Below, one piece after another: positions 1-64,000 of a stretch of DNA of 64,000 nt (the stretch's first letter is position 1; the number at the start of each line of letters is the position of its first letter). The notes beneath the pieces were generated by a model. That model ran no database searches and was not told where the DNA came from. It worked only from the letters and a program-made list of their open reading frames with translations. The stretch comes from an uncultured Solibacteraceae bacterium (GTDB lineage: Bacteria; Acidobacteriota; Vicinamibacteria; Vicinamibacterales; SCN-69-37), in contig CAYQRM010000046.1 of the NCBI GenBank assembly GCA_964419785.1, positions 9,473-73,472 of the forward strand, written 5' to 3'. The position numbers were made by a program, and so were the translations under genes.

Positions 1-249
1 CGGCCGCACCGCAAAGCGTCGCGCTTCATCCACTCGATCCGCCGCGACGTCCGCCGGCTCGTCGCCGAGTGGGCTGGGTCGTATCAATACACGATCGATC
101 AGGTGATCGAGGACATGATCCAGCGCTGCAGCGAGTTGAACCTGCGCCTGAAATATCCCGAAGACCGGACGAAGCTGGATTTCACGATGCTCGTGACGGT
201 GCAAACGATGAATCATCTTCATTCGGGCCGGCACCGCGTTGCGCTGTAA
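1..249 (+). CDS. 3' end of an unidentified CDS (partial, enters from window start)
   Basis: Frame 1 is open from base 1 to TAA at 247-249. Translation looks coding (...SYQYTIDQVIEDMIQRCSELNLRLKYPEDRTKLDFTMLVTVQTMNHLHSGRHRVAL*). No family recognised. Confidence 0.45.
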   Translation, partial: RPHRKASRFIHSIRRDVRRLVAEWAGSYQYTIDQVIEDMIQRCSELNLRLKYPEDRTKLDFTMLVTVQTMNHLHSGRHRVAL

Positions 250-252
250 CTT

Positions 253-291
253 GAAAGTCGAGAAGTCGAAAAGTCGAAAGTCGAAAAGTGA
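253..291. repeat. Tandem AAGTCGA word array (4 copies, period 7-8)
   Basis: AAGTCGA at 255-261, 263-269, 271-277 and 278-284, between the upstream stop (249) and the GGAGGAGGA SD of the M28 gene. Confidence 0.8.
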
Positions 292-304
292 ACGGAGGAG
301 GACC

Positions 305-1675
305 GTGAGATCGATCGCCGTCGCCGTCGTCGCGTCAGCGCTCGGCACCATCACGCTGCTCGCGCAATCGCCCGCGTGGCTCGAACCGTACAAGCCCATC
401 GCGCAGAAGATCATCGCGCAGTCGCAATCAAGCGACTTCGCGTGGAAGCGGCTCGCGGAGCTGACCGACACCTACGGCAATCGTCTGTCCGGTTCGGCGA
501 CGCTCGAGCAAGCCATCGACTGGGCCGTCGGGACGATGAAAACCGACGGCCTCGAGAACGTGCACAAAGAGCGCGTGATGGTGCCGAAGTGGGTGCGCGG
601 GCACGAGAGCCTCGACCTCGTCGAGCCCGTCCGCCAGCCGCTCGTGATGCTCGGCCTCGGTAACTCCGTCGGCACGCCGCCCTCCGGCGTCGAGGCCGAC
701 GTCGTCATCGTCAAGAGCTTCGAGGATCTCGACCGGCACGCCGCCGACGTCAAAGGCAAGATCGTCCTCTTCAACGTGCCGTTCACTGACTACGGCCAGA
801 CGCGCCCGTATCGTTCGGACGCGCCATCGCGGGCGGCGAAGCTCGGCGCCGTCGCGACGCTCGTCCGGTCGGTGGGACCGGCGGGCTTGCGCACACCGCA
901 CACAGGCGGGCTCACCTACACGGCGGACGCACCGAAGATTCCCGCCGCCGCGGTGCCGACCGAAGACGCCGATCGGTTTCAGCGGCTGATCGATCGCGGC
1001 GTCCGCGTGCGGGTCCACCTGACGATGGACGCGCACTTCGATCCCGACTCGCCGTCCTACAACGTGATTGGCGAGCTTCGCGGCCGCGAGCTGCCGAACG
1101 AGATCGTCGTTGCCGGCGGGCACATCGATTCGTGGGACGTCGGGGCGGGCGCGAGCGATGACGGCGGCGGATGCATCGTCACCTGGGAGGCGCTGCGATT
1201 GATGAAGCAGCTCGGCCTGCGACCGCGGCGCACGGTCCGCGTCGTGCTGTTCGTGAACGAGGAGAACGGCGACAAGGGCGGCGAGGGCTATCGCGACGCC
1301 CATCAGGCTGAGCTCGCAAATCACGTCGTGCTGCTCGAGTCGGACGGCGGCGTCTTCGATCCCGCCGGCTTCGGCTACACCGGTCCCGAGCCGGCTCGCG
1401 CCACGATTGCGGCCATCGCGAGCCTGTTGTCGTCAATCGGCGCGACACAGGTCACCGCCGCGGGCGGCGGCACAGACATCGAGCCCGCCGCGACCGCCGG
1501 CAAGATCCCGATGCTCGGACATCTGTCGAACGGCGATTATTTCTTGATTCACCACACGCCGGCCGACACGATCGCGCGCATCACACCGAAGCAGGTGTCG
1601 GACAACGCGGCCGCGATCGCGGTGATGATCTACACGATTGCGGACCTGCCGTGGAAACTTGGACAGGAGAGGTGA
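305..1675 (+). CDS. M28 family metallopeptidase with PA domain, secreted
   Basis: Motifs GGHIDSWDVGAGASDDGGG, VNEENGDKGG and IHHTPADT. GTG at 305 is preceded by the SD GGAGGAGGA, and the signal-like N-terminus is VRSIAVAVVASALG. The track start at 239 reads through the tandem repeat. Confidence 0.9.
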   Translation: MRSIAVAVVASALGTITLLAQSPAWLEPYKPIAQKIIAQSQSSDFAWKRLAELTDTYGNRLSGSATLEQAIDWAVGTMKTDGLENVHKERVMVPKWVRGHESLDLVEPVRQPLVMLGLGNSVGTPPSGVEADVVIVKSFEDLDRHAADVKGKIVLFNVPFTDYGQTRPYRSDAPSRAAKLGAVATLVRSVGPAGLRTPHTGGLTYTADAPKIPAAAVPTEDADRFQRLIDRGVRVRVHLTMDAHFDPDSPSYNVIGELRGRELPNEIVVAGGHIDSWDVGAGASDDGGGCIVTWEALRLMKQLGLRPRRTVRVVLFVNEENGDKGGEGYRDAHQAELANHVVLLESDGGVFDPAGFGYTGPEPARATIAAIASLLSSIGATQVTAAGGGTDIEPAATAGKIPMLGHLSNGDYFLIHHTPADTIARITPKQVSDNAAAIAVMIYTIADLPWKLGQER

Positions 1676-1696
1676 CAGACAAACACAGGTGTCAAG

Positions 1697-1786
1697 TCAG
1701 AGGTCAGAGGTCAGAAGTCAGAGGTTCGGAAGATCACGCGTGCGCTCTGAACTTCGAACTTCTGGCTTCTGACTTCTGACGTGATC
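1697..1786. repeat. Imperfect inverted repeat of GAAGTCAGA-type words (arms about 1703-1732 / 1752-1780)
   Basis: Left arm is GTCAGAGGTCAGAAGTCAGAGGTTCGGAAG. The reverse complement of the right arm is GTCAGAAGTCAGAAGCCAGAAGTTCGAAG. Lies between convergent genes. Same word family as 50677-50807 and 53539-53643. Confidence 0.8.
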
Positions 1787-2692
1787 GGTCGTGTAAACCA
1801 AGTAGTCCGCGCGCGCTTGGTCTGTCGCATCGGGCGCGACATCCCCCAGGTTGTCGACGGGCCGCACGGTGATGACGACGACGCGCTTGCCGGGCAGGCG
1901 ACGCCTGGCCCGCTCGGCGGTCCCCAGGCCGAAATCCGAGTGAAACGCGCCGTTGAAGTGAATGACGATGGGCTTTGTGCCGCCGACCGCGCCCGTCCCG
2001 TATGCGCGCGCGACCGACTCGCCCATCGTTTCGTCCTTGAGGCATTGCGCGAAGTACGTGCGTTCGAGCGATTGACGGGCGGCCGCAATTGACGGCTCGC
2101 TGCTGCCGGCGGGCGCCGGATGGTCGCTCATCGCCTCGGCGAATCGTCTGAAGTACTCATCGTCGGTGGGACACTGCAGGTCTTTTGCAAACCACTGCTG
2201 CTCCTCCGCCGACTTGTCCTTGAGAATGTCGACGCCGCCCTTCGCGACTTCGGCGGCGATTCGGCGCGGCACGTTCGACGCGACGACCTCCCAGTTCTTC
2301 GAAATCGCGAAATCCACGAGCGGCTTGTAGTCGGTCGCGTAGTTCGGCCAGGGCCGGGCGACGCTGAGGAAGTCCTCTTCACTCGTGTGTCCCATCAGGA
2401 AGTGCTCGAACGGCTCCTGGACGTCGCGTTCGAACATCTCCATCGCGACGATCGCGTCCTGGCGCCGCGCGGCGACGCCCTGGAGGATCGCGAGCTCGAG
2501 CCGGTGGGTGTTCCGACTGTCGTGCTGCTCGCCGACGAACACGACGTCCGCCGTCGAAATATCGGTCAGCATCGCGTCCAGGTCCACGACTGCGCCCTTC
2601 GCGCTGTCGACGATCTTGAGGGGCACGTCCGGCGCCTGCGCCGCGAGCGCGCCGGCGCTGAGCATCACGACGAACATGGCGCGCGCGATCAT
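1718..2692 (-). CDS. ChaN-like (haem-binding uptake / Tiki superfamily) lipoprotein
   Basis: Signal peptide MIARAMFVVMLSAGALAAQA and motif VVFVGEQHDSRNTHRLE. The ATG overlaps the TerC stop (ATGA). The last ~20 codons (VRSQKPEVRSSERTRDLPNL) are encoded by the repeat element. Confidence 0.8.
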   Translation of the reverse strand: MIARAMFVVMLSAGALAAQAPDVPLKIVDSAKGAVVDLDAMLTDISTADVVFVGEQHDSRNTHRLELAILQGVAARRQDAIVAMEMFERDVQEPFEHFLMGHTSEEDFLSVARPWPNYATDYKPLVDFAISKNWEVVASNVPRRIAAEVAKGGVDILKDKSAEEQQWFAKDLQCPTDDEYFRRFAEAMSDHPAPAGSSEPSIAAARQSLERTYFAQCLKDETMGESVARAYGTGAVGGTKPIVIHFNGAFHSDFGLGTAERARRRLPGKRVVVITVRPVDNLGDVAPDATDQARADYLVYTTDHVRSQKPEVRSSERTRDLPNL

Positions 2693-3411
2693 TTGTCCTC
2701 GATCGATGCGTGCAGATGCACCGGGTGGGCCCTGCCGCGGATTCGGATGTTGATCATCTCGACGAACACGGAGAAGCCCATCGCAAAGTAGATATACCGC
2801 TTGTCGATGTGCTGCCCGAAACCATCGGCGATGAGGGAAAGGCCGATGAGCAGCAGAAACGACAGCGCCAGAATCTTGATCGTCGGGTGCACGTCGACGA
2901 ACGCGCTGATTGGTTCAGTCGCGATCAACATGAGCAGCACGGCGAGCACGATCGCGGTGACCATCACCCACAGCACGTTGGCCATGCCCACGGCGGTGAT
3001 CACCGAGTCGAGCGAAAACACGATGTCGAGGATCATCACCTGGGTGATCACGCTGGCGAACGACGCGGCCTGACGGGTGGGGCCATGCTCGCTGCCTTCG
3101 AGCTTGTCGTGAATTTCGTACGTCGCCTTGCCGAGCAGGAACAAGCCGCCGCCGATCAGGATAATGTCTCGCCCGGAGATGCCGCGGCCGAAGAGCACGA
3201 CGAAGGGCTCGGTGAGATTCGCGATCCAGTTGAGCGACAGCAGCAGCAAGATCCGCGTGATCATCGCCCCGAGCAACCCGATGCGGCGCGCGCGTTTCTG
3301 GACGGCCTTCGGCAGCTTCGCCGACAGGATCGAGATGAAAATGATGTTGTCGACACCCAGGACGACTTCGAGGACCGTCAGGGTGACGAGCGCAACGAGG
3401 AGTTCAGTCAT
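2689..3411 (-). CDS. TerC family integral membrane protein
   Basis: MTELLVALVTLTVLEVVLGVDNIIFISIL... with multiple TM segments. ATG at 3411 overlaps the upstream stop (ATGA). The track start at 3570 would overlap the upstream gene by 160 nt. Confidence 0.9.
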   Translation of the reverse strand: MTELLVALVTLTVLEVVLGVDNIIFISILSAKLPKAVQKRARRIGLLGAMITRILLLLSLNWIANLTEPFVVLFGRGISGRDIILIGGGLFLLGKATYEIHDKLEGSEHGPTRQAASFASVITQVMILDIVFSLDSVITAVGMANVLWVMVTAIVLAVLLMLIATEPISAFVDVHPTIKILALSFLLLIGLSLIADGFGQHIDKRYIYFAMGFSVFVEMINIRIRGRAHPVHLHASIEDK

Positions 3412-5555
3412 CGAGACGCGCCTCGCAGAATCCGTACTTCGAGAGTCGCCGCGCCGGCGTTCTGAAAATACTCCAACCGGAGGCGGTGCCGTCCACCGGC
3501 GAGCGGACGATGATCTTCCTTCGCGCCGTGAATCGACCAGTCCTCGAGAATCAACCGATCGTCGAGCCACACGCGAATGCCGTCGTCGCTCGTGACTGAC
3601 AGGTCGTAGGTGCCCGCCGGCAGCGTCACCTCGCCCTCGGCCCGTACGCCGATGTGGTCCGCAAAGCCGTCGCCGAACGCTTGCGCATTCGCGTAGTCGA
3701 GATGGGACAGATGCTCGCTGCGGACGGGCGGCGTCGCGAGCCTGGCATCAAACGCCGCGCGGGCCGTCAGCGGATCGGACGCGGCGTCGAACTTCCAGAA
3801 TGCGACGGTCCAATCGATGGCCGGATCGAACAACGCGTACCTCACGGGAACCGGCTCGCCCGCCGCGATCACCTGCCCGCGCGGCGTGACGACGCGCGCG
3901 CCGCGGTATTCCAGTTCGAGGCTCAGGTCTGCTCCTGCGTTCGGCGTGGTCAGCTTGATCTCGCCTGGCACGACGCCCGATGAGGCCGACGCCGTGGCGC
4001 CACGGATCGACTTGACCGTCCACCTTCCTTCCGGCCCGAGCACTCGAAGCGTCAGCGGCCGATCCGTCGGCTTGCCCGAGGGCCAGAGCTTGGGCGAAAG
4101 ATAGTCGTACGGGCCCCAGTCGTCGACGATGATCGTCGCGCGGCCGCGGCGCGCGCCGTCGGGGAGCATCGCGTTCATGCCGGCTGATAGCCGGTCGGGT
4201 ACTGGCGACATGCGCTCGACAGATGGACGCGGCTGGTCGACAAAGTCGGGAACTCCTTCACCCTTCTGCACAAGGGTGCCGACGTGGTTGGCCTTGTTCG
4301 ACGCGAAACGGACGTCCCCGGTCCGCAGCACGTTCAATGCCGTCTTGTTGTCTTCGAAGGTGTTGTTGTCGATCTCGTAGCCCAAGCTGCGCGTGTCGCG
4401 CGCCTTGGCATAACCCAAGTTCGGGTCCTGCGTGACGTTTGCCCACAGACGAATCGCGGTTTGATCTCGCCTGAAGCCATTGCCCGTAATGCGGATCTTC
4501 TGCCCGTGCTCGATGGCGATGCCGTCCGTGTTGTCGGAGAATGCGTTCCCATCGATATCAGTGTCGTAACTGTAGCCACCCCAGATGCCGTGCCAGCAAT
4601 CGCTGATAAGGTTGTTGACGATCTTGTTCCGGCTGAACGTGGCTTCGATGCCATTCGCCACGGCACTGCTCACATCGTTCCCGTAGAACACGTTGTCGTT
4701 CGCGCCGCCCTGTCCCGTGTCCATCGTCGACTGGCCCGCCCACAGAAACACGCCGTCGCCGCCGTGCGTGATCGAGTTGTAGGCGACGATGTTGCGGCTC
4801 GTCTGCTCGAACATGAGCAGGCCAGCGGAGTCCTGGCCGCGGTTGTAGAAGCCGTGGCTGTAGCCGCGCACGTCGTAGTCGAGCCGATTGTGCATCACGC
4901 GGCTGTCGGTGGTGCGATACATCCCGATGCCGAGACCGGACATCCACGAGAACGTGTTGTTCCAGATCTTCGCGCGCGCCGACCTCGTTACGAGCAGCCC
5001 GTTCTGGCCCTGAACGGCTCGATTGTTGTCGATCTCCGCGTCGTCCGACTCTGCGACGTAGATCCCCGCGCCGTAGCGCAACCACTCGTCCTGCTCGTTG
5101 TGGTGATACGTCAGCCAGTCGGCAGCGTTCTCGTGCTCGATGCCGCTCAGCAGGCGCGGTTTCCAGTTGTAGCTGAAGTCGCCGCCGGTGATGTGCAGCC
5201 CGGACGCTTTACGCGCGAGCACGCCGACCTTGTAGCCGCGAATTGCGCCACCGCGGATCGTGACGTGGCGGCCGCCGTCCACGAGCACGCCGACGCCAGT
5301 GTAGCCGTCCGGATCGGCGAGCGGATCGCCGCCTTCGAGCGTCACGCCGGTGAGATCGACGGTGATGTCTTCGCCGCGAATCACGAGCGCGGGCGCCTCG
5401 AGCGATCGGCTCGCGAGGCGATACGTGCCCGGACGCAGACGTATCGAGTGATCGATGACCATGCCGGGCGCAGGCGCGACAGACGTCTGCTTCGCCCCGA
5501 GCGACGCGACGCCAGCCGCCACCAGCACCGCTGCCAGTCTCACGTAGTCAGCCAC
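3408..5555 (-). CDS. Secreted right-handed beta-helix repeat protein with C-terminal PA14-like domain
   Basis: N-terminal signal peptide. Repeated beta-helix turns (VTIRGGAIRG.., NNRAVQGQNGLLV, NNTFSW.., GNDVSS.., NNLISD..). C-terminus GTYDLSVTSDDGIRVWLDDRLILEDW...RLEYFQNAG resembles PA14. Confidence 0.8.
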   Translation of the reverse strand: MADYVRLAAVLVAAGVASLGAKQTSVAPAPGMVIDHSIRLRPGTYRLASRSLEAPALVIRGEDITVDLTGVTLEGGDPLADPDGYTGVGVLVDGGRHVTIRGGAIRGYKVGVLARKASGLHITGGDFSYNWKPRLLSGIEHENAADWLTYHHNEQDEWLRYGAGIYVAESDDAEIDNNRAVQGQNGLLVTRSARAKIWNNTFSWMSGLGIGMYRTTDSRVMHNRLDYDVRGYSHGFYNRGQDSAGLLMFEQTSRNIVAYNSITHGGDGVFLWAGQSTMDTGQGGANDNVFYGNDVSSAVANGIEATFSRNKIVNNLISDCWHGIWGGYSYDTDIDGNAFSDNTDGIAIEHGQKIRITGNGFRRDQTAIRLWANVTQDPNLGYAKARDTRSLGYEIDNNTFEDNKTALNVLRTGDVRFASNKANHVGTLVQKGEGVPDFVDQPRPSVERMSPVPDRLSAGMNAMLPDGARRGRATIIVDDWGPYDYLSPKLWPSGKPTDRPLTLRVLGPEGRWTVKSIRGATASASSGVVPGEIKLTTPNAGADLSLELEYRGARVVTPRGQVIAAGEPVPVRYALFDPAIDWTVAFWKFDAASDPLTARAAFDARLATPPVRSEHLSHLDYANAQAFGDGFADHIGVRAEGEVTLPAGTYDLSVTSDDGIRVWLDDRLILEDWSIHGAKEDHRPLAGGRHRLRLEYFQNAGAATLEVRILRGASR

Positions 5556-5645
5556 TGCGTCACTTGTCTCATTTCGTTACCGGTCGTGTGCCTCGACGGC
5601 GCCACCGGTCAGGCCCGGCTTCGCCAAGCTGGGCCAGACCCGCGC

Positions 5646-7697
5646 TCAAACTGCGAATACGTCAGCGCGCCACTCGATCCCCAGCTCCGACGGCGGCGCC
5701 ATGTAGCCGACGAGCGCCGAGGCCGCGACGACGGCAGGACTCGCGAGATAACCCTCGCCGCCAAGCCCCATGCGATTCTGCCAATTTCGATTGAACGACG
5801 TGATCGCGCGCTGACCGGCCGTGAGCGAGTCTTCGCCCTGGCCGAAGCACGGCCCGCACCACGATTGCCGAATCACCGCGCCGGCGCCGCGGAACACGTT
5901 CGCGATCGACTCGCCGCCGAGCCGCTGATCAGGCCGCTCGATCTCGCGTCCGACGCCGCCCGATCCCGGAAACACCTTGAACTCGCGCGTCGCTTTCGTC
6001 ACGCCGTGCGAGGCGGCCGCACGAATGACGAGCGCGGCCTGCAGCAGATCGTCATAGCTGCCGTTCGTGCAGGACCCGATCAGCGCCTTGTCGAACGTCA
6101 GCCGCTCGCGCGCGACCTCCTCAGCCGGAAACGCATTGCCCGGGCTGAACGGCTTCGCGATCATGGGCGCCACCGTCGAGAGATCGAACATCTCGTCGAT
6201 CTCGTACACGGCGTTCGCACCGGGCGCGACCGGCGGGTACGGCAGATCGCGCAGGCCTTTCGCGCGGTACCAGCCGAGCGTGATCTCGTCGGGCGCGAAG
6301 ACGCCATTGAGCGCCTCGGCCTCGGCCATCATGTTCGCGATCGTGTTGCGCGACACCATCGGCAGCTGCTTGCCCGCGTCAACGAACTCGACCGACATGC
6401 CCTGCGACTGCTTCGCGCCCCATCTGCGCAAGAGCTCGAGGACGATGTCCTTGCCGCCGACCCACGGGTTGAGCTTGCCCGTGAACACGACGCGCCGCTG
6501 CTTCGCCAGCGTGAAATAGATGTAGCCCGTCGCCCATCCAAATCCCAGGGTCGTCGATCCCACGCCGATGCCGACGGCCCCGTACGCACCGTAAGCGCGG
6601 CTGTGCGAATCGGCGCCGGGAATGAACTGGCCCGGCAGCACGAGGCCCTGTTCGGGAAAATAGAAATGGAAGATGCCGTCGCCTGGCGTGGCGTAGTACG
6701 GCTTTCTCATGTCATTGGCCGCGGCGAACTCGCGGCCGATCGACGTCTGCTTTTCGTCTTCGTCCTTGCCCGTAAAGACGAAATGGTCGTTCGCGACGGC
6801 GGCCTGCCGGGGAAAGATCGTGTTGCCGCCGGTGATCTGGTTGAACGTGTGGATCGCAAACGGCGCCGTGCCGTCCGAGGCTGGCAGCAAATCGGCGAGC
6901 ACGCGCAGCGTCGCACCCGGCTTGAATTCATGCCGCGCGAGGCCGCGATCGACGCGATGCGCCCACACGATCTGCTCGGTCGTCGTCATCGCGCGCGCGA
7001 GGCTCTCGTCGGGCCAGTCGAGCGTGGGTTTGGCGGCGACCGACGACTTGAACTCGCGACGCCCGACGGCAAAGATTCCGCCGCTGCGCCTGATTTCCTC
7101 TTCCTTCGGCGAGAGCGCGACCGGCGTGTAGCGCTTGCCCTGCGTGACGTTCTCAATGGCGCGCGAAACGGCATCGAACGTGAACTCGTCTCCGTCCTTT
7201 GCGTCGGCCACCGCTTCGGGGCACTGAACGACGTGAAGGCCGAGGTTGAACGAATTGCGACGGAAGATGTCGCCCATGTTCTGTCCGCAGATGATGACCA
7301 TCTCGCGGCCGACCTCCTCCGCGACGGCCTTGAGCCCGGCCGGACTCATCTCACGTGACGATCCAATCGCAAAACGGTCCCCCGCGATGAGGAACGTTTC
7401 GCCGCGGTGCACGCGGGCGCGAAAGTCGGGCATCAGGTAGCGAAACGCGCCGACTTTCCAGCGCAGGTCGAGCGTCTCGAGACTCTCCGAGACACAGTCG
7501 GCCGCCGGCGTGATCTGATCGGTGTCGATCGCGTCGAGCTTCTTCGTTCCGGGCGCCGCCTTCGGGTCCCAGAAAATGAGCGCGCGGCCGCGCACGACGT
7601 GCGTCGAGCGGCTTCCGACGGCGGGTGCGGGCCCCGGGTCGGTCAGGCTCTCGAGCGTGACGCCCGGCTTCATCCGTGCGGAATCGATCCGTTGCAT
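5646..7697 (-). CDS. Aconitase-superfamily hydratase with permuted domain order (LeuD-like swivel domain N-terminal, LeuC-like domains C-terminal)
   Basis: N-terminal part: GDRFAIGSSREMSPAGL...IFRRNSFNLGL (small-subunit-like). C-terminal part: GADSHS, IGSCTNGSYDDL and WCGPCFGQG (Fe-S ligand motifs). Confidence 0.85.
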   Translation of the reverse strand: MQRIDSARMKPGVTLESLTDPGPAPAVGSRSTHVVRGRALIFWDPKAAPGTKKLDAIDTDQITPAADCVSESLETLDLRWKVGAFRYLMPDFRARVHRGETFLIAGDRFAIGSSREMSPAGLKAVAEEVGREMVIICGQNMGDIFRRNSFNLGLHVVQCPEAVADAKDGDEFTFDAVSRAIENVTQGKRYTPVALSPKEEEIRRSGGIFAVGRREFKSSVAAKPTLDWPDESLARAMTTTEQIVWAHRVDRGLARHEFKPGATLRVLADLLPASDGTAPFAIHTFNQITGGNTIFPRQAAVANDHFVFTGKDEDEKQTSIGREFAAANDMRKPYYATPGDGIFHFYFPEQGLVLPGQFIPGADSHSRAYGAYGAVGIGVGSTTLGFGWATGYIYFTLAKQRRVVFTGKLNPWVGGKDIVLELLRRWGAKQSQGMSVEFVDAGKQLPMVSRNTIANMMAEAEALNGVFAPDEITLGWYRAKGLRDLPYPPVAPGANAVYEIDEMFDLSTVAPMIAKPFSPGNAFPAEEVARERLTFDKALIGSCTNGSYDDLLQAALVIRAAASHGVTKATREFKVFPGSGGVGREIERPDQRLGGESIANVFRGAGAVIRQSWCGPCFGQGEDSLTAGQRAITSFNRNWQNRMGLGGEGYLASPAVVAASALVGYMAPPSELGIEWRADVFAV

Positions 7698-7709
7698 ACC
7701 GGAAGCTTA

Positions 7710-7922
7710 TCAGTCAGCCCCGGTTCCGGAGTCACGACGCTCGTAGCCCTCGCAGGCGAGCACGGGTAGCGCCGGATATCGGCGAAATCGGGAATCGGTC
7801 TTCGAGAGCTCACACATAATGAACCGGCTGCCGCGATCGCTCGTGATCACGCGAACATGCCGGCACGAGTCGCACAGGCCCGCGGGAATCGCACCTTGCC
7901 GCCGTTCGTCACGATCGTTCAT
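7710..7922 (-). CDS. Small Cys-rich conserved hypothetical protein
   Basis: MNDRDERRQGAIPAGLCDSCRHVRVITSDRGSRFIMCELSKTDSRFRRYPALPVLACEGYE contains CxxC...C...C. ATG at 7922 lies 8 bp from the divergent apaG start. Confidence 0.6.
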   Translation of the reverse strand: MNDRDERRQGAIPAGLCDSCRHVRVITSDRGSRFIMCELSKTDSRFRRYPALPVLACEGYERRDSGTGAD

Positions 7923-7930
7923 GATGGCGC

Positions 7931-8317
7931 ATGCCCTTGTCAGAAGCGACGACGCTCGGCGTGAAGGTCCAGGTGGTCTCGGAGTACGACCCCGAACGCT
8001 CACGCCCGCTCGAGCATCAGTGGTTCTTCCGCTACACGATCACGATCACGAATCAGAAACCCGAGACCGTGCAGCTGCTCTCGCGTCACTGGATTATCAC
8101 CGACGGCCGCGGCAAGATCGACGAGGTGCGCGGGCTCGGCGTCGTCGGCCAGCAGCCCGCGATCGAGCCAGGCGAGTCATACACGTACTCGTCTGGCGCT
8201 TCGCTCCAGACGTCATCCGGCAAGATGGAAGGCACGTACCAGATGGCCGCGCAGTCGGGACAGCTGTTCGACGTCAAGATCGCACGGTTCGCACTCGAGC
8301 AGACGACAGTGCACTGA
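7931..8317 (+). CDS. apaG: ApaG (DUF525) protein
   Basis: Full-length match to the ApaG pattern: ...FFRYTITITNQKPETVQLLSRHWIITDGRGKIDEVRGLGVVGQQPAIEPGESYTYSSG... Confidence 0.92.
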   Translation: MPLSEATTLGVKVQVVSEYDPERSRPLEHQWFFRYTITITNQKPETVQLLSRHWIITDGRGKIDEVRGLGVVGQQPAIEPGESYTYSSGASLQTSSGKMEGTYQMAAQSGQLFDVKIARFALEQTTVH

Positions 8318-8335
8318 GCCGGGACGGGCCCTGCG

Positions 8336-8598
8336 TTCATGTCCCTCCAGAAATCATGAAGGCAGTGAAGGTAATGAAGCTCATGAAGCGGACGTGAGCG
8401 CCGTCGATCTGGCGGCGGCCGCAGGCGGCCTGGCGAGCGAGCAGAAAGGTCGCAGAAACACAAGCCGCAACGTCCACCTCGGGCTTGTGTTTCTACGACC
8501 TTTCTGCTCGCTCGCGCCCGGCTTCGCCGGGCCGCCAGATCGACGGCGCGGTCGAGCCTGCCTTCATGTCCTTCAATTCCTTCAGGACCTTCATGTGA
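8336..8598. repeat. ~260-bp composite imperfect palindrome (arms ~125 nt) between convergent apaG and aat
   Basis: Centre is near 8474. Inner arm GAGCGAGCAGAAAGGTCGCAGAAACACAAGCC pairs with GGCTTGTGTTTCTACGACCTTTCTGCTCGCTC. Middle GCGCCGTCGATCTGGCGGC pairs with GCCGCCAGATCGACGGCGC. Outer arms are CATGAAGG-type words (8355-8388 / 8562-8595). Confidence 0.9.
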
Positions 8599-8608
8599 TG
8601 TTCTTGCC

Positions 8609-9184
8609 TTACCGAAACGCGCACTCCCTCGCGAGCGCCCGCTTGAGCGCGGCCAGATACTTCACGCGCGGGATCTCGACGGCGCCGAACTGCTCCAGAT
8701 GCGGCGTGACCCACTGGACGTCGAGGAGCATGAATCCGCGGCGGACCAGGCGATCGACAAGCGAGGCCAGCGCGACCTTCGACGCGTCGGTCTCGCGATG
8801 AAACATCGACTCGCCGAAGAAGGCGCCGCCGAGGTGCACGCCGTAGAGCCCGCCGACGAGCGCACCGCCGTGCCAGGCCTCGACCGAATGCGCCAGGCCG
8901 AGCCGGTGCAGCGCGACGTAGCTCTCGACGATCTCGTCGGTGATCCAGGTCCCTTCGTCTTCGCGTGCTGCGCACGCGCGCATCACGCTCTCGAATTCGG
9001 TGTCCACGCGGATGTCGAACGTGCCGCGGCGGACGACGCGCGCGAGGCGTGAGGGTACATGAAAGGTTTCGAGCGGCAGAATCCCGCGCGGGTCGGGCGA
9101 GAACCATCCGAGGTCGCCGTCCTCGAGACCCATCGGAAAAATGCCCTCCCGATAGGCGCGGACGAGCAGCGCCGGGTCAATCAC
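8609..9184 (-). CDS. aat: Leucyl/phenylalanyl-tRNA--protein transferase
   Basis: LLVRAYREGIFPMG...WFSPDPRGILPLETFHV...GGLYGVHLGGAFFGESMF. GTG at 9184 lies 2 nt after the upstream stop. The track ATG at 9403 would overlap the ferredoxin gene by >200 nt. Confidence 0.88.
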   Translation of the reverse strand: MIDPALLVRAYREGIFPMGLEDGDLGWFSPDPRGILPLETFHVPSRLARVVRRGTFDIRVDTEFESVMRACAAREDEGTWITDEIVESYVALHRLGLAHSVEAWHGGALVGGLYGVHLGGAFFGESMFHRETDASKVALASLVDRLVRRGFMLLDVQWVTPHLEQFGAVEIPRVKYLAALKRALARECAFR

Positions 9185-9186
9185 GC

Positions 9187-9552
9187 TCAGTACTCCGGCG
9201 GCGGTTCGATGAACGGTTGCGGTGTTGGCCCCGGATCCGGACGCCCGCTGCCCGCCAGGCGGCTGATCGCACGCACGGACATGTCGTGGTCGCACAGGAT
9301 CTGACATGACAGGCGCACGCCGGTAACGCCCTTCCGCGCGAGCGCGGCGATCTCCGCCTTGGTGTGCGTCGCAGGCTCGCCGGCGAGGAAGACCACACGA
9401 CACGTCGTGCAGCGGGCATGACCACCGCAGGCATGCAACTGGTCGATACGAGCGTCCTGTTCCAGCGCGAGGACCAGGCGCTTGCCGTTCGGCACGTCGA
9501 ACGTCCCCACGGATTCCACGGTCAGCTTTGGCACCCTCCGATCATAGGGCAT
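9187..9552 (-). CDS. 2Fe-2S ferredoxin-like protein with Pro-rich C-terminal tail
   Basis: MPYDRRVPKLTVESVGTFDVPNG... with CGGHARCTTCRV...SCQ cysteine pattern. Start chosen at the internal ATG (9552). Confidence 0.7.
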   Translation of the reverse strand: MPYDRRVPKLTVESVGTFDVPNGKRLVLALEQDARIDQLHACGGHARCTTCRVVFLAGEPATHTKAEIAALARKGVTGVRLSCQILCDHDMSVRAISRLAGSGRPDPGPTPQPFIEPPPEY

Positions 9553-9955
9553 CCCGCGCGAGCCGCCGTCGTCCGATCCGGTTCGGACGGCCGAGGCGCT
9601 CGAAGTACGTCTCGAGCGATTGCGTGATCCGCGCGGCCTCGCGGCCGAGATCGAGCGCCGTCCGGCTCGCGGACTTCGAGAAATAGCCGCGATCGATTCC
9701 GTCTTCGATCGCCGCCAGCGCTGCGGCGAGCTGATGCCCGGCCTCACCAAGCGCGCGTGCCGACGCCTGATCCGCGCCATTGCGGATGCCCTCGGCCACG
9801 GCGGCCTCGGCTGCACGTGCGGCACGAAACAGACCGACGCTGAAGCGCATGTCCGCCGCCGCGACCGCGCTGGCTTTGAGCAACCGGCACACGGCCTGCG
9901 TGAAGGCGTGCGCGATCTGCCACGCGCGCACGTCTTCGATCCGCCGTCCCGTCAC
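9542..9955 (-). CDS. Four-helix-bundle protein (23S rRNA intervening-sequence protein family)
   Basis: IEDVRAWQIAHAFTQAVCRLL..., Ala-rich helices and a terminal ...SLETYFERL resemble the family. Start is uncertain: GTG 9955 is preferred, and the track ATG is at 10093. Confidence 0.55.
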   Translation of the reverse strand: MTGRRIEDVRAWQIAHAFTQAVCRLLKASAVAAADMRFSVGLFRAARAAEAAVAEGIRNGADQASARALGEAGHQLAAALAAIEDGIDRGYFSKSASRTALDLGREAARITQSLETYFERLGRPNRIGRRRLARDAL

Positions 9956-10131
9956 GATGGACGGAGACTGCAAGCGGTGTTCCCGGTCGCGCCACCGTTT
10001 TGCCGAGCAATTCGATCTACGCGCGCAGAATCTGCAACGCGCGGGCGCCTGCGCGATCGCGGTTGCTGCAGCCTGGCCAAGCTGATGCGTCACGCCGCAT
10101 CCGGCACCAAGAGCAACTCACTGTTCTTGGA

Positions 10132-11154
10132 CTAGCTCTTGCGATATCGCTCGCGAATCGTCGGGATCAGATAGTCCCGGAACGCGCGCTCGAAGTCGTA
10201 CGTCGACGCGAAGCCCCAGTCGCGCCGCGCCGCGGAATCGTCGACGTCCTCGGGCCAGGAGTCGACGATGCCTTGCCGCTTCGCGTCGACCTTGAATGTG
10301 ATGTCGGCCTGAGGAAACGCGCGAAGGACCTCGGCGCGGATCTCGTCGGCGGTACGCGCGAACGCGCCGAGATTGTAGGCCGTCCTGGTGAGCCGCTCTC
10401 TAGGCGCGTGCGCCAGTGTCATCAGCGCTTCGACGCCGTCGGGCATCGCCATGAACGGAATCTTTGCGTCCGGCCGAACGAAACACGCGTACGGCTCGCC
10501 GCGCGCGGCAGCGTGAATCATTTCCGGCGCGTAATCCGACGTCCCGCCTGACGGCACCGTCACGGCGGAAATCAGGCCAGGAAATCGCACCGCCCGGAAG
10601 TCGACGCGCCCGCTCTGCGATTCGGCGGCCAGCTGCTTGTAGAAGCGCGCGTAGTAGTGGCCGAGCTGCTCGCAATACAGCTTGTTGCAGCCGTACATCG
10701 TCCGCGGCAGCGCCCAGTCGGGCTCCCGCACTCGGCCCGCGTCGCGTTTGGCCTCGATCGTCGGCAGGCCGTACACGGCAATCGACGATGGGTAGAGGAA
10801 CGTCACCGGTCGGCCGTGCGACTCCGCCTCCCGCTGCGCAAACTCCAGCAGGTTGAGCGTGCCTTCGACGTTGACCTGATGCGCCGTCACCGGCGAAAAC
10901 TCCGCCCGCGTCGACAGGAGCGCCGCGAGGTGAAAGATGAAATCGACCTCGAACTCCGCCAGGATGCGATCGATCGCCGCGTGGTCGAGGATCGAGCCAC
11001 TGACCTCGCGCAAGACCTTGCGCGAGAGCGCCGGATCGAGCGGCGCGACGTCGAGGGTGACAATCCCGCGGCTGCCGTCGCTGGCAAGTCGCTCGATGAG
11101 GCCGTGGCCGATTTCGCCGGACGCGCCGGTGATGAGAACGACTGGTCGCCGCAT
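10132..11154 (-). CDS. Extended-SDR NAD-dependent epimerase/dehydratase, L-threonine 3-dehydrogenase-like
   Basis: MRRPVVLITGASGEIGHGL (Rossmann), YGCNKLYCEQLGHYY (YxxxK), FPGLISAVTVPSGGTSDYAPEM. The track N-terminal extension to 11943 is antisense to the rhomboid gene. Confidence 0.88.
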   Translation of the reverse strand: MRRPVVLITGASGEIGHGLIERLASDGSRGIVTLDVAPLDPALSRKVLREVSGSILDHAAIDRILAEFEVDFIFHLAALLSTRAEFSPVTAHQVNVEGTLNLLEFAQREAESHGRPVTFLYPSSIAVYGLPTIEAKRDAGRVREPDWALPRTMYGCNKLYCEQLGHYYARFYKQLAAESQSGRVDFRAVRFPGLISAVTVPSGGTSDYAPEMIHAAARGEPYACFVRPDAKIPFMAMPDGVEALMTLAHAPRERLTRTAYNLGAFARTADEIRAEVLRAFPQADITFKVDAKRQGIVDSWPEDVDDSAARRDWGFASTYDFERAFRDYLIPTIRERYRKS

Positions 11155-11156
11155 GG

Positions 11157-12017
11157 TCACATCAGACGCCAGCCGAAGAGCACCGACGCGACGATCGACA
11201 CGATCGACAGCGCCAGGCACGCAATGGCAAGGGCGATGTGTTTGACGCGCTCCTGTTTGAGCGGATCGAGCAACTGCCCGACGGCATAGCCACCGACGAA
11301 TCCGCCGGCGTGCGCGTAATTGTCCGTGCCAGGCATGACGAAGCCCATCAGGATCAGCACCAGGGCAAGGTATTTCGCCTGCGTATGGACGACGCTCGAT
11401 CCGGTGCGCCGTCCGTAGTACACGAGCGCGCCAAGCAAACCCAGAATCGACGCCGACGCACCCACCGTGAGCGTTCCGCCCTGAAGGAAGGGTATCGGCA
11501 GGAACGCCAGGTAGTACCCGGCCAGAGACGACAGCGTGAAGCCGGCCGCGCCGGCCACGGTGTAGATGATCACCATCCGGCCCGGCCCGTACAACTCCCC
11601 GACTTCGGGCGCGAGCTGGCGCACCCAATAGAGGTTGAAAAAGATGTGCAGCAGACTGCCATGCAGCCACGAGGCGCTCAGAACCGTCCACCAGCGGCCA
11701 ACGCCAAACACCGGAAACGCTCCGCTCGCGCCAAGCAGGATCAAGCTCGGCTGGCTCGGCACCAGGATGTTCATGAAGCCGCCGAGCATCACGACGTTTG
11801 GACCGGACAGCAAGAGCGACAGCACGTACATGACGATGCACGTGCCGGTGACGAATGGGACGAAGCCGACGTCGTTGCCGAGACTGCGGAGTGCCGGCGC
11901 GAATCCCCACAGTCCCGGGTTGCGCCGTCCGCAGTGATAGCAAACCTCATCGTTGACGCCGACGAGGTAGCCGCACGACACGCAGACGACCGACCCGGTC
12001 GTCTGTCGCTTGAACAT
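11157..12017 (-). CDS. Rhomboid family intramembrane serine protease with N-terminal zinc-ribbon-like CxxC..CxxC
   Basis: VCVSCG...CYHCG, WLHGSLLHIFFNLYW (HxxxN) and GASASILGLLGA (GxSxxxxG), with multiple TM helices. Confidence 0.88.
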   Translation of the reverse strand: MFKRQTTGSVVCVSCGYLVGVNDEVCYHCGRRNPGLWGFAPALRSLGNDVGFVPFVTGTCIVMYVLSLLLSGPNVVMLGGFMNILVPSQPSLILLGASGAFPVFGVGRWWTVLSASWLHGSLLHIFFNLYWVRQLAPEVGELYGPGRMVIIYTVAGAAGFTLSSLAGYYLAFLPIPFLQGGTLTVGASASILGLLGALVYYGRRTGSSVVHTQAKYLALVLILMGFVMPGTDNYAHAGGFVGGYAVGQLLDPLKQERVKHIALAIACLALSIVSIVASVLFGWRLM

Positions 12018-12049
12018 GACTTTGAAGCATAACGTAGGACAATGCCGTT

Positions 12050-13000
12050 ATGCGCGTGCTCGTCACCGGCGGCACAGGCTATCTCGGCCGCGCGATCGTC
12101 AGGGCGATAGCCGAGCGCGGGCACGAGCCCGTCGTGTTCGCGCGCACGGCCACGCGCGCGGGACTGCCGGGCCGCGCGGTTGACGGCGACGTTCGGGACC
12201 GCGCAGCGTTTCTGACCGCGACGCGCGGCGTCGACGCACTCTGCCATTCGGCCGCGCTCGTCAAGCTGTGGCAGCGCGACGCGAGCGAGTTTGACGCGGT
12301 CAACGTCGGCGGCCTGGAGAATGCGCTCGCCATCACGCGCGATCTGAGACTCCCGCGGCTCATCTATACGTCGTCATTTCTCGCGTTGCCGCCGCGCGGC
12401 GCAAGCGACCCGATCACCGCGAACGACTATCAGCGCACGAAGGTCGCCGCTCATCGCCTCGCCATGCAAGCACGTGACGAAGGCGCGCCCATCGTGACGC
12501 TGTACCCGGGCGTGATTTACGGCCCGGGCGTGATCACCGAGGGCAACCTCGTCGGGCGGCTGCTCGCCGATCACCGCGCCGGCAGGCTCCCCGGCATCGT
12601 GGGCGCCGAGCGCATCTGGTCGTTCGCGCACGTCGACGATGTGGCGCTGGGACACGTGCTTGCGCTCGAATCGGCGCGGCCCGGGACCCGCTACGGGCTC
12701 GGCGGCGAAGACGCGCCGCAGATGCGCGCGTTCGAGATCATGCGCGATCGCCTCGGCACGAAGTTGCCGCGGCGGCTTCCGTACTGGCTTGCCGACGCCG
12801 CCGGCACGTCTGAAGAACTGCGCGCGAGGCTGACGGGCCATCCGCCGCTCATCACTCGCGGTGCCGTGGAGATTTTCCGGCACGATTGGATCGTCGACAG
12901 TCAGGCCGCCGGACGCGACCTCGGCTATCCCTCGACGCCGCTCGCGACCGGACTCGCCGCAATGTTTGCGGAGTTTGAGCCGGCGAACTCGTCTACGTAA
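12050..13000 (+). CDS. NAD-dependent epimerase/dehydratase family protein
   Basis: MRVLVTGGTGYLGRAIV (Rossmann), YQRTK (YxxxK); length is typical for the family. Confidence 0.85.
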   Translation: MRVLVTGGTGYLGRAIVRAIAERGHEPVVFARTATRAGLPGRAVDGDVRDRAAFLTATRGVDALCHSAALVKLWQRDASEFDAVNVGGLENALAITRDLRLPRLIYTSSFLALPPRGASDPITANDYQRTKVAAHRLAMQARDEGAPIVTLYPGVIYGPGVITEGNLVGRLLADHRAGRLPGIVGAERIWSFAHVDDVALGHVLALESARPGTRYGLGGEDAPQMRAFEIMRDRLGTKLPRRLPYWLADAAGTSEELRARLTGHPPLITRGAVEIFRHDWIVDSQAAGRDLGYPSTPLATGLAAMFAEFEPANSST

Positions 13001-13038
13001 ACTATCGTAGAAGAAGAAGTAGCCCGAGATCCCTCGCT

Positions 13039-13066
13039 CCTAACCGCCAGGACCCCCTCCCGTCTA
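13039..13066 (+). promoter_or_regulatory. Candidate ECF-type autoregulated promoter (TAAC-N16-CGTCTAA)
   Basis: cTAACcgccaggaccccctccCGTCTAA lies directly upstream of the ECF sigma ATG (13067). It resembles the GAAC-N16/17-CGTC ECF consensus. The spacing would give a near-leaderless mRNA. Confidence 0.3.
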
Positions 13067-13642
13067 ATGAAACAGATGCATTCGGACGACGCGGCGGCCG
13101 TCGCCAAAGCACGCGGCGGCGACCAGGATGCGTTCCGGGTGCTCGTCGAGCGCCACAGTCGCACGATTTACCGGCTGGCGTATCGAATGACGGGCCGCGC
13201 CGAGGACGCCGAGGACGTCGTGCAGGAAACGCTGGTGCGCGCGTATCGGCAGCTCGGACGGTTCGAAGCGAGATCGAATTTCGCGACGTGGCTGTATCGC
13301 ATCGGATTCAACTGCGCGATCGACTACATGAGAGCCCGGCCACAGCGCGAGTCGGCGGAGACCGACGAGAAGCTCGAGCAGATGGCAAAGTCCTCGAAGG
13401 GACCGACGACGGACGACTTGGTTTACGCGGGAGAAATTGGCGAGCGCGTGCAGGAAGCGTTGGGCGCGCTCAGCCCGCAGGAGCGCGCGGCGTTTCTCAT
13501 GCGGCACTACCACGGCTGCTCGATTGAAGAGATCTGCAGCACGCTCGATTTGAAATCGAACGCCGCGAAGCATTCGATCTTCCGAGCGGTGAAAAAAATG
13601 CGCGCCGCGCTGCGGCCGCTGATGGAGCTGAAGCACTCGTGA
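13067..13642 (+). CDS. ECF (sigma-70 family) RNA polymerase sigma factor
   Basis: Region 2: DAEDVVQETLVRAYRQL..FATWLYRIGFNCAIDY. Region 4: LSPQERAAFLMRHYHGCSIEEICSTLDLKSNAAKHSIFRAVKKM. Confidence 0.93.
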   Translation: MKQMHSDDAAAVAKARGGDQDAFRVLVERHSRTIYRLAYRMTGRAEDAEDVVQETLVRAYRQLGRFEARSNFATWLYRIGFNCAIDYMRARPQRESAETDEKLEQMAKSSKGPTTDDLVYAGEIGERVQEALGALSPQERAAFLMRHYHGCSIEEICSTLDLKSNAAKHSIFRAVKKMRAALRPLMELKHS

Positions 13643-14439
13643 CGAATTGGCATCCAACCGAAGAGGACCTCGTCCTCCACTTCTACGGCGAGACCGGCCC
13701 CGACGAGGAGCGCCGTGTCGACGACCACCTGGCGTCGTGCAGCGCGTGCCGCCAGTCGTGGGCCGAGCTCGGCGACACGCTGAAGCTCGTCGATGCCGCG
13801 ACGGTCCCCGAGCCAGGCGAAGGCTTCGAGCGAGTGATGTGGGCGCGCGTGCAGCAGGCGCTGCCCGAGCGCGAGACGACGCGTTCGTCCATCTGGGGCT
13901 GGGTGCCCGTCTTCGGCATGGCCGCCGCGCTCGTCGTTGCGGTCGGCATCGGCTACGCCTGGCGGTCGCACCACGAGTCGTCGACGGCGCCATCGACCGG
14001 CACCGTGGCCTCGGCGGGCGGCGGCGGAAACGTCGTGCGAGCCTCGCTCTCCGATCTGCAGAAGACCCGCGAGCGCGTGCTGCTCACGGCGCTCAACGAT
14101 CACTTTCAGCAGACCGAAGTGCTGCTCACCGAGTTGATGAATTCGCCTGACGAGGGCCGCGCCGACATCGACTTCGAGCGCCAGGCGGCCGACGACCTCG
14201 TGGCCTCGGGCCGGCTCTATCGCGTCACCGCGCAGCAGAGCGGCGATTTACAGCTGGCGCGCATGCTCGACGACCTCGAGTCGGTGCTCGTCGAAGTCGC
14301 GAACAGCCCGGAGCACGTGAGTAAGAAGGATTTCCAGTCCCTGCGGACACGCATCGACGACCAGAACCTGCTCTTCAAGGTCCGGGCCGTCTCGAACCAA
14401 ATTCACGAACGGCAAAAGACGCTGATTCCATCCGAGTAG
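13639..14439 (+). CDS. Anti-sigma factor (zf-HC2-like) with one TM segment
   Basis: GTGA overlap with the sigma gene. HLASCSACRQSW motif, TM segment WGWVPVFGMAAALVVAVGIGYAW, periplasmic C-terminal domain. Confidence 0.8.
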   Translation: MTNWHPTEEDLVLHFYGETGPDEERRVDDHLASCSACRQSWAELGDTLKLVDAATVPEPGEGFERVMWARVQQALPERETTRSSIWGWVPVFGMAAALVVAVGIGYAWRSHHESSTAPSTGTVASAGGGGNVVRASLSDLQKTRERVLLTALNDHFQQTEVLLTELMNSPDEGRADIDFERQAADDLVASGRLYRVTAQQSGDLQLARMLDDLESVLVEVANSPEHVSKKDFQSLRTRIDDQNLLFKVRAVSNQIHERQKTLIPSE

Positions 14440-14450
14440 TGAGGAACCAT

Positions 14451-15956
14451 ATGAAGCGAGTCGCCCTGTTGGGAATGTTGATGATCGTGCCGGCCCTGGC
14501 CGCGGCCCAAGTGCCGCCGCCGACTCCCCCCGCGCCGCCGGCTCCAGCCCCAGCGCCCGTCGCGCGTCCGGTGCCGGCCCCGGTGATGCCGGTGCCGCCA
14601 ACGCCGCCGGCCGTGATGGTGATGCCGCCGCTGGACCAAGTCTACATCGACGACTCGGTGCGCGATGCCATGCAGACCGCCCGCGAGGCCATCCGCGCGG
14701 TCGACAGCGACGCGATGCGCGCCGCCGCAGAAAAGGCGCGAGCTGATGCCGCAGAGATGCGCGAGCAGATGCGCGAAGGCATGCCGGCGATGTGGATCGA
14801 CATGCAGAACCAGAAGTTCGCGATGGTCGGCGGCCAGGATTCCGAGAGCAGCTCCTACAGCTCCGGCCTGAGCCTGCTGCAGAGTCGTCAGTACGACCAG
14901 GCGATCGTTCGCTTCGACCGCGCGATCGCCCAGAAGGGATCGCACGCCGACGGTGCGTGGTACTGGAAGGCCTTCGCGCAGTACAAGCTCGGCAAGGCGG
15001 AGGACGCGCTCGCATCGATCGCGACCCTGCGCAAGGACTTCCCGCAAAGCCGCTACCTCCCCGACGCCAAGGTCCTCGAGGCCGACGTTCGCAAGCCGGC
15101 GATCGACCGGATCGACGATGACGAGATCAAGCTGCTGGCGATTCAGGGCATCCAGAATTCTGACCCGGCGAAGGCTGCGCAGCTCGCCGCGACGCTGCTC
15201 TCGAACACCAATTCACTCCGCGTGAAGCGGCAGGCGCTCTACATCCTCGCCCTCAGCGATCAGCCGTCGGCGCACGAGCTCCTCCTGAGCTATGCAAAGG
15301 GCAACGGCAATCCCGACCTGCAGCGGGAAGCCATCAACTACCTGGCGACGCGCCGCACGAAGCAGCCGACGACCAGCAGCGAGCTGAAGCAGATCTATGA
15401 ATCGACGCAGGACCCGTCGATTCGACGCGCAATCATCGACGCGTATCGACTGACCGGCGACAAGGCGTCGCTCCTGTCGGTCGCGTCGGCCGGCGGCACG
15501 CCGGTCGAGATCCGGTCGCAGGCCATCCGCAACCTTTCGGACGTGGCCGCACCGACGGATCTCTGGGCGCTGTATCAGAAGGAAGAGGACAAGGATCTGC
15601 GCATCGCCATGGTGCGGTCGTTCAGCTCGATGGGCGCCGTCGAGCAGCTCCTGCAGATCGCGAAGTCCGACAAGGATCCATCCGTGCGGCAGCAGGCGAT
15701 TCGCAGCCTCGGCAGCCAGAAGGTCGACAAGACGGGCGCGACGCTGGTCGAGATGTACAACTCCGAGTCCGACAAGGACACGAAGATGGCGATCATCTCG
15801 GCGCTCGCCAATCAGAACAACGACACTGGGCTCGTCGCGCTCGCGCGCAAGGAGACGAAGGACGTCGAGCTCAAGCGCCAGCTCGTGACGAAGATCGCCG
15901 AGATGTCGGGGCGATCGAAGGTGGCGCAGGACTATCTGCTCGAGGTAATCAAGTAA
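14451..15956 (+). CDS. Secreted Pro-rich / TPR-like / HEAT-repeat protein
   Basis: ATG 14451 follows the SD GAGGA. Signal peptide MKRVALLGMLMIVPALAAAQ, then a PPxP tract. HEAT-like repeats: DPSIRRAIIDAY.., DLRIAMVRSF.., DPSVRQQAIRSLG. Confidence 0.75.
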   Translation: MKRVALLGMLMIVPALAAAQVPPPTPPAPPAPAPAPVARPVPAPVMPVPPTPPAVMVMPPLDQVYIDDSVRDAMQTAREAIRAVDSDAMRAAAEKARADAAEMREQMREGMPAMWIDMQNQKFAMVGGQDSESSSYSSGLSLLQSRQYDQAIVRFDRAIAQKGSHADGAWYWKAFAQYKLGKAEDALASIATLRKDFPQSRYLPDAKVLEADVRKPAIDRIDDDEIKLLAIQGIQNSDPAKAAQLAATLLSNTNSLRVKRQALYILALSDQPSAHELLLSYAKGNGNPDLQREAINYLATRRTKQPTTSSELKQIYESTQDPSIRRAIIDAYRLTGDKASLLSVASAGGTPVEIRSQAIRNLSDVAAPTDLWALYQKEEDKDLRIAMVRSFSSMGAVEQLLQIAKSDKDPSVRQQAIRSLGSQKVDKTGATLVEMYNSESDKDTKMAIISALANQNNDTGLVALARKETKDVELKRQLVTKIAEMSGRSKVAQDYLLEVIK

Positions 15957-15961
15957 CCCGA

Positions 15962-16019
15962 GCTGGGTTCCTCACGCTGGGTCCCTACGGAGGGTTCCTT
16001 ACGCGGGTTCGGTTCCCCT
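15962..16019. repeat. Tandem GGGTTCC-word array (4 units, period ~13-14)
   Basis: CTGGGTTCCTCACG / CTGGGTCCCTACGG / AGGGTTCCTTACG / CGGGTTCGGTTCCCC, between the two HEAT-repeat genes. Confidence 0.75.
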
Positions 16020-16031
16020 GATTCGAGAGGT

Positions 16032-17129
16032 GTGCTCGTGAACAAGGGATTGTTGTCTTCAGCCGTTTTCCTCATCGGCGCGATTCTGCCGATCGCGGCC
16101 CAGACGCCGCCCGCGTCGCTCGTCCAGAACGGGCGCGTGGAGACGAAGGCCGCCTCGTCGATCGACCGCGAGATCGCGGCCGTCGGCACGAACGCCGAGC
16201 CGGTCTGGATCGCGTGGCGCGAGCCGATGGTCGACGGCGAGCACAGCATGTGCTCGACGTGGTTCTCGGATCGCAACGGCTACGTGCGCGGCGACATGCT
16301 CGAGCCGAACGAGACCGGCATGCAGCCGCCGAAGATCGCGGCGCCGACCGGCCCCGTCGCCCTCGAAGGCGGCACGAACATCGTCGTGCTCCTGCGCATC
16401 GTGAACGGACAGATCGAGCGGATGCGGTCGGTGAGCGACGACTGTCCGATGGACGCGGGCGGACGGACGTTCATCTGGCTGACGGGGATCACGAGCGCCG
16501 AGAGTCTGCGATTCCTCGAGTCGTACGTGCGGCGCGACAACATGCCGCTCGATCAGCAGCGGCGGTACTCGGATTCGGCGGCGTCCGCGATTGCGCTCCA
16601 CCGCGATCCTGCCGCTGACGCGATCCTCGATCGCATCGCGTCTTCAGACCCGAGCACCGACAACCGGCGCCGCGCCGGCACGTGGCTCGGCCAGTTCCGC
16701 GGCGCGCATGGGTTCGCGACGTTGCGCTCGCTCATCGCCAGTGAAAAGGACTCGCAGACGCGGCAATCGTTCGTCACCTCGCTCGCGCAGACGCGTCAAT
16801 CCGGCACGGCCGACGCGCTCCTCGCGCTGGCCCAGAACGACGCCGATCCGAAGGTCCGCGCCGAAGCGGTGTATTGGTATCCGCAGCGCGCTGGCACCGG
16901 CGCCGTCAGCGCAGTGACCGCGATCATCGACAAGGACACGGACGACAACGTAAAGCGCCGCGCGGTCTCGGGTCTCGGGCGCCTGCCAAACGACCAGGGC
17001 GTGCCGACGCTGATCGATCTCGCCAAGTCGCCGAAGTCCAATCCGGTCGTTCGCAAGCAGGCCGTAACGGCTCTCGGGCAGTCTAACGACCCCCGCGCGG
17101 TGGCTTATCTCGAACAGTTGCTTAGGTAG
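16032..17129 (+). CDS. Secreted HEAT-repeat protein
   Basis: Signal-like N-terminus. PBS-lyase/HEAT-type repeats: DADPKVRAEAVYWY, DDNVKRRAVSGLGRL, NPVVRKQAVTALGQSNDPRAVAYL. GTG start with SD GAGAGG. Confidence 0.75.
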   Translation: MLVNKGLLSSAVFLIGAILPIAAQTPPASLVQNGRVETKAASSIDREIAAVGTNAEPVWIAWREPMVDGEHSMCSTWFSDRNGYVRGDMLEPNETGMQPPKIAAPTGPVALEGGTNIVVLLRIVNGQIERMRSVSDDCPMDAGGRTFIWLTGITSAESLRFLESYVRRDNMPLDQQRRYSDSAASAIALHRDPAADAILDRIASSDPSTDNRRRAGTWLGQFRGAHGFATLRSLIASEKDSQTRQSFVTSLAQTRQSGTADALLALAQNDADPKVRAEAVYWYPQRAGTGAVSAVTAIIDKDTDDNVKRRAVSGLGRLPNDQGVPTLIDLAKSPKSNPVVRKQAVTALGQSNDPRAVAYLEQLLR

Positions 17130-17137
17130 AACACGAC

Positions 17138-17216
17138 AAGTCCCGGGACCTCTCAGAGGTCCGGGGACCTCTCAGAAGTCCTTGGGACCTGGGCGAAGTC
17201 CCCCGGGACCTCGCAG
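17138..17216. repeat. Four tandem 19-21-nt units, each with an internal GTCC-N-GGAC mini-hairpin
   Basis: AAGTCCCGGGACCTCTCAG / AGGTCCGGGGACCTCTCAG / AAGTCCTTGGGACCTGGGCG / AAGTCCCCCGGGACCTCGCAG. Confidence 0.85.
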
Positions 17217-17230
17217 TTCAGCTAAGATCC

Positions 17231-17253
17231 TCCTCCTGTGCTCGATAGGAGGA
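17231..17253 (+). promoter_or_regulatory. SD-sequestering hairpin (TCCTCCT-N9-AGGAGGA) upstream of the BNR protein ATG
   Basis: A perfect 7-bp anti-SD/SD stem. The SD AGGAGGA (17247-17253) lies 5 nt before ATG 17259. Confidence 0.5.
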
Positions 17254-17258
17254 CTCCC

Positions 17259-20200
17259 ATGTCTCGCCTGATTCGTCCCGGTCTCGCCCTCAGCGCTGCT
17301 CTTGTATTAACGCTTGCCGGCGGCGCGACGCTGCCCTTGAGCGTCGCGCGCACGGAGGCACAGGGCGCGCCCGCGCCGATGCCCGACCCGGCCGTGCTCG
17401 GCGCCTTCAAGTGGCGCAGCATCGGGCCGGAGCGTGGCGGGCGATCGCTGACGGTGTCTGGCGTCAAAGGCCAGCCGAACGTCGGCTACTTCGGTGCCAC
17501 CGGCGGCGGCTTGTGGAAGACGACGGACAAGGGCGTGACGTGGGCGCCGGTCACCGACGGCCAAATCACGAGCTCGTCGGTCGGCGCCGTCGCGGTGTCC
17601 GAGACGAATCCCGACGAGGTGTTCATCGGCACGGGCGAGTCCTGCATCCGTGGCAATATCCAGCCCGGGGACGGCGTCTACAAGTCCACGGACGCGGGCA
17701 AAACGTGGACGCACGTCGGGTTCACGGACGGTCAGAACATCTCGAAGATCCGCATCCACCCCACCAACCCGGACGTCGTCTTCGTGGCAGTCTTCGGCAA
17801 GTACAGCGCGCCGAACGACGAGCGTGGAATCTACAAGTCGGTGGACGCCGGCAAGACATGGAAGCGCGTGCTCTTCCGCGACAACAAGACGGCCGGCGTC
17901 GACTTGTGGATCGACCACAATCATCCCGATGTGATATTTGCGGCGATGTGGGAGGCATTCCGGCTCGAGTACACGATGTCGTCGGGCGGCCCGGGCAGCG
18001 GGCTGTTCAAGTCGACCGACGGCGGCGAGCACTGGACGGAGATCACGCGCAATCCTGGCCTGCCGCAGACCGGGCTCGACGGCAAGATCGGCGTGACCGT
18101 CTCGGGCGCTGACTCGAATCGCGTCTACGCGCTTGTCGAGAACGACAACGGCGGGCTCTTCCGGTCCGACGACGCCGGCGCGACTTGGACGCTCGTGAAC
18201 TCCAACCGGACCATTCGCCAGCGCGCGTTCTACTACACGCATGTCGTCGCCGATCCGCACGACAAGGATCTGGTCTACGCCATGGACACCGGTGTGTTCC
18301 GATCAGCCGACGGCGGCAAGACGCTCGGCGGCCTCGACGCCACCGGCGGCGGTCGCGGCGGCAGTTTTGCGGGAGGCGACTCGCACGATCTGTGGATCGA
18401 TCCCGACGACTCGAACCACGTCATGCACGCGAGTGATGGCGGCGGCGCGATTACCTACACCGCACTCACGCAGCCAACGTGGTCATCGCGCGCGTATCCG
18501 ACCGGGCAGTTCTACCACGTCATCACGACCAAACACGTGCCCTATCACGTGTGCGGCGCACAGCAGGACTCGAGCACGATCTGCGTGCCGAGCAACACCG
18601 GGCTCAACGCGGGCTTCGGCAGAGGACGTGGCGGCGGCGGTGGCGCGGGCGGACGTGGCGGGCCGGCCGCGGACCCCCTCGCGAACACGTACAACGCGGG
18701 CGGCGCCGAACCCGGCTACATCGCGACCGATCCGAAAGATCCCGACGTGTACTTTTCCGGTGGCAACAACGGATCGTTCCTCGAGCGCCTGAACCGACGC
18801 ACGGGCGAGACCCGCGAGGTCGGGCCGTACCCGCGCGAGTTCTCGGGCGAACCCTCGAGCGCGCTCGTCGAGCGCATCCAGTGGACGTTCCCGATCATCT
18901 TCTCGCCCGTCGATCCTCACGTGCTCTACACGGGCACGCAGCACGTCTGGAAAAGCACCGACCAGGGCGAAACGTGGACGCGCATCAGCCCCGATCTCTC
19001 CCGCCACGATCCGAAGACGATGGGCGACTCGGGTGGACCGATCACGCACGACATGAACAGCCCCGAGGTCTACGCGACCGTCTTCGCGATCGGCCCGTCG
19101 AAGAAGGACGTCAACGTCCTCTGGACCGGCACCGACGACGGTTACGTGCAGGTGACGCGCGATGGTGGCAAGAACTGGAAGAACGTCACGCCGAAGGACA
19201 TGCCTGATCTCGGCCGCGTGAGCATCATCGACGCGTCGGCGTTCGACGCGGGCACCGCGTACGTCGCCGTGAAGAAGCCGCTGCTCGACGACTTCGCGCC
19301 GTACCTGTACCGCACGCACGACTACGGCGCGACGTGGACGAAGATCGTCACGGGCATTCGCGCCGACGACTACACGCACGCCATCCGCGAGGATCCGAAC
19401 CGTCGCGGTCTGCTCTACGCGGGCACGCAGCACGGCTTCTACATTTCGTACGACGACGGCGATCACTGGCAGTCGTTGTCGCTCAACCTGCCCGACGTGC
19501 AGGTCTGCGACATCGCCGTCGAAGCCAACGACATCGTGATCTCCACGCACGGACGCGGGTTCTACGTCCTCGATCGCGTGGGGCCGCTGCGCCAGTACAG
19601 CGCGCAGGTGCTCTCGTCGCAGGCGTATCTCTTCAAACCCGACGCGGCGATTCGATCCGCCGGCGGCGGATTGATCCAGTACCTGCTGCGGCAGCCCGCG
19701 AAGGCGCTGAAGATCGAGGTCGTCGACGCGAAAGGCACGGTCGTCGACACCTTCGACGGGTCGTCGGGAGCCAGTGCCGATACCGCGGGCGGAGCGGGCG
19801 GCCGCGGTGGACGCGGCGGCGGCGGACGCGGCGGCGGTGGCTTCACACCGGCGGCGGCGATGGGGACAGGACTCAACAGCGTGACGTGGAGTCTCCGCTA
19901 CCCGAACGCCGTGTCGTTCCCCGGCATGATCCTGTGGGGCGGCGGCGTGGCCGGTCCGGCCGCGCCGCCCGGAACCTACACGGTGCGCATGACCGTCGAT
20001 GGCCAGACGCAAACGCAGCCGCTGGTCGTCAAGCGCCATCCGCTGTACAGCGCGACGGACGCGGACTTGCAGGCGCAGTTCGACCTCGCGATTCAAATCC
20101 GCGACAAGGTCAGCGAAGCGAACCAGGCGGTGATCGACATTCGCAATATGAAGCAGCAGATCGCCGATCGCCTGACCAAATCGAACGACGCGAAGCTGAA

Positions 20201-20507
20201 GGCGGCCGGCGACAAGCTCACGGCGAATCTGAGCGCGGTCGAAGCCGACATCTATCAGGTGAAAAACCAGAGCGGCCAGGATCCGCTGAACTTCCCAATC
20301 AAGACGAACAACCGGCTCGCATCACTGCTCTCGATGGTGGACAACGGCGACGGTAAGCCGACGACCAACGCGCCGATCATCTTTCAAGACCTCAGCAAGG
20401 AGCTGAAGGCCGAGACCGATCGGTTGGAGGAGACCTTGCTTGGCGACCTCGCCGTGTTCAATACCGAAGCGAAGAGGCTGGGGCTCGACGCGGTGGTACG
20501 AAAGTAG
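17259..20507 (+). CDS. Sortilin/VPS10-like BNR (Asp-box) repeat beta-propeller protein, secreted
   Basis: At least 9 Asp-boxes (KSTDAGKTW, KSVDAGKTW, KSTDGGEHW, RSDDAGATW, KSTDQGETW, TRDGGKNW, THDYGATW, SYDDGDHW). Signal peptide MSRLIRPGLALSAALVLTLAGG. Two Gly/Arg-rich inserts. Confidence 0.88.
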   Translation: MSRLIRPGLALSAALVLTLAGGATLPLSVARTEAQGAPAPMPDPAVLGAFKWRSIGPERGGRSLTVSGVKGQPNVGYFGATGGGLWKTTDKGVTWAPVTDGQITSSSVGAVAVSETNPDEVFIGTGESCIRGNIQPGDGVYKSTDAGKTWTHVGFTDGQNISKIRIHPTNPDVVFVAVFGKYSAPNDERGIYKSVDAGKTWKRVLFRDNKTAGVDLWIDHNHPDVIFAAMWEAFRLEYTMSSGGPGSGLFKSTDGGEHWTEITRNPGLPQTGLDGKIGVTVSGADSNRVYALVENDNGGLFRSDDAGATWTLVNSNRTIRQRAFYYTHVVADPHDKDLVYAMDTGVFRSADGGKTLGGLDATGGGRGGSFAGGDSHDLWIDPDDSNHVMHASDGGGAITYTALTQPTWSSRAYPTGQFYHVITTKHVPYHVCGAQQDSSTICVPSNTGLNAGFGRGRGGGGGAGGRGGPAADPLANTYNAGGAEPGYIATDPKDPDVYFSGGNNGSFLERLNRRTGETREVGPYPREFSGEPSSALVERIQWTFPIIFSPVDPHVLYTGTQHVWKSTDQGETWTRISPDLSRHDPKTMGDSGGPITHDMNSPEVYATVFAIGPSKKDVNVLWTGTDDGYVQVTRDGGKNWKNVTPKDMPDLGRVSIIDASAFDAGTAYVAVKKPLLDDFAPYLYRTHDYGATWTKIVTGIRADDYTHAIREDPNRRGLLYAGTQHGFYISYDDGDHWQSLSLNLPDVQVCDIAVEANDIVISTHGRGFYVLDRVGPLRQYSAQVLSSQAYLFKPDAAIRSAGGGLIQYLLRQPAKALKIEVVDAKGTVVDTFDGSSGASADTAGGAGGRGGRGGGGRGGGGFTPAAAMGTGLNSVTWSLRYPNAVSFPGMILWGGGVAGPAAPPGTYTVRMTVDGQTQTQPLVVKRHPLYSATDADLQAQFDLAIQIRDKVSEANQAVIDIRNMKQQIADRLTKSNDAKLKAAGDKLTANLSAVEADIYQVKNQSGQDPLNFPIKTNNRLASLLSMVDNGDGKPTTNAPIIFQDLSKELKAETDRLEETLLGDLAVFNTEAKRLGLDAVVRK

Positions 20508-20542
20508 ACATCCTGGCGGATTAAGGACTTCAGCAAAGGCCG

Positions 20543-22021
20543 TCAGTCAAACCAGGCCGCAACCTGCGCCTTGGTGACCTTGCCCATCGCGTTGCGAGGC
20601 AGCGCCGGCACGCAGCGCAGGTCTTTGGGGACCTTGTACGGCGAGATGCGCTCTTTCATCCACGCCTGCAGCTCGTCGAGCGAGAGGGCCAGGCCCCGGC
20701 GTAACTCGACCGCCGCGCAGACACGCTCGCCCCAGCTCGGATCGGCGATGCCAACGACCGCGCAGTCCGCCACTGACGGATGCGCGCGCACGGCGTCCTC
20801 GATCTCGAGCGCCGAGATCTTGTATCCCCCACTCTTGATGATGTCGACGTTCTGCCGGCCGAGCAGGCGATAGGCGCCGTCTTCGATGACGGCCACGTCG
20901 CCGGTGCGAAACCAGCCGTCGCGGAACGCGGCGCGCGTGAGATCGGGCCGGCGCCAGTATTCGGAAAACAGTCCAGGACTCCGCACTTCGACTTCGCCCG
21001 GCGATCCGGGCGGAACCGGCGCGCCGTGCTCGTCGACGAGGCGAACCGTAACGCCCGGCAGTGGCGTGCCAACCGACGCAGGCCGTCGCCGGCCGTGGAG
21101 TGGATTCGAGAGCACCATTCCGACCTCGGTCAGGCCGTAGCGCTCGAGCAACACTTGTCCGGTGATCTCCTGCCAGCGCGCGAGCACGGCCACGGGCAGC
21201 GCCGCCGATCCGCACATCATGAGGCGCGCGCGCCGCGCGCCCGCGGACCACGCCTCGCGTGTAGCCTCAGGCGCGGCTTCCCATCGCGCGATCAACCGGT
21301 GATAGACGGTGGGCACGGCCGTGAAGACCGTGATCTCCCCCGACGCGAGGCGCGTCCATGTCGCGGTCGCGTCGAAGCGCGGCATCATCTCGCAGCCGCC
21401 GCCCGCTCGAATCGGCGTCCAGCACGCGTTGACGAGACCGTGCGTGTGATGCAGCGGCAGCACAAGCAGCGATCGGTCGTCGGCCGTCCACTCCCACGCC
21501 TTCACGAGCGACGAGACCTGCGCGGCAATCGCCGCGTGCGTCATCACGACGCCCTTCGGCTTGGCGGTCGTCCCGCTCGAGTACAGCATGAGCGCGCGAC
21601 GATCGGGCAGCACGACCGGCAAATCGCGCGTCTCGGCCGACAGCATCTCGTCGATGGTGCGCAGCTGGGCGCCGGCGCCTGACGCGAGCGGTTTGACGGC
21701 CTGGGCGAACGCGTGACCCGCGATAATCGCGTCGATCTCGGCGTCTCGCAGGACGTAGTCGAGCTCGGCGGCCGGATCGGCCACGGCGAGCGAGACGGCG
21801 AGGCCGCCCGCGCGCCAGACGCCCGCGAGTGCCGCGACGAATTCGAAGCCCGGTTGAATCAGGAGCGCGATGCGCGCTTCCGCGAGATCGCCGCGCGACG
21901 CGACGAGCGCCGACGCGACGCGCGCCGACGCGTCGTCGAGATCGGCGTGCGTGTGCACACCACCGCCATCGACGATCGCCAGGCGCTCGCGGGAGCCGCG
22001 CCGGGGCTCAGTGAATTCCAT
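20543..22021 (-). CDS. AMP-dependent synthetase/ligase (acyl-CoA synthetase family)
   Basis: AMP-binding motif LMLYSSGTTAKPKGVVMTH, plus ...GWFRTGDVAV..., and IIKSGGYKIS. Start taken at ATG 22021 (14-nt overlap with the upstream stop). Confidence 0.9.
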   Translation of the reverse strand: MEFTEPRRGSRERLAIVDGGGVHTHADLDDASARVASALVASRGDLAEARIALLIQPGFEFVAALAGVWRAGGLAVSLAVADPAAELDYVLRDAEIDAIIAGHAFAQAVKPLASGAGAQLRTIDEMLSAETRDLPVVLPDRRALMLYSSGTTAKPKGVVMTHAAIAAQVSSLVKAWEWTADDRSLLVLPLHHTHGLVNACWTPIRAGGGCEMMPRFDATATWTRLASGEITVFTAVPTVYHRLIARWEAAPEATREAWSAGARRARLMMCGSAALPVAVLARWQEITGQVLLERYGLTEVGMVLSNPLHGRRRPASVGTPLPGVTVRLVDEHGAPVPPGSPGEVEVRSPGLFSEYWRRPDLTRAAFRDGWFRTGDVAVIEDGAYRLLGRQNVDIIKSGGYKISALEIEDAVRAHPSVADCAVVGIADPSWGERVCAAVELRRGLALSLDELQAWMKERISPYKVPKDLRCVPALPRNAMGKVTKAQVAAWFD

Positions 22022-22553
22022 GTCCCATTTGCAGCAGATGCGGGTCCGCGCCAAGCCGGCGAATCGCCATCTCCCACGCGGACGTCGAGGGGATCTCGAA
22101 GATCAGATCGAGCTCGACCGGCATGATGAGCCACGCCGATTCAGCGAGTTCCTGATCGAGCTGGCCGGGTCCCCAGCCCGCGTAGCCTGCGAGGACAAGC
22201 GTGCGCTTGGGCAGCGGCCGCGACATCAGGGCGCGACGCAGCAGCACCGGCGACGCCGATAAGTACAACCCGGCACCAACGCTGCGATGCTCGACGTGCT
22301 CGGGCGCCTGCGCGGTGAGAATCCATCCGCGCTCGGGCTCGACCGGTCCGCCGATGAGGAGCGGAAGATCGTTCGGATCGTTGACCGGCGGCTCGAGGCG
22401 CACCGCTTCGGCCGCGGCGATCTCCGACGGACGATTGACGACGAGGCCGAACGCGCCCTCTGGAGCGTGCTCGCACAGCAGCACGACCGACTTCGCGAAG
22501 TTCGGATCGAGCAGCTGCGGCATCGACAACAGGAGCGCGGGTGCGAGCGACAT
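22008..22553 (-). CDS. YqgE/AlgH family protein (UPF0301)
   Basis: LLLSMPQLLDPNFAKSVVLLCEHAPEGAFGLVVNRPS...GGPVEPERGWIL...GYAGWGPGQLDQE. Confidence 0.9.
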   Translation of the reverse strand: MSLAPALLLSMPQLLDPNFAKSVVLLCEHAPEGAFGLVVNRPSEIAAAEAVRLEPPVNDPNDLPLLIGGPVEPERGWILTAQAPEHVEHRSVGAGLYLSASPVLLRRALMSRPLPKRTLVLAGYAGWGPGQLDQELAESAWLIMPVELDLIFEIPSTSAWEMAIRRLGADPHLLQMGHGIH

Positions 22554-22803
22554 GATCGCAGTTTACCGGACTGCAAGGTCCGTGCTGAGGAGAAGTGCTT
22601 CGTGCAGGGTGCGTGGGGCCGGTGTGACGGACAGTGTTGGGCGCTCGACGTGCGCGCAACTTAGTGTGAGCCTCGAGTGCGAGCGAATGGATCGGACGTC
22701 CGATGCGGATCGGAGTGCGGTTCCGCCGCACGCCGACGAGACGCATCGCCGCGATACTTTGTTCGCTGTTAATACGGGTCGAGCCGACTTGCGCCGCGGG
22801 CGC

Positions 22804-23862
22804 TCAAGAGGCGGCGGGCACGGCGCGCCGGGCCCACGAAATGGCCTCGCTGACAATTTCGTCGCCGGCTGACGGATGTGACGCGAGCGCATCGAGCGCC
22901 CGTCGTGCCTCATCGGGCGCCAGCCGCGCCGCGGCGTAGGCGAGCGACCGGCGGATGCGTCGCAGGCCCGCGCGTCGCATCGCGCTGCCCGACAGATTCT
23001 GGCGCCACGCATCGTCCGATCGCACGCAGAGATCGATGAGCGACGGAAATGCGAGGCCGTCGCGTGCCTGCCATGCAGGATCGTCGCTCGCGGCCGCGCG
23101 CCGGTTCCACGGACACACGTCCTGACAGATGTCGCAGCCGACAATCTGCGGTCCCATCGACGCGCGCATCGGCTCGGCGACGGCGGCGCGCGTTTCAATC
23201 GTGAGGTACGACAGACATCGCGTCGCGTCGACCACGTAGGGCTCGACGATGGCGTGCGTGGGACAGGCGTCGAGACAGCGCGTGCACGTTCCGCATTGAT
23301 CGACGCCGGACGTGTCGGGCTCGAGATCGGCGCTCGTCAGAATCTCGGCCAGAAACAGCCAGGACCCGAGGGACGGATTGATCAGGCACGTGTTCTTGCC
23401 GATCCACCCGAGTCCCGCTCGCTCGGCGAACACGCGCTCCTGAATCGGCCCGCTGTCCACGCACGAAAACGCTTCGAGATCGCCGTCGCAGGTGGCCGCC
23501 ATCCACTCCACGAGCCCGCGCAGCCGCGCTCGCAGGACGTCGTGGTAGTCATCGCCCCAGGCGTACCGCGCAATGGCCGCGCGTCCGGGTCCGATGACCG
23601 CGTTCGAGTACGGCGCGTTTGTGTTGTAGACGCACGCGAGCGAGACCACTGATCGGGCCGTGGGCAGAACGCGTCGAGGGTCCAATCGCTCGTCGCGCGA
23701 CTTCGCGAGATACCGCATCTCGCCGGCGAAACCGCGATCGAGCCACTCGGACAGACGCCGGAGGCGCGGATGTGGCGCGGCCGAAGCGATGCCGCAGAGG
23801 TCGAATCCGGCCTCGCGCGCGCGAGCTTTCACCGCCGCGGAGCTCAGCGCGTCACTTGGCAA
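22804..23862 (-). CDS. queG: tRNA epoxyqueuosine(34) reductase
   Basis: GFDLCGIA..., MRYLAKS, 4Fe-4S motifs [16 protein letters not shown] and [12 protein letters not shown]-terminal HEAT-like tail. Confidence 0.92.
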
Positions 23863-26554
23863 GCTTCCTCAGCACGTACGGCAGGATGCCGCCGTGCGTG
23901 AACGCCGTGAGCTCATCCGGCGTGTCGACGCGGACGTTCGCGCTGAACGTTTTCGTCGATCCGTCGTCGCGTCGCGCACGCACCGTAACCTTGCCGCGCA
24001 CGGTCAGCCCGGCGCCCGATCCATCGAGGTCGAACACCTCGTGGCCGGTGAGTCCGAGCGACGCGGCCGTCTCGCCCGCCGCGAATTCGAGCGGCAGCAC
24101 GCCCATGTTGACGAGGTTGCTGCGATGGATGCGCTCGAAGCTCTCGGCGATGACGGCCTTCACGCCGAGCAGCATCACGCCCTTGGCCGCCCAGTCGCGC
24201 GACGATCCGGAGCCGTACTCCTTGCCGGCAATCACCACGAGCGGCACGCCCGCGGCGATGTATTTCATGGCCGCGTCGAAGATCGGCATCACGGTGCCGT
24301 CGGCGAGATATGTCGTCATGCCGCCTTCCGTGCCGGGCGCGAGCTGGTTGCGCAGCCGGACGTTGGCGAAGGTGCCGCGTATCATCACCTCGTGATTGCC
24401 GCGACGCGAGCCGTACGAATTGAAGTCTTTCGGCTGCACGCCTTGGGCGATCAGGTACTTGCCGGCCGGACTGTCGACCTTGATCGAGCCGGCCGGTGAG
24501 ATGTGATCCGTGGTGATGCTGTCGCCAAGCACCGCGAGCGCGCGCGCACCCTTGATGTCCACGAGCGGCGCTGGCGTCGCCGACAGCGCATCGAGAAACG
24601 GCGGCCGCCGGACGTAGGTCGACGCGGCCTCCCACGCGAAACGGTCGCCCTTGGGCACCGGAAGCGACCGCCAGAGATCATTGCCGTCGAACACCTTCGC
24701 GTACTGATGTCGGAACATGTCCGCCGACACCGACGCGAGCATCGTCTGCTGAATCTCCTGTTCGGTCGGCCAGAGGTCGCGCAGGTAGACCGGACGTCCC
24801 TGGCGATCGTTACCGAGCGGTTCGGCTGCGACGTCGACGTTGAGCGATCCGGCGAGTGCATAGGCCACAACGAGCGGCGGCGACGCGAGGTAATTCGCGC
24901 GCACATCCTGCTGGATGCGGCCTTCGAAGTTGCGATTGCCCGACAGCACGGAACAGACGACGAGGCCGCGCTCGCGCACTTCGGCGGCAATCTCATCGGG
25001 CAGCGGTCCACTGTTGCCGATGCACGTCGTGCATCCGTAGCCGACCAGATTGAAGCCGAGCGCGTCGAGGTATTTCTGAAGACCTGATTTCTCGAGGTAG
25101 TCGCTGACGACTTTCGAGCCGGGCGCGAGGCTCGTCTTCACCCACGGCTTGCTCGTCAGGCCGAGTTCGACGGCTTTCTTCGCCACGAGCCCGGCGCCGA
25201 TCATCACGCTCGGGTTCGACGTGTTCGTGCAGCTCGTGATGGCGGCGATCACGACCGATCCGTGCTCGAGCTCGGTCTCCACGGCAGTCGCCGCGGCGGG
25301 GCCTTTGGCGCTCGCCGCGCGTCCGCTCGCCGGCGTTTTGACGGCTTTAAGAAGATCGGGCAGGGCCGTCGCGAACGACGTCTTGGCCGATTTGAGCGGC
25401 ACGCGATCCTGCGGACGCCTCGGTCCCGCGAGGCTCGGCACGACGCTCTCCAAATCGAGCGTGAGCGTGTCTGAGTACGCAGCGTCGGGCGTCTCGTCCG
25501 TCCGGAACATGCCCTGCGCGCGCGCGTACGTTTCGACTTGCGTCACCTGCGCCTCGTCGCGGCCCGTGAAGCGCAAGTACTCCAGTGTCATGTCGTCGAT
25601 CGGGAAAATCGCGACGGTCGCGCCGTACTCGGGGCACATGTTGCCGAGCGTCACGCGGTCCGCGATCGTCAGGTGCTTCAGTCCGGGACCAAAGAACTCG
25701 ACGAACTTCCCCACAACGCCCTTCTTGCGAAGGGCCTCGGTGACGGTCAGCACGAGATCGGTCGCCGTCGTGCCCGGCGGGAGATGCCCGACGAGCTTGT
25801 AGCCGACGACGTCGGGAATCAGCATCGAGCTCGGCTGACCGAGCATCGCGGCCTCCGCCTCGATGCCGCCGACGCCCCAGCCCACCACACCCAGTCCGTT
25901 CACCATTGTCGTGTGTGAATCGGTGCCGAAGACGGTGTCGGGATAGAGCAGCGGTCTCGCACCAGACGCGTCGCGATAGACGACGCGCGCAAGGTACTCG
26001 ATGTTCACCTGATGAACGATGCCGGTTTCCGGCGGCACGACGCGGAAGTTGCGAAACGCCGTCTGTCCCCAGCGAAGAAACACGTAGCGCTCGCGATTGC
26101 GCTGATACTCGAATTCGGCGTTGCGCTTGAGCGCATCGGCGCGGCCGAAGACGTCGACCTGCACCGAGTGATCGATGACGAGCTCGACCGGTTGGAGCGG
26201 ATTGACGCGGTCGGGATTGCCGCCGAACGCAAGAATGCCGTCGCGCATCGCGGCGAGATCGGCGATGCACGGCACGCCCGTGAAGTCCTGCAGAAGCACG
26301 CGCGCGGGCATGAACGAGATTTCCTTCTCGCTCTTTGCCCCCGGACGCCAGGACGCCAGCGAGCGGACGTCGTCGGCGGTGACCGACGACCCGTCCTCGC
26401 GGCGAAGCAGATTCTCGAGCAGTACCTTCAGCGAGAACGGCAGTCGTGGGACGCCGGGATAACCGGCGGCTTCGAGCGCGGGCAGGCTGAAGAAGTCGAC
26501 GCTATCGCGCCCGACGTTGAGCGACTGACGAGTCTTGAAGGAATCGAGAGACAT
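23852..26554 (-). CDS. acnA: Aconitate hydratase A
   Basis: 900 aa. Motifs [46 protein letters not shown] and [11 protein letters not shown]. Confidence 0.97.
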
Positions 26555-26570
26555 GAAATGCGTCCGGAGG

Positions 26571-27290
26571 CTAGAAGCCGAAGATGAACCCGCCAGCGAT
26601 CACGGGGCTGACGTGACGCGACCGCTGATCGAGCGAGAGGCCGGCGGAACGGATGGCGGCGCGAGCCTCGACGCGCGCGCCCAGCTTGCGAAACGCTCCG
26701 TGCGGCTGGTCTCGCCACCAGTATTTCATGCCGCCGCCAAGGTTGACGATCGTGCCGTCCTCGATGAGCACGCTGCTCTGGTCGAGGTCACGCTGCCAGC
26801 CCACGCCGCCGCGCACGAACAACTGCGCCCGACCGCGTGTCAGCACGGTCCACAGCGCCGAACCTTCGAGGGTGAATCGCGTCGTGCCGACCGTCGCCGT
26901 GATGGGTTCCGCGCCCTCGAAGTCACCGGACAGGCTCGTGCGGATCTCGGCTTTCGTCCACGTGCCGCTGACCTCGGCGGACAACCGGCGCGCGACGCGA
27001 AATCCAAGATGCGCTTCGAAACCTGTGCCAGACGACTCTTCGCTCGATGTCTGGAAGAGCGTCAGCGGTGAACCGTCGGGCGCTTGAAGGTTCGCGTTCG
27101 ACGAGCCGAACGAAATTGATCCGGTCCATGCGGCGCCGATCGCGAGCTCGAGGCCGCGATCGCGCGCGGGCGCCGGAGGCGACGCGGGCTTCGACGAGGG
27201 CGTTGCGCCTTGAGCAACGGCGGCCGACGAGCAAAGCGCCAGCAGGCCGGCCGCGAGCACGGCGCGGACGAGCGTGACATGACGCATCAT
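26571..27290 (-). CDS. Outer-membrane beta-barrel protein (small porin-like)
   Basis: Signal peptide ...[11 protein letters not shown], alternating beta-strand pattern and terminal aromatic residue (..GGFIFGF). ATGA overlap with the matrixin stop. Confidence 0.7.
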
Positions 27291-28288
27291 TTCGGCTGGA
27301 CTCGAATCTCGATCGCCGGACCGGTGCCGCCGCGCGGCACGGCCACGAGTTTCGCGAAGTAGGTGGGCTTGAAGTTGAGATTCACGACGGTGTCCGGTTG
27401 AAAAAAGCTGTCGATGTCGCCGTCGTCGAGCGGCTCGACGCGAACGACGTAGAGCGCGGGTGGCAGGCCGTCGATCGAGAAATCGCCCTGCTGATCAAGC
27501 GCGAAGCTGCCGACGATCGCGCCCGTCGCCGGATTGAACGCCGTGACGTGCGCGCCGAACAATCCAGCGCCGTTGAGCGTCACGCGGCCGGAGATGCTTC
27601 CCGACTGCTGAAGAAAGTTCGGGCCGGGATAAATATCGGACATCCCGACCATGTCGTCAGGCTTCAATGCGCGGTCGGCGATGTTGCCGGCTGGGAACGC
27701 GATTGGAAACATGACCGCGTCCTTGCCGAGCACGCGCCGGCCGCCATCGGAGAGCAGCAGCGTCTCGCCAAGCGCCGAGTGCCCGAGACCGAAGAGATGT
27801 CCGATCTCATGGGTCGCGATGGACTGCACGTCGAAGCGCGACGCCTGGCCGTTCGGCGCGACGGACCAGTCGAACGCCGAGTTCACAAAAATGTCGGACT
27901 CGACGATCGCGCCCGTCGTCGCGTCGACGGCGTGCGTGGTCGCGGCGAGCACGCGATCGAGATCGGGCTGCGCCATGAAGCCGATCACCGTCGCGCCGTC
28001 GTTGTTGACGGGGTCGGCGCTCACGAATCCGACGAATTGCGCGGACACCTGCGTCGTCGACACACTGCCCCAGGTGCCAAACGCCGCCGCGACGGCCGCT
28101 TGCAGCTGCGGGGCGGTCACGCCTGGCACGTCACGGTCGGTGATGAAGTACCTCACCGGCATGCTCGGCCAGCGCAACGCGACGACGCGCGATCCGAGCT
28201 GCACGCCGAGCTTGAGATAGGCGTCGAGGCCCGGCGCGGCGACGATAACGAGCGTGAGGGTGAGGAGCAGAGCGCGGCGGCGGCTCAC
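27287..28288 (-). CDS. Matrixin-like (M10) zinc metalloprotease with C-terminal carboxypeptidase-regulatory-like domain
   Basis: HEIGHLFGLGHS zinc motif and Met-turn AVMFP. C-terminus GRVTLNGAGLFGAHVTAFN...VRVEPLD. GTGA overlap with the upstream stop. Confidence 0.85.
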   Translation of the reverse strand: MSRRRALLLTLTLVIVAAPGLDAYLKLGVQLGSRVVALRWPSMPVRYFITDRDVPGVTAPQLQAAVAAAFGTWGSVSTTQVSAQFVGFVSADPVNNDGATVIGFMAQPDLDRVLAATTHAVDATTGAIVESDIFVNSAFDWSVAPNGQASRFDVQSIATHEIGHLFGLGHSALGETLLLSDGGRRVLGKDAVMFPIAFPAGNIADRALKPDDMVGMSDIYPGPNFLQQSGSISGRVTLNGAGLFGAHVTAFNPATGAIVGSFALDQQGDFSIDGLPPALYVVRVEPLDDGDIDSFFQPDTVVNLNFKPTYFAKLVAVPRGGTGPAIEIRVQPK

Positions 28289-28833
28289 TGGTGACCGCCT
28301 TGTGGTTGTCCGGCCATCACGAGTTTGACGAGCGACTCGAACTCGGACACGGGCAACATCCGCCGGAGACTGTCGCCGCGAACGACCTGGCCTGTCGTCG
28401 CGGTCTGCGGTGCCACGACCGGCGCCGCGATCACCTGACCGGCGCCCGGCACCGCACGAATGGTGAACAGTCCTTGCGACAAGCCGACGATACGAAGCGC
28501 GTTGTCACGACCGCGCTTGAGCAGGAAGACCGCTTGATCGTTCACGGCGAACGTCGGCGCGCCGACGAAGACATATCGATACCGGCCGATCGTTCCGCCA
28601 GGCACGCGCACGGAGATGAAATCGTCGGCCTGACCCTTGAGGACGGAATCGACGGCGACGGTCACGGCCGACTCGACGCCGGTCGGCAGCGAGATGCCGC
28701 GCACGTCGGTCACGTGGCCGCGCACGATGAGCGTCGCGTCGGCGACTGCCTCACGGAAGCTGACGGGCACGAGCTCTGTCGCGTGCGCGCCCGCCAGAGA
28801 GATCACGAATAGGAGTACGGTCAGTGTGCGCAT
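28285..28833 (-). CDS. Secreted hypothetical protein (182 aa)
   Basis: Signal peptide MRTLTVLLFVISLAGAHA. No family recognised. The track ORF extension to 29712 is antisense to lpxB. The start codon sits at the edge of the 124-bp palindrome. Confidence 0.6.
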   Translation of the reverse strand: MRTLTVLLFVISLAGAHATELVPVSFREAVADATLIVRGHVTDVRGISLPTGVESAVTVAVDSVLKGQADDFISVRVPGGTIGRYRYVFVGAPTFAVNDQAVFLLKRGRDNALRIVGLSQGLFTIRAVPGAGQVIAAPVVAPQTATTGQVVRGDSLRRMLPVSEFESLVKLVMAGQPQGGHQ

Positions 28834-28955
28834 TGGGGACGGGGGATTTTTCCACAGATCGGGCCCCCTCGGAGCCGGAGGTCGGTCGGTCATCTGCCCT
28901 CCCGACCTCCGGCTCCTTGGGGGCCCGATCTGTGGAAAAATCCCCCGTCCCCAAT
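28832..28955. repeat. 124-bp near-perfect palindrome (54-nt arms, 2 mismatches, 16-nt loop)
   Basis: ATTGGGGACGGGGGATTTTTCCACAGATCGGGCCCCCTCGGAGCCGGAGGTCGG / loop / CCGACCTCCGGCTCCTTGGGGGCCCGATCTGTGGAAAAATCCCCCGTCCCCAAT. Confidence 0.95.
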
Positions 28956-30101
28956 CACTCGCGCCGCACGACGCGACGCGCCGGGGGAACCGAGTGTGGC
29001 GCGGACGGCGGCGAGATCGCGGCGCATCGTCTCGGCGCGGGCACGATCGGTCAAAAGCGACGCGGCTTCCGCCGCGACGGCCGCGGGCGTGAACTCGCCC
29101 TGGATCAGCTCGGGCACGATCGGCCGGCCCGCGACGAGATTCACCATCCCGTACGAACTGACACGGACGAACCTGCGGCCCACCGCGTAGGTGAACGCCG
29201 ACAACCGGTACACGATCACCATTGGGGTCCCGTGCAACGCTGCCTGCACCGTCGCCGTACCGGAAGCGGTGACGACCGCATCGGCCGAGGCCAGGACATC
29301 GTCGGTCGCGCCGGTCGCAATTGCGACCGGCAGGCCGGCGGCACGGACGACATCGAGCGGGGCAAACAACCCGTCGTCGAGCGAGGGCGCGCGGGCGACG
29401 AGAAACTGGACGCCCGGCACCCGCGCGGAGATGAGCGGCGCGGCTGCCGTCAGGCCCGGCAGGACGTGCCGGAGCTCGCTCGGCCGGCTGCCCGGCAATA
29501 ACGCGAGCACGGGTCGAGCGGGATCGAGCTTGTTGGATCGCAGAAACGCGTCGCGCGGCTGGCTCGCGCGCGCGAGGTCGACGAGCGGATGCCCGACGAA
29601 CTCGACGGGCACGCCCGCGCGCTCGTACAACTCCTTCTCGAATGGAAAGATCACGATCATGCGATCGACGTAGCGACGAATCGTCTCGAGCCGCGCAGGC
29701 CTCCACGCCCAAAGCTGCGGACTGACGTAGTAGACGACCTTGATGCCGAGCGCGCGCATCGCCGGCAGCAGGCGGAAGTTGAAATCGGGAAAATCGACGG
29801 CCACGAACACGTCCGGCTGGCGCGTTCGCGCCGCTTCGCGCAACGCATTCAGCATCTTCCAGGATCGCGACAGCACTGGCAGCGCCTCGCTCAAGCCTGT
29901 CACGGAAAAGCCGCGATAATCGCCGATGAGATCGGCGCCCGCGGCCCGAAGCCGCTCGCCGCCAAACCCGAACACTTCGACGCCCGGATCGATTTCGCGC
30001 AGCGCGTCCACAAGCGCGCCGGCGTACAAATCACCAGACGCCTCGCCGCAGGAGATCATCACGCGGTGACGCCGAGCGCCGGCGCCGGCCTCCGCGCTCA
30101 C
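28890..30101 (-). CDS. lpxB: Lipid-A-disaccharide synthase
   Basis: ISCGEASGDLYAG..., VDFPDFNFRL, YYVSPQLWAWR. GTGA overlap with the upstream M16 gene. The last ~21 codons are encoded by the palindrome's right arm, and the stop lies in its loop. Confidence 0.92.
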   Translation of the reverse strand: MSAEAGAGARRHRVMISCGEASGDLYAGALVDALREIDPGVEVFGFGGERLRAAGADLIGDYRGFSVTGLSEALPVLSRSWKMLNALREAARTRQPDVFVAVDFPDFNFRLLPAMRALGIKVVYYVSPQLWAWRPARLETIRRYVDRMIVIFPFEKELYERAGVPVEFVGHPLVDLARASQPRDAFLRSNKLDPARPVLALLPGSRPSELRHVLPGLTAAAPLISARVPGVQFLVARAPSLDDGLFAPLDVVRAAGLPVAIATGATDDVLASADAVVTASGTATVQAALHGTPMVIVYRLSAFTYAVGRRFVRVSSYGMVNLVAGRPIVPELIQGEFTPAAVAAEAASLLTDRARAETMRRDLAAVRATLGSPGASRRAARVIGDGGFFHRSGPQGAGGREGR

Positions 30102-31612
30102 GCCGGAGGCCTCGGCAGCGGCAGACGTGGACCTGTCTTGCTGGGCGAGGAAACGCGCTTGAGTGTCGGAGAGTTGAGATCGAGCTGTGCGACCGGAATG
30201 CGCTCGAAGTCGGTGAAGCCGAGCGCCTTGAGATCGTTGACGAACACGGACGCATCGCCGACAAGGACGATCGACAGCCGATCTGGCTTGAGCAGATCGC
30301 GCGACACGCGCGAAACGTCGCCGACCGTCACTCGCTCGACGCGATCTCGATAGGTCTCGAGGTCCTTGAGATCCTGACCGTAGAACAAGCGACCGAGCAC
30401 CTGCTCGGCAATCGCGGACGGCGTTTCGATCGTGAGCGGAAAGTTGCCCGCCATGAAATCCTGCGCGCCGCGCAGCTCGCGGCCGTCGACGGGCTCTTTC
30501 TGCAGCCGCGCGTACTCATCGACCATCAGCCGCAGCGCCTGCCCCGTTGTCGGCGATCGCGTGTTGGTCTGCGCGACGATGTCGCCGGCGTTCTTGTAGG
30601 CGCGCACGTCCGCCGAGGCGCCGTACGTCAGGCCGCGATCGGTCCGCAGCACGCCGAACAACCGGTTTGCGCCCTCGCCGCCGAGAATGCGAATCGCGAG
30701 GTCGACCGGTAGAAAATCCGGATCCGTACGCGCGATCGCGATCTGGCCGATGCGGATCTCCGTCTGCGCCGAGCCCGGCCGATCGATGACGACAAGGCGG
30801 CGCGTCGGCGGTGGCGGATCGACAGGCGTCACCGCCGGCACGTCACGGCGCGCCCACCCGCCGAAGGCCTTTTCGGCGGCCGCGAAGGCCTCGTCCGCCG
30901 ACAGATCCCCGACCACCGCGAGCAGCGCGTTGTTCGGCACGAACCATGTGCGCTCGAACGCCACAAGATCGTCGCGCGTGATGCGCCCGATCGACTCGGG
31001 CGTGCCATCGTTCGGCCGGCCGTACGGGTGAAAGCCAAATACGAGCCGGTTGAACACGAGATCGGCAAGGTAGTCAGGATCGTCGTAGCTGACTTGCAGC
31101 GATGACAGCATCTGCCGGCGCTGTCGATCGATTTCCTCAGGCGCAAATGCCGGATGCTCGACCATGTCGGCCGCCAGCCCGAGGACGAGATCGACCTGAT
31201 CCTTGACGACGGCGCCGTTGATGAAGGACAGCTCGTTTCCCGCGCCAACGCCGATGATGCCGCCGGCCGACTCGATCTCGGTCGCGATCTGCTCAGCCGA
31301 CTTCGTCGTCGTGCCTTGATTCAGGAGCGACCCGACGAAGCTCGCGACGCCAGGCTTGTCCGCGGGCTCCTGCATCGCGCCGGCGCGCACGAGCAACCGG
31401 AAACTCACCGCCGGTTCTTCGTGATGCAGCACGACGACCACTTGCAGCCCGTTCGACAGCGTCTTGATTTGATACGGCGGAAACGACACCGGCCGCGCCG
31501 CAAGCGGCGGCGGGAACGCCGACTTCGGCCACTGCTGCCGTGCCGACGTGGACACCGCCGCCCCGACGAGCATCGCGGCGATGACGACGATGCGCCGAAT
31601 GCGTCGCCTCAT
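30098..31612 (-). CDS. M16 family peptidase, non-catalytic-type subunit (no HxxEH)
   Basis: MRRRIRRIVVIAAMLVGAAV signal, then ..IKTLSNGLQVVVVLHHEEPAVSFRLLVRAG... ATGA overlap with the upstream M16 gene. The track N-terminal extension was rejected. Confidence 0.85.
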   Translation of the reverse strand: MRRRIRRIVVIAAMLVGAAVSTSARQQWPKSAFPPPLAARPVSFPPYQIKTLSNGLQVVVVLHHEEPAVSFRLLVRAGAMQEPADKPGVASFVGSLLNQGTTTKSAEQIATEIESAGGIIGVGAGNELSFINGAVVKDQVDLVLGLAADMVEHPAFAPEEIDRQRRQMLSSLQVSYDDPDYLADLVFNRLVFGFHPYGRPNDGTPESIGRITRDDLVAFERTWFVPNNALLAVVGDLSADEAFAAAEKAFGGWARRDVPAVTPVDPPPPTRRLVVIDRPGSAQTEIRIGQIAIARTDPDFLPVDLAIRILGGEGANRLFGVLRTDRGLTYGASADVRAYKNAGDIVAQTNTRSPTTGQALRLMVDEYARLQKEPVDGRELRGAQDFMAGNFPLTIETPSAIAEQVLGRLFYGQDLKDLETYRDRVERVTVGDVSRVSRDLLKPDRLSIVLVGDASVFVNDLKALGFTDFERIPVAQLDLNSPTLKRVSSPSKTGPRLPLPRPPA

Positions 31613-32967
31613 CGGCCACCGCCCGCGCTGGCGGCACCCGGAAGCACCGTCAAGAGCATCCGCGACTCGGGCGTGAAGTACGTCCGCGCGACACGCTGCA
31701 CGTCGGCCTGCGTCACGTTCTGGAACAAATCGAACTCGCCGTCGGCCGTCTTGATGTCGTTGTGAATGACGATGGCGTGCGCGAGCTGGAGCGCTTTCTC
31801 CTGAATCGTTTCGCGGCCGAGAATGTAGTCGCGCGCCCACTGCCGCTTCGCGCGGTTCAGCTCCTCGAGCGTCACGCCCTCGGTCTTGATCCGGTCGAGT
31901 TCGTTGAGCAGCGCCTTCTGCACCTCGTCGGGCGTGTGCGGCGGCTGCACGATCGCCACGGCGTAGAACAAATTCGGATTCTCGATGAGCTTCGCCTCGC
32001 CGAAGGCGGCGAGCGCCATCTGCTTTTCGTAGACAAGCGATCGATAAATCCTCGAGCTGTCGCCGTCCGACACGATCTTCTGAAGGATGTGCAGCGGGTA
32101 CGAGTCTGGATGCCCGTCGTACGTAATGTGGTACGAGACGACGACGACCGCCAGCGGCCACGGCTCGGTGATCGAGTACCGTGCCTCTGCCTGGTGCGCT
32201 GGTTCCTGCGGAATCTCGCGAGGCACCGGCTTGCCCTTCGGTACGAGACCCAGATACTGCTCGACCAGCGCCTTCGCTTGCGGCGTGTCAAAGTCTCCAA
32301 CCAGCGCAACCGTCGCGTTGTTCGGCACGTAATACGTGTCATGAAATGCGCGAACATCGTCGATCGACGCGGCTTCGAGATCGGCCATCGAGCCGATCGT
32401 CTGGTGCTTGTACGGATGCGTCGTGAACGCCTTGTCGTAGATGAGCTCCGACAGCAGGCCGTACGGCTGATTCTCGTAGCGCATCCGCCGTTCTTCTTTG
32501 ACGACTTCCCGTTCCGTCATGAACTTCTGCTCGCTGACGTCAAGCGACGCCATGCGATCCGCCTCCATCCACAGCACCATCGGCAGGTACTGCGCGGGCA
32601 ACGTCTCCCAGTAGACGGTCGAATCCTCGTCGGTGAACGCGTTCGATTGGCCGCCGACGCTCGTGATGATTGACGGGTGTTGATCGGGACGCACGTTCTT
32701 CGAACCCTTGAACATCAGGTGCTCGAACATGTGCGCGAAGCCGGTGCGGCCGGGCTTCTCGTCCTTCGATCCGACGTGGTACCAGATCGCGAGATGCACG
32801 ATCGGCGTCGAGTGATCTTCGAGGAAGACGACCTGCAGCCCGTTGGGCAGCGTCGTCATGGTGTAGTCGAAGCGCGTGGGACGAACGACGGTCGTCGGAC
32901 CCGCGCCCGCGACGACGAGCACGGCCCCGAGCACGATCAGGGCGCGAAGCGTCAGCGAGCGGAACAT
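31609..32967 (-). CDS. M16 family zinc peptidase (catalytic HxxEH present)
   Basis: GFAHMFEHLMFKGS (HxxEH) and TLPNGLQVVFLEDHSTPIV, with a signal peptide. Confidence 0.9.
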   Translation of the reverse strand: MFRSLTLRALIVLGAVLVVAGAGPTTVVRPTRFDYTMTTLPNGLQVVFLEDHSTPIVHLAIWYHVGSKDEKPGRTGFAHMFEHLMFKGSKNVRPDQHPSIITSVGGQSNAFTDEDSTVYWETLPAQYLPMVLWMEADRMASLDVSEQKFMTEREVVKEERRMRYENQPYGLLSELIYDKAFTTHPYKHQTIGSMADLEAASIDDVRAFHDTYYVPNNATVALVGDFDTPQAKALVEQYLGLVPKGKPVPREIPQEPAHQAEARYSITEPWPLAVVVVSYHITYDGHPDSYPLHILQKIVSDGDSSRIYRSLVYEKQMALAAFGEAKLIENPNLFYAVAIVQPPHTPDEVQKALLNELDRIKTEGVTLEELNRAKRQWARDYILGRETIQEKALQLAHAIVIHNDIKTADGEFDLFQNVTQADVQRVARTYFTPESRMLLTVLPGAASAGGGR

Positions 32968-32976
32968 GACGCTCGA

Positions 32977-34020
32977 TTATTTCATTTTGGCCTCGAGCGC
33001 CGCCAGACGTGCCGCGAGATCGGCGACCGCCTGACGCCACTCGGGCAGACGCCGCGCGAGCACGGTCATCTCGCGCCATTCCTCGACGTCGCCCGCCGGA
33101 ATGCCGGCGACGTGCTGGCCAGCCGCGACGTCCTTGGTGACCGCGGACTTGGCACTCACCTTCACGCCTCGCCCCAAGTGGACATGGCCCGTCACGCCGG
33201 ACTGGCCGGCCATCACCACGTCGTCGTCGAGCACGGTGCTGCCGGCGATGCCCGCTTGCGCCGCAAGCAGCACGTTGCGACCGACGTGAACGCCGTGCGC
33301 GACTTGCACGAGGTTATCGATCTTCGTGCCCGACCGAATCCGGGTCTCGCCGATCGCGGGCCGGTCGATCGCGGACTGCGCGCCGATTTCGACGTCGTCC
33401 TCGATGACGACGCGGCCGCGCTGGGGAATCTTTTGATGCGTACCATCGGGCCGGCGCGCGAAGCCAAAGCCGTCACTGCCGATCACGGCGCTGTCCTGAA
33501 TCACGACCCGGTCGCCGATGACGACGTCCTCGCGAATCGAGACGTGTGAGTGGATGACGCCGTCGACACCGATCGTCGCGCCCCGTCCAATCACGACGTG
33601 CGGATGGACGGCGGTACGCGCGCCGATGCGGGCGCCCGCGCCCACGACCACGAACGCGCCAAGCGCGACGTCGGGCCCAAGCTCGGCGGAGGGATCGACG
33701 CTCGCGAGGCCGCTGATGCCGCGCGGTCTGGCGGCGGGCGGCGCGAGCGCGGCGACCGCCGCGGCAAACGCGAGGTACGGCTGCGATGCGCGCAGAATCG
33801 CGCATGGCGCGGCGGCAAGCGCATCGTCAGCGATGACCGCCGATGCGCGCGTGGCCGCGACCTGCGAGGCGTATTTCGGATTGGCGAGGAAGGTGACGTC
33901 ACCCGATCGCGCGTCTTCGAGGCTGGCGACCTGCGTGATCTCGATCGTGCCGTCGCCTTCGAGACGGCACGACAACCGTTGTGCGAGCTCGGCGAGCGTC
34001 ACGGCGCGCGAGTATAGCAT
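32977..34020 (-). CDS. lpxD: UDP-3-O-acylglucosamine N-acyltransferase
   Basis: N-terminus MLYSRAVTLAELAQRL...DVTFLANPKY, long hexapeptide-repeat region, C-terminal coiled tail. Start at internal ATG 34020. Confidence 0.9.
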   Translation of the reverse strand: MLYSRAVTLAELAQRLSCRLEGDGTIEITQVASLEDARSGDVTFLANPKYASQVAATRASAVIADDALAAAPCAILRASQPYLAFAAAVAALAPPAARPRGISGLASVDPSAELGPDVALGAFVVVGAGARIGARTAVHPHVVIGRGATIGVDGVIHSHVSIREDVVIGDRVVIQDSAVIGSDGFGFARRPDGTHQKIPQRGRVVIEDDVEIGAQSAIDRPAIGETRIRSGTKIDNLVQVAHGVHVGRNVLLAAQAGIAGSTVLDDDVVMAGQSGVTGHVHLGRGVKVSAKSAVTKDVAAGQHVAGIPAGDVEEWREMTVLARRLPEWRQAVADLAARLAALEAKMK

Positions 34021-34030
34021 CGGGCCCGCG

Positions 34031-34720
34031 TCAGGACCGGCGCGCGCCTTCGACGAAGGCGCTGAGGTGGTCGAGCCCGAGCGACGCGCCCACTTCAGCG
34101 ACACGGGTCATCCTGGCGTTGGCGTCGAGGCCGAACGCTGCGCGAACTTTCGAGAGCGGCGCCGATGGCCGCGCGTCCCACGCCACGCGCTTGAGCCCGT
34201 GCCGAGCGCCGCGCATCGCCAGAAAATGGCCGACGGCGCGGAACAGGAAATAGTACGCGGGCAAGTTCGGGCCGGGCAGGAGCGCGACGGGCGCGCAGAG
34301 GATCGCAAGTGACGCGTCGATGATGGCCCAGAGGCGATGTTTTTCGAGATCGGACTGGAGCGACGCGCGCGCCAGCTCATGCGCGCGCGCTTCAGGGAGG
34401 TCGTCCGGAAAGAACAGATGCACTTGTGGCTCGCGGCGCAGGTGCCAGAGCAGGCGTTGCTCGGCAACCGCTTCGGCGAGCCGCGTGGTAATCCAGCGCC
34501 GCACGCGACCGCGCGGCAACGGCGGTGGCGCGTGCGGGTCGCCGGCGCCGCGACGTCGCTCTTCTTCGCCCTCGTGCAGGGCGCGACCGAACGCGTCCAT
34601 GACCCGTTGGCGGATGGAGCGAGGCGAGGCGGCGGGATCGCCGGGCGCGAGATCGACGTCGCCGTGCTCGCAGTACAGCTCGTGGCGATCGGCGCCGACC
34701 GGCACGAGGAAGACGTCCAT
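34031..34720 (-). CDS. Conserved hypothetical membrane protein
   Basis: Coding-like ORF with a hydrophobic segment LWAIIDASLAILCAPVALLPGPNLPAYYFLFRAVGHFL. Family not confidently recognised. Confidence 0.55.
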   Translation of the reverse strand: MDVFLVPVGADRHELYCEHGDVDLAPGDPAASPRSIRQRVMDAFGRALHEGEEERRRGAGDPHAPPPLPRGRVRRWITTRLAEAVAEQRLLWHLRREPQVHLFFPDDLPEARAHELARASLQSDLEKHRLWAIIDASLAILCAPVALLPGPNLPAYYFLFRAVGHFLAMRGARHGLKRVAWDARPSAPLSKVRAAFGLDANARMTRVAEVGASLGLDHLSAFVEGARRS

Positions 34721-34727
34721 GCGGTGA

Positions 34728-35639
34728 CTACGGCGCGATGGGCAACGGCCGGCGTGGAGCCGCCGGAAGCTTCGGCTTGCCCGCGCGTTCCCAGGCGCTC
34801 TCGACGGCGCTGACGACGGCGCTGGTGGCCTCGCTCATTCGCCGTTCGAGAATCGGCCGCGCGCCGGTGAAGAACTTGGCGTAGTACACATCGTCGTACG
34901 CCTCGCGGCCGGCCTTGGCCGCGCGATCCGCGTCGAGCACCGGCGCGACGAGCGACTGACTCGTGACGAGCGTGTCGAAGATGAAGGCGCGGATGTCCGG
35001 AATCGGCGTCACGGCCACGGGCGCGAGCTTGAGCGACGACAGGTTGCGCGCGACCAGCTCGCTCTCGAAGCGCGCGTGGATGCCGTGCTGGTTGGTCATG
35101 TCGCCGTCGTGGTTGCCGGTCGCGTGAAACGGTACGTGCGCGTCTTCGACGTAGTGCGAGAGCACCGCGATCAAATACCGTGAGTCGTCGGCCGCATAGG
35201 GTGCAGTGCTTTTCCCGATGTCTTGAAAGGTCGCGACCAGCTTGTTGAACGTCTCCTCGACGCGCCAGGGCAAACGGCCGGCGCGATTCGCACGGTCGGC
35301 GCCGTATCGCTCGACGAACTTTGTCCAGTCGCGCGGCACGTTCGTGAACGGCGGCGGCTCGTCGAGCGCGTCGAGATCGAGGTAGTGATTCGGCGGCTCG
35401 GGACCGAGCGGGCCGGTGAGTCCCATCACGCGCCAGAGATCGGGATCGACGGCATGCTCGCTGACGAAATCACTCTTCGGCGCGAGAAACGCGCGGAGCT
35501 CGGCTGGCATGTTCTCGAGCGCGCGGCGCGTGAGGTACCGGTGGACGTCCATGCTCCACGCCCGCAGCGCCGCTGGCGCCGACAGCACCATGAACGCCGC
35601 GCACAACGCGACGATCGAACGCATCCGCTGTTTCATCAT
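34728..35639 (-). CDS. Secreted zinc-dependent phospholipase C / S1-P1 nuclease-like protein
   Basis: After the signal peptide the mature end is W-x-x-x-x-H ([10 protein letters not shown]). His/Asp-rich motifs: [26 protein letters not shown]. Confidence 0.6.
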
Positions 35640-35678
35640 CGCGATTCCCAGACCGTGACCATGCTAGCATCCTGACTC

Positions 35679-35975
35679 ATGCCGTCGAAGCTCACGCGCG
35701 ACGAGGTGTTACGCGTCGCCCGTCTAGCGCACCTCGAGCTGTCCGAGTCCGACGTCGACATGTTCACCGAGCAGCTCGCCAACATCCTCGCGTACGCGAG
35801 CGAAGTCCAGCAGATCGACACGACCGGCGTCGCGCCGACGTCACACGCGCTCACGAGCGGTCCAATGTGGCGCGAGGACGAACCCGAACCGTCGCTCGAT
35901 CGCGACACGGTCCTCAAGAACGCTCCGGACGCGCGACGCGAGGCCGGCCTCTTTCGCGTGCCCAAAGTCCTGTGA
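35679..35975 (+). CDS. gatC: Asp/Glu-tRNA amidotransferase subunit C
   Basis: [44 protein letters not shown]. Confidence 0.93.
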
Positions 35976-37435
35976 CGACCGGCGCGTCCGATCCGTTCCG
36001 TACGGCCACCGCGCTTCGTGAGGCGATCGCGAAGCGCGAGCTCTCAGCCGAAGAGGTCTGCCGGGCCGCGCTCGATCGCATCGCGACCGTCGACCGGCCA
36101 CTGCACGCGTTTCAGTTCGTGGCCGGCGATCGCGCGCTCGATCGCGCGCGAGCGCTCGACCGGCTCGACTCGCCTGCCGGCCCGCTGCACGGCGTGCCGA
36201 TCGCGCTCAAAGACAACATCGCCGTAAGAGGTCTCGTCGCAACCGCCGGATCGCGCGTGCTCGAGCGGTACGTCGCCGTGTTTGACGCGACCGTCACCGA
36301 GCGGCTCGAACGCGCGGGCGCCGTCATCGTCGGTAAGACCATCTGCGACGAATTCGCCATGGGCTCCTCGACCGAGAACTCGGCCTACGGGCCGAGCCGC
36401 AATCCGTGGGCGCTCGATCGCGCGCCCGGTGGATCGAGCGGCGGATCGGCCGTCGCGGTGGCCGCCGGTCTCGCACCGCTCGCGCTCGGATCGGACACAG
36501 GCGGATCGATTCGCCAGCCCGCCGCGCTCTGCGGGGTCGTCGGGATCAAACCGACCTACGGCCGCGTGTCGCGTTTCGGACTGATCGCTTTCGCGTCTTC
36601 GCTGGATCAGATTGGCCCGTTTGCGCGCACGGTCGAAGACGCGGCGCTGTGTCTCGAGGCGATCAGCGGCGCCGATCGACGCGACGCGACCGCGGCCCCG
36701 CGCGAGGTGCCGCGCTTCCTGCCGGCCGATGCGCGCGACGTACGCGGGTTGCGTCTCGGTGTGCCCGAACGCGTGCTCGCCTCCGGCGTCGATCCAGACG
36801 TGCGCCGGGCCTTCGACGAGAGCATTCGCGTGCTCGAGCGGCTCGGGGCGACGGTCCGTCCCGTCGAGCTGCCGCACAGTCATGCCGGCATTCCGGTGTA
36901 CTACCTGGTGGCGACGGCCGAAGCGAGCTCGAACCTCGCGCGCTACGACGGCGTGCGCTACGGCCTGCGCGCGGACGCGACTTCGCTCGACGCGATGTAC
37001 GACCGCACGCGTAGCGCCGGCTTCGGCGCCGAAGTGAAGCGCCGCATCATGCTCGGCACCTACGTCCTCTCGGCGGGCTACTACGACGCCTACTACCTCA
37101 AGGCGCAGCAGGTGCGGACGCTCATCCGGCGCGATTTCGAGATCGCCTTCGCGGACGTCGACGCGGTCGCGATGCCGACGACTCCGACGCCCGCGTTCCG
37201 GCTGGGAGAAAAAACCGCCGATCCGCTGCAGATGTACCTCGCAGATATCTTCACGGTGACGGCACCGCTCGCGGGGCTGCCCGCGCTGAGCGTGCCGTGC
37301 GGGTTCTCGAGCGATCACTTGCCGGTTGGCTTGCAGCTGATTGGACGAGCGTGGGACGAGGCGACGCTGTTTCGACTGGGGGCCGCCTACGAGCAGGCCA
37401 CGCCGTGGCACGGCATGCACCCGCCGCTCGGATAG
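35972..37435 (+). CDS. gatA: Asp/Glu-tRNA amidotransferase subunit A
   Basis: Amidase signature [14 protein letters not shown] and [16 protein letters not shown] overlap with the gatC stop. Confidence 0.95.
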
Positions 37436-37439
37436 ATGA

Positions 37440-37766
37440 TTACGCGGCCGCCGGCCGCCGCATCGCGCGCAAGAACAACCACGTCAGGGCGACGACGGCG
37501 AGAAGCGGCAGCGTCGGCACGAGCACGGCCAGCGCCACGCCGGCCACGGTCGCAACGGCCGCGAGCGCCAGCGCACCGAAGACCAACCCCAAGAGCACGG
37601 CCAGAAAAACTTTGAGAATGAGGAAGGGCAGCGCGACGAGCGCGAACAACAGCCGGAACGGCAGCAGCACGATCCAAATCGCTGCCTGAACGATCAGCCA
37701 GATCAGGCTCGCCGCAGCCAATCCGATAGCCAAGCCCGCGCCAACAAGCACCCCGAGGAGCATCAT
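37440..37766 (-). CDS. Small hydrophobic membrane protein (108 aa), unknown function
   Basis: Almost entirely TM-like (3-4 helices). The SD GGGAGG lies 5 nt upstream of the ATG. Confidence 0.5.
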   Translation of the reverse strand: MMLLGVLVGAGLAIGLAAASLIWLIVQAAIWIVLLPFRLLFALVALPFLILKVFLAVLLGLVFGALALAAVATVAGVALAVLVPTLPLLAVVALTWLFLRAMRRPAAA

Positions 37767-37771
37767 TGTGG

Positions 37772-37807
37772 CCTCCCGTCCCCTTCGTCTCCTGAGACGA
37801 CGGGAGG
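37772..37807 (-). terminator. GC-rich hairpin downstream of rpoZ that also contains the SD of the next gene
   Basis: CCTCCCGTC (37772-37780) pairs with GACGGGAGG (37799-37807). On the minus-strand RNA the 3' arm is the GGGAGG SD of the 37766 ATG. Confidence 0.45.
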
Positions 37808-37828
37808 GTGCCGTGAGTTCCAGCGGCG

Positions 37829-38083
37829 TCAGCGAACGCCAGGCGTTTCGGGGACGGTGTAGGAGATGAGGCGCTGCTTCACTTCATCCATCGCGGCGCG
37901 CTCGAGCCGATGCGGCAGATGCCGGCCTTCGGTCGCCTGCAGACGCACGCGTGCGCCGCGGCGCAGTTGATTGGCGCGCATCGCCGCAACATCGACGAAA
38001 AGAAATCGACTGGTAATAGCAGGCGCGAGCTCGATGGGAACGGCCGCCGCGTGTTCGTCGTGGGACGGAAGTTGGTCAGCCAT
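37829..38083 (-). CDS. rpoZ: DNA-directed RNA polymerase omega subunit-like protein
   Basis: SRFLFVDVAAMRANQLRRGA resembles the omega core motif (xRYxLVxxAAxRAxQL). Size is appropriate. Confidence 0.6.
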   Translation of the reverse strand: MADQLPSHDEHAAAVPIELAPAITSRFLFVDVAAMRANQLRRGARVRLQATEGRHLPHRLERAAMDEVKQRLISYTVPETPGVR

Positions 38084-38173
38084 CGTACGAGCGTATCACG
38101 CAGCGGATCAAGAACAACGCGGCCGGACGGGCCTGCGCAATCGCCCGCCCGGTCGCGACAAAACGGTCAGGCG

Positions 38174-38614
38174 TTAGCCGTTGACCTGAATCTGGCGCGG
38201 TCGCGTTTCTTCGCGGCGCGGCAGCGTCACCGTCAAAACGCCATCCTGATAGCCGGCCGATACCCGCCCGGCATCGACGGTCGTCGGCAGCGTGAAGCTC
38301 CGATGGAACGCGCCAAATCCGCGCTCGATCCGGTGGTACTGCTCGTGGCTCGTCGTCTGATCGAGTTTGCGCTCGCCTTCGATCGTGAGCACGTTGTCCT
38401 CGACGGTCACCTTGATGTCTTCCCGTTTCATCTCGGGCAGTTCGATCTTGACGACGACGTCGTGGTTCGACGCCTCGTAGATGTCCGTCGCGGGCACCCA
38501 CGTGCCGCGGACGTCGCCCGACAGCACGGCGTTGAACATCTGATTCAGCCGGTCGATTTCGACGGTGGCCAAATCGCTAATGGGACTCCAGCGGGTCAAT
38601 GTCATGGTTTTCAC
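38174..38614 (-). CDS. Hsp20/alpha-crystallin family small heat-shock protein
   Basis: WVPATDIYEASNHDVVVKIELPEMKREDIKVTVEDNVLTIEGERK...GAFHRSFTLP...GVLTVTLPR. GTG at 38614 follows the SD AGGAGG; an ATG at 38605 is the alternative. Confidence 0.93.
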   Translation of the reverse strand: MKTMTLTRWSPISDLATVEIDRLNQMFNAVLSGDVRGTWVPATDIYEASNHDVVVKIELPEMKREDIKVTVEDNVLTIEGERKLDQTTSHEQYHRIERGFGAFHRSFTLPTTVDAGRVSAGYQDGVLTVTLPRREETRPRQIQVNG

Positions 38615-38625
38615 GAGACCTCCTG

Positions 38626-38761
38626 CGGTCAGTTCGCACCATCATCATAACAAAAACTGAGCATAATACAAATATATTATCTTAGCGTATTGCACGCATA
38701 TATTACTCATCCAAGAGCCGCCCAATCAGCGGCCCTTCGCCCATTGCTGCGCCTCCCCTGT
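38626..38761. promoter_or_regulatory. AT-rich divergent promoter region between the two hsp20 genes
   Basis: The most AT-rich stretch of the window (…CATAACAAAAACTGAGCATAATACAAATATATTATCTTAGCGTATTGCACGCATATATTACTCAT…). On the minus strand it reads TTGTAT-N16-TATGAT. ATATATTA occurs twice. Confidence 0.55.
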
Positions 38762-39220
38762 ATGATCAGGACTGTCGTGAGCGATCCCCTTCTTACTCAG
38801 GACGCCGCGGATTTGGCCGAAGAAGCCCGGCGGCTGCTGGTCGAGCTCGACCGCGACGTCCCGAGCGCGGCGGCGGTGACGACGGATTGCCGCCCGCCGA
38901 TCGACGTGTTCGAGACGACGGACGCGGTCGAGGTCGTCGTCGATGTGCCTGGCGTGGCGCCCGATCGCCTGCGCGTGGCCGTGCGCCGCGACACGGTGCT
39001 CGTCGTGGGCGTGAAGCTCGCCCCGGTGGCAGACATCCGATCGCGCTTTCATCTCGCAGAGCGCGCGTACGGTCATTTCGCGCGCGCGGTGCGGCTTGGC
39101 GGCGCGTTCGACGCCAATCGCGCGCGGGCGCTCGCGTCGGGCGGACAGCTGCGTGTCGTGCTGCCGCGGATCGAAGAACGCCGGGGACGCGTGATCGAAG
39201 TGGCGGTGGAGCGCGGATGA
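38762..39220 (+). CDS. Hsp20/alpha-crystallin family small heat-shock protein (divergent second copy)
   Basis: PPIDVFETTDAVEVVVDVPGVAPDRLRVAVRRDTVLVVGVK...YGHFARAVRL...GQLRVVLPR. Start uncertain: ATG 38762 has no clear SD. Confidence 0.8.
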   Translation: MIRTVVSDPLLTQDAADLAEEARRLLVELDRDVPSAAAVTTDCRPPIDVFETTDAVEVVVDVPGVAPDRLRVAVRRDTVLVVGVKLAPVADIRSRFHLAERAYGHFARAVRLGGAFDANRARALASGGQLRVVLPRIEERRGRVIEVAVERG

Positions 39221-40041
39221 CTCGCCTGCTCTTCATTGGCGACATCGTCGGCCGTCCGGGCCGCGAGCTCGTGCGGCGCGGACTTGGCGCGCTCGTCGCG
39301 CATCATCAGATCGATCTCGTCATCGCCAACGTCGAAAATGCCGCCGCGGGATTTGGCGTCACGCCGGAGATCGCCGACGACCTCATGTCGTACGGCGTGC
39401 ACGTGATGACCGGCGGCAATCACACGTGGGACAAGAAAGAGATCCTGCCCTATTTCGACGATCAGCCCCGGCTGCTCCGTCCTGCGAATCTGCCGGCGGG
39501 CGCGCCAGGCCGCGGGTCGTACGTCGCACGCGCGGATAACGGCGTGCCGGTCGGGGTGGTCAACGTGATGGGCCGCGTGTTCATGACCGCGATCGACGAT
39601 CCGTTTCGCGTGGCCCTCGAGCAGACCGAGCGGGTGCGCGGCGAAGCCAAAATCGTGCTCGTCGACATGCACGCCGAGGCGACCTCAGAAAAGGTCGCGC
39701 TCGGCTGGTACCTCGACGGCCGCGCGTCGGTCGTCGTCGGCACGCATACACACGTCCAGACCGCCGACGAGCGGATCCTGCCGCAGGGCACGGCGTACAT
39801 CACTGACGTCGGGATGACCGGCCCGCACGACTCGGTCATCGGCGTCGAGCGATCAGCGGTGCTTCAGCGCTTTCTGACGTCGATGCCCCAGCGCTTCGAG
39901 ACGGCGACTGAGAATCCGCGCCTGAACGCGGTCCTCGTCGACGCCGACGAGCACACCGGGCGCGCGAGATCGATCTCGCGATTGAGCCTGTCGTCGCGCG
40001 ACATCGAGTCCCTCGTCGCGCAGCCTGCGACGCCCCGCTAG
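39217..40041 (+). CDS. ymdB: YmdB-like metallophosphoesterase (TIGR00282 family)
   Basis: MTRLLFIGDIVGRPGR..., VIANVENAAAGFG, GGNHTWDKKE, DMHAEATSEK, GTHTHVQTADERIL. ATGA overlap with the hsp20 stop. Confidence 0.9.
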   Translation: MTRLLFIGDIVGRPGRELVRRGLGALVAHHQIDLVIANVENAAAGFGVTPEIADDLMSYGVHVMTGGNHTWDKKEILPYFDDQPRLLRPANLPAGAPGRGSYVARADNGVPVGVVNVMGRVFMTAIDDPFRVALEQTERVRGEAKIVLVDMHAEATSEKVALGWYLDGRASVVVGTHTHVQTADERILPQGTAYITDVGMTGPHDSVIGVERSAVLQRFLTSMPQRFETATENPRLNAVLVDADEHTGRARSISRLSLSSRDIESLVAQPATPR

Positions 40042-40048
40042 ACCGTCC

Positions 40049-41434
40049 ATGGACGATCGGTTCGCGCTGCCGTTCGACGATCTGCCGCACCGCGACGAGA
40101 CGCCGCGCCGGCCGGCGCGACCGCTCTCGGTCAGCCAGCTCACGGCGGATCTCAAACGAATCGTCGAAGGCTCCTTTGGCTGGATCACCGTCGAAGGCGA
40201 GATCTCCAACTGCAAGGCGTGGAGCTCGGGCCACGTCTACTTCACGCTCAAGGACGACTACGCGCAAATTCGCGCCGTGATGTTTCGCACCCGCGCGCGC
40301 CTGCTGAAGTTCAAGGCCGAGGACGGGCTGCGGGTCGTCGTGCGCGGCCGGCTCAGCGTGTACGAAGTAAAGGGCGAGTACCAGCTCGTCTGCGAAACGA
40401 TGGAGCCTCAGGGGCTGGGCGCGCTTCAGGCCGCGTTCGAGCAGCTCAAGCGGCGGCTCCAGGCCGAAGGCCTGTTCGCCGTCGAGCGAAAGCGTCCGCT
40501 CCCGGTGTTGCCGCGGCGCATCGGCGTCGTCACGTCGGCAGACGGCGCCGCGTTACGCGACATCCTTCGCGTGCTTGCCGCGCGGCATCCGCTGGCGCGC
40601 GTGGTGATTCGTCCCGCGCGCGTGCAAGGCGATGGCGCGGCCGAAGATCTCGTCCGCGCGCTCGTCGCGATCGCGCGCGTCCCCGAGATCGACGTCGTGA
40701 TCGTGGGCCGCGGCGGCGGGTCGGTCGAGGATCTCTGGGCCTTCAACGACGAGCGGCTCGCCCGCGCGATCGCCGCGTGTCCGGTGCCCGTCATTTCCGC
40801 CGTCGGACACGAAATCGATTTCACGATCGCCGACTTCGTCGCCGACGTGCGCGCCGCGACACCGTCGAACGCGGCCGAGCTCGTCGTGGATCGCGCCGAC
40901 AATTTCCTCACGCGGATTGATCGCGCCGCGGCTCGGCTGGCCAGCGCGATGGATCGACTCGCCGAGCGTCGCGCGCTCGCCCTCGATCGCGCCGGCGAAC
41001 GGCTCGAGCGCTGGCCCGTGACCGTCGCCATGCGCGACCGCGATCGCGAACAGCTCGGGCTCCGCCTGACGCACGCGCTCGCCGGGCGTCTGGCGCGCGA
41101 GCGTCACCGCTTCGACGCGATTCGCCGCCGGCTGGAGCAGCGCGACGTGCGGCGCGTCACGGCCGAAATGCGCACGCGACTGGTCCACGCCGACGGCCGG
41201 CTGCGCGGCTGCGTCGAGCGACGCCGACTGGCCGCCGATGCCCGATCTCGCGAGCTCGCGGGCCGCCTCGACGCCTTGAGTCCGCTCGGCGTCCTCGCCC
41301 GCGGCTACGCCGTCTGTTGGAACGAGACGCGGACGAGTATCATTCGCTCGGCGCGCGCCGTGAAACCTGGCGACGCCGTGCGGGTCACGCTCGCGCAAGG
41401 CGAGCTCGCCTGCCGCGTGGATCACACCGAATGA
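40049..41434 (+). CDS. xseA: Exodeoxyribonuclease VII large subunit
   Basis: N-terminal OB fold (WITVEGEISNCKAWSSGHVYFTLKDD), GVVTSADGAALRDI, RGGGSVEDLWAFNDE. C-terminal coiled region. Confidence 0.93.
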   Translation: MDDRFALPFDDLPHRDETPRRPARPLSVSQLTADLKRIVEGSFGWITVEGEISNCKAWSSGHVYFTLKDDYAQIRAVMFRTRARLLKFKAEDGLRVVVRGRLSVYEVKGEYQLVCETMEPQGLGALQAAFEQLKRRLQAEGLFAVERKRPLPVLPRRIGVVTSADGAALRDILRVLAARHPLARVVIRPARVQGDGAAEDLVRALVAIARVPEIDVVIVGRGGGSVEDLWAFNDERLARAIAACPVPVISAVGHEIDFTIADFVADVRAATPSNAAELVVDRADNFLTRIDRAAARLASAMDRLAERRALALDRAGERLERWPVTVAMRDRDREQLGLRLTHALAGRLARERHRFDAIRRRLEQRDVRRVTAEMRTRLVHADGRLRGCVERRRLAADARSRELAGRLDALSPLGVLARGYAVCWNETRTSIIRSARAVKPGDAVRVTLAQGELACRVDHTE

Positions 41435-41670
41435 CCAACTCGATCAAGGACTTCGAATCGGCCATCGCCGAGCTGGAAAAGATCGTCAAGCAGCTCGAAG
41501 AGGGCGACCTCGCGCTCGACAAATCGCTCGCGCTCTTCGAGCGCGGCGTCGAGCTGTCGCGCTACTGTCACGAACAGCTCGGCGCGGCGCAGCGCCGGAT
41601 CGAGCTCTTGACCGAACGCGGCGAGCTCAAAGACGCCGCGCACCTCGCCGACTCCGACGACGATCGGTGA
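41431..41670 (+). CDS. xseB: Exodeoxyribonuclease VII small subunit
   Basis: FESAIAELEKIVKQLEEGDLALDKSLALFERGVELSRYC. ATGA overlap with xseA. Confidence 0.93.
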   Translation: MTNSIKDFESAIAELEKIVKQLEEGDLALDKSLALFERGVELSRYCHEQLGAAQRRIELLTERGELKDAAHLADSDDDR

Positions 41671-42635
41671 TCGAGGTGTCGTCCGCACGACCTGGCATCA
41701 CCGAGTACCTCGGCGAGCTTCGCCACATCGTCGACGCGGCGCTGCCGCACGCCCTGCCCACCACCGCGCCGCCGCTCATCGTCGACGCGATGCGGTACGC
41801 CCTGCTCGGCGGCGGCAAGCGTCTCCGTCCGTGCCTGACGCTCGCCGTCGCGGAAGCCACGGGCGCCGCGGCTGGACACTCGATCGCCGACGCGCGCCTG
41901 CTGGCGCTGCCTGCCGCGTGCGCCGTCGAGATGATTCACACGTACTCGCTCGTTCATGACGATCTGCCGGCGATGGACGACGACGCGCTGCGACGCGGAC
42001 GGCCGACATCCCACGTCGTCTACGGCGACGGCATGGCGATCCTTGTCGGCGACGGTCTGCTGACCGAAGCGTTCGCCGTCATCTCGCAGTCGCCGTCGCG
42101 CGTGCTGCAGCCCGGCGCGCCCGAACCGTCCGCGCATCGCCGCCTCGAAGCGGTCGCCGTGCTGTCGCGCGCCGCCGGCGCCATCGGCATGGTCGGCGGC
42201 CAGGCCATCGATCTTGCGGCCGCTGGCCGGGTGAAAGACGTTGCGAAATCCGCGTTCGACGCGCCGTCGCTCGAGGACATGCACGCGCGGAAGACCGGCG
42301 CGCTGATTCGAGCCGCGTCGCTGATTGGCGCCATCGCGGCGGGCGCCGGCGACGACGTGCAGGAAGCGATCGACGCGTACGCGCGCGAGCTCGGCCTCGC
42401 GTTTCAGATCGTCGACGATGTGCTCGACGTCGAGAGCACGCCGGCCGCGCTGGGCAAGACCGCCGGCAAGGACGCCGCCGCGGGCAAGCCCACGTACCCC
42501 GCGATGCACGGAGTCGACGTCTCGCGCCGGCTCGCGATCGAGTGCGTCGAGCGCGCGAAGGCGGCGCTCGCGCCGGTCCGCCTCGGCGGCCGGCTCGCCG
42601 AAATCGCCGCCTGGACCCTGACCCGCACCAGCTGA
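41667..42635 (+). CDS. ispA: Polyprenyl (farnesyl/geranylgeranyl) diphosphate synthase
   Basis: FARM motif LVHDDLPAMDDDALRRGRPT and SARM motif FQIVDDVLD. GTGA overlap with xseB. Confidence 0.9.
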   Translation: MIEVSSARPGITEYLGELRHIVDAALPHALPTTAPPLIVDAMRYALLGGGKRLRPCLTLAVAEATGAAAGHSIADARLLALPAACAVEMIHTYSLVHDDLPAMDDDALRRGRPTSHVVYGDGMAILVGDGLLTEAFAVISQSPSRVLQPGAPEPSAHRRLEAVAVLSRAAGAIGMVGGQAIDLAAAGRVKDVAKSAFDAPSLEDMHARKTGALIRAASLIGAIAAGAGDDVQEAIDAYARELGLAFQIVDDVLDVESTPAALGKTAGKDAAAGKPTYPAMHGVDVSRRLAIECVERAKAALAPVRLGGRLAEIAAWTLTRTS

Positions 42636-42642
42636 GGTGCGC

Positions 42643-43401
42643 ATGGCCAAGGTGCGACTCGACCAGCTACTCGTCGCGCGGGGCCTCGCGCAATCGCGCG
42701 AGCGCGCGCAGGCGCTCGTGCTCGCGGGCGAAGTCAGCGTCGGCGGCCGGGTCGTCGACAAAGCCGGCACGCTCGTCGACGATGACGCCGAGGTCAGCGT
42801 CCGCACGCCGGATCATCCGTGGGTCGGCCGCGGCGGCCTCAAGCTCGATCACGCGCTCGACGTGTTTGGCATCGACGTCGCGGACCGCACCGCGCTCGAC
42901 ATCGGCGCGTCGACCGGCGGCTTTACCGACGTGCTCCTTCAGCGCGGTGCGCGCAAAGTCGTCGCCGTCGACGTCGGACACAACCAGATGGCGTGGCGGC
43001 TCCGCACCGATCCGCGCGTGGTCGTGATCGAAGGGCTGAACGCGCGGTCGCTCAAACGCGACGATCTCCCGCCGGACGTCGGACCGATCGACATCGTGAC
43101 GATCGACGTCTCGTTCATCTCGCTGCGGTACATTCTTCCCGTCGTGCCGCCGCTCGTCGCGTCGAACGGATGCGTGATCGCGCTCGTCAAGCCGCAGTTC
43201 GAGGCGGGGCGCGAGGAGGTCGGCAAGGGCGGCATCGTCGCCGATCCGGCCGTGCACGCGCGGGTCGTCGAAGAGGTGGCGCGACTGGCGCGCGAGGTAG
43301 GATTGGAGCGCGCCGGGCTCGAGGCCTCGCCCATCGCCGGCGTCGCCGGCAATCGCGAGTTCTTTCTCATGTTCACGCCGGCGCGTGATTCCCAACGCTG
43401 A
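42643..43401 (+). CDS. tlyA: TlyA family rRNA (cytidine-2'-O)-methyltransferase
   Basis: S4 domain (RLDQLLVARGLAQSRERAQALVLAG) plus FtsJ motif DIGASTGGFTDVLLQRGA. ATG 42643 preferred over GTG 42637. Confidence 0.9.
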   Translation: MAKVRLDQLLVARGLAQSRERAQALVLAGEVSVGGRVVDKAGTLVDDDAEVSVRTPDHPWVGRGGLKLDHALDVFGIDVADRTALDIGASTGGFTDVLLQRGARKVVAVDVGHNQMAWRLRTDPRVVVIEGLNARSLKRDDLPPDVGPIDIVTIDVSFISLRYILPVVPPLVASNGCVIALVKPQFEAGREEVGKGGIVADPAVHARVVEEVARLAREVGLERAGLEASPIAGVAGNREFFLMFTPARDSQR

Positions 43402-44282
43402 TGGCCACCATGCGTATCGGCCTGGTCGCGCGACTGACGATGCCCGACGCCCTCTCGGCGCTCGGAACGGCCGCGTCGTGGCTTGACGCACACGGCGCGA
43501 AGCCCGTCGTCGAGGCGCGATGCGCCGCGGCGGCCGGACTCAGCACGCGGTGGCCCACGGCCGATCGCACGTTACTCGCTACCAAGGTCGACGCCGTCAT
43601 CGCCTTTGGCGGCGACGGATCGCTGCTCGACGCCGCGAGCGCCGTCGCGCACTCCGGCGCCGACGTGCCGCTGCTCGGCGTCAATCTCGGACACCTCGGA
43701 TTTCTGACGGAAGTGGGACGAGACGAGCTCGAGGCGACGCTCGACGCCGTCGTCTCGGGACGCACGCGGGTGGAATCGCGGCTGATGCTACGCGGCCGTG
43801 TCGAACGGAACGGATCGATCGCGGCCGAGCACCTCGCACTCAACGACATCGTCGTCACGCGCGGAGCGCTCTCGCGCATGATCGAGATCGATGCGCGCGT
43901 CGGCGACCATCTTGTGTGTCACGTCAAGGCCGACGGCTTGATCGTCGCGACGGCCACCGGATCGACCGCGTACAACCTTTCAGCGGGCGGTCCGATCGTC
44001 CATCCGTCGATCGACGCCGTGGTGCTCACGCCAATCGCGCCGCACACGCTCACCTACCGGCCGATCGTGCTACCCGCGGATTCTGAAATCACGTTGCAGC
44101 CCGACATCGAGCCCGGTCTCTCCGACATCGTCGTCACGTTCGACGGGCAATTCGGCGTGCCACTCACGCAGGGAGATCGCGTCGTCGTCGATCGTGCGTC
44201 GCGCGAGCTGCGGCTGCTTCGAACGTCGTCACGATCGCACTTCGACATGCTGCGCGAGAAGCTGAAGTGGGGACATGGCTGA
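43401..44282 (+). CDS. nadK: NAD kinase
   Basis: AFGGDGSLLDAA, GVNLGHLGFL, NDIVV, ATATGSTAYNLSAGGPIV. Confidence 0.93.
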   Translation: MATMRIGLVARLTMPDALSALGTAASWLDAHGAKPVVEARCAAAAGLSTRWPTADRTLLATKVDAVIAFGGDGSLLDAASAVAHSGADVPLLGVNLGHLGFLTEVGRDELEATLDAVVSGRTRVESRLMLRGRVERNGSIAAEHLALNDIVVTRGALSRMIEIDARVGDHLVCHVKADGLIVATATGSTAYNLSAGGPIVHPSIDAVVLTPIAPHTLTYRPIVLPADSEITLQPDIEPGLSDIVVTFDGQFGVPLTQGDRVVVDRASRELRLLRTSSRSHFDMLREKLKWGHG

Positions 44283-44454
44283 CATCGGCGATTGGCGATT
44301 TGAGATCGGCGAGGGTATCGGCGATCGGGCGATTGAGCTATCGATCAGCAACGAGCCATCGTCATATGCGATGAGTCGATCGGTCCATCGGTCGATCGGT
44401 CCATCGCTCGATCGCCGATACCATCGCCGATCGCCCATCGCCGATCATCGATGA
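44283..44454. repeat. 172-bp imperfect inverted repeat of ATCGGCGAT-type words filling the nadK/mltG convergent gap
   Basis: Left: GATCGGCGAGGGTATCGGCGATCG. The reverse complement of the right arm is GATCGGCGATGGTATCGGCGATCG. Centre holds 2 tandem copies of TCGATCGGTCCATCG. Confidence 0.8.
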
Positions 44455-45468
44455 TCAGTGTTTTCGAATGATCTGGTACTTGAGCACGTTGCGATTGTGC
44501 TCTTCCAGCGTGGTCGCAAACACGTGCGTGCCGTCGTTGCGGCTGACGAAATAGAGATACGGCACGTCGGCCGGATGGATCGCCGCTTCGAGTGACGGCC
44601 GGCCGGGCGAGGCGATCGGGCCGGGCGGCAGGCCGGCATAGCGATACGTGTTGTATGGCGAGTCGATCTGCAAGTCGACGCGGCGAATGTTGCCGTTCCA
44701 TGTGCCGGCAAGCATGAGCGCGTAGACTACGGTCGGATCGCACTGCAACAACATCCCTTTCCTGAGCCGATTCTGATACACGGCCGACACGATCGCTCGC
44801 TCCTCGGGTCGGGCCGTCTCCTTCTCGATGATCGACGCGAGCGTGACGACGTCGCGCGGCGTCAGGTGCGCCGCCTCCGCATCGTTTCGCATCTCGGCGT
44901 CGAAGCTCTTGTCGAATTCCGCGATCATCGCCTGGACGGTGCCCGACGCGCCCGCTTTGCGCGGCAGCGTGTACGTGCTGGGAAACAGATAGCCCTCGAG
45001 CGAGCGCGCGTCGGGATCGAGATCGCCGATGAGCGAGGTGTCGTGTGCGGCCTTCGTGAACTCTTCGGCGGTGCCGAGGCCGCTCTTGCCGAAAATGACG
45101 GCCATCTCTTCGATGGTCAGCCCCTCGGGAAACGTGATCGGATGCTTGTAGATGTCGCCGCGCGCGATGCGCTCGGCGACTTCGCGCGGCGACGCGGGCT
45201 GGGCGAAGCGATATTCGCCGGCCTGCAGGTGTCGCTCGACGCCGGCGACCTGCGCGGCGAGACGAAACGTCAGCGCGTCGGGCACGACGCCGGCGGCGGC
45301 GAGGCGATCGCCGATGCCGGAGACGCCCGATCCGGGCGGCACGTCGACGAAGACTTCAGCGTCGGTGAACGCGCGATACGGCGAGTCGAGTCGGACCTTC
45401 ATCCACCAGGCCGCGCCCGCCGCGATCACGACCAGCACGAGAAGGAGGAGGCCGAGTCGCTTCAGCAT
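44455..45468 (-). CDS. mltG: Endolytic murein transglycosylase MltG (YceG-like)
   Basis: N-terminal TM (LLLLVLVVIAAGAAWW), SIIEKETARPEERAIVSAVYQNRL, LQCDPTVVY, SPYNTYRYAGLPPGPIASPG. Confidence 0.92.
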   Translation of the reverse strand: MLKRLGLLLLVLVVIAAGAAWWMKVRLDSPYRAFTDAEVFVDVPPGSGVSGIGDRLAAAGVVPDALTFRLAAQVAGVERHLQAGEYRFAQPASPREVAERIARGDIYKHPITFPEGLTIEEMAVIFGKSGLGTAEEFTKAAHDTSLIGDLDPDARSLEGYLFPSTYTLPRKAGASGTVQAMIAEFDKSFDAEMRNDAEAAHLTPRDVVTLASIIEKETARPEERAIVSAVYQNRLRKGMLLQCDPTVVYALMLAGTWNGNIRRVDLQIDSPYNTYRYAGLPPGPIASPGRPSLEAAIHPADVPYLYFVSRNDGTHVFATTLEEHNRNVLKYQIIRKH

Positions 45469-45941
45469 CCGGCGTCCTGCGGGTCGTCGGCCGCGACGAA
45501 CGCCGCGCGGGCTCGTGCATCGAGAAAATCCTGAAGGATGATGGCCGCTGCGGCGGCGTCGAGCTTCTCTTTGCGACGTCGCCAATCGGGCTCGCGCTCG
45601 GCCAGGCGCGCGTCGGCTTCGTGACTCGTCAACCGCTCGTCCTGCAGATGCGTCTCCAGTCGCGTGAGCTCGGCGAGCGCGCCGGCGAACGCGCGCGCCT
45701 CGCCGGTTTGCGCGTTGTCCTCGCCGCCCAGACGGCGCGGCAGGCCGACGACGATCCCGCCGAGATCGGAGAGCTCGTCGTCGGTCTCGCGCGCGGCGAC
45801 GATTGACGCGATCTCTTTCGCCGACTCGTGCGGCGTCGCCTGCGCCGCGACGGTCTTCCACGGCCGGGCGAGCGATCCGCTCGCGTCCGACACGGCCAGC
45901 CCGATCCGTCGGCGGCCGTAGTCTACGCCGAGAAAGCGCAT
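45462..45941 (-). CDS. ruvX: Holliday junction resolvase-like RuvX (YqgF)
   Basis: MRFLGVDYGRRRIGLAVSD...IVVGLPRRLGGEDN..., ..DERLTSHEA. 7-nt overlap with the mltG start. Confidence 0.9.
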   Translation of the reverse strand: MRFLGVDYGRRRIGLAVSDASGSLARPWKTVAAQATPHESAKEIASIVAARETDDELSDLGGIVVGLPRRLGGEDNAQTGEARAFAGALAELTRLETHLQDERLTSHEADARLAEREPDWRRRKEKLDAAAAAIILQDFLDARARAAFVAADDPQDAGC

Positions 45942-45989
45942 GACGGTAGCGTAGCAAACTCGATCGACCGTTCGCGATACACTGCACGC

Positions 45990-48047
45990 ATGCGGCGCAC
46001 GTGGACGCTTGCGATCGTCGTAGCGCTCGTGTCGATCGGCTGGGCGGCCTGCTCGCGCGGCGCGCGCCCGGATCACCCAAAGCTGGTCGTGCTCGGGTTC
46101 GACGGCCTCGATCCCACGCTGCTCGATCTGTACCTCAAGCGCGGCGAGATGCCGGCGTTCGCGCGGCTGATCAAGAGCGGCACGCTCAGCAAGCTCGGCA
46201 CGACCGTGTCGCCCGAGTCGCCGACGTCCTGGGCGTCGTTCGCGACCGGCGTCAATCCGGGCAAACACAACATCTACGACTTCCTGATCCGCGATACGCA
46301 GACGTACCTGCCGGATCTCGGCATCGTGCACGTCCAGCCACCGACGTTCCTCTTCGACTGGATGCCGCTCTCGCGGCCGAAAGTGACGTCACTGCGCGGC
46401 GGCACCTCCTTCTGGGTCACGGCCGGCCAAGCCGGCGTGCGGAGCGAAGTGCTCACCGTGCCCGTGACGTTTCCGGTCGAGGACGTACCGAATGGCGAGC
46501 TCCTCGCGGGCCTGCCGACGCCCGACGTGCGCGGCACGGTCGGCACCTATTCGTACTGGGCGACGGACCTCAGCCGCTACCAGGCGGGCGATAGCGAAAT
46601 GGGCGGCATCCTCAACACGCTGACCTTCGTGGACGGCGTCGCGCACACGAAGCTCATCGGGCCGCCGAATCCGATCGTCAAGACGCAGGTCAAGGAGATC
46701 TTCGCGAAGACGCATCTCACCGACGAGGACCGCACGAAGGTGGCCGAACTCCAAGTCCACGAAGACGCCACGCTGCCGCTCGACATCACGTGGACGCGCG
46801 GATCGAACAAGGCGACGATCGCGCTCGCCGGCCAGACGATCGCGCTCAACGCCGGCGAGTGGAGCAAGTGGATCAATGTCGATTTCGAGATCAACGTTTT
46901 CATCCGCGTCCACGGCATGGTGCTGCTCTACCTGGCGCAGGCCGACAGCGAGCTGAAACTCTACGCGTCGCCCATCAATTTCCGGCCCGACGAGCCGCCG
47001 ATTCCGATCTCGGCGCCGTCGAGCATGGCCGCCGACCTCTACAAGCGGCTCGGACCGTTCCGCACGCTCGGCTGGGCCGAGGCGACCAATCCGCTGCGCG
47101 AGGAGCATATCGACGAGAAGGCGTTCATGGACGATCTGTTCCGCGCCTTCGATGACCGCGCGAACGTGATTCTCGACCGTCTCGGCAACGCGGACTGGGA
47201 CCTGCTCGTTGGCGTGATCGAGTCGACCGATCGCGTGCAACACATGATGTTCCGGCTGATCGATCCGACGCATCCGGCATTCGATCCTGCGCTCGCCGAG
47301 AAATTCGGCGACTCGATCGAACGCGTTTACAAGCGCGCGGACCAGTTCGTCGGCCAGGTGCTCGACATCGTGCCGCCCGACACGACGATCATGATCGTCT
47401 CCGACCACGGCTTCCATTCGTGGCGCAAAGCCGTCAACCTCAACACGTGGCTCGCGCAGAACGGCTACATGGCGCTCAAGGGCAACGCCGCGGCGCCGGA
47501 CAAGAAACTCGAAGATCTTTTCGGGGGCGGCGAGTTCTGGGAGAACGTCGACTGGTCGAAAACGCGCGCCTACAGCATGGGCCTCGGTCAGATCTATTTC
47601 AATCTGCGCGGACGCGAAGGCCAGGGCATCGTCAGTCCAGGCGCCGAGTACGGCGCGCTCGCCGACGAGCTCAAGGGCAAGTTGCTTGCCTCACTCATCG
47701 ATACCGACAACGGCACGCACATCATCCGCAACGTCTACAAGCGCGACGATGTGTACTCCGGCGAGTTCTTGGGCAACGCGCCGGACCTGCAGCTCGGCTT
47801 CGAGGACGGCTACCGCGTGTCGTGGCAAACGACGCTCGGCGGCTCGCCCCAGGGCATCGTCTACGCGAACACCCAGAAGTGGAGCGGCGACCACTGCGGT
47901 TTCGACTACCAGACGACGTCCGGCATCTTCATCAGCAACAAGCCGATTTCGGCCACCAATCCCAGCATCATGGACATCGCCCCGACCGTGCTCAAGCTGC
48001 TGGGCGTCGCGATTCCAGGTAATATCGACGGCAAGCCGTTGTTCTAA
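45990..48047 (+). CDS. Alkaline-phosphatase-superfamily protein (type I phosphodiesterase/nucleotide pyrophosphatase-like), lipoprotein-like
   Basis: MRRTWTLAIVVALVSIGWAAC, VVLGFDGLDP, SPESPTSWASFATG, VSDHGF. The track N-terminal extension was rejected. Confidence 0.8.
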   Translation: MRRTWTLAIVVALVSIGWAACSRGARPDHPKLVVLGFDGLDPTLLDLYLKRGEMPAFARLIKSGTLSKLGTTVSPESPTSWASFATGVNPGKHNIYDFLIRDTQTYLPDLGIVHVQPPTFLFDWMPLSRPKVTSLRGGTSFWVTAGQAGVRSEVLTVPVTFPVEDVPNGELLAGLPTPDVRGTVGTYSYWATDLSRYQAGDSEMGGILNTLTFVDGVAHTKLIGPPNPIVKTQVKEIFAKTHLTDEDRTKVAELQVHEDATLPLDITWTRGSNKATIALAGQTIALNAGEWSKWINVDFEINVFIRVHGMVLLYLAQADSELKLYASPINFRPDEPPIPISAPSSMAADLYKRLGPFRTLGWAEATNPLREEHIDEKAFMDDLFRAFDDRANVILDRLGNADWDLLVGVIESTDRVQHMMFRLIDPTHPAFDPALAEKFGDSIERVYKRADQFVGQVLDIVPPDTTIMIVSDHGFHSWRKAVNLNTWLAQNGYMALKGNAAAPDKKLEDLFGGGEFWENVDWSKTRAYSMGLGQIYFNLRGREGQGIVSPGAEYGALADELKGKLLASLIDTDNGTHIIRNVYKRDDVYSGEFLGNAPDLQLGFEDGYRVSWQTTLGGSPQGIVYANTQKWSGDHCGFDYQTTSGIFISNKPISATNPSIMDIAPTVLKLLGVAIPGNIDGKPLF

Positions 48048-48057
48048 GGAGCCTCCC

Positions 48058-49239
48058 ATGGCGAAACGTCTCGCGGTCCTCGCGGTCGTCGTCGGGGTCG
48101 TCGTGCCGATCGCCGCAGTCGCCATCGAACAGACGACGGCCGCGACCGATCTCACCGTGCATGAATGGGGCACGTTCACATCGGTCGCCGGACAGGATGG
48201 CCAGGCCGTGCCGTGGCATCCGATCAGCGGCGCGTCCGACTTGCCGTGCTTCGTGAGCCAGCTCAATCCTCTGAGTGTGAAAGTCGACGTCGCGTGGCTG
48301 CCGACGCTGCGCGCCACCGTGCGAATGGAAACGCCGGTGCTCTACTTCTACTCACCGGGCGATGCGACGGTCTCAGTCAAAGTCCAGTTTCATCAGGGGC
48401 TCCTATCCGAGTGGTATCCCCAGGCCACCGTCCCGGAGCCAACCTATCCGGTCAGCTTCTCTGGCACCGGCAGCATCGAATGGCCAGTCGTGCACGTGCG
48501 TCCCGCGACGCCGCCGCGCTTTGTGACCGAGCCAGGCTCGAGCCATTACTACGCCGCGCGCGAGACCGACGCCGCGCCCGTTGAAGTCAACGGCCAGTAC
48601 GAGCGGTTCCTGTTCTATCGCGGCCTCGCGGGTTTCGCGCCGACGATGCGCGCGCGCGACACAGGGCAGGATGCTGTCGTCATCGACAACACCGGGACGA
48701 GCGCGGTGCCAAACGCGCTGGTGTTCGAGAGCGACGGCACACATTTCGGCTATCGCATTACGGGTGCGATCCAGACGACAGTGACGGTGCCGCGGCCCGA
48801 GCTCGCAAGCGATCTCACATCGCTGCGCCACGACCTGGGTGCGCTGCTCGTCGAACAGGGACTCTTCCCGCGCGAGGCCAACGCGATGCTCGACACGTGG
48901 CGCGACTCGTGGTTCGAGCCGGGCCTGCGCGTGCTCTATCTCGTGCCGCGCCAGAGTGTCGACGCGATCCTGCCGCTCGAGATCAGCCCGGCACCGAGAG
49001 CGACGACGCGGGTGTTTGTCGGACGGCTGGAGCTGCTGACGATGGCCATGGAGGCCGAGGTGCAGCGCGCGGTCGATCGCGGCGACACCGCGACACTGTC
49101 CAGGTACGGACGCTTCCTCGAACCTGCAATGGATGTGCTCAAGGCTCGGGCCGCGACCGACGCCGATCGCGCCCGCCTCGATGCGGCATTCAAGGCGGTC
49201 TCCAAGGCGCCAGCCGCGGCCGCCCGATCCTGCCGATAA
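48058..49239 (+). CDS. Secreted conserved hypothetical protein
   Basis: AAGGAG SD, signal/TM MAKRLAVLAVVVGVVVPIAAV, and motif TVHEWGTFTSV. No function recognised. Confidence 0.6.
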   Translation: MAKRLAVLAVVVGVVVPIAAVAIEQTTAATDLTVHEWGTFTSVAGQDGQAVPWHPISGASDLPCFVSQLNPLSVKVDVAWLPTLRATVRMETPVLYFYSPGDATVSVKVQFHQGLLSEWYPQATVPEPTYPVSFSGTGSIEWPVVHVRPATPPRFVTEPGSSHYYAARETDAAPVEVNGQYERFLFYRGLAGFAPTMRARDTGQDAVVIDNTGTSAVPNALVFESDGTHFGYRITGAIQTTVTVPRPELASDLTSLRHDLGALLVEQGLFPREANAMLDTWRDSWFEPGLRVLYLVPRQSVDAILPLEISPAPRATTRVFVGRLELLTMAMEAEVQRAVDRGDTATLSRYGRFLEPAMDVLKARAATDADRARLDAAFKAVSKAPAAAARSCR

Positions 49240-49281
49240 CGACCGGGCGCGCGCGGCCGTCCGAGGTGCGATAATCGAGAA

Positions 49282-50445
49282 ATGTCGTTCAAGACTCGGC
49301 TCTGGATCCTGCTGATTTCCACCCCGCTCGTGCTGTTCGTTGGCGTGGGTGGCCTGATTGGCGCGACGACCGTCCCGCCCGCCCAGGCAGGGTTCGCGGA
49401 TCTTCGCCTCTTCGGCGAGATCGTCCAGCTCATCACCAGCAGCTACGTCGAGCCGGTCGACATCGACAAGGTGATGGACGGCGCGATGCGCGGCCTCGCG
49501 GATGGGCTCGATCCGGCGAGCGCGTACCTCTTGCCGGACGAAATCACATCAATCGAGAACGGCACGCCGCTCCCGCCCGCGACCGCTGGAATCATCGTCA
49601 CCCGCCAGTTCTATCTGCGGGTCGTCGGCGTCGAAGATGGATCGTCGGCCGCGAAGGCCGGGATCCGCACGGGCGACTACTTGCGCATGATTGACGGCAA
49701 GCCGACGCGCGACATGTCGGCGCTCACCGGCACGAGGCTGCTCCACGGCACGCCGGGATCGCCGGTGGCGGTGCTGCTGCTGCGCGGCAACGCGGCCGAT
49801 CCGCACGAGGTGAATCTCGTACGCGAGCCGCCGTCGGGCGCGGCCGCGACGAGCAAGAAACTGCCGGGCGGCGAGACGTACGTGCGCGTCTCGCGTTTCA
49901 CGAACGAAGTGCCTGCGGCGCTGCGGCAATTCGCCGAAGCCGCGAAGTCGAGCGCGACGCCGGGACTCATCATTGACTTGCGCGGCACGGCCGACGGCGC
50001 GCCGGCCGAGGGCATCGCGGCGGCGCGACTGTTCATCAAATCCGGCACGATCGCGACGCTCGCCGGCCGCGACGACAAGTCGGTCACGACCGCCGGTCCG
50101 TCGGACGGCACCGAGACGAATCCCGTCGTGCTGCTCGTCTCGAACGGCACGGCCAACGCCGCCGAAGTGTTCGCCGCGGCGCTCCAAGGCAGCACGCGCG
50201 CGACGCTCGTCGGCGAACCGACCGCAGGACTCGCGGCCGTGCAGCGGCTCGTCAAGCTGCCCGACAATCGCGCGCTCTGGATGACCACTCAACGGTATCT
50301 GACGAGCGCCGGCGCGCCGATCCACGAGCGCGGCTTGCGCCCGGACGTCCCGGTCGCCGAGCCTCAAGTCGCCTTCGGCGAAGCCGCGCCCGCAACGGAC
50401 GAGGCGCTCAATAAGGCGGTAGAACAACTGAAAACAAAGAAATAA
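49282..50445 (+). CDS. S41 family C-terminal processing peptidase with PDZ domain
   Basis: PDZ: GVEDGSSAAKAGIRTGDYLRMIDGKPT. S41 core: IIDLRGTADGA, LVSNGTANAAEVFAAALQ. Confidence 0.88.
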   Translation: MSFKTRLWILLISTPLVLFVGVGGLIGATTVPPAQAGFADLRLFGEIVQLITSSYVEPVDIDKVMDGAMRGLADGLDPASAYLLPDEITSIENGTPLPPATAGIIVTRQFYLRVVGVEDGSSAAKAGIRTGDYLRMIDGKPTRDMSALTGTRLLHGTPGSPVAVLLLRGNAADPHEVNLVREPPSGAAATSKKLPGGETYVRVSRFTNEVPAALRQFAEAAKSSATPGLIIDLRGTADGAPAEGIAAARLFIKSGTIATLAGRDDKSVTTAGPSDGTETNPVVLLVSNGTANAAEVFAAALQGSTRATLVGEPTAGLAAVQRLVKLPDNRALWMTTQRYLTSAGAPIHERGLRPDVPVAEPQVAFGEAAPATDEALNKAVEQLKTKK

Positions 50446-50565
50446 CGTCCAGGCAAGGCACCTGCCGCGTTCTGGTGCCTGTTGCCCGACGCCTGCCACG
50501 TAGCCCGAGCCCTGATCTATACTGATCGTTCGGCATCCGCGCAGCGGGGCCGACAGACAGACTCT

Positions 50566-50642
50566 AGGCATGTAGCTCAGCTGGTTAGAGCGCCTGCTTG
50601 ACATGCAGGAGGTCGGCGGTTCGAGTCCGCCCGTGCCTACCA
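50566..50642 (+). tRNA. tRNA-Val (anticodon GAC), CCA encoded
   Basis: Cloverleaf by hand. Acceptor AGGCATG/CGTGCCT, D arm GCTC-AGCTGGTTA-GAGC, anticodon arm CCTGC-TTGACAT-GCAGG, T arm GGCGG-TTCGAGT-CCGCC, then A-CCA. Confidence 0.93.
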
Positions 50643-50674
50643 TTTGAGTCGGCCGCGGAACGGCCGACTCAAAT
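50642..50674 (+). terminator. Perfect 14-bp hairpin immediately after tRNA-Val
   Basis: ATTTGAGTCGGCCG-CGGAA-CGGCCGACTCAAAT. No clear U-tract. Confidence 0.55.
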
Positions 50675-50676
50675 GG

Positions 50677-50807
50677 AAGTTCGAAGCCCGGAGTTCGAAG
50701 TTTGCCGATCGCGAGACGAGTACGGACCAAGACGGACACTCCACATTGCGTTGTGTTCTTCCTCTTCACGTCTGACTTCTAACTTCTGGCTTCTAACTTC
50801 TGACTTG
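50677..50807. repeat. GAAGTT(C/A)GAAG word-repeat element in the thrS leader
   Basis: Left: GGAAGTTCGAAGCCCGGAGTTCGAAG. The reverse complement of the right arm (50776-50800) is GAAGTTAGAAGCCAGAAGTTAGAAG. The right arm ends 3 nt before the thrS ATG. Confidence 0.75.
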
Positions 50808-50810
50808 ATC

Positions 50811-52760
50811 ATGGTCACCGTAACCCTTCCCGACGGCTCCCAGCGCAGCGTGGCCCCTGGCACGCCAGTGCGGGAGTTTGCCGCCTCGGCGCTGCCTCAG
50901 AGCGTCGTCAAGAAGGCGATCGCCGCGGAAGTCGATGGACGGATGGTCGATCTCACCTACCCGCTCGATCGTGACGCGTCGCTGAAGATCGTCACGCCGG
51001 ACGGGCCGGAGGCGCTGCATCTCTATCGCCACTCGACGGCGCACCTGCTCGCGGCGGCGGTGACGAATCTCTTTCCCGGCGCGCAGTGCGGCATCGGTCC
51101 GGCGACCGATGAAGGGTTCTTCTATGACTTCGTCGTGCCGCGCCCGTTCGTGCCCGAAGATCTCGAGAGGATCGAAGCGAAGATGAAGCAGATGGCGTCC
51201 GAGGACCTGCCCTACGAGCGGCAGATGTGGCCTCGCGCCGAGGCGATCGACTTCTTCTCGAAGCGCGGCGAGCCGCTGAAGGTCCAGTTGATCGAAGAGA
51301 AGACCGCGGGACAATCCGAGGTCTCCTGCTACACGATCAAGGACCGCGACACGTTCGTCGACTTCTGCGTCGGCCCGCACGTGCCGTCGACCAAGAACCT
51401 GCGCGCGTTCAAACTGCTGTCGGTGTCGAACGCGTACTGGAAAGGCGACGCCCACAATCAGCCGATGCAACGCATCTACGGGACGGCCTTCTTCAAAGAA
51501 GACGATCTCAAGCAGCACCTGCATCAGCAGGACGAAGCCAAGAAGCGCGATCATCGCAAGCTCGGCAAGGAGCTCGGCCTCTTCACGTTCCATCCCTGGG
51601 CGCCGGGCGCGGCGTTCTGGCTCGGCAAGGGCACCATCATCTACAACCTGCTGGCGCAGTACATGCGCGAGGTGTTGTATCCGGCCGGCTATACCGAAGT
51701 GAAGACGCCGCTCATCTACAACAAGCATCTCTGGGAGACGTCCGGTCACTGGCAGCACTACCGCCAGAACATGTTCCTGGTCGAATCCGAGAACGTCGAG
51801 ATGGGCGTCAAGGCGATGAACTGCCCCGGGCACATGCTCGTGTTCGGCAGCGACACGCGCAGCTACCGCGATCTGCCGCTGCGCCTGCACGAGCAGACAC
51901 CGCTCCATCGCAACGAGGCGTCGGGCGTGCTCTCGGGTCTGACCCGCGTGCGGCAATTCTCGCAGGACGACGCGCACTGCTTCGTCGCGCCGGATCAGAT
52001 CGGCGACGAGGTCGAGCGGCTGTTGAATCTCGTGAAGCGCGTCTACGGTGACTTCGATCTGAAATACGAAGTCAAGCTGTCGACTCGCCCGGCCGATTTT
52101 CTCGGCGAGCGCGAGACGTGGGATCACGCCGAGGCGGAGCTCAAGCGCGCGCTTGCCGCCGCGGGCGTCCCGTACCGCATTGACGAAGGCGATGGCGCGT
52201 TCTACGGTCCGAAAATCGACTTCGACGTCATGGACGCCATCGGCCGCAAGTGGCAGTGCGCGACGATCCAGCTCGACTACCAGATGCCCGCGCGCTTCGG
52301 CTTGAAGTACATCGGCGCCGACAACGCCGAGCACATGCCGATCGTGATCCATCGCGCGATCTTCGGCAGCTTCGAGCGCTTCATCGCGCTCTTGATTGAG
52401 CACTACGCGGGCGCGTTCCCGCTGTGGCTCGCGCCTGTACAGGTCGCGATTCTGCCGATTGCCGACCGCCATCTGGAGTACGCGGGGCAGGTGCTGGCGA
52501 AGCTGAACGCGGCCGGTCTGCGGGCTGAGCTCGACGGCCGGCAGGAAAAGATTGGCTTTAAGATCCGGGAAGCCCAGCTGCAGAAGGTGCCGTATATGCT
52601 AGTCATTGGCGACCGCGAGGCCGCCGAAGGCACGGTCGCCGTCCGCAGCCGGACGGGCGGAGACCTGGGGGCGCGGCCGCTCGAGGAGTTCGTGCGGACC
52701 GCCTCCGAAGAGCGTGCGTCGCGGAAAGAGACGCCCGCCGCGCAGGCGTCGGCACACTAG
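50811..52760 (+). CDS. thrS: Threonine--tRNA ligase
   Basis: TGS start MVTVTLPDGS, HSTAHLLA, DHRKLGKELGLF, class II motifs (..FRNEASG.LSGLTRVRQF.QDDAH..) and a C-terminal anticodon-binding domain. Confidence 0.96.
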   Translation: MVTVTLPDGSQRSVAPGTPVREFAASALPQSVVKKAIAAEVDGRMVDLTYPLDRDASLKIVTPDGPEALHLYRHSTAHLLAAAVTNLFPGAQCGIGPATDEGFFYDFVVPRPFVPEDLERIEAKMKQMASEDLPYERQMWPRAEAIDFFSKRGEPLKVQLIEEKTAGQSEVSCYTIKDRDTFVDFCVGPHVPSTKNLRAFKLLSVSNAYWKGDAHNQPMQRIYGTAFFKEDDLKQHLHQQDEAKKRDHRKLGKELGLFTFHPWAPGAAFWLGKGTIIYNLLAQYMREVLYPAGYTEVKTPLIYNKHLWETSGHWQHYRQNMFLVESENVEMGVKAMNCPGHMLVFGSDTRSYRDLPLRLHEQTPLHRNEASGVLSGLTRVRQFSQDDAHCFVAPDQIGDEVERLLNLVKRVYGDFDLKYEVKLSTRPADFLGERETWDHAEAELKRALAAAGVPYRIDEGDGAFYGPKIDFDVMDAIGRKWQCATIQLDYQMPARFGLKYIGADNAEHMPIVIHRAIFGSFERFIALLIEHYAGAFPLWLAPVQVAILPIADRHLEYAGQVLAKLNAAGLRAELDGRQEKIGFKIREAQLQKVPYMLVIGDREAAEGTVAVRSRTGGDLGARPLEEFVRTASEERASRKETPAAQASAH

Positions 52761-52769
52761 GAGGCCGTT

Positions 52770-53324
52770 ATCGCATTCGACCGAGGACCACGACGAGACG
52801 ATCGCGTTCGCACGAACGAGCGCATCAGAGTGCGGGAAATCCGCGTCATCGACGACACCGGCGAGCAGCTCGGCATCATGCCGCCGCCGCAGGCCCTGGC
52901 CTTGGCCAGGAGTAAAGGGCTGGACCTCGTCGAAATTTCTCCGACGGCCGTCCCGCCGGTCTGCCGGATCATGGACTTCGGGAAGTACCAGTACGAGCAG
53001 CAGAAGCGCGCGCGCTCGGCGAAGAAGCACCAGAAAGTGATCCTCGTCAAAGAGATCAAGTTCCGGCCGAAGGTGGACGAGCACGACTATCAGTTCAAGA
53101 AGAAGCACATCGAGCGCTTCTTGAGCGAGGGCGACAAAGTGAAGGCGACGATTTTCTTCCGCGGGCGCGAGAACGCGCACCCGGAGATCGGCCACCGGAT
53201 TCTCGAACGGCTCGTCGCGGACTTGAACGAACTGGCGGTGACCGAGTCAGCGCCACAAAAAGAAGGCAACCAGCTCCACACGATTCTCGCGCCGCGGCCT
53301 GGAAGCAGCACGCGTCGCAATTAG
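52770..53324 (+). CDS. infC: Translation initiation factor IF-3, probable non-canonical ATC start
   Basis: The conserved [23 protein letters not shown] lies upstream of the track GTG (52830). The frame is open from the thrS TAG. The only near-cognate start is ATC 52770, 5 nt after AGGAGG (52759-52764). Confidence 0.85.
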
Positions 53325-53332
53325 GACCGACG

Positions 53333-53530
53333 ATGCCAAAGATCAAGACTCACCGGGGCGCCGCCAAGCGCTTCAAGAAGACCGCCACGGGCAAGTTTCT
53401 GCGCTCGAAGGCGTTCAAGCGCCACATCCTCACGAGCAAGCCGAAGCAGCGCAAGCGCCACCTGAAGGGCACCGAGGTGGTTGACGCCGCCGATCGGGCG
53501 CGGCTCAGGAAGATGCTTCCATACGATTGA
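53333..53530 (+). CDS. rpmI: 50S ribosomal protein L35
   Basis: [22 protein letters not shown]... Confidence 0.96.
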
Positions 53531-53538
53531 AACGGATC

Positions 53539-53643
53539 AAGTTAGAAGTCAGAAGCCAGAAGTTAGAAGTTCGGACAGTACGCGGAACTCTGACTCTGAA
53601 TGGATATCTGAACTTCTAACTTCTGGCTTCTAACTTCTAACTT
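53539..53643. repeat. 105-bp inverted repeat (34-nt arms, 1 mismatch) between rpmI and rplT
   Basis: Left arm: AAGTTAGAAGTCAGAAGCCAGAAGTTAGAAGTTC. Right arm: GAACTTCTAACTTCTGGCTTCTAACTTCTAACTT. 37-nt loop. Confidence 0.92.
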
Positions 53644-53657
53644 CCCGAGAGGGGTTT

Positions 53658-54026
53658 ATGCCGCGCGTCAAAAGAGGTCCCCATCGTCGTGCCAAGCGCA
53701 AGAAGCTGCTGAAGCGCGCGAAGGGCTATTTCGCCACCAAGAGCAAGCTCTACCAGGCCGCACAGGAAGCGGTCGACAAGGCCGGAAACTATGCGTTCTC
53801 CGGCCGCCGCCGGAAGAAGCGGGATTTCCGCCGCCTGTGGGTCGTCCGCATCAACGCCGCCGCGCGCCAGCACGGTCTGACGTACGGCCAGCTCATCAGC
53901 GGTCTCAAGGCCGCCGGCGTCGGACTCGATCGCAAGAGCCTCGCCGAGCTCGCCGTGAATCACCCGTCGGCGTTCGCCGCCGTCGCCGCGCAAGCGCAGA
54001 AGTCGCAGCCCGCGCGCAGCGCCTAG
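53658..54026 (+). CDS. rplT: 50S ribosomal protein L20
   Basis: MPRVKRGPHRRAKRKKLLKRAKGYF...FRRLWVVRINAAAR. SD GAGAGGGG. Confidence 0.96.
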   Translation: MPRVKRGPHRRAKRKKLLKRAKGYFATKSKLYQAAQEAVDKAGNYAFSGRRRKKRDFRRLWVVRINAAARQHGLTYGQLISGLKAAGVGLDRKSLAELAVNHPSAFAAVAAQAQKSQPARSA

Positions 54027-54059
54027 CGACGACCGCGTCTGACGACCCGCCAAGCGCGA

Positions 54060-54256
54060 TTCACCACGAAGCTCACGAAGGGCCGCGAAGGAAAGAGTGG
54101 CCGATATCGTGGTTAAGACCGACGTCGGGGCCTGTCGCGCGCCGCCGATCTGACGGCGTCGAGGCCCGCCTACGGTCCTACGTGGTTGATTGCTCTTTGC
54201 TGCCAATGCGGCGTGACCGTCCGACCTTCGCGGCCCTTTGTGAGCTTCGTGGTGAA
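54060..54256. repeat. ~197-bp hairpin element (32-nt outer arms, 1 mismatch) in the rplT-pheS spacer
   Basis: TTCACCACGAAGCTCACGAAGGGCCGCGAAGG ... CCTTCGCGGCCCTTTGTGAGCTTCGTGGTGAA. The core GCCGCCGATCTGACGGCGTCGAGGCC resembles 8531-8558. Confidence 0.9.
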
Positions 54257-54280
54257 CGCCCTTCCGTGATCTGTCACACG

Positions 54281-54309
54281 TTGGCATCTCGCGCATGACA
54301 CGCTATGCT
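54281..54309 (+). promoter_or_regulatory. Candidate sigma-70-type promoter for pheST (TTGGCA-N17-TATGCT)
   Basis: -35 TTGGCA at 54281-54286, a 17-nt spacer and -10 TATGCT at 54304-54309, 24 nt before the pheS ATG. Confidence 0.4.
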
Positions 54310-54332
54310 TTCGTGCTTGGCGTGAGCCCGTC

Positions 54333-55412
54333 ATGACCGACTCGCATCCCGAGATCGACAAAATCCGCGCGCGGTTTCTCGAGGCCATGGCCGCCGTCAA
54401 GACGACGGCGGACCTGAAAGCCGTGCGCGACGGCTTTGTGGGGCGCACGAAGGGCGAGCTCAACACCGCGCTCAAACAGATTTCCTTTCAGCCGCCGGCA
54501 ATGCGGCCGGCGTTCGGCGCGGCCGCCAACGCGCTCAAGCGCGAGATCGAGCAGACGCTCGAGCTGCGCGAGCTCGAGCTCGTCGCCCAGATGCCCGCGG
54601 CCGGCGGCGTGGACATCACGCTGCCCGGCCGGCTGCCGCTCGTCGGCCGGCGGCATCCGCTCACGCAAGTTCGCGAGCGCGTCGAAGACATCTTCCTCGC
54701 GATGGGCTATCAGGTCATCGAGGGCCCGGAGATCGAGGACGACTGGCACAACTTCGAAGCACTCAACATGCCGCACGAGCATCCCGCGCGGGATATGCAG
54801 GACACCTTGTACCTGGCTTCGCCTGGAAGTCCGGGCGACTTGAGAAGCGCGGGTGACTCGCGAAGTCCGCGCGCTGGAACGCTGCTCAGGACGCACACGT
54901 CGGGCATGCAGATTCGCTACATGGAATCGAACCCGCCGCCGGTGCGCGTGATCGCGCCGGGGCGCGTGTACCGGCGCGACAACTTCGACGCGACGCACAC
55001 GCCGATGTTCACGCAGGTCGAGGGCCTGGTCGTCGACGAGGGCATCAGCCTCGGCGACCTCAAGGGCACGCTCAACGCGTTCGCCGAGCGCTTTTTCGAG
55101 GGCAAGGTCAAGACGCGCTTTCGCCCGAGCTTCTTCCCGTACACCGAGCCCTCGGCCGAAATGGACGTCGAGTGCCAGGGCTGTCACGGCAAGGGCTGCG
55201 GCCTCTGCAAGCACACGGGTTGGATGGAGATTCTCGGCTGCGGCATGGTGCATCCCGCCGTCTTCGAGAACGTCGGATACGACGCGGAGAAGTACACCGG
55301 CTTCGCGTTCGGCGTCGGCATGGAGCGCCTCGCGCTGCGGCTCTACGGCGTCGACGACATCCGGATGTTCTTCGAGAACGACCTGCGCTTCCTCGAGCAG
55401 CTCGCGCCATGA
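54333..55412 (+). CDS. pheS: Phenylalanine--tRNA ligase alpha subunit
   Basis: HPLTQV, GPEIEDDWHNFEALN, LLRTHTSGMQIRYM, FRPSFFPYTEPSAEMDV, GCGMVHP. Contains an in-frame 3x18-nt repeat at 54827-54880. Confidence 0.96.
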   Translation: MTDSHPEIDKIRARFLEAMAAVKTTADLKAVRDGFVGRTKGELNTALKQISFQPPAMRPAFGAAANALKREIEQTLELRELELVAQMPAAGGVDITLPGRLPLVGRRHPLTQVRERVEDIFLAMGYQVIEGPEIEDDWHNFEALNMPHEHPARDMQDTLYLASPGSPGDLRSAGDSRSPRAGTLLRTHTSGMQIRYMESNPPPVRVIAPGRVYRRDNFDATHTPMFTQVEGLVVDEGISLGDLKGTLNAFAERFFEGKVKTRFRPSFFPYTEPSAEMDVECQGCHGKGCGLCKHTGWMEILGCGMVHPAVFENVGYDAEKYTGFAFGVGMERLALRLYGVDDIRMFFENDLRFLEQLAP

Positions 55413-57430
55413 AGGTGCCGGTCTCCTGGCTGCGCGAGTTCGCCGCCATTCCCGCTGAAGCGTCGACCGTCGCCGCGCGCATGGCCGCGTGCGGATTCGC
55501 CGTCGACGGGATCAGCGGCGACGTCATCGATTTCGACGTCACCGCCAACCGCCCCGACTGTCTCAGCGTGTACGGTCTGGCGCGCGAGGCAGCGACCGCG
55601 TTCGACGTGGACCTGACGGCGCCCGATCTCGTCCCGACGCCCGACGGCGCGACTTCGGTCAAAGTCTCCATCGGCGATCCCGGGTGCGCGCGGTACGCGA
55701 TGTTCGTCGCCGACGTGACCGTCGGGCCGTCTCCCGAGTGGATGACCGCGCGGCTCGCGGCCGCCGGCGTCCGTCCCATCAACAACGTCGTCGACATCAC
55801 GAACTACGTGCTCATCGAGCTCGGCCATCCGATGCACGCGTTCGACGTGTCGAAGCTCGCTGGCGCGGAGATTCACGTCCGGCGCGCCCGCTCGGGCGAG
55901 AAGCTGACGACGCTCGACGGACAGCATCGAGCGCTCGACGAGTCGATGCTGGTCATCGCCGACAAGGAGAAGCCGGTGGCGATCGCCGGCGTAATGGGCG
56001 GCGCCGATTCCGAGGTGTCCGCCGGCACGACGCGGATCGCGCTCGAGAGCGCCTGGTTCCGTCCCGCGACGGTGCGGGCGACGAGCAAGAAACTTGGACT
56101 CAAGACCGAGGCGTCGGCGCGGTTCGAGCGCGGCGCCGACCTCGGCGCACCGGTTCGCGCGCTCGCACGGGTGCGCGCGCTGCTCGAAAAGACCGGCACC
56201 GGCCGCGTCGTCGGTCCGGTGAGCGACGTGTTTCCGCACGCGGTGCCCGCTCGCAACGTCGTCTTGGACCGGACGCACCTCGCTCGCCTGCTCGGCGATT
56301 CCGTGCCCGACCAGGACGTCCATCGCATCCTCACTCGCCTGGGTTTCGCGGTCACGCCGGTAGCCACTGGCTGGTCCGCAACCGTCCCGTCGTACCGCGT
56401 CGACGTGACGCGCGAGGCGGACCTCATCGAAGAGGTCGGCCGGCATTGGGGATTCGATCGCATTCCGGCATCGTTCCCGGCGCTTCGAACCGCGCCTCGC
56501 CCGTCGGCTCCGGCGATGGAGCGCGCGAGACTGCTTCGCCGGCTGTTGTGCGGCGCGGGCCTGCAGGAAGCGGTGACGTTCACGTTCATCGAGGACAGCT
56601 GGGCCGCGGCGTTTGCCGCCGACGATGCCCGGGTGACGCTTTCGAACCCGCTGTCCGAGAAGTTCGCGACGCTTCGCCCGTCGCTCGCGCCGGGACTGGT
56701 CGATTCGCTCGCGCACAGCCGGCGCCGCGAGGCGACCGACGTCCGATTGTTCGAGATTGGCACCGTGTTCTCGCGGGATCGCGGCGAGGAGCAGCGCGTT
56801 GGCTGGGTGCTGACCGGGTCACGCGCCGAGCACTGGAGCGGGACCGCCGGCCCGATCGGCTTCGAGGACACGAAGGGCGTCGCGTCGGTCATCGCCAGCA
56901 GCTTCGACCGCGAGCTCGAGGTGGCTGACGGGTCGTCGCTCGCGTGGTGCGTGAACGGCCGGCGCGCTGCGCTTCTCATCGGCGGCCAGGTCGCCGGATG
57001 GATCGGGCAGCTGTCGGCCACGCGCGGACTCGGCGCGCTCGACGAGATTTTCGCCGGAGAGGTGTCGCTCGACGCGCTCGGCCCGGGCGCACCGGCGATC
57101 CGGCCCATCGCGGCGCTGCCGCGCTACCCGTCCGTCGTTCGGGACCTGTCGATTGTCATCTCAGACCGCTTGCCTGCCGCGGAGGTTCGTGGCACGATCC
57201 GACGCAACGCGACGGCGACGCTGGTCGCCGTGCGAGAGTTCGATCGGTACCAGGGCCGGGGCGTGCCAGCCGGACATCTGAGTCTGTCGCTGCGCCTCAC
57301 GTTCCGCGGCGCCGATCGCACGCTGACCGACGCGGAAGTGCAGCACGCCGTCGACGCAATCGTCGCGGCGCTCGTGCGCGAGCACGGCGCGGTGTTGCGC
57401 GGCGCTTCCGCCGGTCCCGGAACGGAGTGA
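55409..57430 (+). CDS. pheT: Phenylalanine--tRNA ligase beta subunit (short form lacking the OB-fold tRNA-binding domain)
   Basis: MKVPVSWLREF..., then VDGISGDVIDFDVTANRPDCLS with no intervening tRNA_bind domain. B3/4, B5 and the C-terminal FDX-ACB-like region are present. ATGA overlap with pheS. Confidence 0.93.
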   Translation: MKVPVSWLREFAAIPAEASTVAARMAACGFAVDGISGDVIDFDVTANRPDCLSVYGLAREAATAFDVDLTAPDLVPTPDGATSVKVSIGDPGCARYAMFVADVTVGPSPEWMTARLAAAGVRPINNVVDITNYVLIELGHPMHAFDVSKLAGAEIHVRRARSGEKLTTLDGQHRALDESMLVIADKEKPVAIAGVMGGADSEVSAGTTRIALESAWFRPATVRATSKKLGLKTEASARFERGADLGAPVRALARVRALLEKTGTGRVVGPVSDVFPHAVPARNVVLDRTHLARLLGDSVPDQDVHRILTRLGFAVTPVATGWSATVPSYRVDVTREADLIEEVGRHWGFDRIPASFPALRTAPRPSAPAMERARLLRRLLCGAGLQEAVTFTFIEDSWAAAFAADDARVTLSNPLSEKFATLRPSLAPGLVDSLAHSRRREATDVRLFEIGTVFSRDRGEEQRVGWVLTGSRAEHWSGTAGPIGFEDTKGVASVIASSFDRELEVADGSSLAWCVNGRRAALLIGGQVAGWIGQLSATRGLGALDEIFAGEVSLDALGPGAPAIRPIAALPRYPSVVRDLSIVISDRLPAAEVRGTIRRNATATLVAVREFDRYQGRGVPAGHLSLSLRLTFRGADRTLTDAEVQHAVDAIVAALVREHGAVLRGASAGPGTE

Positions 57431-57433
57431 CCG

Positions 57434-57709
57434 ATGGCACGCACCGCCACAGCCGTAGATTTACAGCCGATCGACCGACTCGAAGAAAAAGTCCGACAAC
57501 TGGTATTGATGATTGACAGCCTGCGCGCCGATCGCTCGAAAGCGCTCGACGAGGTCGCGCGGCTGGAGCGCGAGGTCGACGCGGCGCGCGCGCGCCTCAC
57601 CGAGGCGTCGGGCGCCTCGGCCGAGGTCGCGACGCTGCGCGAGGAGCGCGAGCTCATCCGCAATCGCGTCGTCCAGATGATCGCGCAAATCGACAAGCTC
57701 AACCTCTGA
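57434..57709 (+). CDS. Coiled-coil ZapB-like / TIGR02449-like protein
   Basis: 91-aa heptad-rich sequence (LEEKVRQLVLMIDSLRADRSKALDEVARLEREVDAARARL...). Its position immediately upstream of zapA matches other phyla. Confidence 0.55.
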   Translation: MARTATAVDLQPIDRLEEKVRQLVLMIDSLRADRSKALDEVARLEREVDAARARLTEASGASAEVATLREERELIRNRVVQMIAQIDKLNL

Positions 57710-57729
57710 CCCGGCGCCCATGGAGAGCA

Positions 57730-58041
57730 ATGAGTAGCCGCGTCGTTCACGTCGACATCCACGGCCAGCGTTACGCCGTGCGGAGCGACCTCGACCCGCA
57801 GTACATCGGCGAGCTGGCGGCCTATCTCGACGACAAGATGCTTCTCGCCGCGCGCGAGCTCACGAGCTCCGACCCGCTGCGCGTCGCGGTCATCGCCGCG
57901 CTCAACGTCGTCGACGAGCTCTTCCGCGCGCGCGCGAGCACTGACGAAGCGGCGGGCGAATGGTCGTCGCGCGCCGCCGTCATCGAGCAGCTCGTCGACG
58001 CCGTCCTCGTCGACGCGCAAAAGCGGGCCGTGAATCAATAG
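57730..58041 (+). CDS. zapA: Cell division protein ZapA
   Basis: VVHVDIHGQRYAVRSDLDPQYIGELAAYLDDKM...DPLRVAVIAALNVVDELF. Confidence 0.85.
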   Translation: MSSRVVHVDIHGQRYAVRSDLDPQYIGELAAYLDDKMLLAARELTSSDPLRVAVIAALNVVDELFRARASTDEAAGEWSSRAAVIEQLVDAVLVDAQKRAVNQ

Positions 58042-58043
58042 GG

Positions 58044-58135
58044 CATCGTCCGAGATCCGAAGTCCGAGGTCCGGAGTTGATGTGTCGTCCGAAGTTACGG
58101 GGACCGCGGACTCCGGACTACGGACCCCGACGACG
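58044..58135. repeat. Imperfect inverted repeat of GTCCG/AGTCCGGA words downstream of zapA
   Basis: GTCCGGAGT (58069-58077) pairs with ACTCCGGAC (58110-58118); the flanking pairing is imperfect. Word content resembles 17138-17216. Confidence 0.6.
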
Positions 58136-58151
58136 TCTGTTACTATGGTGT

Positions 58152-58326
58152 CCCTGCTTTGCTCGTGATTGGTTCGGAGCGTCGCTTGAGCCAACGTTCT
58201 ACAACGAAGTGAGCTGCGACGCCGCGTGGTGTGCACGCCTCCGCAGTGAGGAAGCCTGAAGCGCGGCTGCAAGCGGCTCCACCTGCTATGCAGGTTCAAA
58301 CGACCTCCCCACACGGCAAAGCGGGG
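58152..58326 (+). ncRNA. ssrS: 6S RNA (SsrS) candidate
   Basis: Non-coding gap after zapA, the conserved zapA-ssrS synteny. Closing stem CCCTGCTTTGC/GCAAAGCGGGG, then CGTG/CACG, GGAG/CTCC, GTCG/CGAC, TTGAGCC/GGTTCAA, a central asymmetric region, an apical stem CTGCG...GCGTG-loop-CACGC...CGCAG and a T-rich tail. Confidence 0.6.
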
Positions 58327-58366
58327 TTTCTTGTTTCCCTCCACTCCACATTCGCACGGCGGACAC

Positions 58367-59377
58367 GTGCGTAACGAAACCGTCGCCTCCGCTGGCGAGC
58401 ACGCGCTCATCGAACGCGTCCGCGCGCGTGCCGGCGCGCCGCCCGCCTGGGTCACCGTCGGCATCGGCGACGATGCCGCCGTCATCGAGCCGGAGCGCGG
58501 CACGTCGATCGTCGTCACAACCGACACGCTCGTCGAAGGCGTGCACTTCCGGCGCGACTGGACGCCCGCCGGAGCGGTGGGCCACAAGGCGCTCGCCGTC
58601 AGTTTGAGCGACCTGGCGGCGATGGGCGCGACGCCGCGCGCCTCGCTCCTCTCGCTCGCACTGCCCGCCGATCTTCCGCTCGCCGACTTCGACGCGCTCG
58701 TCGAGGCGTTCGTCGCGCTCGCCAACCGTTCCGGCGCCCCGCTCGTGGGCGGTAACTTGACGCGGACGACGGGACCGCTTGTGGCCGACTCAACGGCCTT
58801 CGGGTCGGTTCGCCCGCGGCGTCTGATGCGCCGGAGCGGCGGCCGTCCTGGCGACGAGCTATACCTGACAGGCGCGATTGGCGCAGCGGCCGCAGGGCTC
58901 GCGATGCTCCAGGCAGGCGTCGATCGCACGACGCTGTCGGCGGACGAAGCCGACGCCGTCCAGCGGTACGAGCGACCCGACGCGCGGCTCCGCTGCGGCA
59001 CGGCCATCGCCCGCGCGCGGGCTGCCACCGCGTGCATCGACCTGTCTGACGGTCTGGCCGACGCCGTGCGACAGATCGCCCAGGCCGGCGGCACGGGGGC
59101 GGTCGTTCTCGCCGACGCGCTTCCGTTGCATCCAGGCGTCCGCACATGGGCCGAGCGCGAGCACCGCGACGCCACCCGCGTCGCCATTACCGGCGGCGAG
59201 GACTATGAGTTGCTGTTCGCCGTGCGCCCGCGCCAGCGGCGCGCATTCCTGACCGCCGCCCGCCGCTGCTCGGGCCTGCCGCTGACCTTGATCGGTAAGC
59301 TGACCGCTGAGCCTGGCGTCTCATTGGACCGAAACGGCACCGTCGAGCCGCTTGGTGCCGGGTTCACCCACTTCTGA
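58367..59377 (+). CDS. thiL: Thiamine-monophosphate kinase
   Basis: GEHALIERV, GIGDDAAVIE, VTTDTLVEGVHF, GGNLT, DLSDGL, GGEDYELLF. GTG 58367 preferred; the track TTG at 58331 abuts the 6S candidate tail. Confidence 0.92.
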   Translation: MRNETVASAGEHALIERVRARAGAPPAWVTVGIGDDAAVIEPERGTSIVVTTDTLVEGVHFRRDWTPAGAVGHKALAVSLSDLAAMGATPRASLLSLALPADLPLADFDALVEAFVALANRSGAPLVGGNLTRTTGPLVADSTAFGSVRPRRLMRRSGGRPGDELYLTGAIGAAAAGLAMLQAGVDRTTLSADEADAVQRYERPDARLRCGTAIARARAATACIDLSDGLADAVRQIAQAGGTGAVVLADALPLHPGVRTWAEREHRDATRVAITGGEDYELLFAVRPRQRRAFLTAARRCSGLPLTLIGKLTAEPGVSLDRNGTVEPLGAGFTHF

Positions 59378-59478
59378 CGGCCCAGGCGACAAGGACCCGC
59401 GGACTTTGGGCGGAAATTGTGTCCGCGCCGAGGCCGATCTGATTCTGTAATCCCTTTATTTTCAATTACTTGATTGTC

Positions 59479-59496
59479 ATTGTCCTGGAGGACAAT
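59479..59496 (+). promoter_or_regulatory. Perfect 7-4-7 palindrome ATTGTCC-TGGA-GGACAAT in the AT-rich leader of the 3D-domain gene
   Basis: Lies in the AT-rich tract 59441-59500, ~50 nt upstream of ATG 59548. Could be an operator or an RNA hairpin. Confidence 0.35.
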
Positions 59497-59547
59497 TTGC
59501 TCCCCTTTCGACGCGTCAAAGGGTAGGCTAGGGGTGTCCCTGACGCG

Positions 59548-60021
59548 ATGTTTCTCTCACGCTCGTTCCGGCGGAAGCTATTGGCGACGGCGCTCACGGC
59601 GGTCGCGCTGGTCCTGCTCTACGACGCGACCGTCATGGACTCCCGGTACAACGGTGGCCTCGACGCGGCCGCTGCCGGCACCGGCAAAGTCGCCGCGGGC
59701 GCGCGCCTGGACTTCGTTGCCACGGCCTACTGCCGGGGCCAGACGACGGCCTCGGGCGTGGACGTGCAGGCCGGCATTGCCGCCGCCGACGAGGCGCTCC
59801 TGCCGGAGGGGTCGGTCGTCTCGGTGGCGGGCGTCCCCGAGCAGTACCGAGGGATTTACACCGTGATGGACACGGGGCCCAAGGTCCTCGGCAAGCACGT
59901 CGACCTCTATATGTGGAATTGCGACGAGGCCGTCGACTTTGGCCGGCGGGACATCGTCCTGACGGTGCTCCGGCTTGGCTGGAGCCCGAAGAACACGGCG
60001 CCGGCGATCAAGACGCCGTAG
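59548..60021 (+). CDS. 3D (Asp-Asp-Asp) domain protein, membrane-anchored cell-wall-associated
   Basis: N-terminal TM, then FVATAYCRGQTTASGVDVQAGIAAAD...LPEGSVV...YTVMDTGPKVLGKHVDLYM. Confidence 0.8.
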   Translation: MFLSRSFRRKLLATALTAVALVLLYDATVMDSRYNGGLDAAAAGTGKVAAGARLDFVATAYCRGQTTASGVDVQAGIAAADEALLPEGSVVSVAGVPEQYRGIYTVMDTGPKVLGKHVDLYMWNCDEAVDFGRRDIVLTVLRLGWSPKNTAPAIKTP

Positions 60022-61795
60022 CGGGTCCGGCCAGGACCTGATCCCGAAACTGCAGCTGATAGAGCCGATGATAGAGGCCGCGGCGGGCCAGGAGCTCCTG
60101 GTGCGTGCCGCTCTCGCGCAGCTCGCCTTTGTGCAGGACGAGGATGCGGTCCATGTCCTGGATGGTGGAGAGCCGATGCGCGATGGCCAGCGTCGTGCGG
60201 CCGGCCATCAGGACCTTCAGCGCGTCCTGAATCAGCGCTTCGGTCGCGGTGTCGATGTTGGACGTCGCTTCGTCGAGCACGAGCACGGACGGCTCGAACG
60301 CGAGCGCGCGAGCGAACGCCAGGAGCTGCTTCTGCCCTGTCGACAGCGTCGCGCCGCGCTCGACGACCGGTGCGTCGTAACCACCAGGCAGCGCCTCGAT
60401 GAACGGCGCGGCGTGGACGGCCCTCGCCGCGCGCCTGACGGCCTCATCGTCGATGTCCGCGCGTCCGAGCCGGATGTTGCTGGCGATCGTGCCTGAGAAC
60501 ATGTGCACGTCCTGCAGCACGAGGCCGACGAGACCGCGCACCTCCGCCAAGTCCATCTCTCGGATATCGACGCCGTCCACGAGGATTCGCCCGCGGTTCA
60601 CTTCGTAGAACCGCAGCAACAGGCTCACGAGCGTCGTCTTGCCCGAGCCGGTCGCGCCGACGATTCCCAGGCGCTGGCCCGGCTCGACGACGAACGAGAC
60701 GTCGCGGAGGACGAAATGATCGCCGTCGTACGCAAACCACACGTGATCGAACTCGATACGTCCGCGCGCCGAGGCCGTCCGTCGCGCCGGCACCGCGGGC
60801 GTCATGATGTCGACTGGCGTGTCGAGGAGCGTGAAAATTCGCTCGGACGCGACCATCGCGGCCTGCAGGATGTTGAACTTCTCGGACAAGTCGCTGATCG
60901 GCTGGAAGAATCGCCGCGAGTACTGCAGGAACGCGACGAGCACGCCGACGCTGACGATGCCCTCCTGCGACCACCAGCCGCCGATCCAGATGATGAGCGC
61001 GCCAGAAAGCGCGGCGAGGATTTCGATCGCCGGATAGAAGACGGCGTAGAAGAAGATGGACGCGATGTTGACGTCGCGATGGCGCGCGTTGATCGCGTCG
61101 AACTTCTGGAACGTCCGGGGCTCCTCGGCAAAGAGCTGCACGGTCGAAATGCCGGTAATGTGTTCCTGCAAGAACGCGTTCAGCCGCGCGATCAGGCCGC
61201 GGATCTCTCGGTAGGCTTCACGCGCGTTCTTTCTGAACCACGCCGTCACCCACGCGATGCCCGGCAAGACGACGAACGCGACGAGTGCGAGCCGCCAGCT
61301 CATCACGAGCATCGCGATCATGATGCCGGTGAGCGTCAGCACGTCGCCGAAGACAGTGATGACGCCCGACGCGAACAGATCGTTGAGCGCGTCGACGTCG
61401 CTGGTCACGCGCGTCATCAGCCGGCCGACGGGGTTGCGATCGAAGAACTTGAGGTCCAGCCGCTGCAGGTGACCGTAGACCTCCATGCGGAGCGTATGCA
61501 TGATCCGCTGCCCCGTCGTCTGGAGGATGAACGTCTGGAGGTAGTCACACGCAAAGCCAAACACGAGCAGCGCCACGAAGAACATCGTGAGCCGCAGCAA
61601 TCCGGCGGCGTTGCCGGTCGTGATGAACTTGTCGATCGCCTGCTGCGTGAGCCACGGCTGCGCGAGGTCGACGAGCGCGCCTCCGACGATCGCGAGAAAC
61701 GCGATCGACACGGCGGCCACGTGCGGCTGTAGATACACGAGCAGCCGCCGCATGAGGCGTGAGTCGTACGCTTTGCCGACGATGTCTTCGTTCAT
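60008..61795 (-). CDS. ABC exporter, fused permease/ATPase (type I, MsbA-like), heterodimer partner 2
   Basis: 6 TM region. Walker A GATGSGKTTL, signature LSTGQKQLLAFARA, Walker B VLVLDEATS. Confidence 0.92.
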   Translation of the reverse strand: MNEDIVGKAYDSRLMRRLLVYLQPHVAAVSIAFLAIVGGALVDLAQPWLTQQAIDKFITTGNAAGLLRLTMFFVALLVFGFACDYLQTFILQTTGQRIMHTLRMEVYGHLQRLDLKFFDRNPVGRLMTRVTSDVDALNDLFASGVITVFGDVLTLTGIMIAMLVMSWRLALVAFVVLPGIAWVTAWFRKNAREAYREIRGLIARLNAFLQEHITGISTVQLFAEEPRTFQKFDAINARHRDVNIASIFFYAVFYPAIEILAALSGALIIWIGGWWSQEGIVSVGVLVAFLQYSRRFFQPISDLSEKFNILQAAMVASERIFTLLDTPVDIMTPAVPARRTASARGRIEFDHVWFAYDGDHFVLRDVSFVVEPGQRLGIVGATGSGKTTLVSLLLRFYEVNRGRILVDGVDIREMDLAEVRGLVGLVLQDVHMFSGTIASNIRLGRADIDDEAVRRAARAVHAAPFIEALPGGYDAPVVERGATLSTGQKQLLAFARALAFEPSVLVLDEATSNIDTATEALIQDALKVLMAGRTTLAIAHRLSTIQDMDRILVLHKGELRESGTHQELLARRGLYHRLYQLQFRDQVLAGPATAS

Positions 61796-61889
61796 AGCTG
61801 TGTCGGTGTCTGGTGCTCAGGTCAGCGGATCGCTTCGAACAGGTCTGTGGGGTCAGGCCCCGGCTCGCGCCACTGAGGCCAGACCCCGA

Positions 61890-63653
61890 TCAGGTCAGCG
61901 CTTCGACTTCTGCCTCCAGCAACTGTCTTCGGTGCATCTCCGCGTACAGCCCATCCCGGGCCACCAGCGAATCGTGCGTCCCGCGCTCGGCGACGCGGCC
62001 GCGGTCCAGCACGAGGATCTCGTCGGCGTCGCGGACGGTGGAAATGCGATGCGCGATGATCAGGCACGCGCGCGATCGGCGAACGCCGCGCAGACCGTGA
62101 AGGATCGTCTCTTCCGTCGCCGTGTCCACGGCCGACAGCGCATCGTCGAGCACGAGAATGCGCGGGTCGATCGCGAGCGCGCGCGCGAGGGCGACGCGCT
62201 GCTTCTGGCCGCCCGACAGCGTGATGCCCCGCTCGCCGAGCACGGTCTCGAGTCCTTGCGCGAAGCCTTGGACGTCGGCCGAGAGCCCGGCGGTCGAGAC
62301 GGCGCTGTCGACGTGGGCTCGCGCCGGTTCCGCCCGCCAGTCGCCGGGCAACCCGAACGCTACGTTCGCGCCGATCGTTTCGGAGAACAGAAATGGTTCC
62401 TGGGGGACGACGCCAATCGCACGGCGCAGGCCGTCGAGCGGCAGATCGCGAATGTCGGTGCCGTCAACGAACACGGTCCCCGCCGGCGGCTCGTGCAGGC
62501 GTGGCAACAGCTGGACGAGCGTCGACTTTCCCGAGCCGGTCGCGCCCACCAACGCGACCGTCCGTCCAGGCTCGAGCACGAACGACACGTCTTCGAGCGC
62601 GTTGGTCGCGACCTTCGGGTACCGGAACGTCAAGTGGCGAACCTCGAGGCGACCTGACAGGTCGAGCTGCGCGTCGACGCGCGAAGGTCCGGCGCCGGCG
62701 GCCGGGGCGTCGAGCACCTCGAGCATGCGCTCCCACGATGCGACGCCGCGCTGGACGATGTTGATCACCCACCCGAACGCGATGAGCGGCCAGCTCAGCA
62801 AGACGAGGTACCGGCCAAACGCGACAAACTCGCCGAGCGTCAGCCGTCCGCCGATCACGTCGCGGCCGCCGAACCACAGCACGAGCAGCCCGCTCAACCC
62901 GAAGCAGAACGTCAGGCTCGGAAAGAACGCGGACTGCAGCCGAATCAACCCGCGGTTGCGTCGCACGTACTCGTCGTTCGCGCTCTTGAACCGCGCGAGC
63001 TCGAACGCCTCCTGCCGGTACGCGCGGACGACGCGCACGCCCGACAGCGCTTCTTGAACGACGGCGCTCAAATCCGCGAGCTGTGCCTGAATGCGCTCGA
63101 AGCGATCGTGAATCGCGCTGCCGAAATAGCGCGTGGCGATCGTGACCGCCGGCAGCGGCAGCAACGCGATGAGCGTCAGCTGCCAATCGATCGCAAACAT
63201 GAGCGAGACGGCGATTACAAAACCGAGCGCGGTACTACAAAAATACATCACGGCCGGACCGACCATCATCCGCACCGCGCTTAAATCGTTGGTGGCGCGG
63301 GACATAAGATCGCCCGTGCGATTTGCCTGGAAATACGCCAGCGGCAGACGCTCGAGATGCGCGAAGAAGGCGTTGCGCAGGTCATATTCGATCCGCCGAG
63401 AGGCGCCGATAAGCAGAGAGCGCATCAGGTAGCGGAACCCTCCGTCGGCGATGGCCAGCATGAGCGTCAGCGCCGCCAGCCACGCAAGCCGGGTCCGACT
63501 GATGCCCTGGGTGAGGCCGTCGATGACGTACTTCAAGACCCAGGGCGCCACGAGCGAAATCGCCGTGGCGACGAGGATGCAGGCGAGCCCGGCCACGAAC
63601 GATCGTCGGGTGCGCCGGATGTACGGAAGAAGGCGCGCGAGCGCCCGGACCAT
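61890..63653 (-). CDS. ABC exporter, fused permease/ATPase, heterodimer partner 1
   Basis: MVRALARLLPYIRR..., Walker A GATGSGKSTL, signature LSGGQKQRVALARA, Walker B ILVLDDALS. The track N-terminal extension was rejected. Confidence 0.92.
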   Translation of the reverse strand: MVRALARLLPYIRRTRRSFVAGLACILVATAISLVAPWVLKYVIDGLTQGISRTRLAWLAALTLMLAIADGGFRYLMRSLLIGASRRIEYDLRNAFFAHLERLPLAYFQANRTGDLMSRATNDLSAVRMMVGPAVMYFCSTALGFVIAVSLMFAIDWQLTLIALLPLPAVTIATRYFGSAIHDRFERIQAQLADLSAVVQEALSGVRVVRAYRQEAFELARFKSANDEYVRRNRGLIRLQSAFFPSLTFCFGLSGLLVLWFGGRDVIGGRLTLGEFVAFGRYLVLLSWPLIAFGWVINIVQRGVASWERMLEVLDAPAAGAGPSRVDAQLDLSGRLEVRHLTFRYPKVATNALEDVSFVLEPGRTVALVGATGSGKSTLVQLLPRLHEPPAGTVFVDGTDIRDLPLDGLRRAIGVVPQEPFLFSETIGANVAFGLPGDWRAEPARAHVDSAVSTAGLSADVQGFAQGLETVLGERGITLSGGQKQRVALARALAIDPRILVLDDALSAVDTATEETILHGLRGVRRSRACLIIAHRISTVRDADEILVLDRGRVAERGTHDSLVARDGLYAEMHRRQLLEAEVEALT

Positions 63654-63668
63654 GGAGGCAGTATAGCA

Positions 63669-64000
63669 ATGCGATTTCTGACGAAGCGCGCATCGGCCCG
63701 CCGGTGCTTCCAGCTCGCGACGATCGCCGCGGCCATCGCCGCGTGCGCCGCGCGTCCCGCCCTGGCGCAGGACCGGCCCGGCAGCAACGACGCCATTGGC
63801 GAGAAGTACCACGTCGAGGTCGCCGGCGCGTTGTGGAACCCGACACTCTTCGGCCAGATTTCGAGCGACCAGTTCGGGATCATCGGCAGCAACATCGATC
63901 TCAACTCGGATCTCAAGTTCGAGCAGACGCGCTTCAGGGATTTGCGCTTCGTCTTGCGGCCCGCCACGAAGCACAAGTTCAAGCTGCAGTACACGCCGAT
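63669..64000 (+). CDS. 5' part of a secreted (probably outer-membrane) protein, runs off window end
   Basis: Not in the ORF track because it has no stop. Translation from the ATG at 63669: MRFLTKRASARRCFQLATIAAAIAACAARPALAQD... then strand-like FRDLRFVLRPATKHKFKLQYTP. Confidence 0.55.
   Translation, partial: MRFLTKRASARRCFQLATIAAAIAACAARPALAQDRPGSNDAIGEKYHVEVAGALWNPTLFGQISSDQFGIIGSNIDLNSDLKFEQTRFRDLRFVLRPATKHKFKLQYTP

Follow-up and report, generated by a model that had tools for sequence, protein, structure and literature searches.

The window, the 64,000-nucleotide stretch of DNA analysed here, belongs to a soil acidobacterial (Vicinamibacterales-like) chromosome in which about half of the longer gene-end spacers consist of short iterated words, often mirrored into long hairpins (Table 1). 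Among named homologues, the best come from Vicinamibacterales. A first-pass annotation had placed tandem words and/or inverted repeats at 13 loci; all 13 carry them, and the inverted repeats lie at the coordinates it gave. It had also described mirrored hairpins at most loci: scored as folding energy against dinucleotide shuffles, seven are very strong (z -6 to -18), those at 17138 and 58044 are weak, the fold at 61816 is not significant, and the arrays at 253 and 15962 are tandem-only. Structure in most of the longer gaps, a further claim, is found in about 12 of the 22 non-divergent gaps that are 50 nt or longer, but in none of the three divergent ones.

Table 1 Repeat elements and hairpins of the window, with tandem arrays (TRF), inverted-repeat arms (length, identity) and fold z-scores
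Position	Strand	Feature	Context	TRF arrays	Arms	Fold z
253-291	+	(A)AAGTCGA array, ~4.6 units, no mirror	between upstream ORF stop (247-249) and SD/GTG (305) of M28 peptidase gene	253-289, period 7-8		+0.5
1697-1786		family A hairpin	between convergent M28 peptidase (+) and ChaN-like (-) genes	1696-1725 and 1746-1780, period 7		-6.9 to -8.5
5607-5640		small hairpin (GGTCAGGCCCGGCTTCGCC...GGGCCAGACC)				-2.8 (gap)
8336-8598		263-nt composite hairpin	between convergent ApaG (+) and Leu/Phe-tRNA protein transferase (-) genes	8354-8389 and 8561-8596, period 9	8433-8466/8482-8515 (34 nt, 97%)	-11.8
15962-16019	+	GCTGGGTTCCTAC tandem array, 3.7 units, no hairpin	between two co-directional HEAT-repeat genes	15962-16010, period 13		+1.4
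17138-17216	+	19-nt units AAGTCC-N-GGGACC-TCTCAG, ~4, tandem	upstream of sortilin/BNR gene	17138-17190, period 19		-1.5
28832-28955		family B palindrome, 124 nt, near-perfect; no iterated words	last 21 codons of lpxB (-)		28832-28892/28895-28955 (61 nt, 92%)	-14.9 to -18.4
44283-44454		172-nt hairpin of ATCGGCGAT-type 7-8-nt words	fills convergent NAD kinase (+)/YceG (-) gap	44287-44446, period 7-8	44283-44344/44392-44453 (62 nt, 82%)	-8.9
50637-50679	+	separate hairpin, 19-bp stem	inverted repeat overlapping 3' end of tRNA-Val(GAC) (50566-50642)
50676-50807		family A element: degenerate left arm, 85-nt loop, strong right arm	5' of thrS	50676-50702 and 50771-50806, period 7		-2.2 (50640-50810: -6.4, part from the separate post-tRNA hairpin)
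53539-53643		family A hairpin	between rpmI and rplT	53539-53571 and 53611-53644, period 7	53539-53575/53607-53643 (37 nt, 95%)	-9.5 to -9.65
54060-54256		197-nt hairpin, CACGAAG-type words at both ends	3' of rplT stop codon		54060-54091/54225-54256 (32 nt, 97%)	-8.0 (gap)
54827-54880	+	18-nt units (GAAGTCC..GGAC type)	in-frame in pheS; encodes low-complexity SPGDLRS-like insertion
58044-58135		weak hairpin, GTCCGAR heptamers and mirror image	zapA stop codon to 6S RNA gene	58048-58077 and 58107-58129, period 7		~-2
61816-61909		small hairpin flanked by terminal direct repeats (CAGGTCAGCG..CTTCGA); weakest locus	between two ABC transporter genes (- strand)			-0.5

As the annotation had stated, the hairpins have no U-tracts, and no transposase was found by Pfam in the gene-map ORFs (all but four short or truncated ones) or among the gene calls of a related locus; nor did we find a matching Rfam family or a paper describing the elements. 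Treating the loci as one class did not survive, however. Three kinds of element had been lumped together: a dispersed family (family A), to which an HMM search assigns only three loci; locus-specific word arrays; and a separate conserved-structure element, the palindrome at 28832 (family B). Words outside families A and B had no other occurrence in ~560 kb of related sequence, and the core said to be shared by the 8.3-kb and 54.1-kb elements is marginal, with a local alignment score of 32 against a shuffle maximum of 30.

Family A is a dispersed module of five heptamers

The family A module is 35 nt long and consists of five heptamers, CAAGTYA GAAGTYA GAAGCCA GAAGTTA GAAGT, with a GAAGT core; it stands singly or in inverted pairs that enclose a variable loop, directly 3' of stop codons or tRNA genes. 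What had been counted as three GAAGTTAGAAGCCAGAAG copies are four arms at three loci, with none expected by chance. The core 20-mer likewise occurs four times in the window against zero expected and, as the annotation had anticipated, has many copies elsewhere: more than 101 matches in representative genomes, mostly Acidobacteriota, with no fewer than 18 tiles of a single 5.1-Mb chromosome matched. An HMM built without window sequences recovered four strong arms in the window. Family A is thus a true interspersed repeat spread across related genomes, and homologous copies at non-orthologous sites show that the module has been copied around the genome; the loop at 1697, for instance, matches a non-orthologous copy in L097 at ~88% identity. 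A loop consensus is common to non-orthologous sites, though most loops are mutually unrelated.

We collected 34 inverted pairs, non-coding, 62-212 nt in total size and ending in CAAGT...ACTTG; for every pair there are about three single arms. Polarity is always purine-rich arm first: of 66 cases, 29 have the mirror partner downstream and one has it upstream. Pairs lie in 18 co-directional, 10 convergent and one divergent gap, whereas 17-19% of baseline gaps are divergent. This depletion (p ~0.02-0.03) is modest, the baseline including element-bearing gaps and the loci having been chosen for carrying the 20-mer. In most copies the core starts no more than ~25 nt from a stop codon, arms in L043 and L051 lie 12-15 nt 3' of tRNA genes, and single arms run purine-sense relative to transcription in 19 cases and opposite in seven. 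The module, including its central GCC variant, is kept across genomes whose flanking genes are only 72-80% identical.

Folding of the 18 co-directional pairs was not better in the sense than in the antisense direction (9 versus 8, p 0.48), meaning that family A has no general RNA-level G-U signature. Nor were the arms of a pair more alike than arms of different elements (31.5 versus 30.4 of 49 positions, p 0.12); arm pairing is therefore not visibly selected in this family.

The window copies meet genes closely. At 1697 (-59.1 kcal/mol, z -8.5 on the + strand; -42.7 kcal/mol, z -5.9 on the - strand; HMM arms 1750-1783(-), E 4.5e-10, and 1704-1727(+), E 0.009), the right arm and loop encode the last 22 codons of the ChaN-like gene, and this tail, recognised by the annotation as donated by the element, is absent from most orthologues. 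The left arm has four heptamers here and six in L113, around the same loop. At 50676 (HMM arms 50774-50807(-), E 4.7e-11, and 50675-50701(+), E 0.23), the right arm stops 3 nt short of the ATG at 50811 and runs over an alternative thrS TTG start at 50805, with no Shine-Dalgarno sequence between arm and start; in L001 only a right-arm remnant adjoining the thrS start is left. The hairpin at 50637-50679 is distinct from this word repeat. At 53539 (-65.5 kcal/mol; HMM arms E 3e-11 and 1e-10), the right arm ends just 5' of the rplT SD (GAGAGG). Family A occupies this rpmI-rplT site in L001, L018, L099 and L071 too, its right arm best conserved, so that the site is common to five genomes with RpmI only 73-94% identical.

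Locus-specific arrays change in place

L001 has ~94% nucleotide identity to the window, and the alignment is interrupted exactly at the elements. The loci are not conserved base for base among relatives; presence/absence and replacement are both seen, and much of the variation is change of copy number in place, not insertion. The 253 array, which has no match to the family A HMM, has ~1.5 units in L113 within identical flanks, so it has expanded in place. The 8336 element, with CATGAAGG-type 9-nt words at both ends and nested inverted repeats within, is present in L113 with its inner segment inverted; in L108 it is absent and GGGAACC words stand instead. The GGTTCC word at 15962 is kept in L108/L111, L109 and L110 at roughly two to five copies (read by eye). 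Every 19-nt unit at 17138 is a mini-palindrome; at this site L112 has a mirrored array of ~300 nt (~5 AGAAGTCCGG units, then ~8 CCGGACTTCT units), L110 the reverse orientation only, and L109 no array.

The spacer corresponding to the 44283 hairpin is only ~40 nt in L001, with the same word. The 54060 hairpin is replaced in L001 by ~100 nt of unrelated sequence and is absent from L018; just downstream lies a promoter-like pheS site (54281-54309, TTGGCA-17-TATGCT), the only such hit, conserved in both genomes. The 58044 hairpin stands just upstream of the 6S RNA gene (58148-58331), and this zapA-6S spacer holds GGTGCKC x3 mirrored by GCACCCR in L001, GGACCTT x3 in tandem only in L018, and other sequence in L099 and L071. 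L001 carries a 16-nt array at the 61816 site, CCTCATTCACCCACTG x4.1. The motif of the 5607 hairpin, which had not been listed before, recurs at 61851-61868 (four pattern matches with up to 3 mismatches against 0.19 expected). The in-frame pheS copy, too, is indeed an insertion varying in copy number: about three units in the window, five in L001, about two in L018 and none in L099, as read by eye.

These comparisons show arrays gaining or losing units, changing orientation or giving way to other words at the same site from one relative to the next, as would be expected of replication slippage and of recombination or template switching between inverted copies. No array differed among the metagenome contigs covering its spacer, up to six in number and drawn from six samples; the arrays are hence not hypermutable.

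A conserved palindrome at the lpxB 3' end

The family B palindrome (-131.1 kcal/mol) meets the start codon of the gene that follows (ATG, 28831-28833, - strand). It lies at the same site in L116/L117, L119 and L121, and in L118 and L120, both cut by contig ends; a paralogue is found in L043. Across 47 pairs, 97% are paired and 11 have changed on both sides, a level reached in none of 500 shuffles, which indicates that the element is kept in at least five genomes through compensatory changes. The annotation's view of the LpxB tail as element-donated is borne out, relatives translating one palindrome in different frames, so the conserved thing is the nucleic acid and not the peptide. There are almost no G-U pairs, which fits DNA-level maintenance of symmetry as well as it fits RNA structure.

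Origin and possible function

On balance, we think it probable that these are slippage-driven intergenic repeats, joined by one dispersed family, that are kept at the 3' ends of transcripts as operon-boundary RNA hairpins. The lineage would build its 3'-end spacers from short words in tandem, heptamers for the most part, in which a GAAG(T) core is frequent; in related loci, once the sites by which these were picked are excluded, 52 of 110 arrays in intergenic DNA have period 7 or 14, against 24 of ~330 coding arrays. Once transcribed, the elements would fold into long transcript-end hairpins, and would persist because of this, as U-tract-independent terminators, insulators or 3' exonuclease barriers that separate the stop codon or tRNA gene immediately 5' of them from the promoter or ribosome-binding site that follows. 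With purines ahead of pyrimidines, the same hairpin would form on both strands, and a hybrid of pyrimidine-rich RNA with purine-rich DNA, the weakest hybrid type, would sit at the usual U-tract position; at the thrS and rplT start codons the pyrimidine-rich arm may also be an unstructured ribosome landing site. Canonical terminators between 44 and 64 kb number nine against 11.3 expected by chance, none at a gene end. [quoted passage not shown]

A possible but rather doubtful alternative is that the arrays are functionless by-products of heptamer-biased slippage in unconstrained spacers, mirrored by template switching, with conservation due to homogenisation. Wholly different words at the zapA-6S, rplT-pheS and ABC-ABC spacers of genomes ~94% identical speak for it, as do drifting copy numbers, array growth even inside pheS, where the unit is a multiple of three, the many unrelated heptamer words in related genomes and other phyla, and the scarcity of G-U pairs in family B, which fits quasi-palindrome correction; heptanucleotide repeats are the commonest long simple repeats of prokaryotes according to Mrazek 2007, as summarised in PMC4679880. 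Random mirroring should, however, yield both arm orders, whereas polarity is fixed. The retention of a specific module with its central GCC between diverged flanks, the depletion of pairs from divergent gaps, the identity of arrays across metagenome contigs, and the rpmI-rplT and lpxB elements that stay put while neighbouring spacers are scrambled also argue against neutrality.

We regard it as unlikely that family A, and perhaps other mirrored arrays, are MITE- or REPIN-like non-autonomous transposons whose 35-nt terminal inverted repeats are recognised by a transposase elsewhere, gene ends being merely where insertions are tolerated. Defined ends around a variable non-coding core, many copies within and across genomes, loop homology between non-orthologous sites, fixed polarity, arms equally close to consensus (as if a transposase constrained both ends), and a filled versus empty site between L071 and the window and L001, with gene tails replaced, would all suit such an element. 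Against this, none of the 34 pairs shows a target-site duplication at its ends, neither transposase nor RAYT lies within the window, and the full-length ORF between widely spaced arms in L074 is ordinary, with Walker-type ATPase motifs named by eye. Single arms outnumber pairs, most loops are unrelated, near-identical copies were not seen, arm copy number changes at fixed sites, and the rpmI-rplT copy holds one site through deep divergence; the 20-mer had no match in viral contigs, and a 120-nt family A query none in plasmids with the BLAST low-complexity filter on.

Quite improbable is that the heptamers are binding arrays for a single-stranded nucleic acid-binding protein or the ribosome (S1, cold-shock, KH-type), tuning translation or RNA fate, with the hairpin form masking sites, as proposed for TAACTGA repeats: the pyrimidine-rich arm abuts the thrS (no SD) and rplT starts and is the better conserved arm at both, the conserved feature is a GAAGT/ACTTC core at 7-nt spacing and not inter-arm complementarity, single arms are common and mostly of one orientation, Beggiatoaceae TAACTGA heptamers also lie a few nucleotides from SD-less start codons (PMC4679880), and the 20-mer is found in heptamer arrays of many phyla, but the sheer number of such arrays can explain those hits, no candidate protein was identified, single arms lie mostly 3' of stop codons and not 5' of start codons, and words that vary by locus and close relative are hard to square with one sequence-specific binder.

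Comparison with known systems

The word-built hairpins are, as judged from their sequences, a variant of known bacterial intergenic repeats, with a putative function. REP/BIME and REPINs, the RAYT-associated extragenic palindromes of Enterobacteria and Pseudomonas (PMC3116915, PMC3733652), are likewise short, extragenic and numerous, lie at gene 3' ends and in convergent gaps, form inverted doublets as hairpins as well as singles, and have proposed roles in termination or mRNA stabilisation. The unit here, by contrast, is five tandem heptamers, not itself palindromic and without a GTAG or CGTC head, and the loops are long and variable. MITEs such as Correia/CREE, ERIC, RUP and Nezha (PMC3184786) share the terminal inverted repeats, the non-coding core, the size (60-210 nt), the dispersal, overlap with gene ends that donates C-terminal residues, and filled and empty sites between relatives; here there is no parent IS, cores are mostly unrelated, and arms often stand alone and shift in length by whole heptamers. 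With neither a REP head motif nor an Rfam match found, no target-site duplication, and no transposase in the window, the REP/BIME- or MITE-like affiliation suggested earlier is unsupported.

Rickettsia palindromic elements (RPE) insert in-frame into essential protein genes and extend ORF ends, as the elements here do in pheS and at gene tails, but the pheS array is a tandem 18-nt expansion and not a discrete palindromic insertion, and the sequences are unrelated. Heptanucleotide tandem repeats (STRR) were reportedly described in cyanobacteria by Mazel et al. in 1990, and Jackman and Mulligan are said to have written in 1995 of 'highly variable but structured intergenic regions'. In STRR, too, spacers differ among close relatives yet remain structured. 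Long simple repeats of this kind (Mrazek 2007, as summarised in PMC4679880) share the period-7 intergenic arrays with many words per genome; the function of heptanucleotide repeats is regarded as unresolved (bioRxiv 10.1101/2022.06.06.494920). The present arrays differ in phylum, in a high-GC genome and in regular mirroring. TAACTGA repeats of marine Beggiatoaceae, Cyanobacteria and Bacteroidetes (PMC4679880) resemble them in heptamers near SD-less starts (here thrS), occasional ORF-end overlap and patchy occurrence across phyla; there, however, the word differs and 169 sets are direct and one inverted, whereas here inverted pairs are common and most arrays lie 3' of stop codons.

Intrinsic terminators share the stable hairpin 3' of a stop codon and before the next promoter, and symmetric ones serve both strands. 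The stems here are 30-60 bp or more against 5-15 bp, with low-complexity arms and no U-tract, and some lie inside operons; U-tract-less or clustered hairpin terminators have been proposed for high-GC bacteria (PMC8355165), with contrary in vitro results (PMC3993855). What family A adds to the heptanucleotide repeats described elsewhere is a heptamer word fixed as a dispersed five-heptamer module, conserved across species and of fixed purine-then-pyrimidine polarity when mirrored.

Structured repeats across the window

The window has a G+C content of 66% and a housekeeping gene content, its right end running tRNA-Val, thrS, infC, rpmI, rplT, pheS, pheT, zapB-like, zapA and 6S RNA. The first-pass annotation had described 13 loci here, named below by start coordinate, as iterated words often mirrored into hairpins, and had taken them for REP/BIME- or MITE-like elements if mobile. 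Tandem Repeats Finder reported arrays at eleven of the 13 and an inverted-repeat search recovered the described hairpin arms (see table). Against dinucleotide-preserving shuffles, seven loci fold far beyond chance; the folds at 58044 and 17138 are weak, 61816 has no significant fold, and no hairpin accompanies the tandem arrays at 253 and 15962. By the same measure the three promoter-bearing divergent gaps of 50 nt or more (7698–7960, 39077–39216 and 45469–45620) and several further gaps are ordinary, with absolute z below 2. That most longer gaps hold an element proved nearer to half, since in a manual count on the gene map 12 of the 22 non-divergent gaps of 50 nt or more held a listed element; one small hairpin (5607–5640) had been overlooked. 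As had been claimed, no transposase is encoded in the window, and no RAYT either, by Pfam searches covering the gene-map ORFs except four short or truncated ones, with thrS to zapA represented by precomputed Pfam results for orthologous gene calls in L001.

L001, a metagenome contig (L002–L006 are identical), encodes an identical L20 protein and aligns at ~94% identity over 43.5–64 kb, interrupted exactly at 44283–44454, 50677–50807 and 54060–54256. More distant orthologous loci came from a DNA-pattern scan (L018 at ~80%; L099 and L071 at ~72–78%), a protein-based metagenome scan (L108–L112, 74–88% identity) and look-ups of ChaN and LpxB relatives (L113–L121); for both the ChaN-like protein and LpxB, the best named homologues belong to Vicinamibacterales (Acidobacteriota).

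Repeat loci and neighbouring features, in window coordinates unless a contig is named
Feature	Position	Inverted-repeat arms (length, identity)	Array period (nt)	Fold z	Remarks
Locus 253	253		7–8
Locus 1697	1697		7–8	−8.5	Strong family A arm 1750–1783 (−)
Small hairpin	5607–5640				Motif again at 61851
Locus 8336	8336	8433–8466 / 8482–8515 (34 nt, 97%)	9, both ends	−11.8
Small ORF	9542–9973 (−)				Sub-threshold '23S rRNA-intervening sequence protein' match, 26.5 bits against cut-off 33.8
Locus 15962	15962		13
Locus 17138	17138		19	−1.5
Family B palindrome	28832–28955	28832–28892 / 28895–28955 (61 nt, 92%)		−18.4	−131 kcal/mol; no internal word repeat
Locus 44283	44283	44283–44344 / 44392–44453 (62 nt, 82%)	7–8	−8.9
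Locus 50677	50677		7–8	−6.4 (50640–50810)	Strong family A arm 50774–50807 (−)
thrS start	50805 or 50811 (+)				Apparently TTG 50805 or ATG 50811, right behind pyrimidine-rich arm; no Shine-Dalgarno; same in L001
Locus 53539	53539	53539–53575 / 53607–53643 (37 nt, 95%)	7–8	−9.65	Strong family A arms 53538–53571 (+), 53611–53644 (−)
Locus 54060	54060	54060–54091 / 54225–54256 (32 nt, 97%)		−8.0
Sigma-70-like site	54281–54309 (+)				TTGGCA-17-TATGCT upstream of pheS; sole match in 44–64 kb
PheS insertion	54794–54890 (L001 about 11030–11130)				Low-complexity (D/E)(S/L)RSPG repeats after conserved DMQDTLY motif; lineage-variable
Locus 58044	58044		7–8	about −2
6S RNA gene	58148–58331 (+)				Rfam 84.4 bits; directly behind zapA
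Locus 61816	61816			−0.5
Over-extended mechanical ORFs	239–304, 50598–50804, 28890–30101, 61890–63974, others				Run through repeats at 5′ or 3′ ends
Family A/tRNA-like array	L015 7317–7690; also L100				Tandem ~177-nt units
Heptamer arrays of unrelated words	L063 6518–6638; L073 6609–6690; L013 5937–6034; L077 5997–6177		7		Long; other Acidobacteriota MAGs
Extra segment	L109 6238–6986				~750 nt where window has 35-nt spacer (20508–20542); probably an additional gene

A five-heptamer module in oriented inverted pairs

Loci 1697, 50677 and 53539 carry family A, an interspersed repeat with a 35-nt module. Four copies of its 20-mer GAAGTYAGAAGCCAGAAGTT lie in the window and none in shuffles, and it matched more than 101 stretches of a representative-genome collection, where chance would give a few matches in 596 Gb; among the matches listed the majority were Acidobacteriota MAGs, and a closed 5.1-Mb chromosome (OY969918.1) has it in at least 18 tiles. 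Allowing three mismatches, we collected 34 inverted pairs and ~110 single arms, nearly all intergenic, with the consensus CAAGTYA GAAGTYA GAAGCCA GAAGTTA GAAGT; the two heptamers outside the search pattern are 80–90% conserved. The module, being five direct heptamers, is not self-complementary, and a hairpin needs two modules in inverted orientation. The pairs consist of a module, a loop of 22–172 nt and the inverted module, the ~35-nt modules terminating all 34 elements on both sides, often with GATCAAGT...ACTTGATC at the ends. A subset (window 1697, L097, two copies in L061, L035, L008 and L098) has the loop sequence in common too, at sites without flanking similarity, so whole elements have been copied. 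An HMM built from 110 arms, all from other genomes, found four strong arms in the window and two weak partner arms, and no family A arm at the other listed loci, so that three of the 13 belong to family A.

The pairs keep a fixed GAAG...CTTC order, which reads the same from both strands. Among 66 cases at high-GC loci, the purine-rich arm has its mirror partner downstream in 29 and upstream in one; in other phyla the counts are six and none, making 35 against 1 for all loci together. By gap, the high-GC pairs comprise 18 co-directional, 10 convergent and 1 divergent, against a baseline of 64%, 19% and 17% (divergent depletion, p about 0.02–0.03; convergent enrichment, p 0.03). Most cores begin within ~25 nt of the upstream stop codon, a few reaching up to 14 nt into the upstream ORF, and from the copy to the start of the next gene is usually no more than a few tens of nucleotides. 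The sense strand of single arms in co-directional gaps is purine-rich in 19 cases and pyrimidine-rich in 7, and arms also follow tRNA genes, at 12–15 nt in L043 and L051 and once behind the window's tRNA-Val.

Co-evolution of the two arms was not apparent, similarity being 31.5 of 49 positions within pairs and 30.4 between elements (p 0.12), nor was there a general RNA-level strand asymmetry (G–U versus A–C), with sense and antisense folding better in 9 and 8 cases; among the rpmI–rplT orthologues only, the sense strand folds better in all four. Separately, the ~177-nt units in L015 and L100 each combine a family A arm with sequence similar to the T-arm and acceptor end of a tRNA (GGTTCGATTCC...GCGCCA); ARAGORN called no tRNA in them, and the array may represent tRNA fragments or degenerate tRNA genes.

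A palindrome conserved as nucleic acid at lpxB

Family B, the 124-nt palindrome at 28832, lies at the 3′ end of lpxB in the window, L116/L117, L119 (OY969918.1) and L121, and again in L118 and L120, where contig ends cut it; a paralogue sits elsewhere in OY969918.1 (L043). In the five complete copies its 47 pairs are 97% paired and 11 have changed on both sides, a level equalled in none of 500 shuffles and reaching at most 4 in shifted-register controls; G–U pairs are nearly absent. The LpxB tails read differing frames of the palindrome arm (GDGGFFHRSG versus GTGDFSTDRA) and some relatives have no tail, so conservation lies in the nucleic-acid symmetry and not in the peptide. Selection on a hairpin that works from either strand could account for the symmetry, as could palindrome correction at the DNA level.

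Turnover at orthologous sites

The first-pass observation is confirmed and its interpretation borne out in part: the repeats are real, undescribed and spread through the lineage, yet they are a mixed set, and slippage in place accounts for much that had been ascribed to mobility. Comparison of orthologous sites shows arrays turning over without insertion. Locus 253 has 4.6 AAGTCGA units in the window and ~1.5 in L113 between identical flanks; the left arm of 1697 has 4 heptamers against 6 in L113 around an identical loop; and the GGTTCC word of 15962 is retained, in ~2–5 copies by eye, in four further contigs (L108/L111, L109, L110). At the 17138 site the window has four tandem units, L112 a ~300-nt mirrored array (by eye, ~five AGAAGTCCGG-type units then ~eight CCGGACTTCT-type units), L110 the reverse orientation only, and L109 nothing. 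In-frame 18-nt units in pheS (GAAGTCC..GGAC type) number ~3 in the window, 5 in L001, ~2 in L018 and none in L099; the encoded insertion is 13 residues longer in L001 than in the window and absent from L099. The zapA–6S spacer mirrors GTCCGAR in the window and GGTGCKC in L001 despite ~94% identity, and holds GGACCTT in tandem only in L018, while the rplT–pheS spacer is a 197-nt hairpin in the window, ~100 unrelated nucleotides in L001 and almost nothing in L018. Such sites, variously tandem-only, mirrored, with an inverted segment or with a replaced word, offer a natural series for the birth and turnover of structured spacers.

The inverted segment belongs to locus 8336, present in L113 with the stretch between a perfect 19-bp inverted repeat (8398–8416 / 8531–8549) flipped. 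The opposite orientation of 8398–8549 and L113 1–175 could be a flip-flop inversion or an assembly effect; L113, L114 and L115 all terminate inside this hairpin, so assembly ambiguity is possible.

In L071 a family A hairpin separates a convergent gene pair whose members, in the window and in L001, share a 14-nt overlap, and the last residues of an ABC transporter are replaced; elsewhere the differences at orthologous sites are replacements or copy-number changes, with no clean insertions. Dispersal of the words CAYGAAGS, ATCGGCGAT, GGGTTCC, GTCCGAR and AAGTCGA found no backing, none occurring outside orthologous sites in ~560 kb of related sequence. Hypermutability of the phase-variation kind is contradicted by spacers identical in up to six contigs each (L001–L006, six samples, one population), so these are not contingency loci. 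A resemblance to DNA uptake sequences, which the single copies and inverted pairs at gene ends might suggest, was discounted, the module being 35 nt long and almost always intergenic. Evidence for a composite transposon was likewise not seen: the widely spaced arms in L074 enclose an ordinary ATPase-like ORF (named by eye), and no transposase-like ORF was seen between such arms in L074 or L066. As for phage or plasmid carriage, GAAGTYAGAAGCCAGAAGTT had no match in viral contigs and a 120-nt family A query none in plasmids, where the low-complexity filter may mask matches.

Arrays of period 7 are widespread in related DNA, where, with ascertained sites removed, 52 of 110 intergenic arrays in 562 kb have period 7 or 14 against 24 of ~330 coding arrays; many different words are involved, some of them paired with a mirror image (AGGCACT/AGTGCCC, GGCTTAG/GCCCTAA). 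Long arrays of unrelated words also stand in other Acidobacteriota MAGs, several in mirrored pairs, among them GCCCGTA in 9.9 copies and GGCTTAG/GCCCTAA, whose rotation TTAGGGC is telomere-repeat-like.

Exact copies of GAAGTYAGAAGCCAGAAGTT lie in heptamer arrays of Acidobacteriota, Planctomycetota, Verrucomicrobiota, Bacteroidota, Cyanobacteria, Nitrospinota and others. The non-acidobacterial loci sharing it hold 124 period-7 arrays of many words in 306 kb, so the cross-phylum matches most likely reflect a common mutational habit and a popular word, not a shared mobile element. It is improbable, in our estimate, that mirrored GAAG-core heptamer arrays with the purine arm first are themselves a cross-phylum signal, either a bidirectional, U-tract-independent transcript-end signal or an array bound by a conserved single-strand-binding protein; if true, this would supply a function for the long-puzzling excess of heptanucleotide repeats in bacteria.

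Possible roles at transcript ends and gene starts

The elements lie at transcript 3′ ends: they stand behind stop codons and tRNA genes, are depleted in divergent gaps, and precede the promoter-like site of pheS and the 6S gene. That site is conserved in L001 and L018 while the sequence between rplT and it is replaced; just upstream of the 6S gene a −10-like TACTATGGT is likewise conserved in both, and the zapA–6S adjacency is that of zapA and ssrS in E. coli. A canonical intrinsic terminator is a GC-rich hairpin followed by a U-tract, whereas no T-run follows the hairpins here; a scan of 44–64 kb for such hairpin-plus-U-tract terminators gave 9, no more than the 11.3 expected by chance, none of them at a gene end or at these loci. 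The rpmI–rplT and lpxB elements have kept one site each through deep divergence while neighbouring spacers were scrambled.

A pair transcribed in either direction would yield the same hairpin, purine-rich 5′ and pyrimidine-rich 3′. Pyrimidine-rich RNA on purine-rich DNA is the weakest type of hybrid, so the 3′ arm could stand in for a U-tract. Alternatively, the hairpins might merely block 3′ exonucleases after Rho-dependent termination, the role proposed for REPs. Under the termination model, hairpins within operons cannot terminate fully.

The pyrimidine arm is the better conserved one at thrS and rplT, where it adjoins the start region; with no Shine-Dalgarno at thrS, a part in translation initiation is possible, as has been suggested for TAACTGA repeats (PMC4679880).

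The elements also leave marks on proteins and annotation. They extend or replace the C-termini of ChaN, LpxB and an ABC transporter and add low-complexity segments to PheS. Mechanical ORFs over-extend through the repeats because the words hold few stop codons in some frames, and gene-calling software will probably place starts and stops wrongly there. Short-read assembly seems to fail at long palindromes: several metagenome contigs built from short reads stop within one, which probably leaves the elements under-represented in MAGs.

Few groups of soil bacteria are as abundant as the Acidobacteriota; a study of hairpin clusters left them out, RNA-seq lacking (PMC8355165). Elements in about half of the window's non-divergent spacers are obvious candidates for ending their transcripts and dividing their operons.

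Relation to known repeat classes

In line with the first-pass annotation, we found no description of the elements: no paper on them, neither for the five-heptamer module and its polarity nor for family B, and no Rfam family. Under gathering and E-value thresholds only the 6S RNA and one tRNA are genuine Rfam hits, the microRNA-precursor matches on the hairpins being generic long-stem matches.

In architecture and location, REPs/REPINs and MITEs are the nearest kinds to family A. It resembles the former in being extragenic, in its many copies and in occurring as inverted doublets and single copies. The REP unit, however, is an imperfect palindrome of 20–40 nt, unlike five direct heptamers, and one end of a REP carries a conserved tetranucleotide, GTAG or CGTC (PMC3733652), which the family A consensus lacks, its ends being (GAT)CAAGT...ACTTG(ATC); on these two sequence features family A departs from REPs. 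With MITEs it shares terminal inverted repeats, but the flanks of the 34 pairs show no consistent target-site duplication, the frequent GAT...ATC merely lengthening the palindrome, and the window and the tiles with widely spaced arm pairs yielded no parent IS.

The building block is nearest to heptanucleotide tandem repeats, among them the cyanobacterial STRR, the prokaryotic long simple sequence repeats (Mrazek 2007) and the TAACTGA repeats. As in the STRR and long simple sequence repeats, head-to-tail 7-nt units are concentrated in intergenic DNA, and copy number varies between relatives, here at 253, 1697, 15962, 17138 and pheS. TAACTGA repeats end a few nucleotides from start codons, whereas the elements here use another word (CTTCTRA / GAAGTYA), just two arms, those at thrS and rplT, adjoin a start codon, and most arrays follow stop codons. 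The class is not categorically new; what is noteworthy is the module, a new sequence-defined handle on why bacterial heptanucleotide repeats are so common, together with its fixed polarity, the series at orthologous sites and the frame-independent conservation of the lpxB palindrome.
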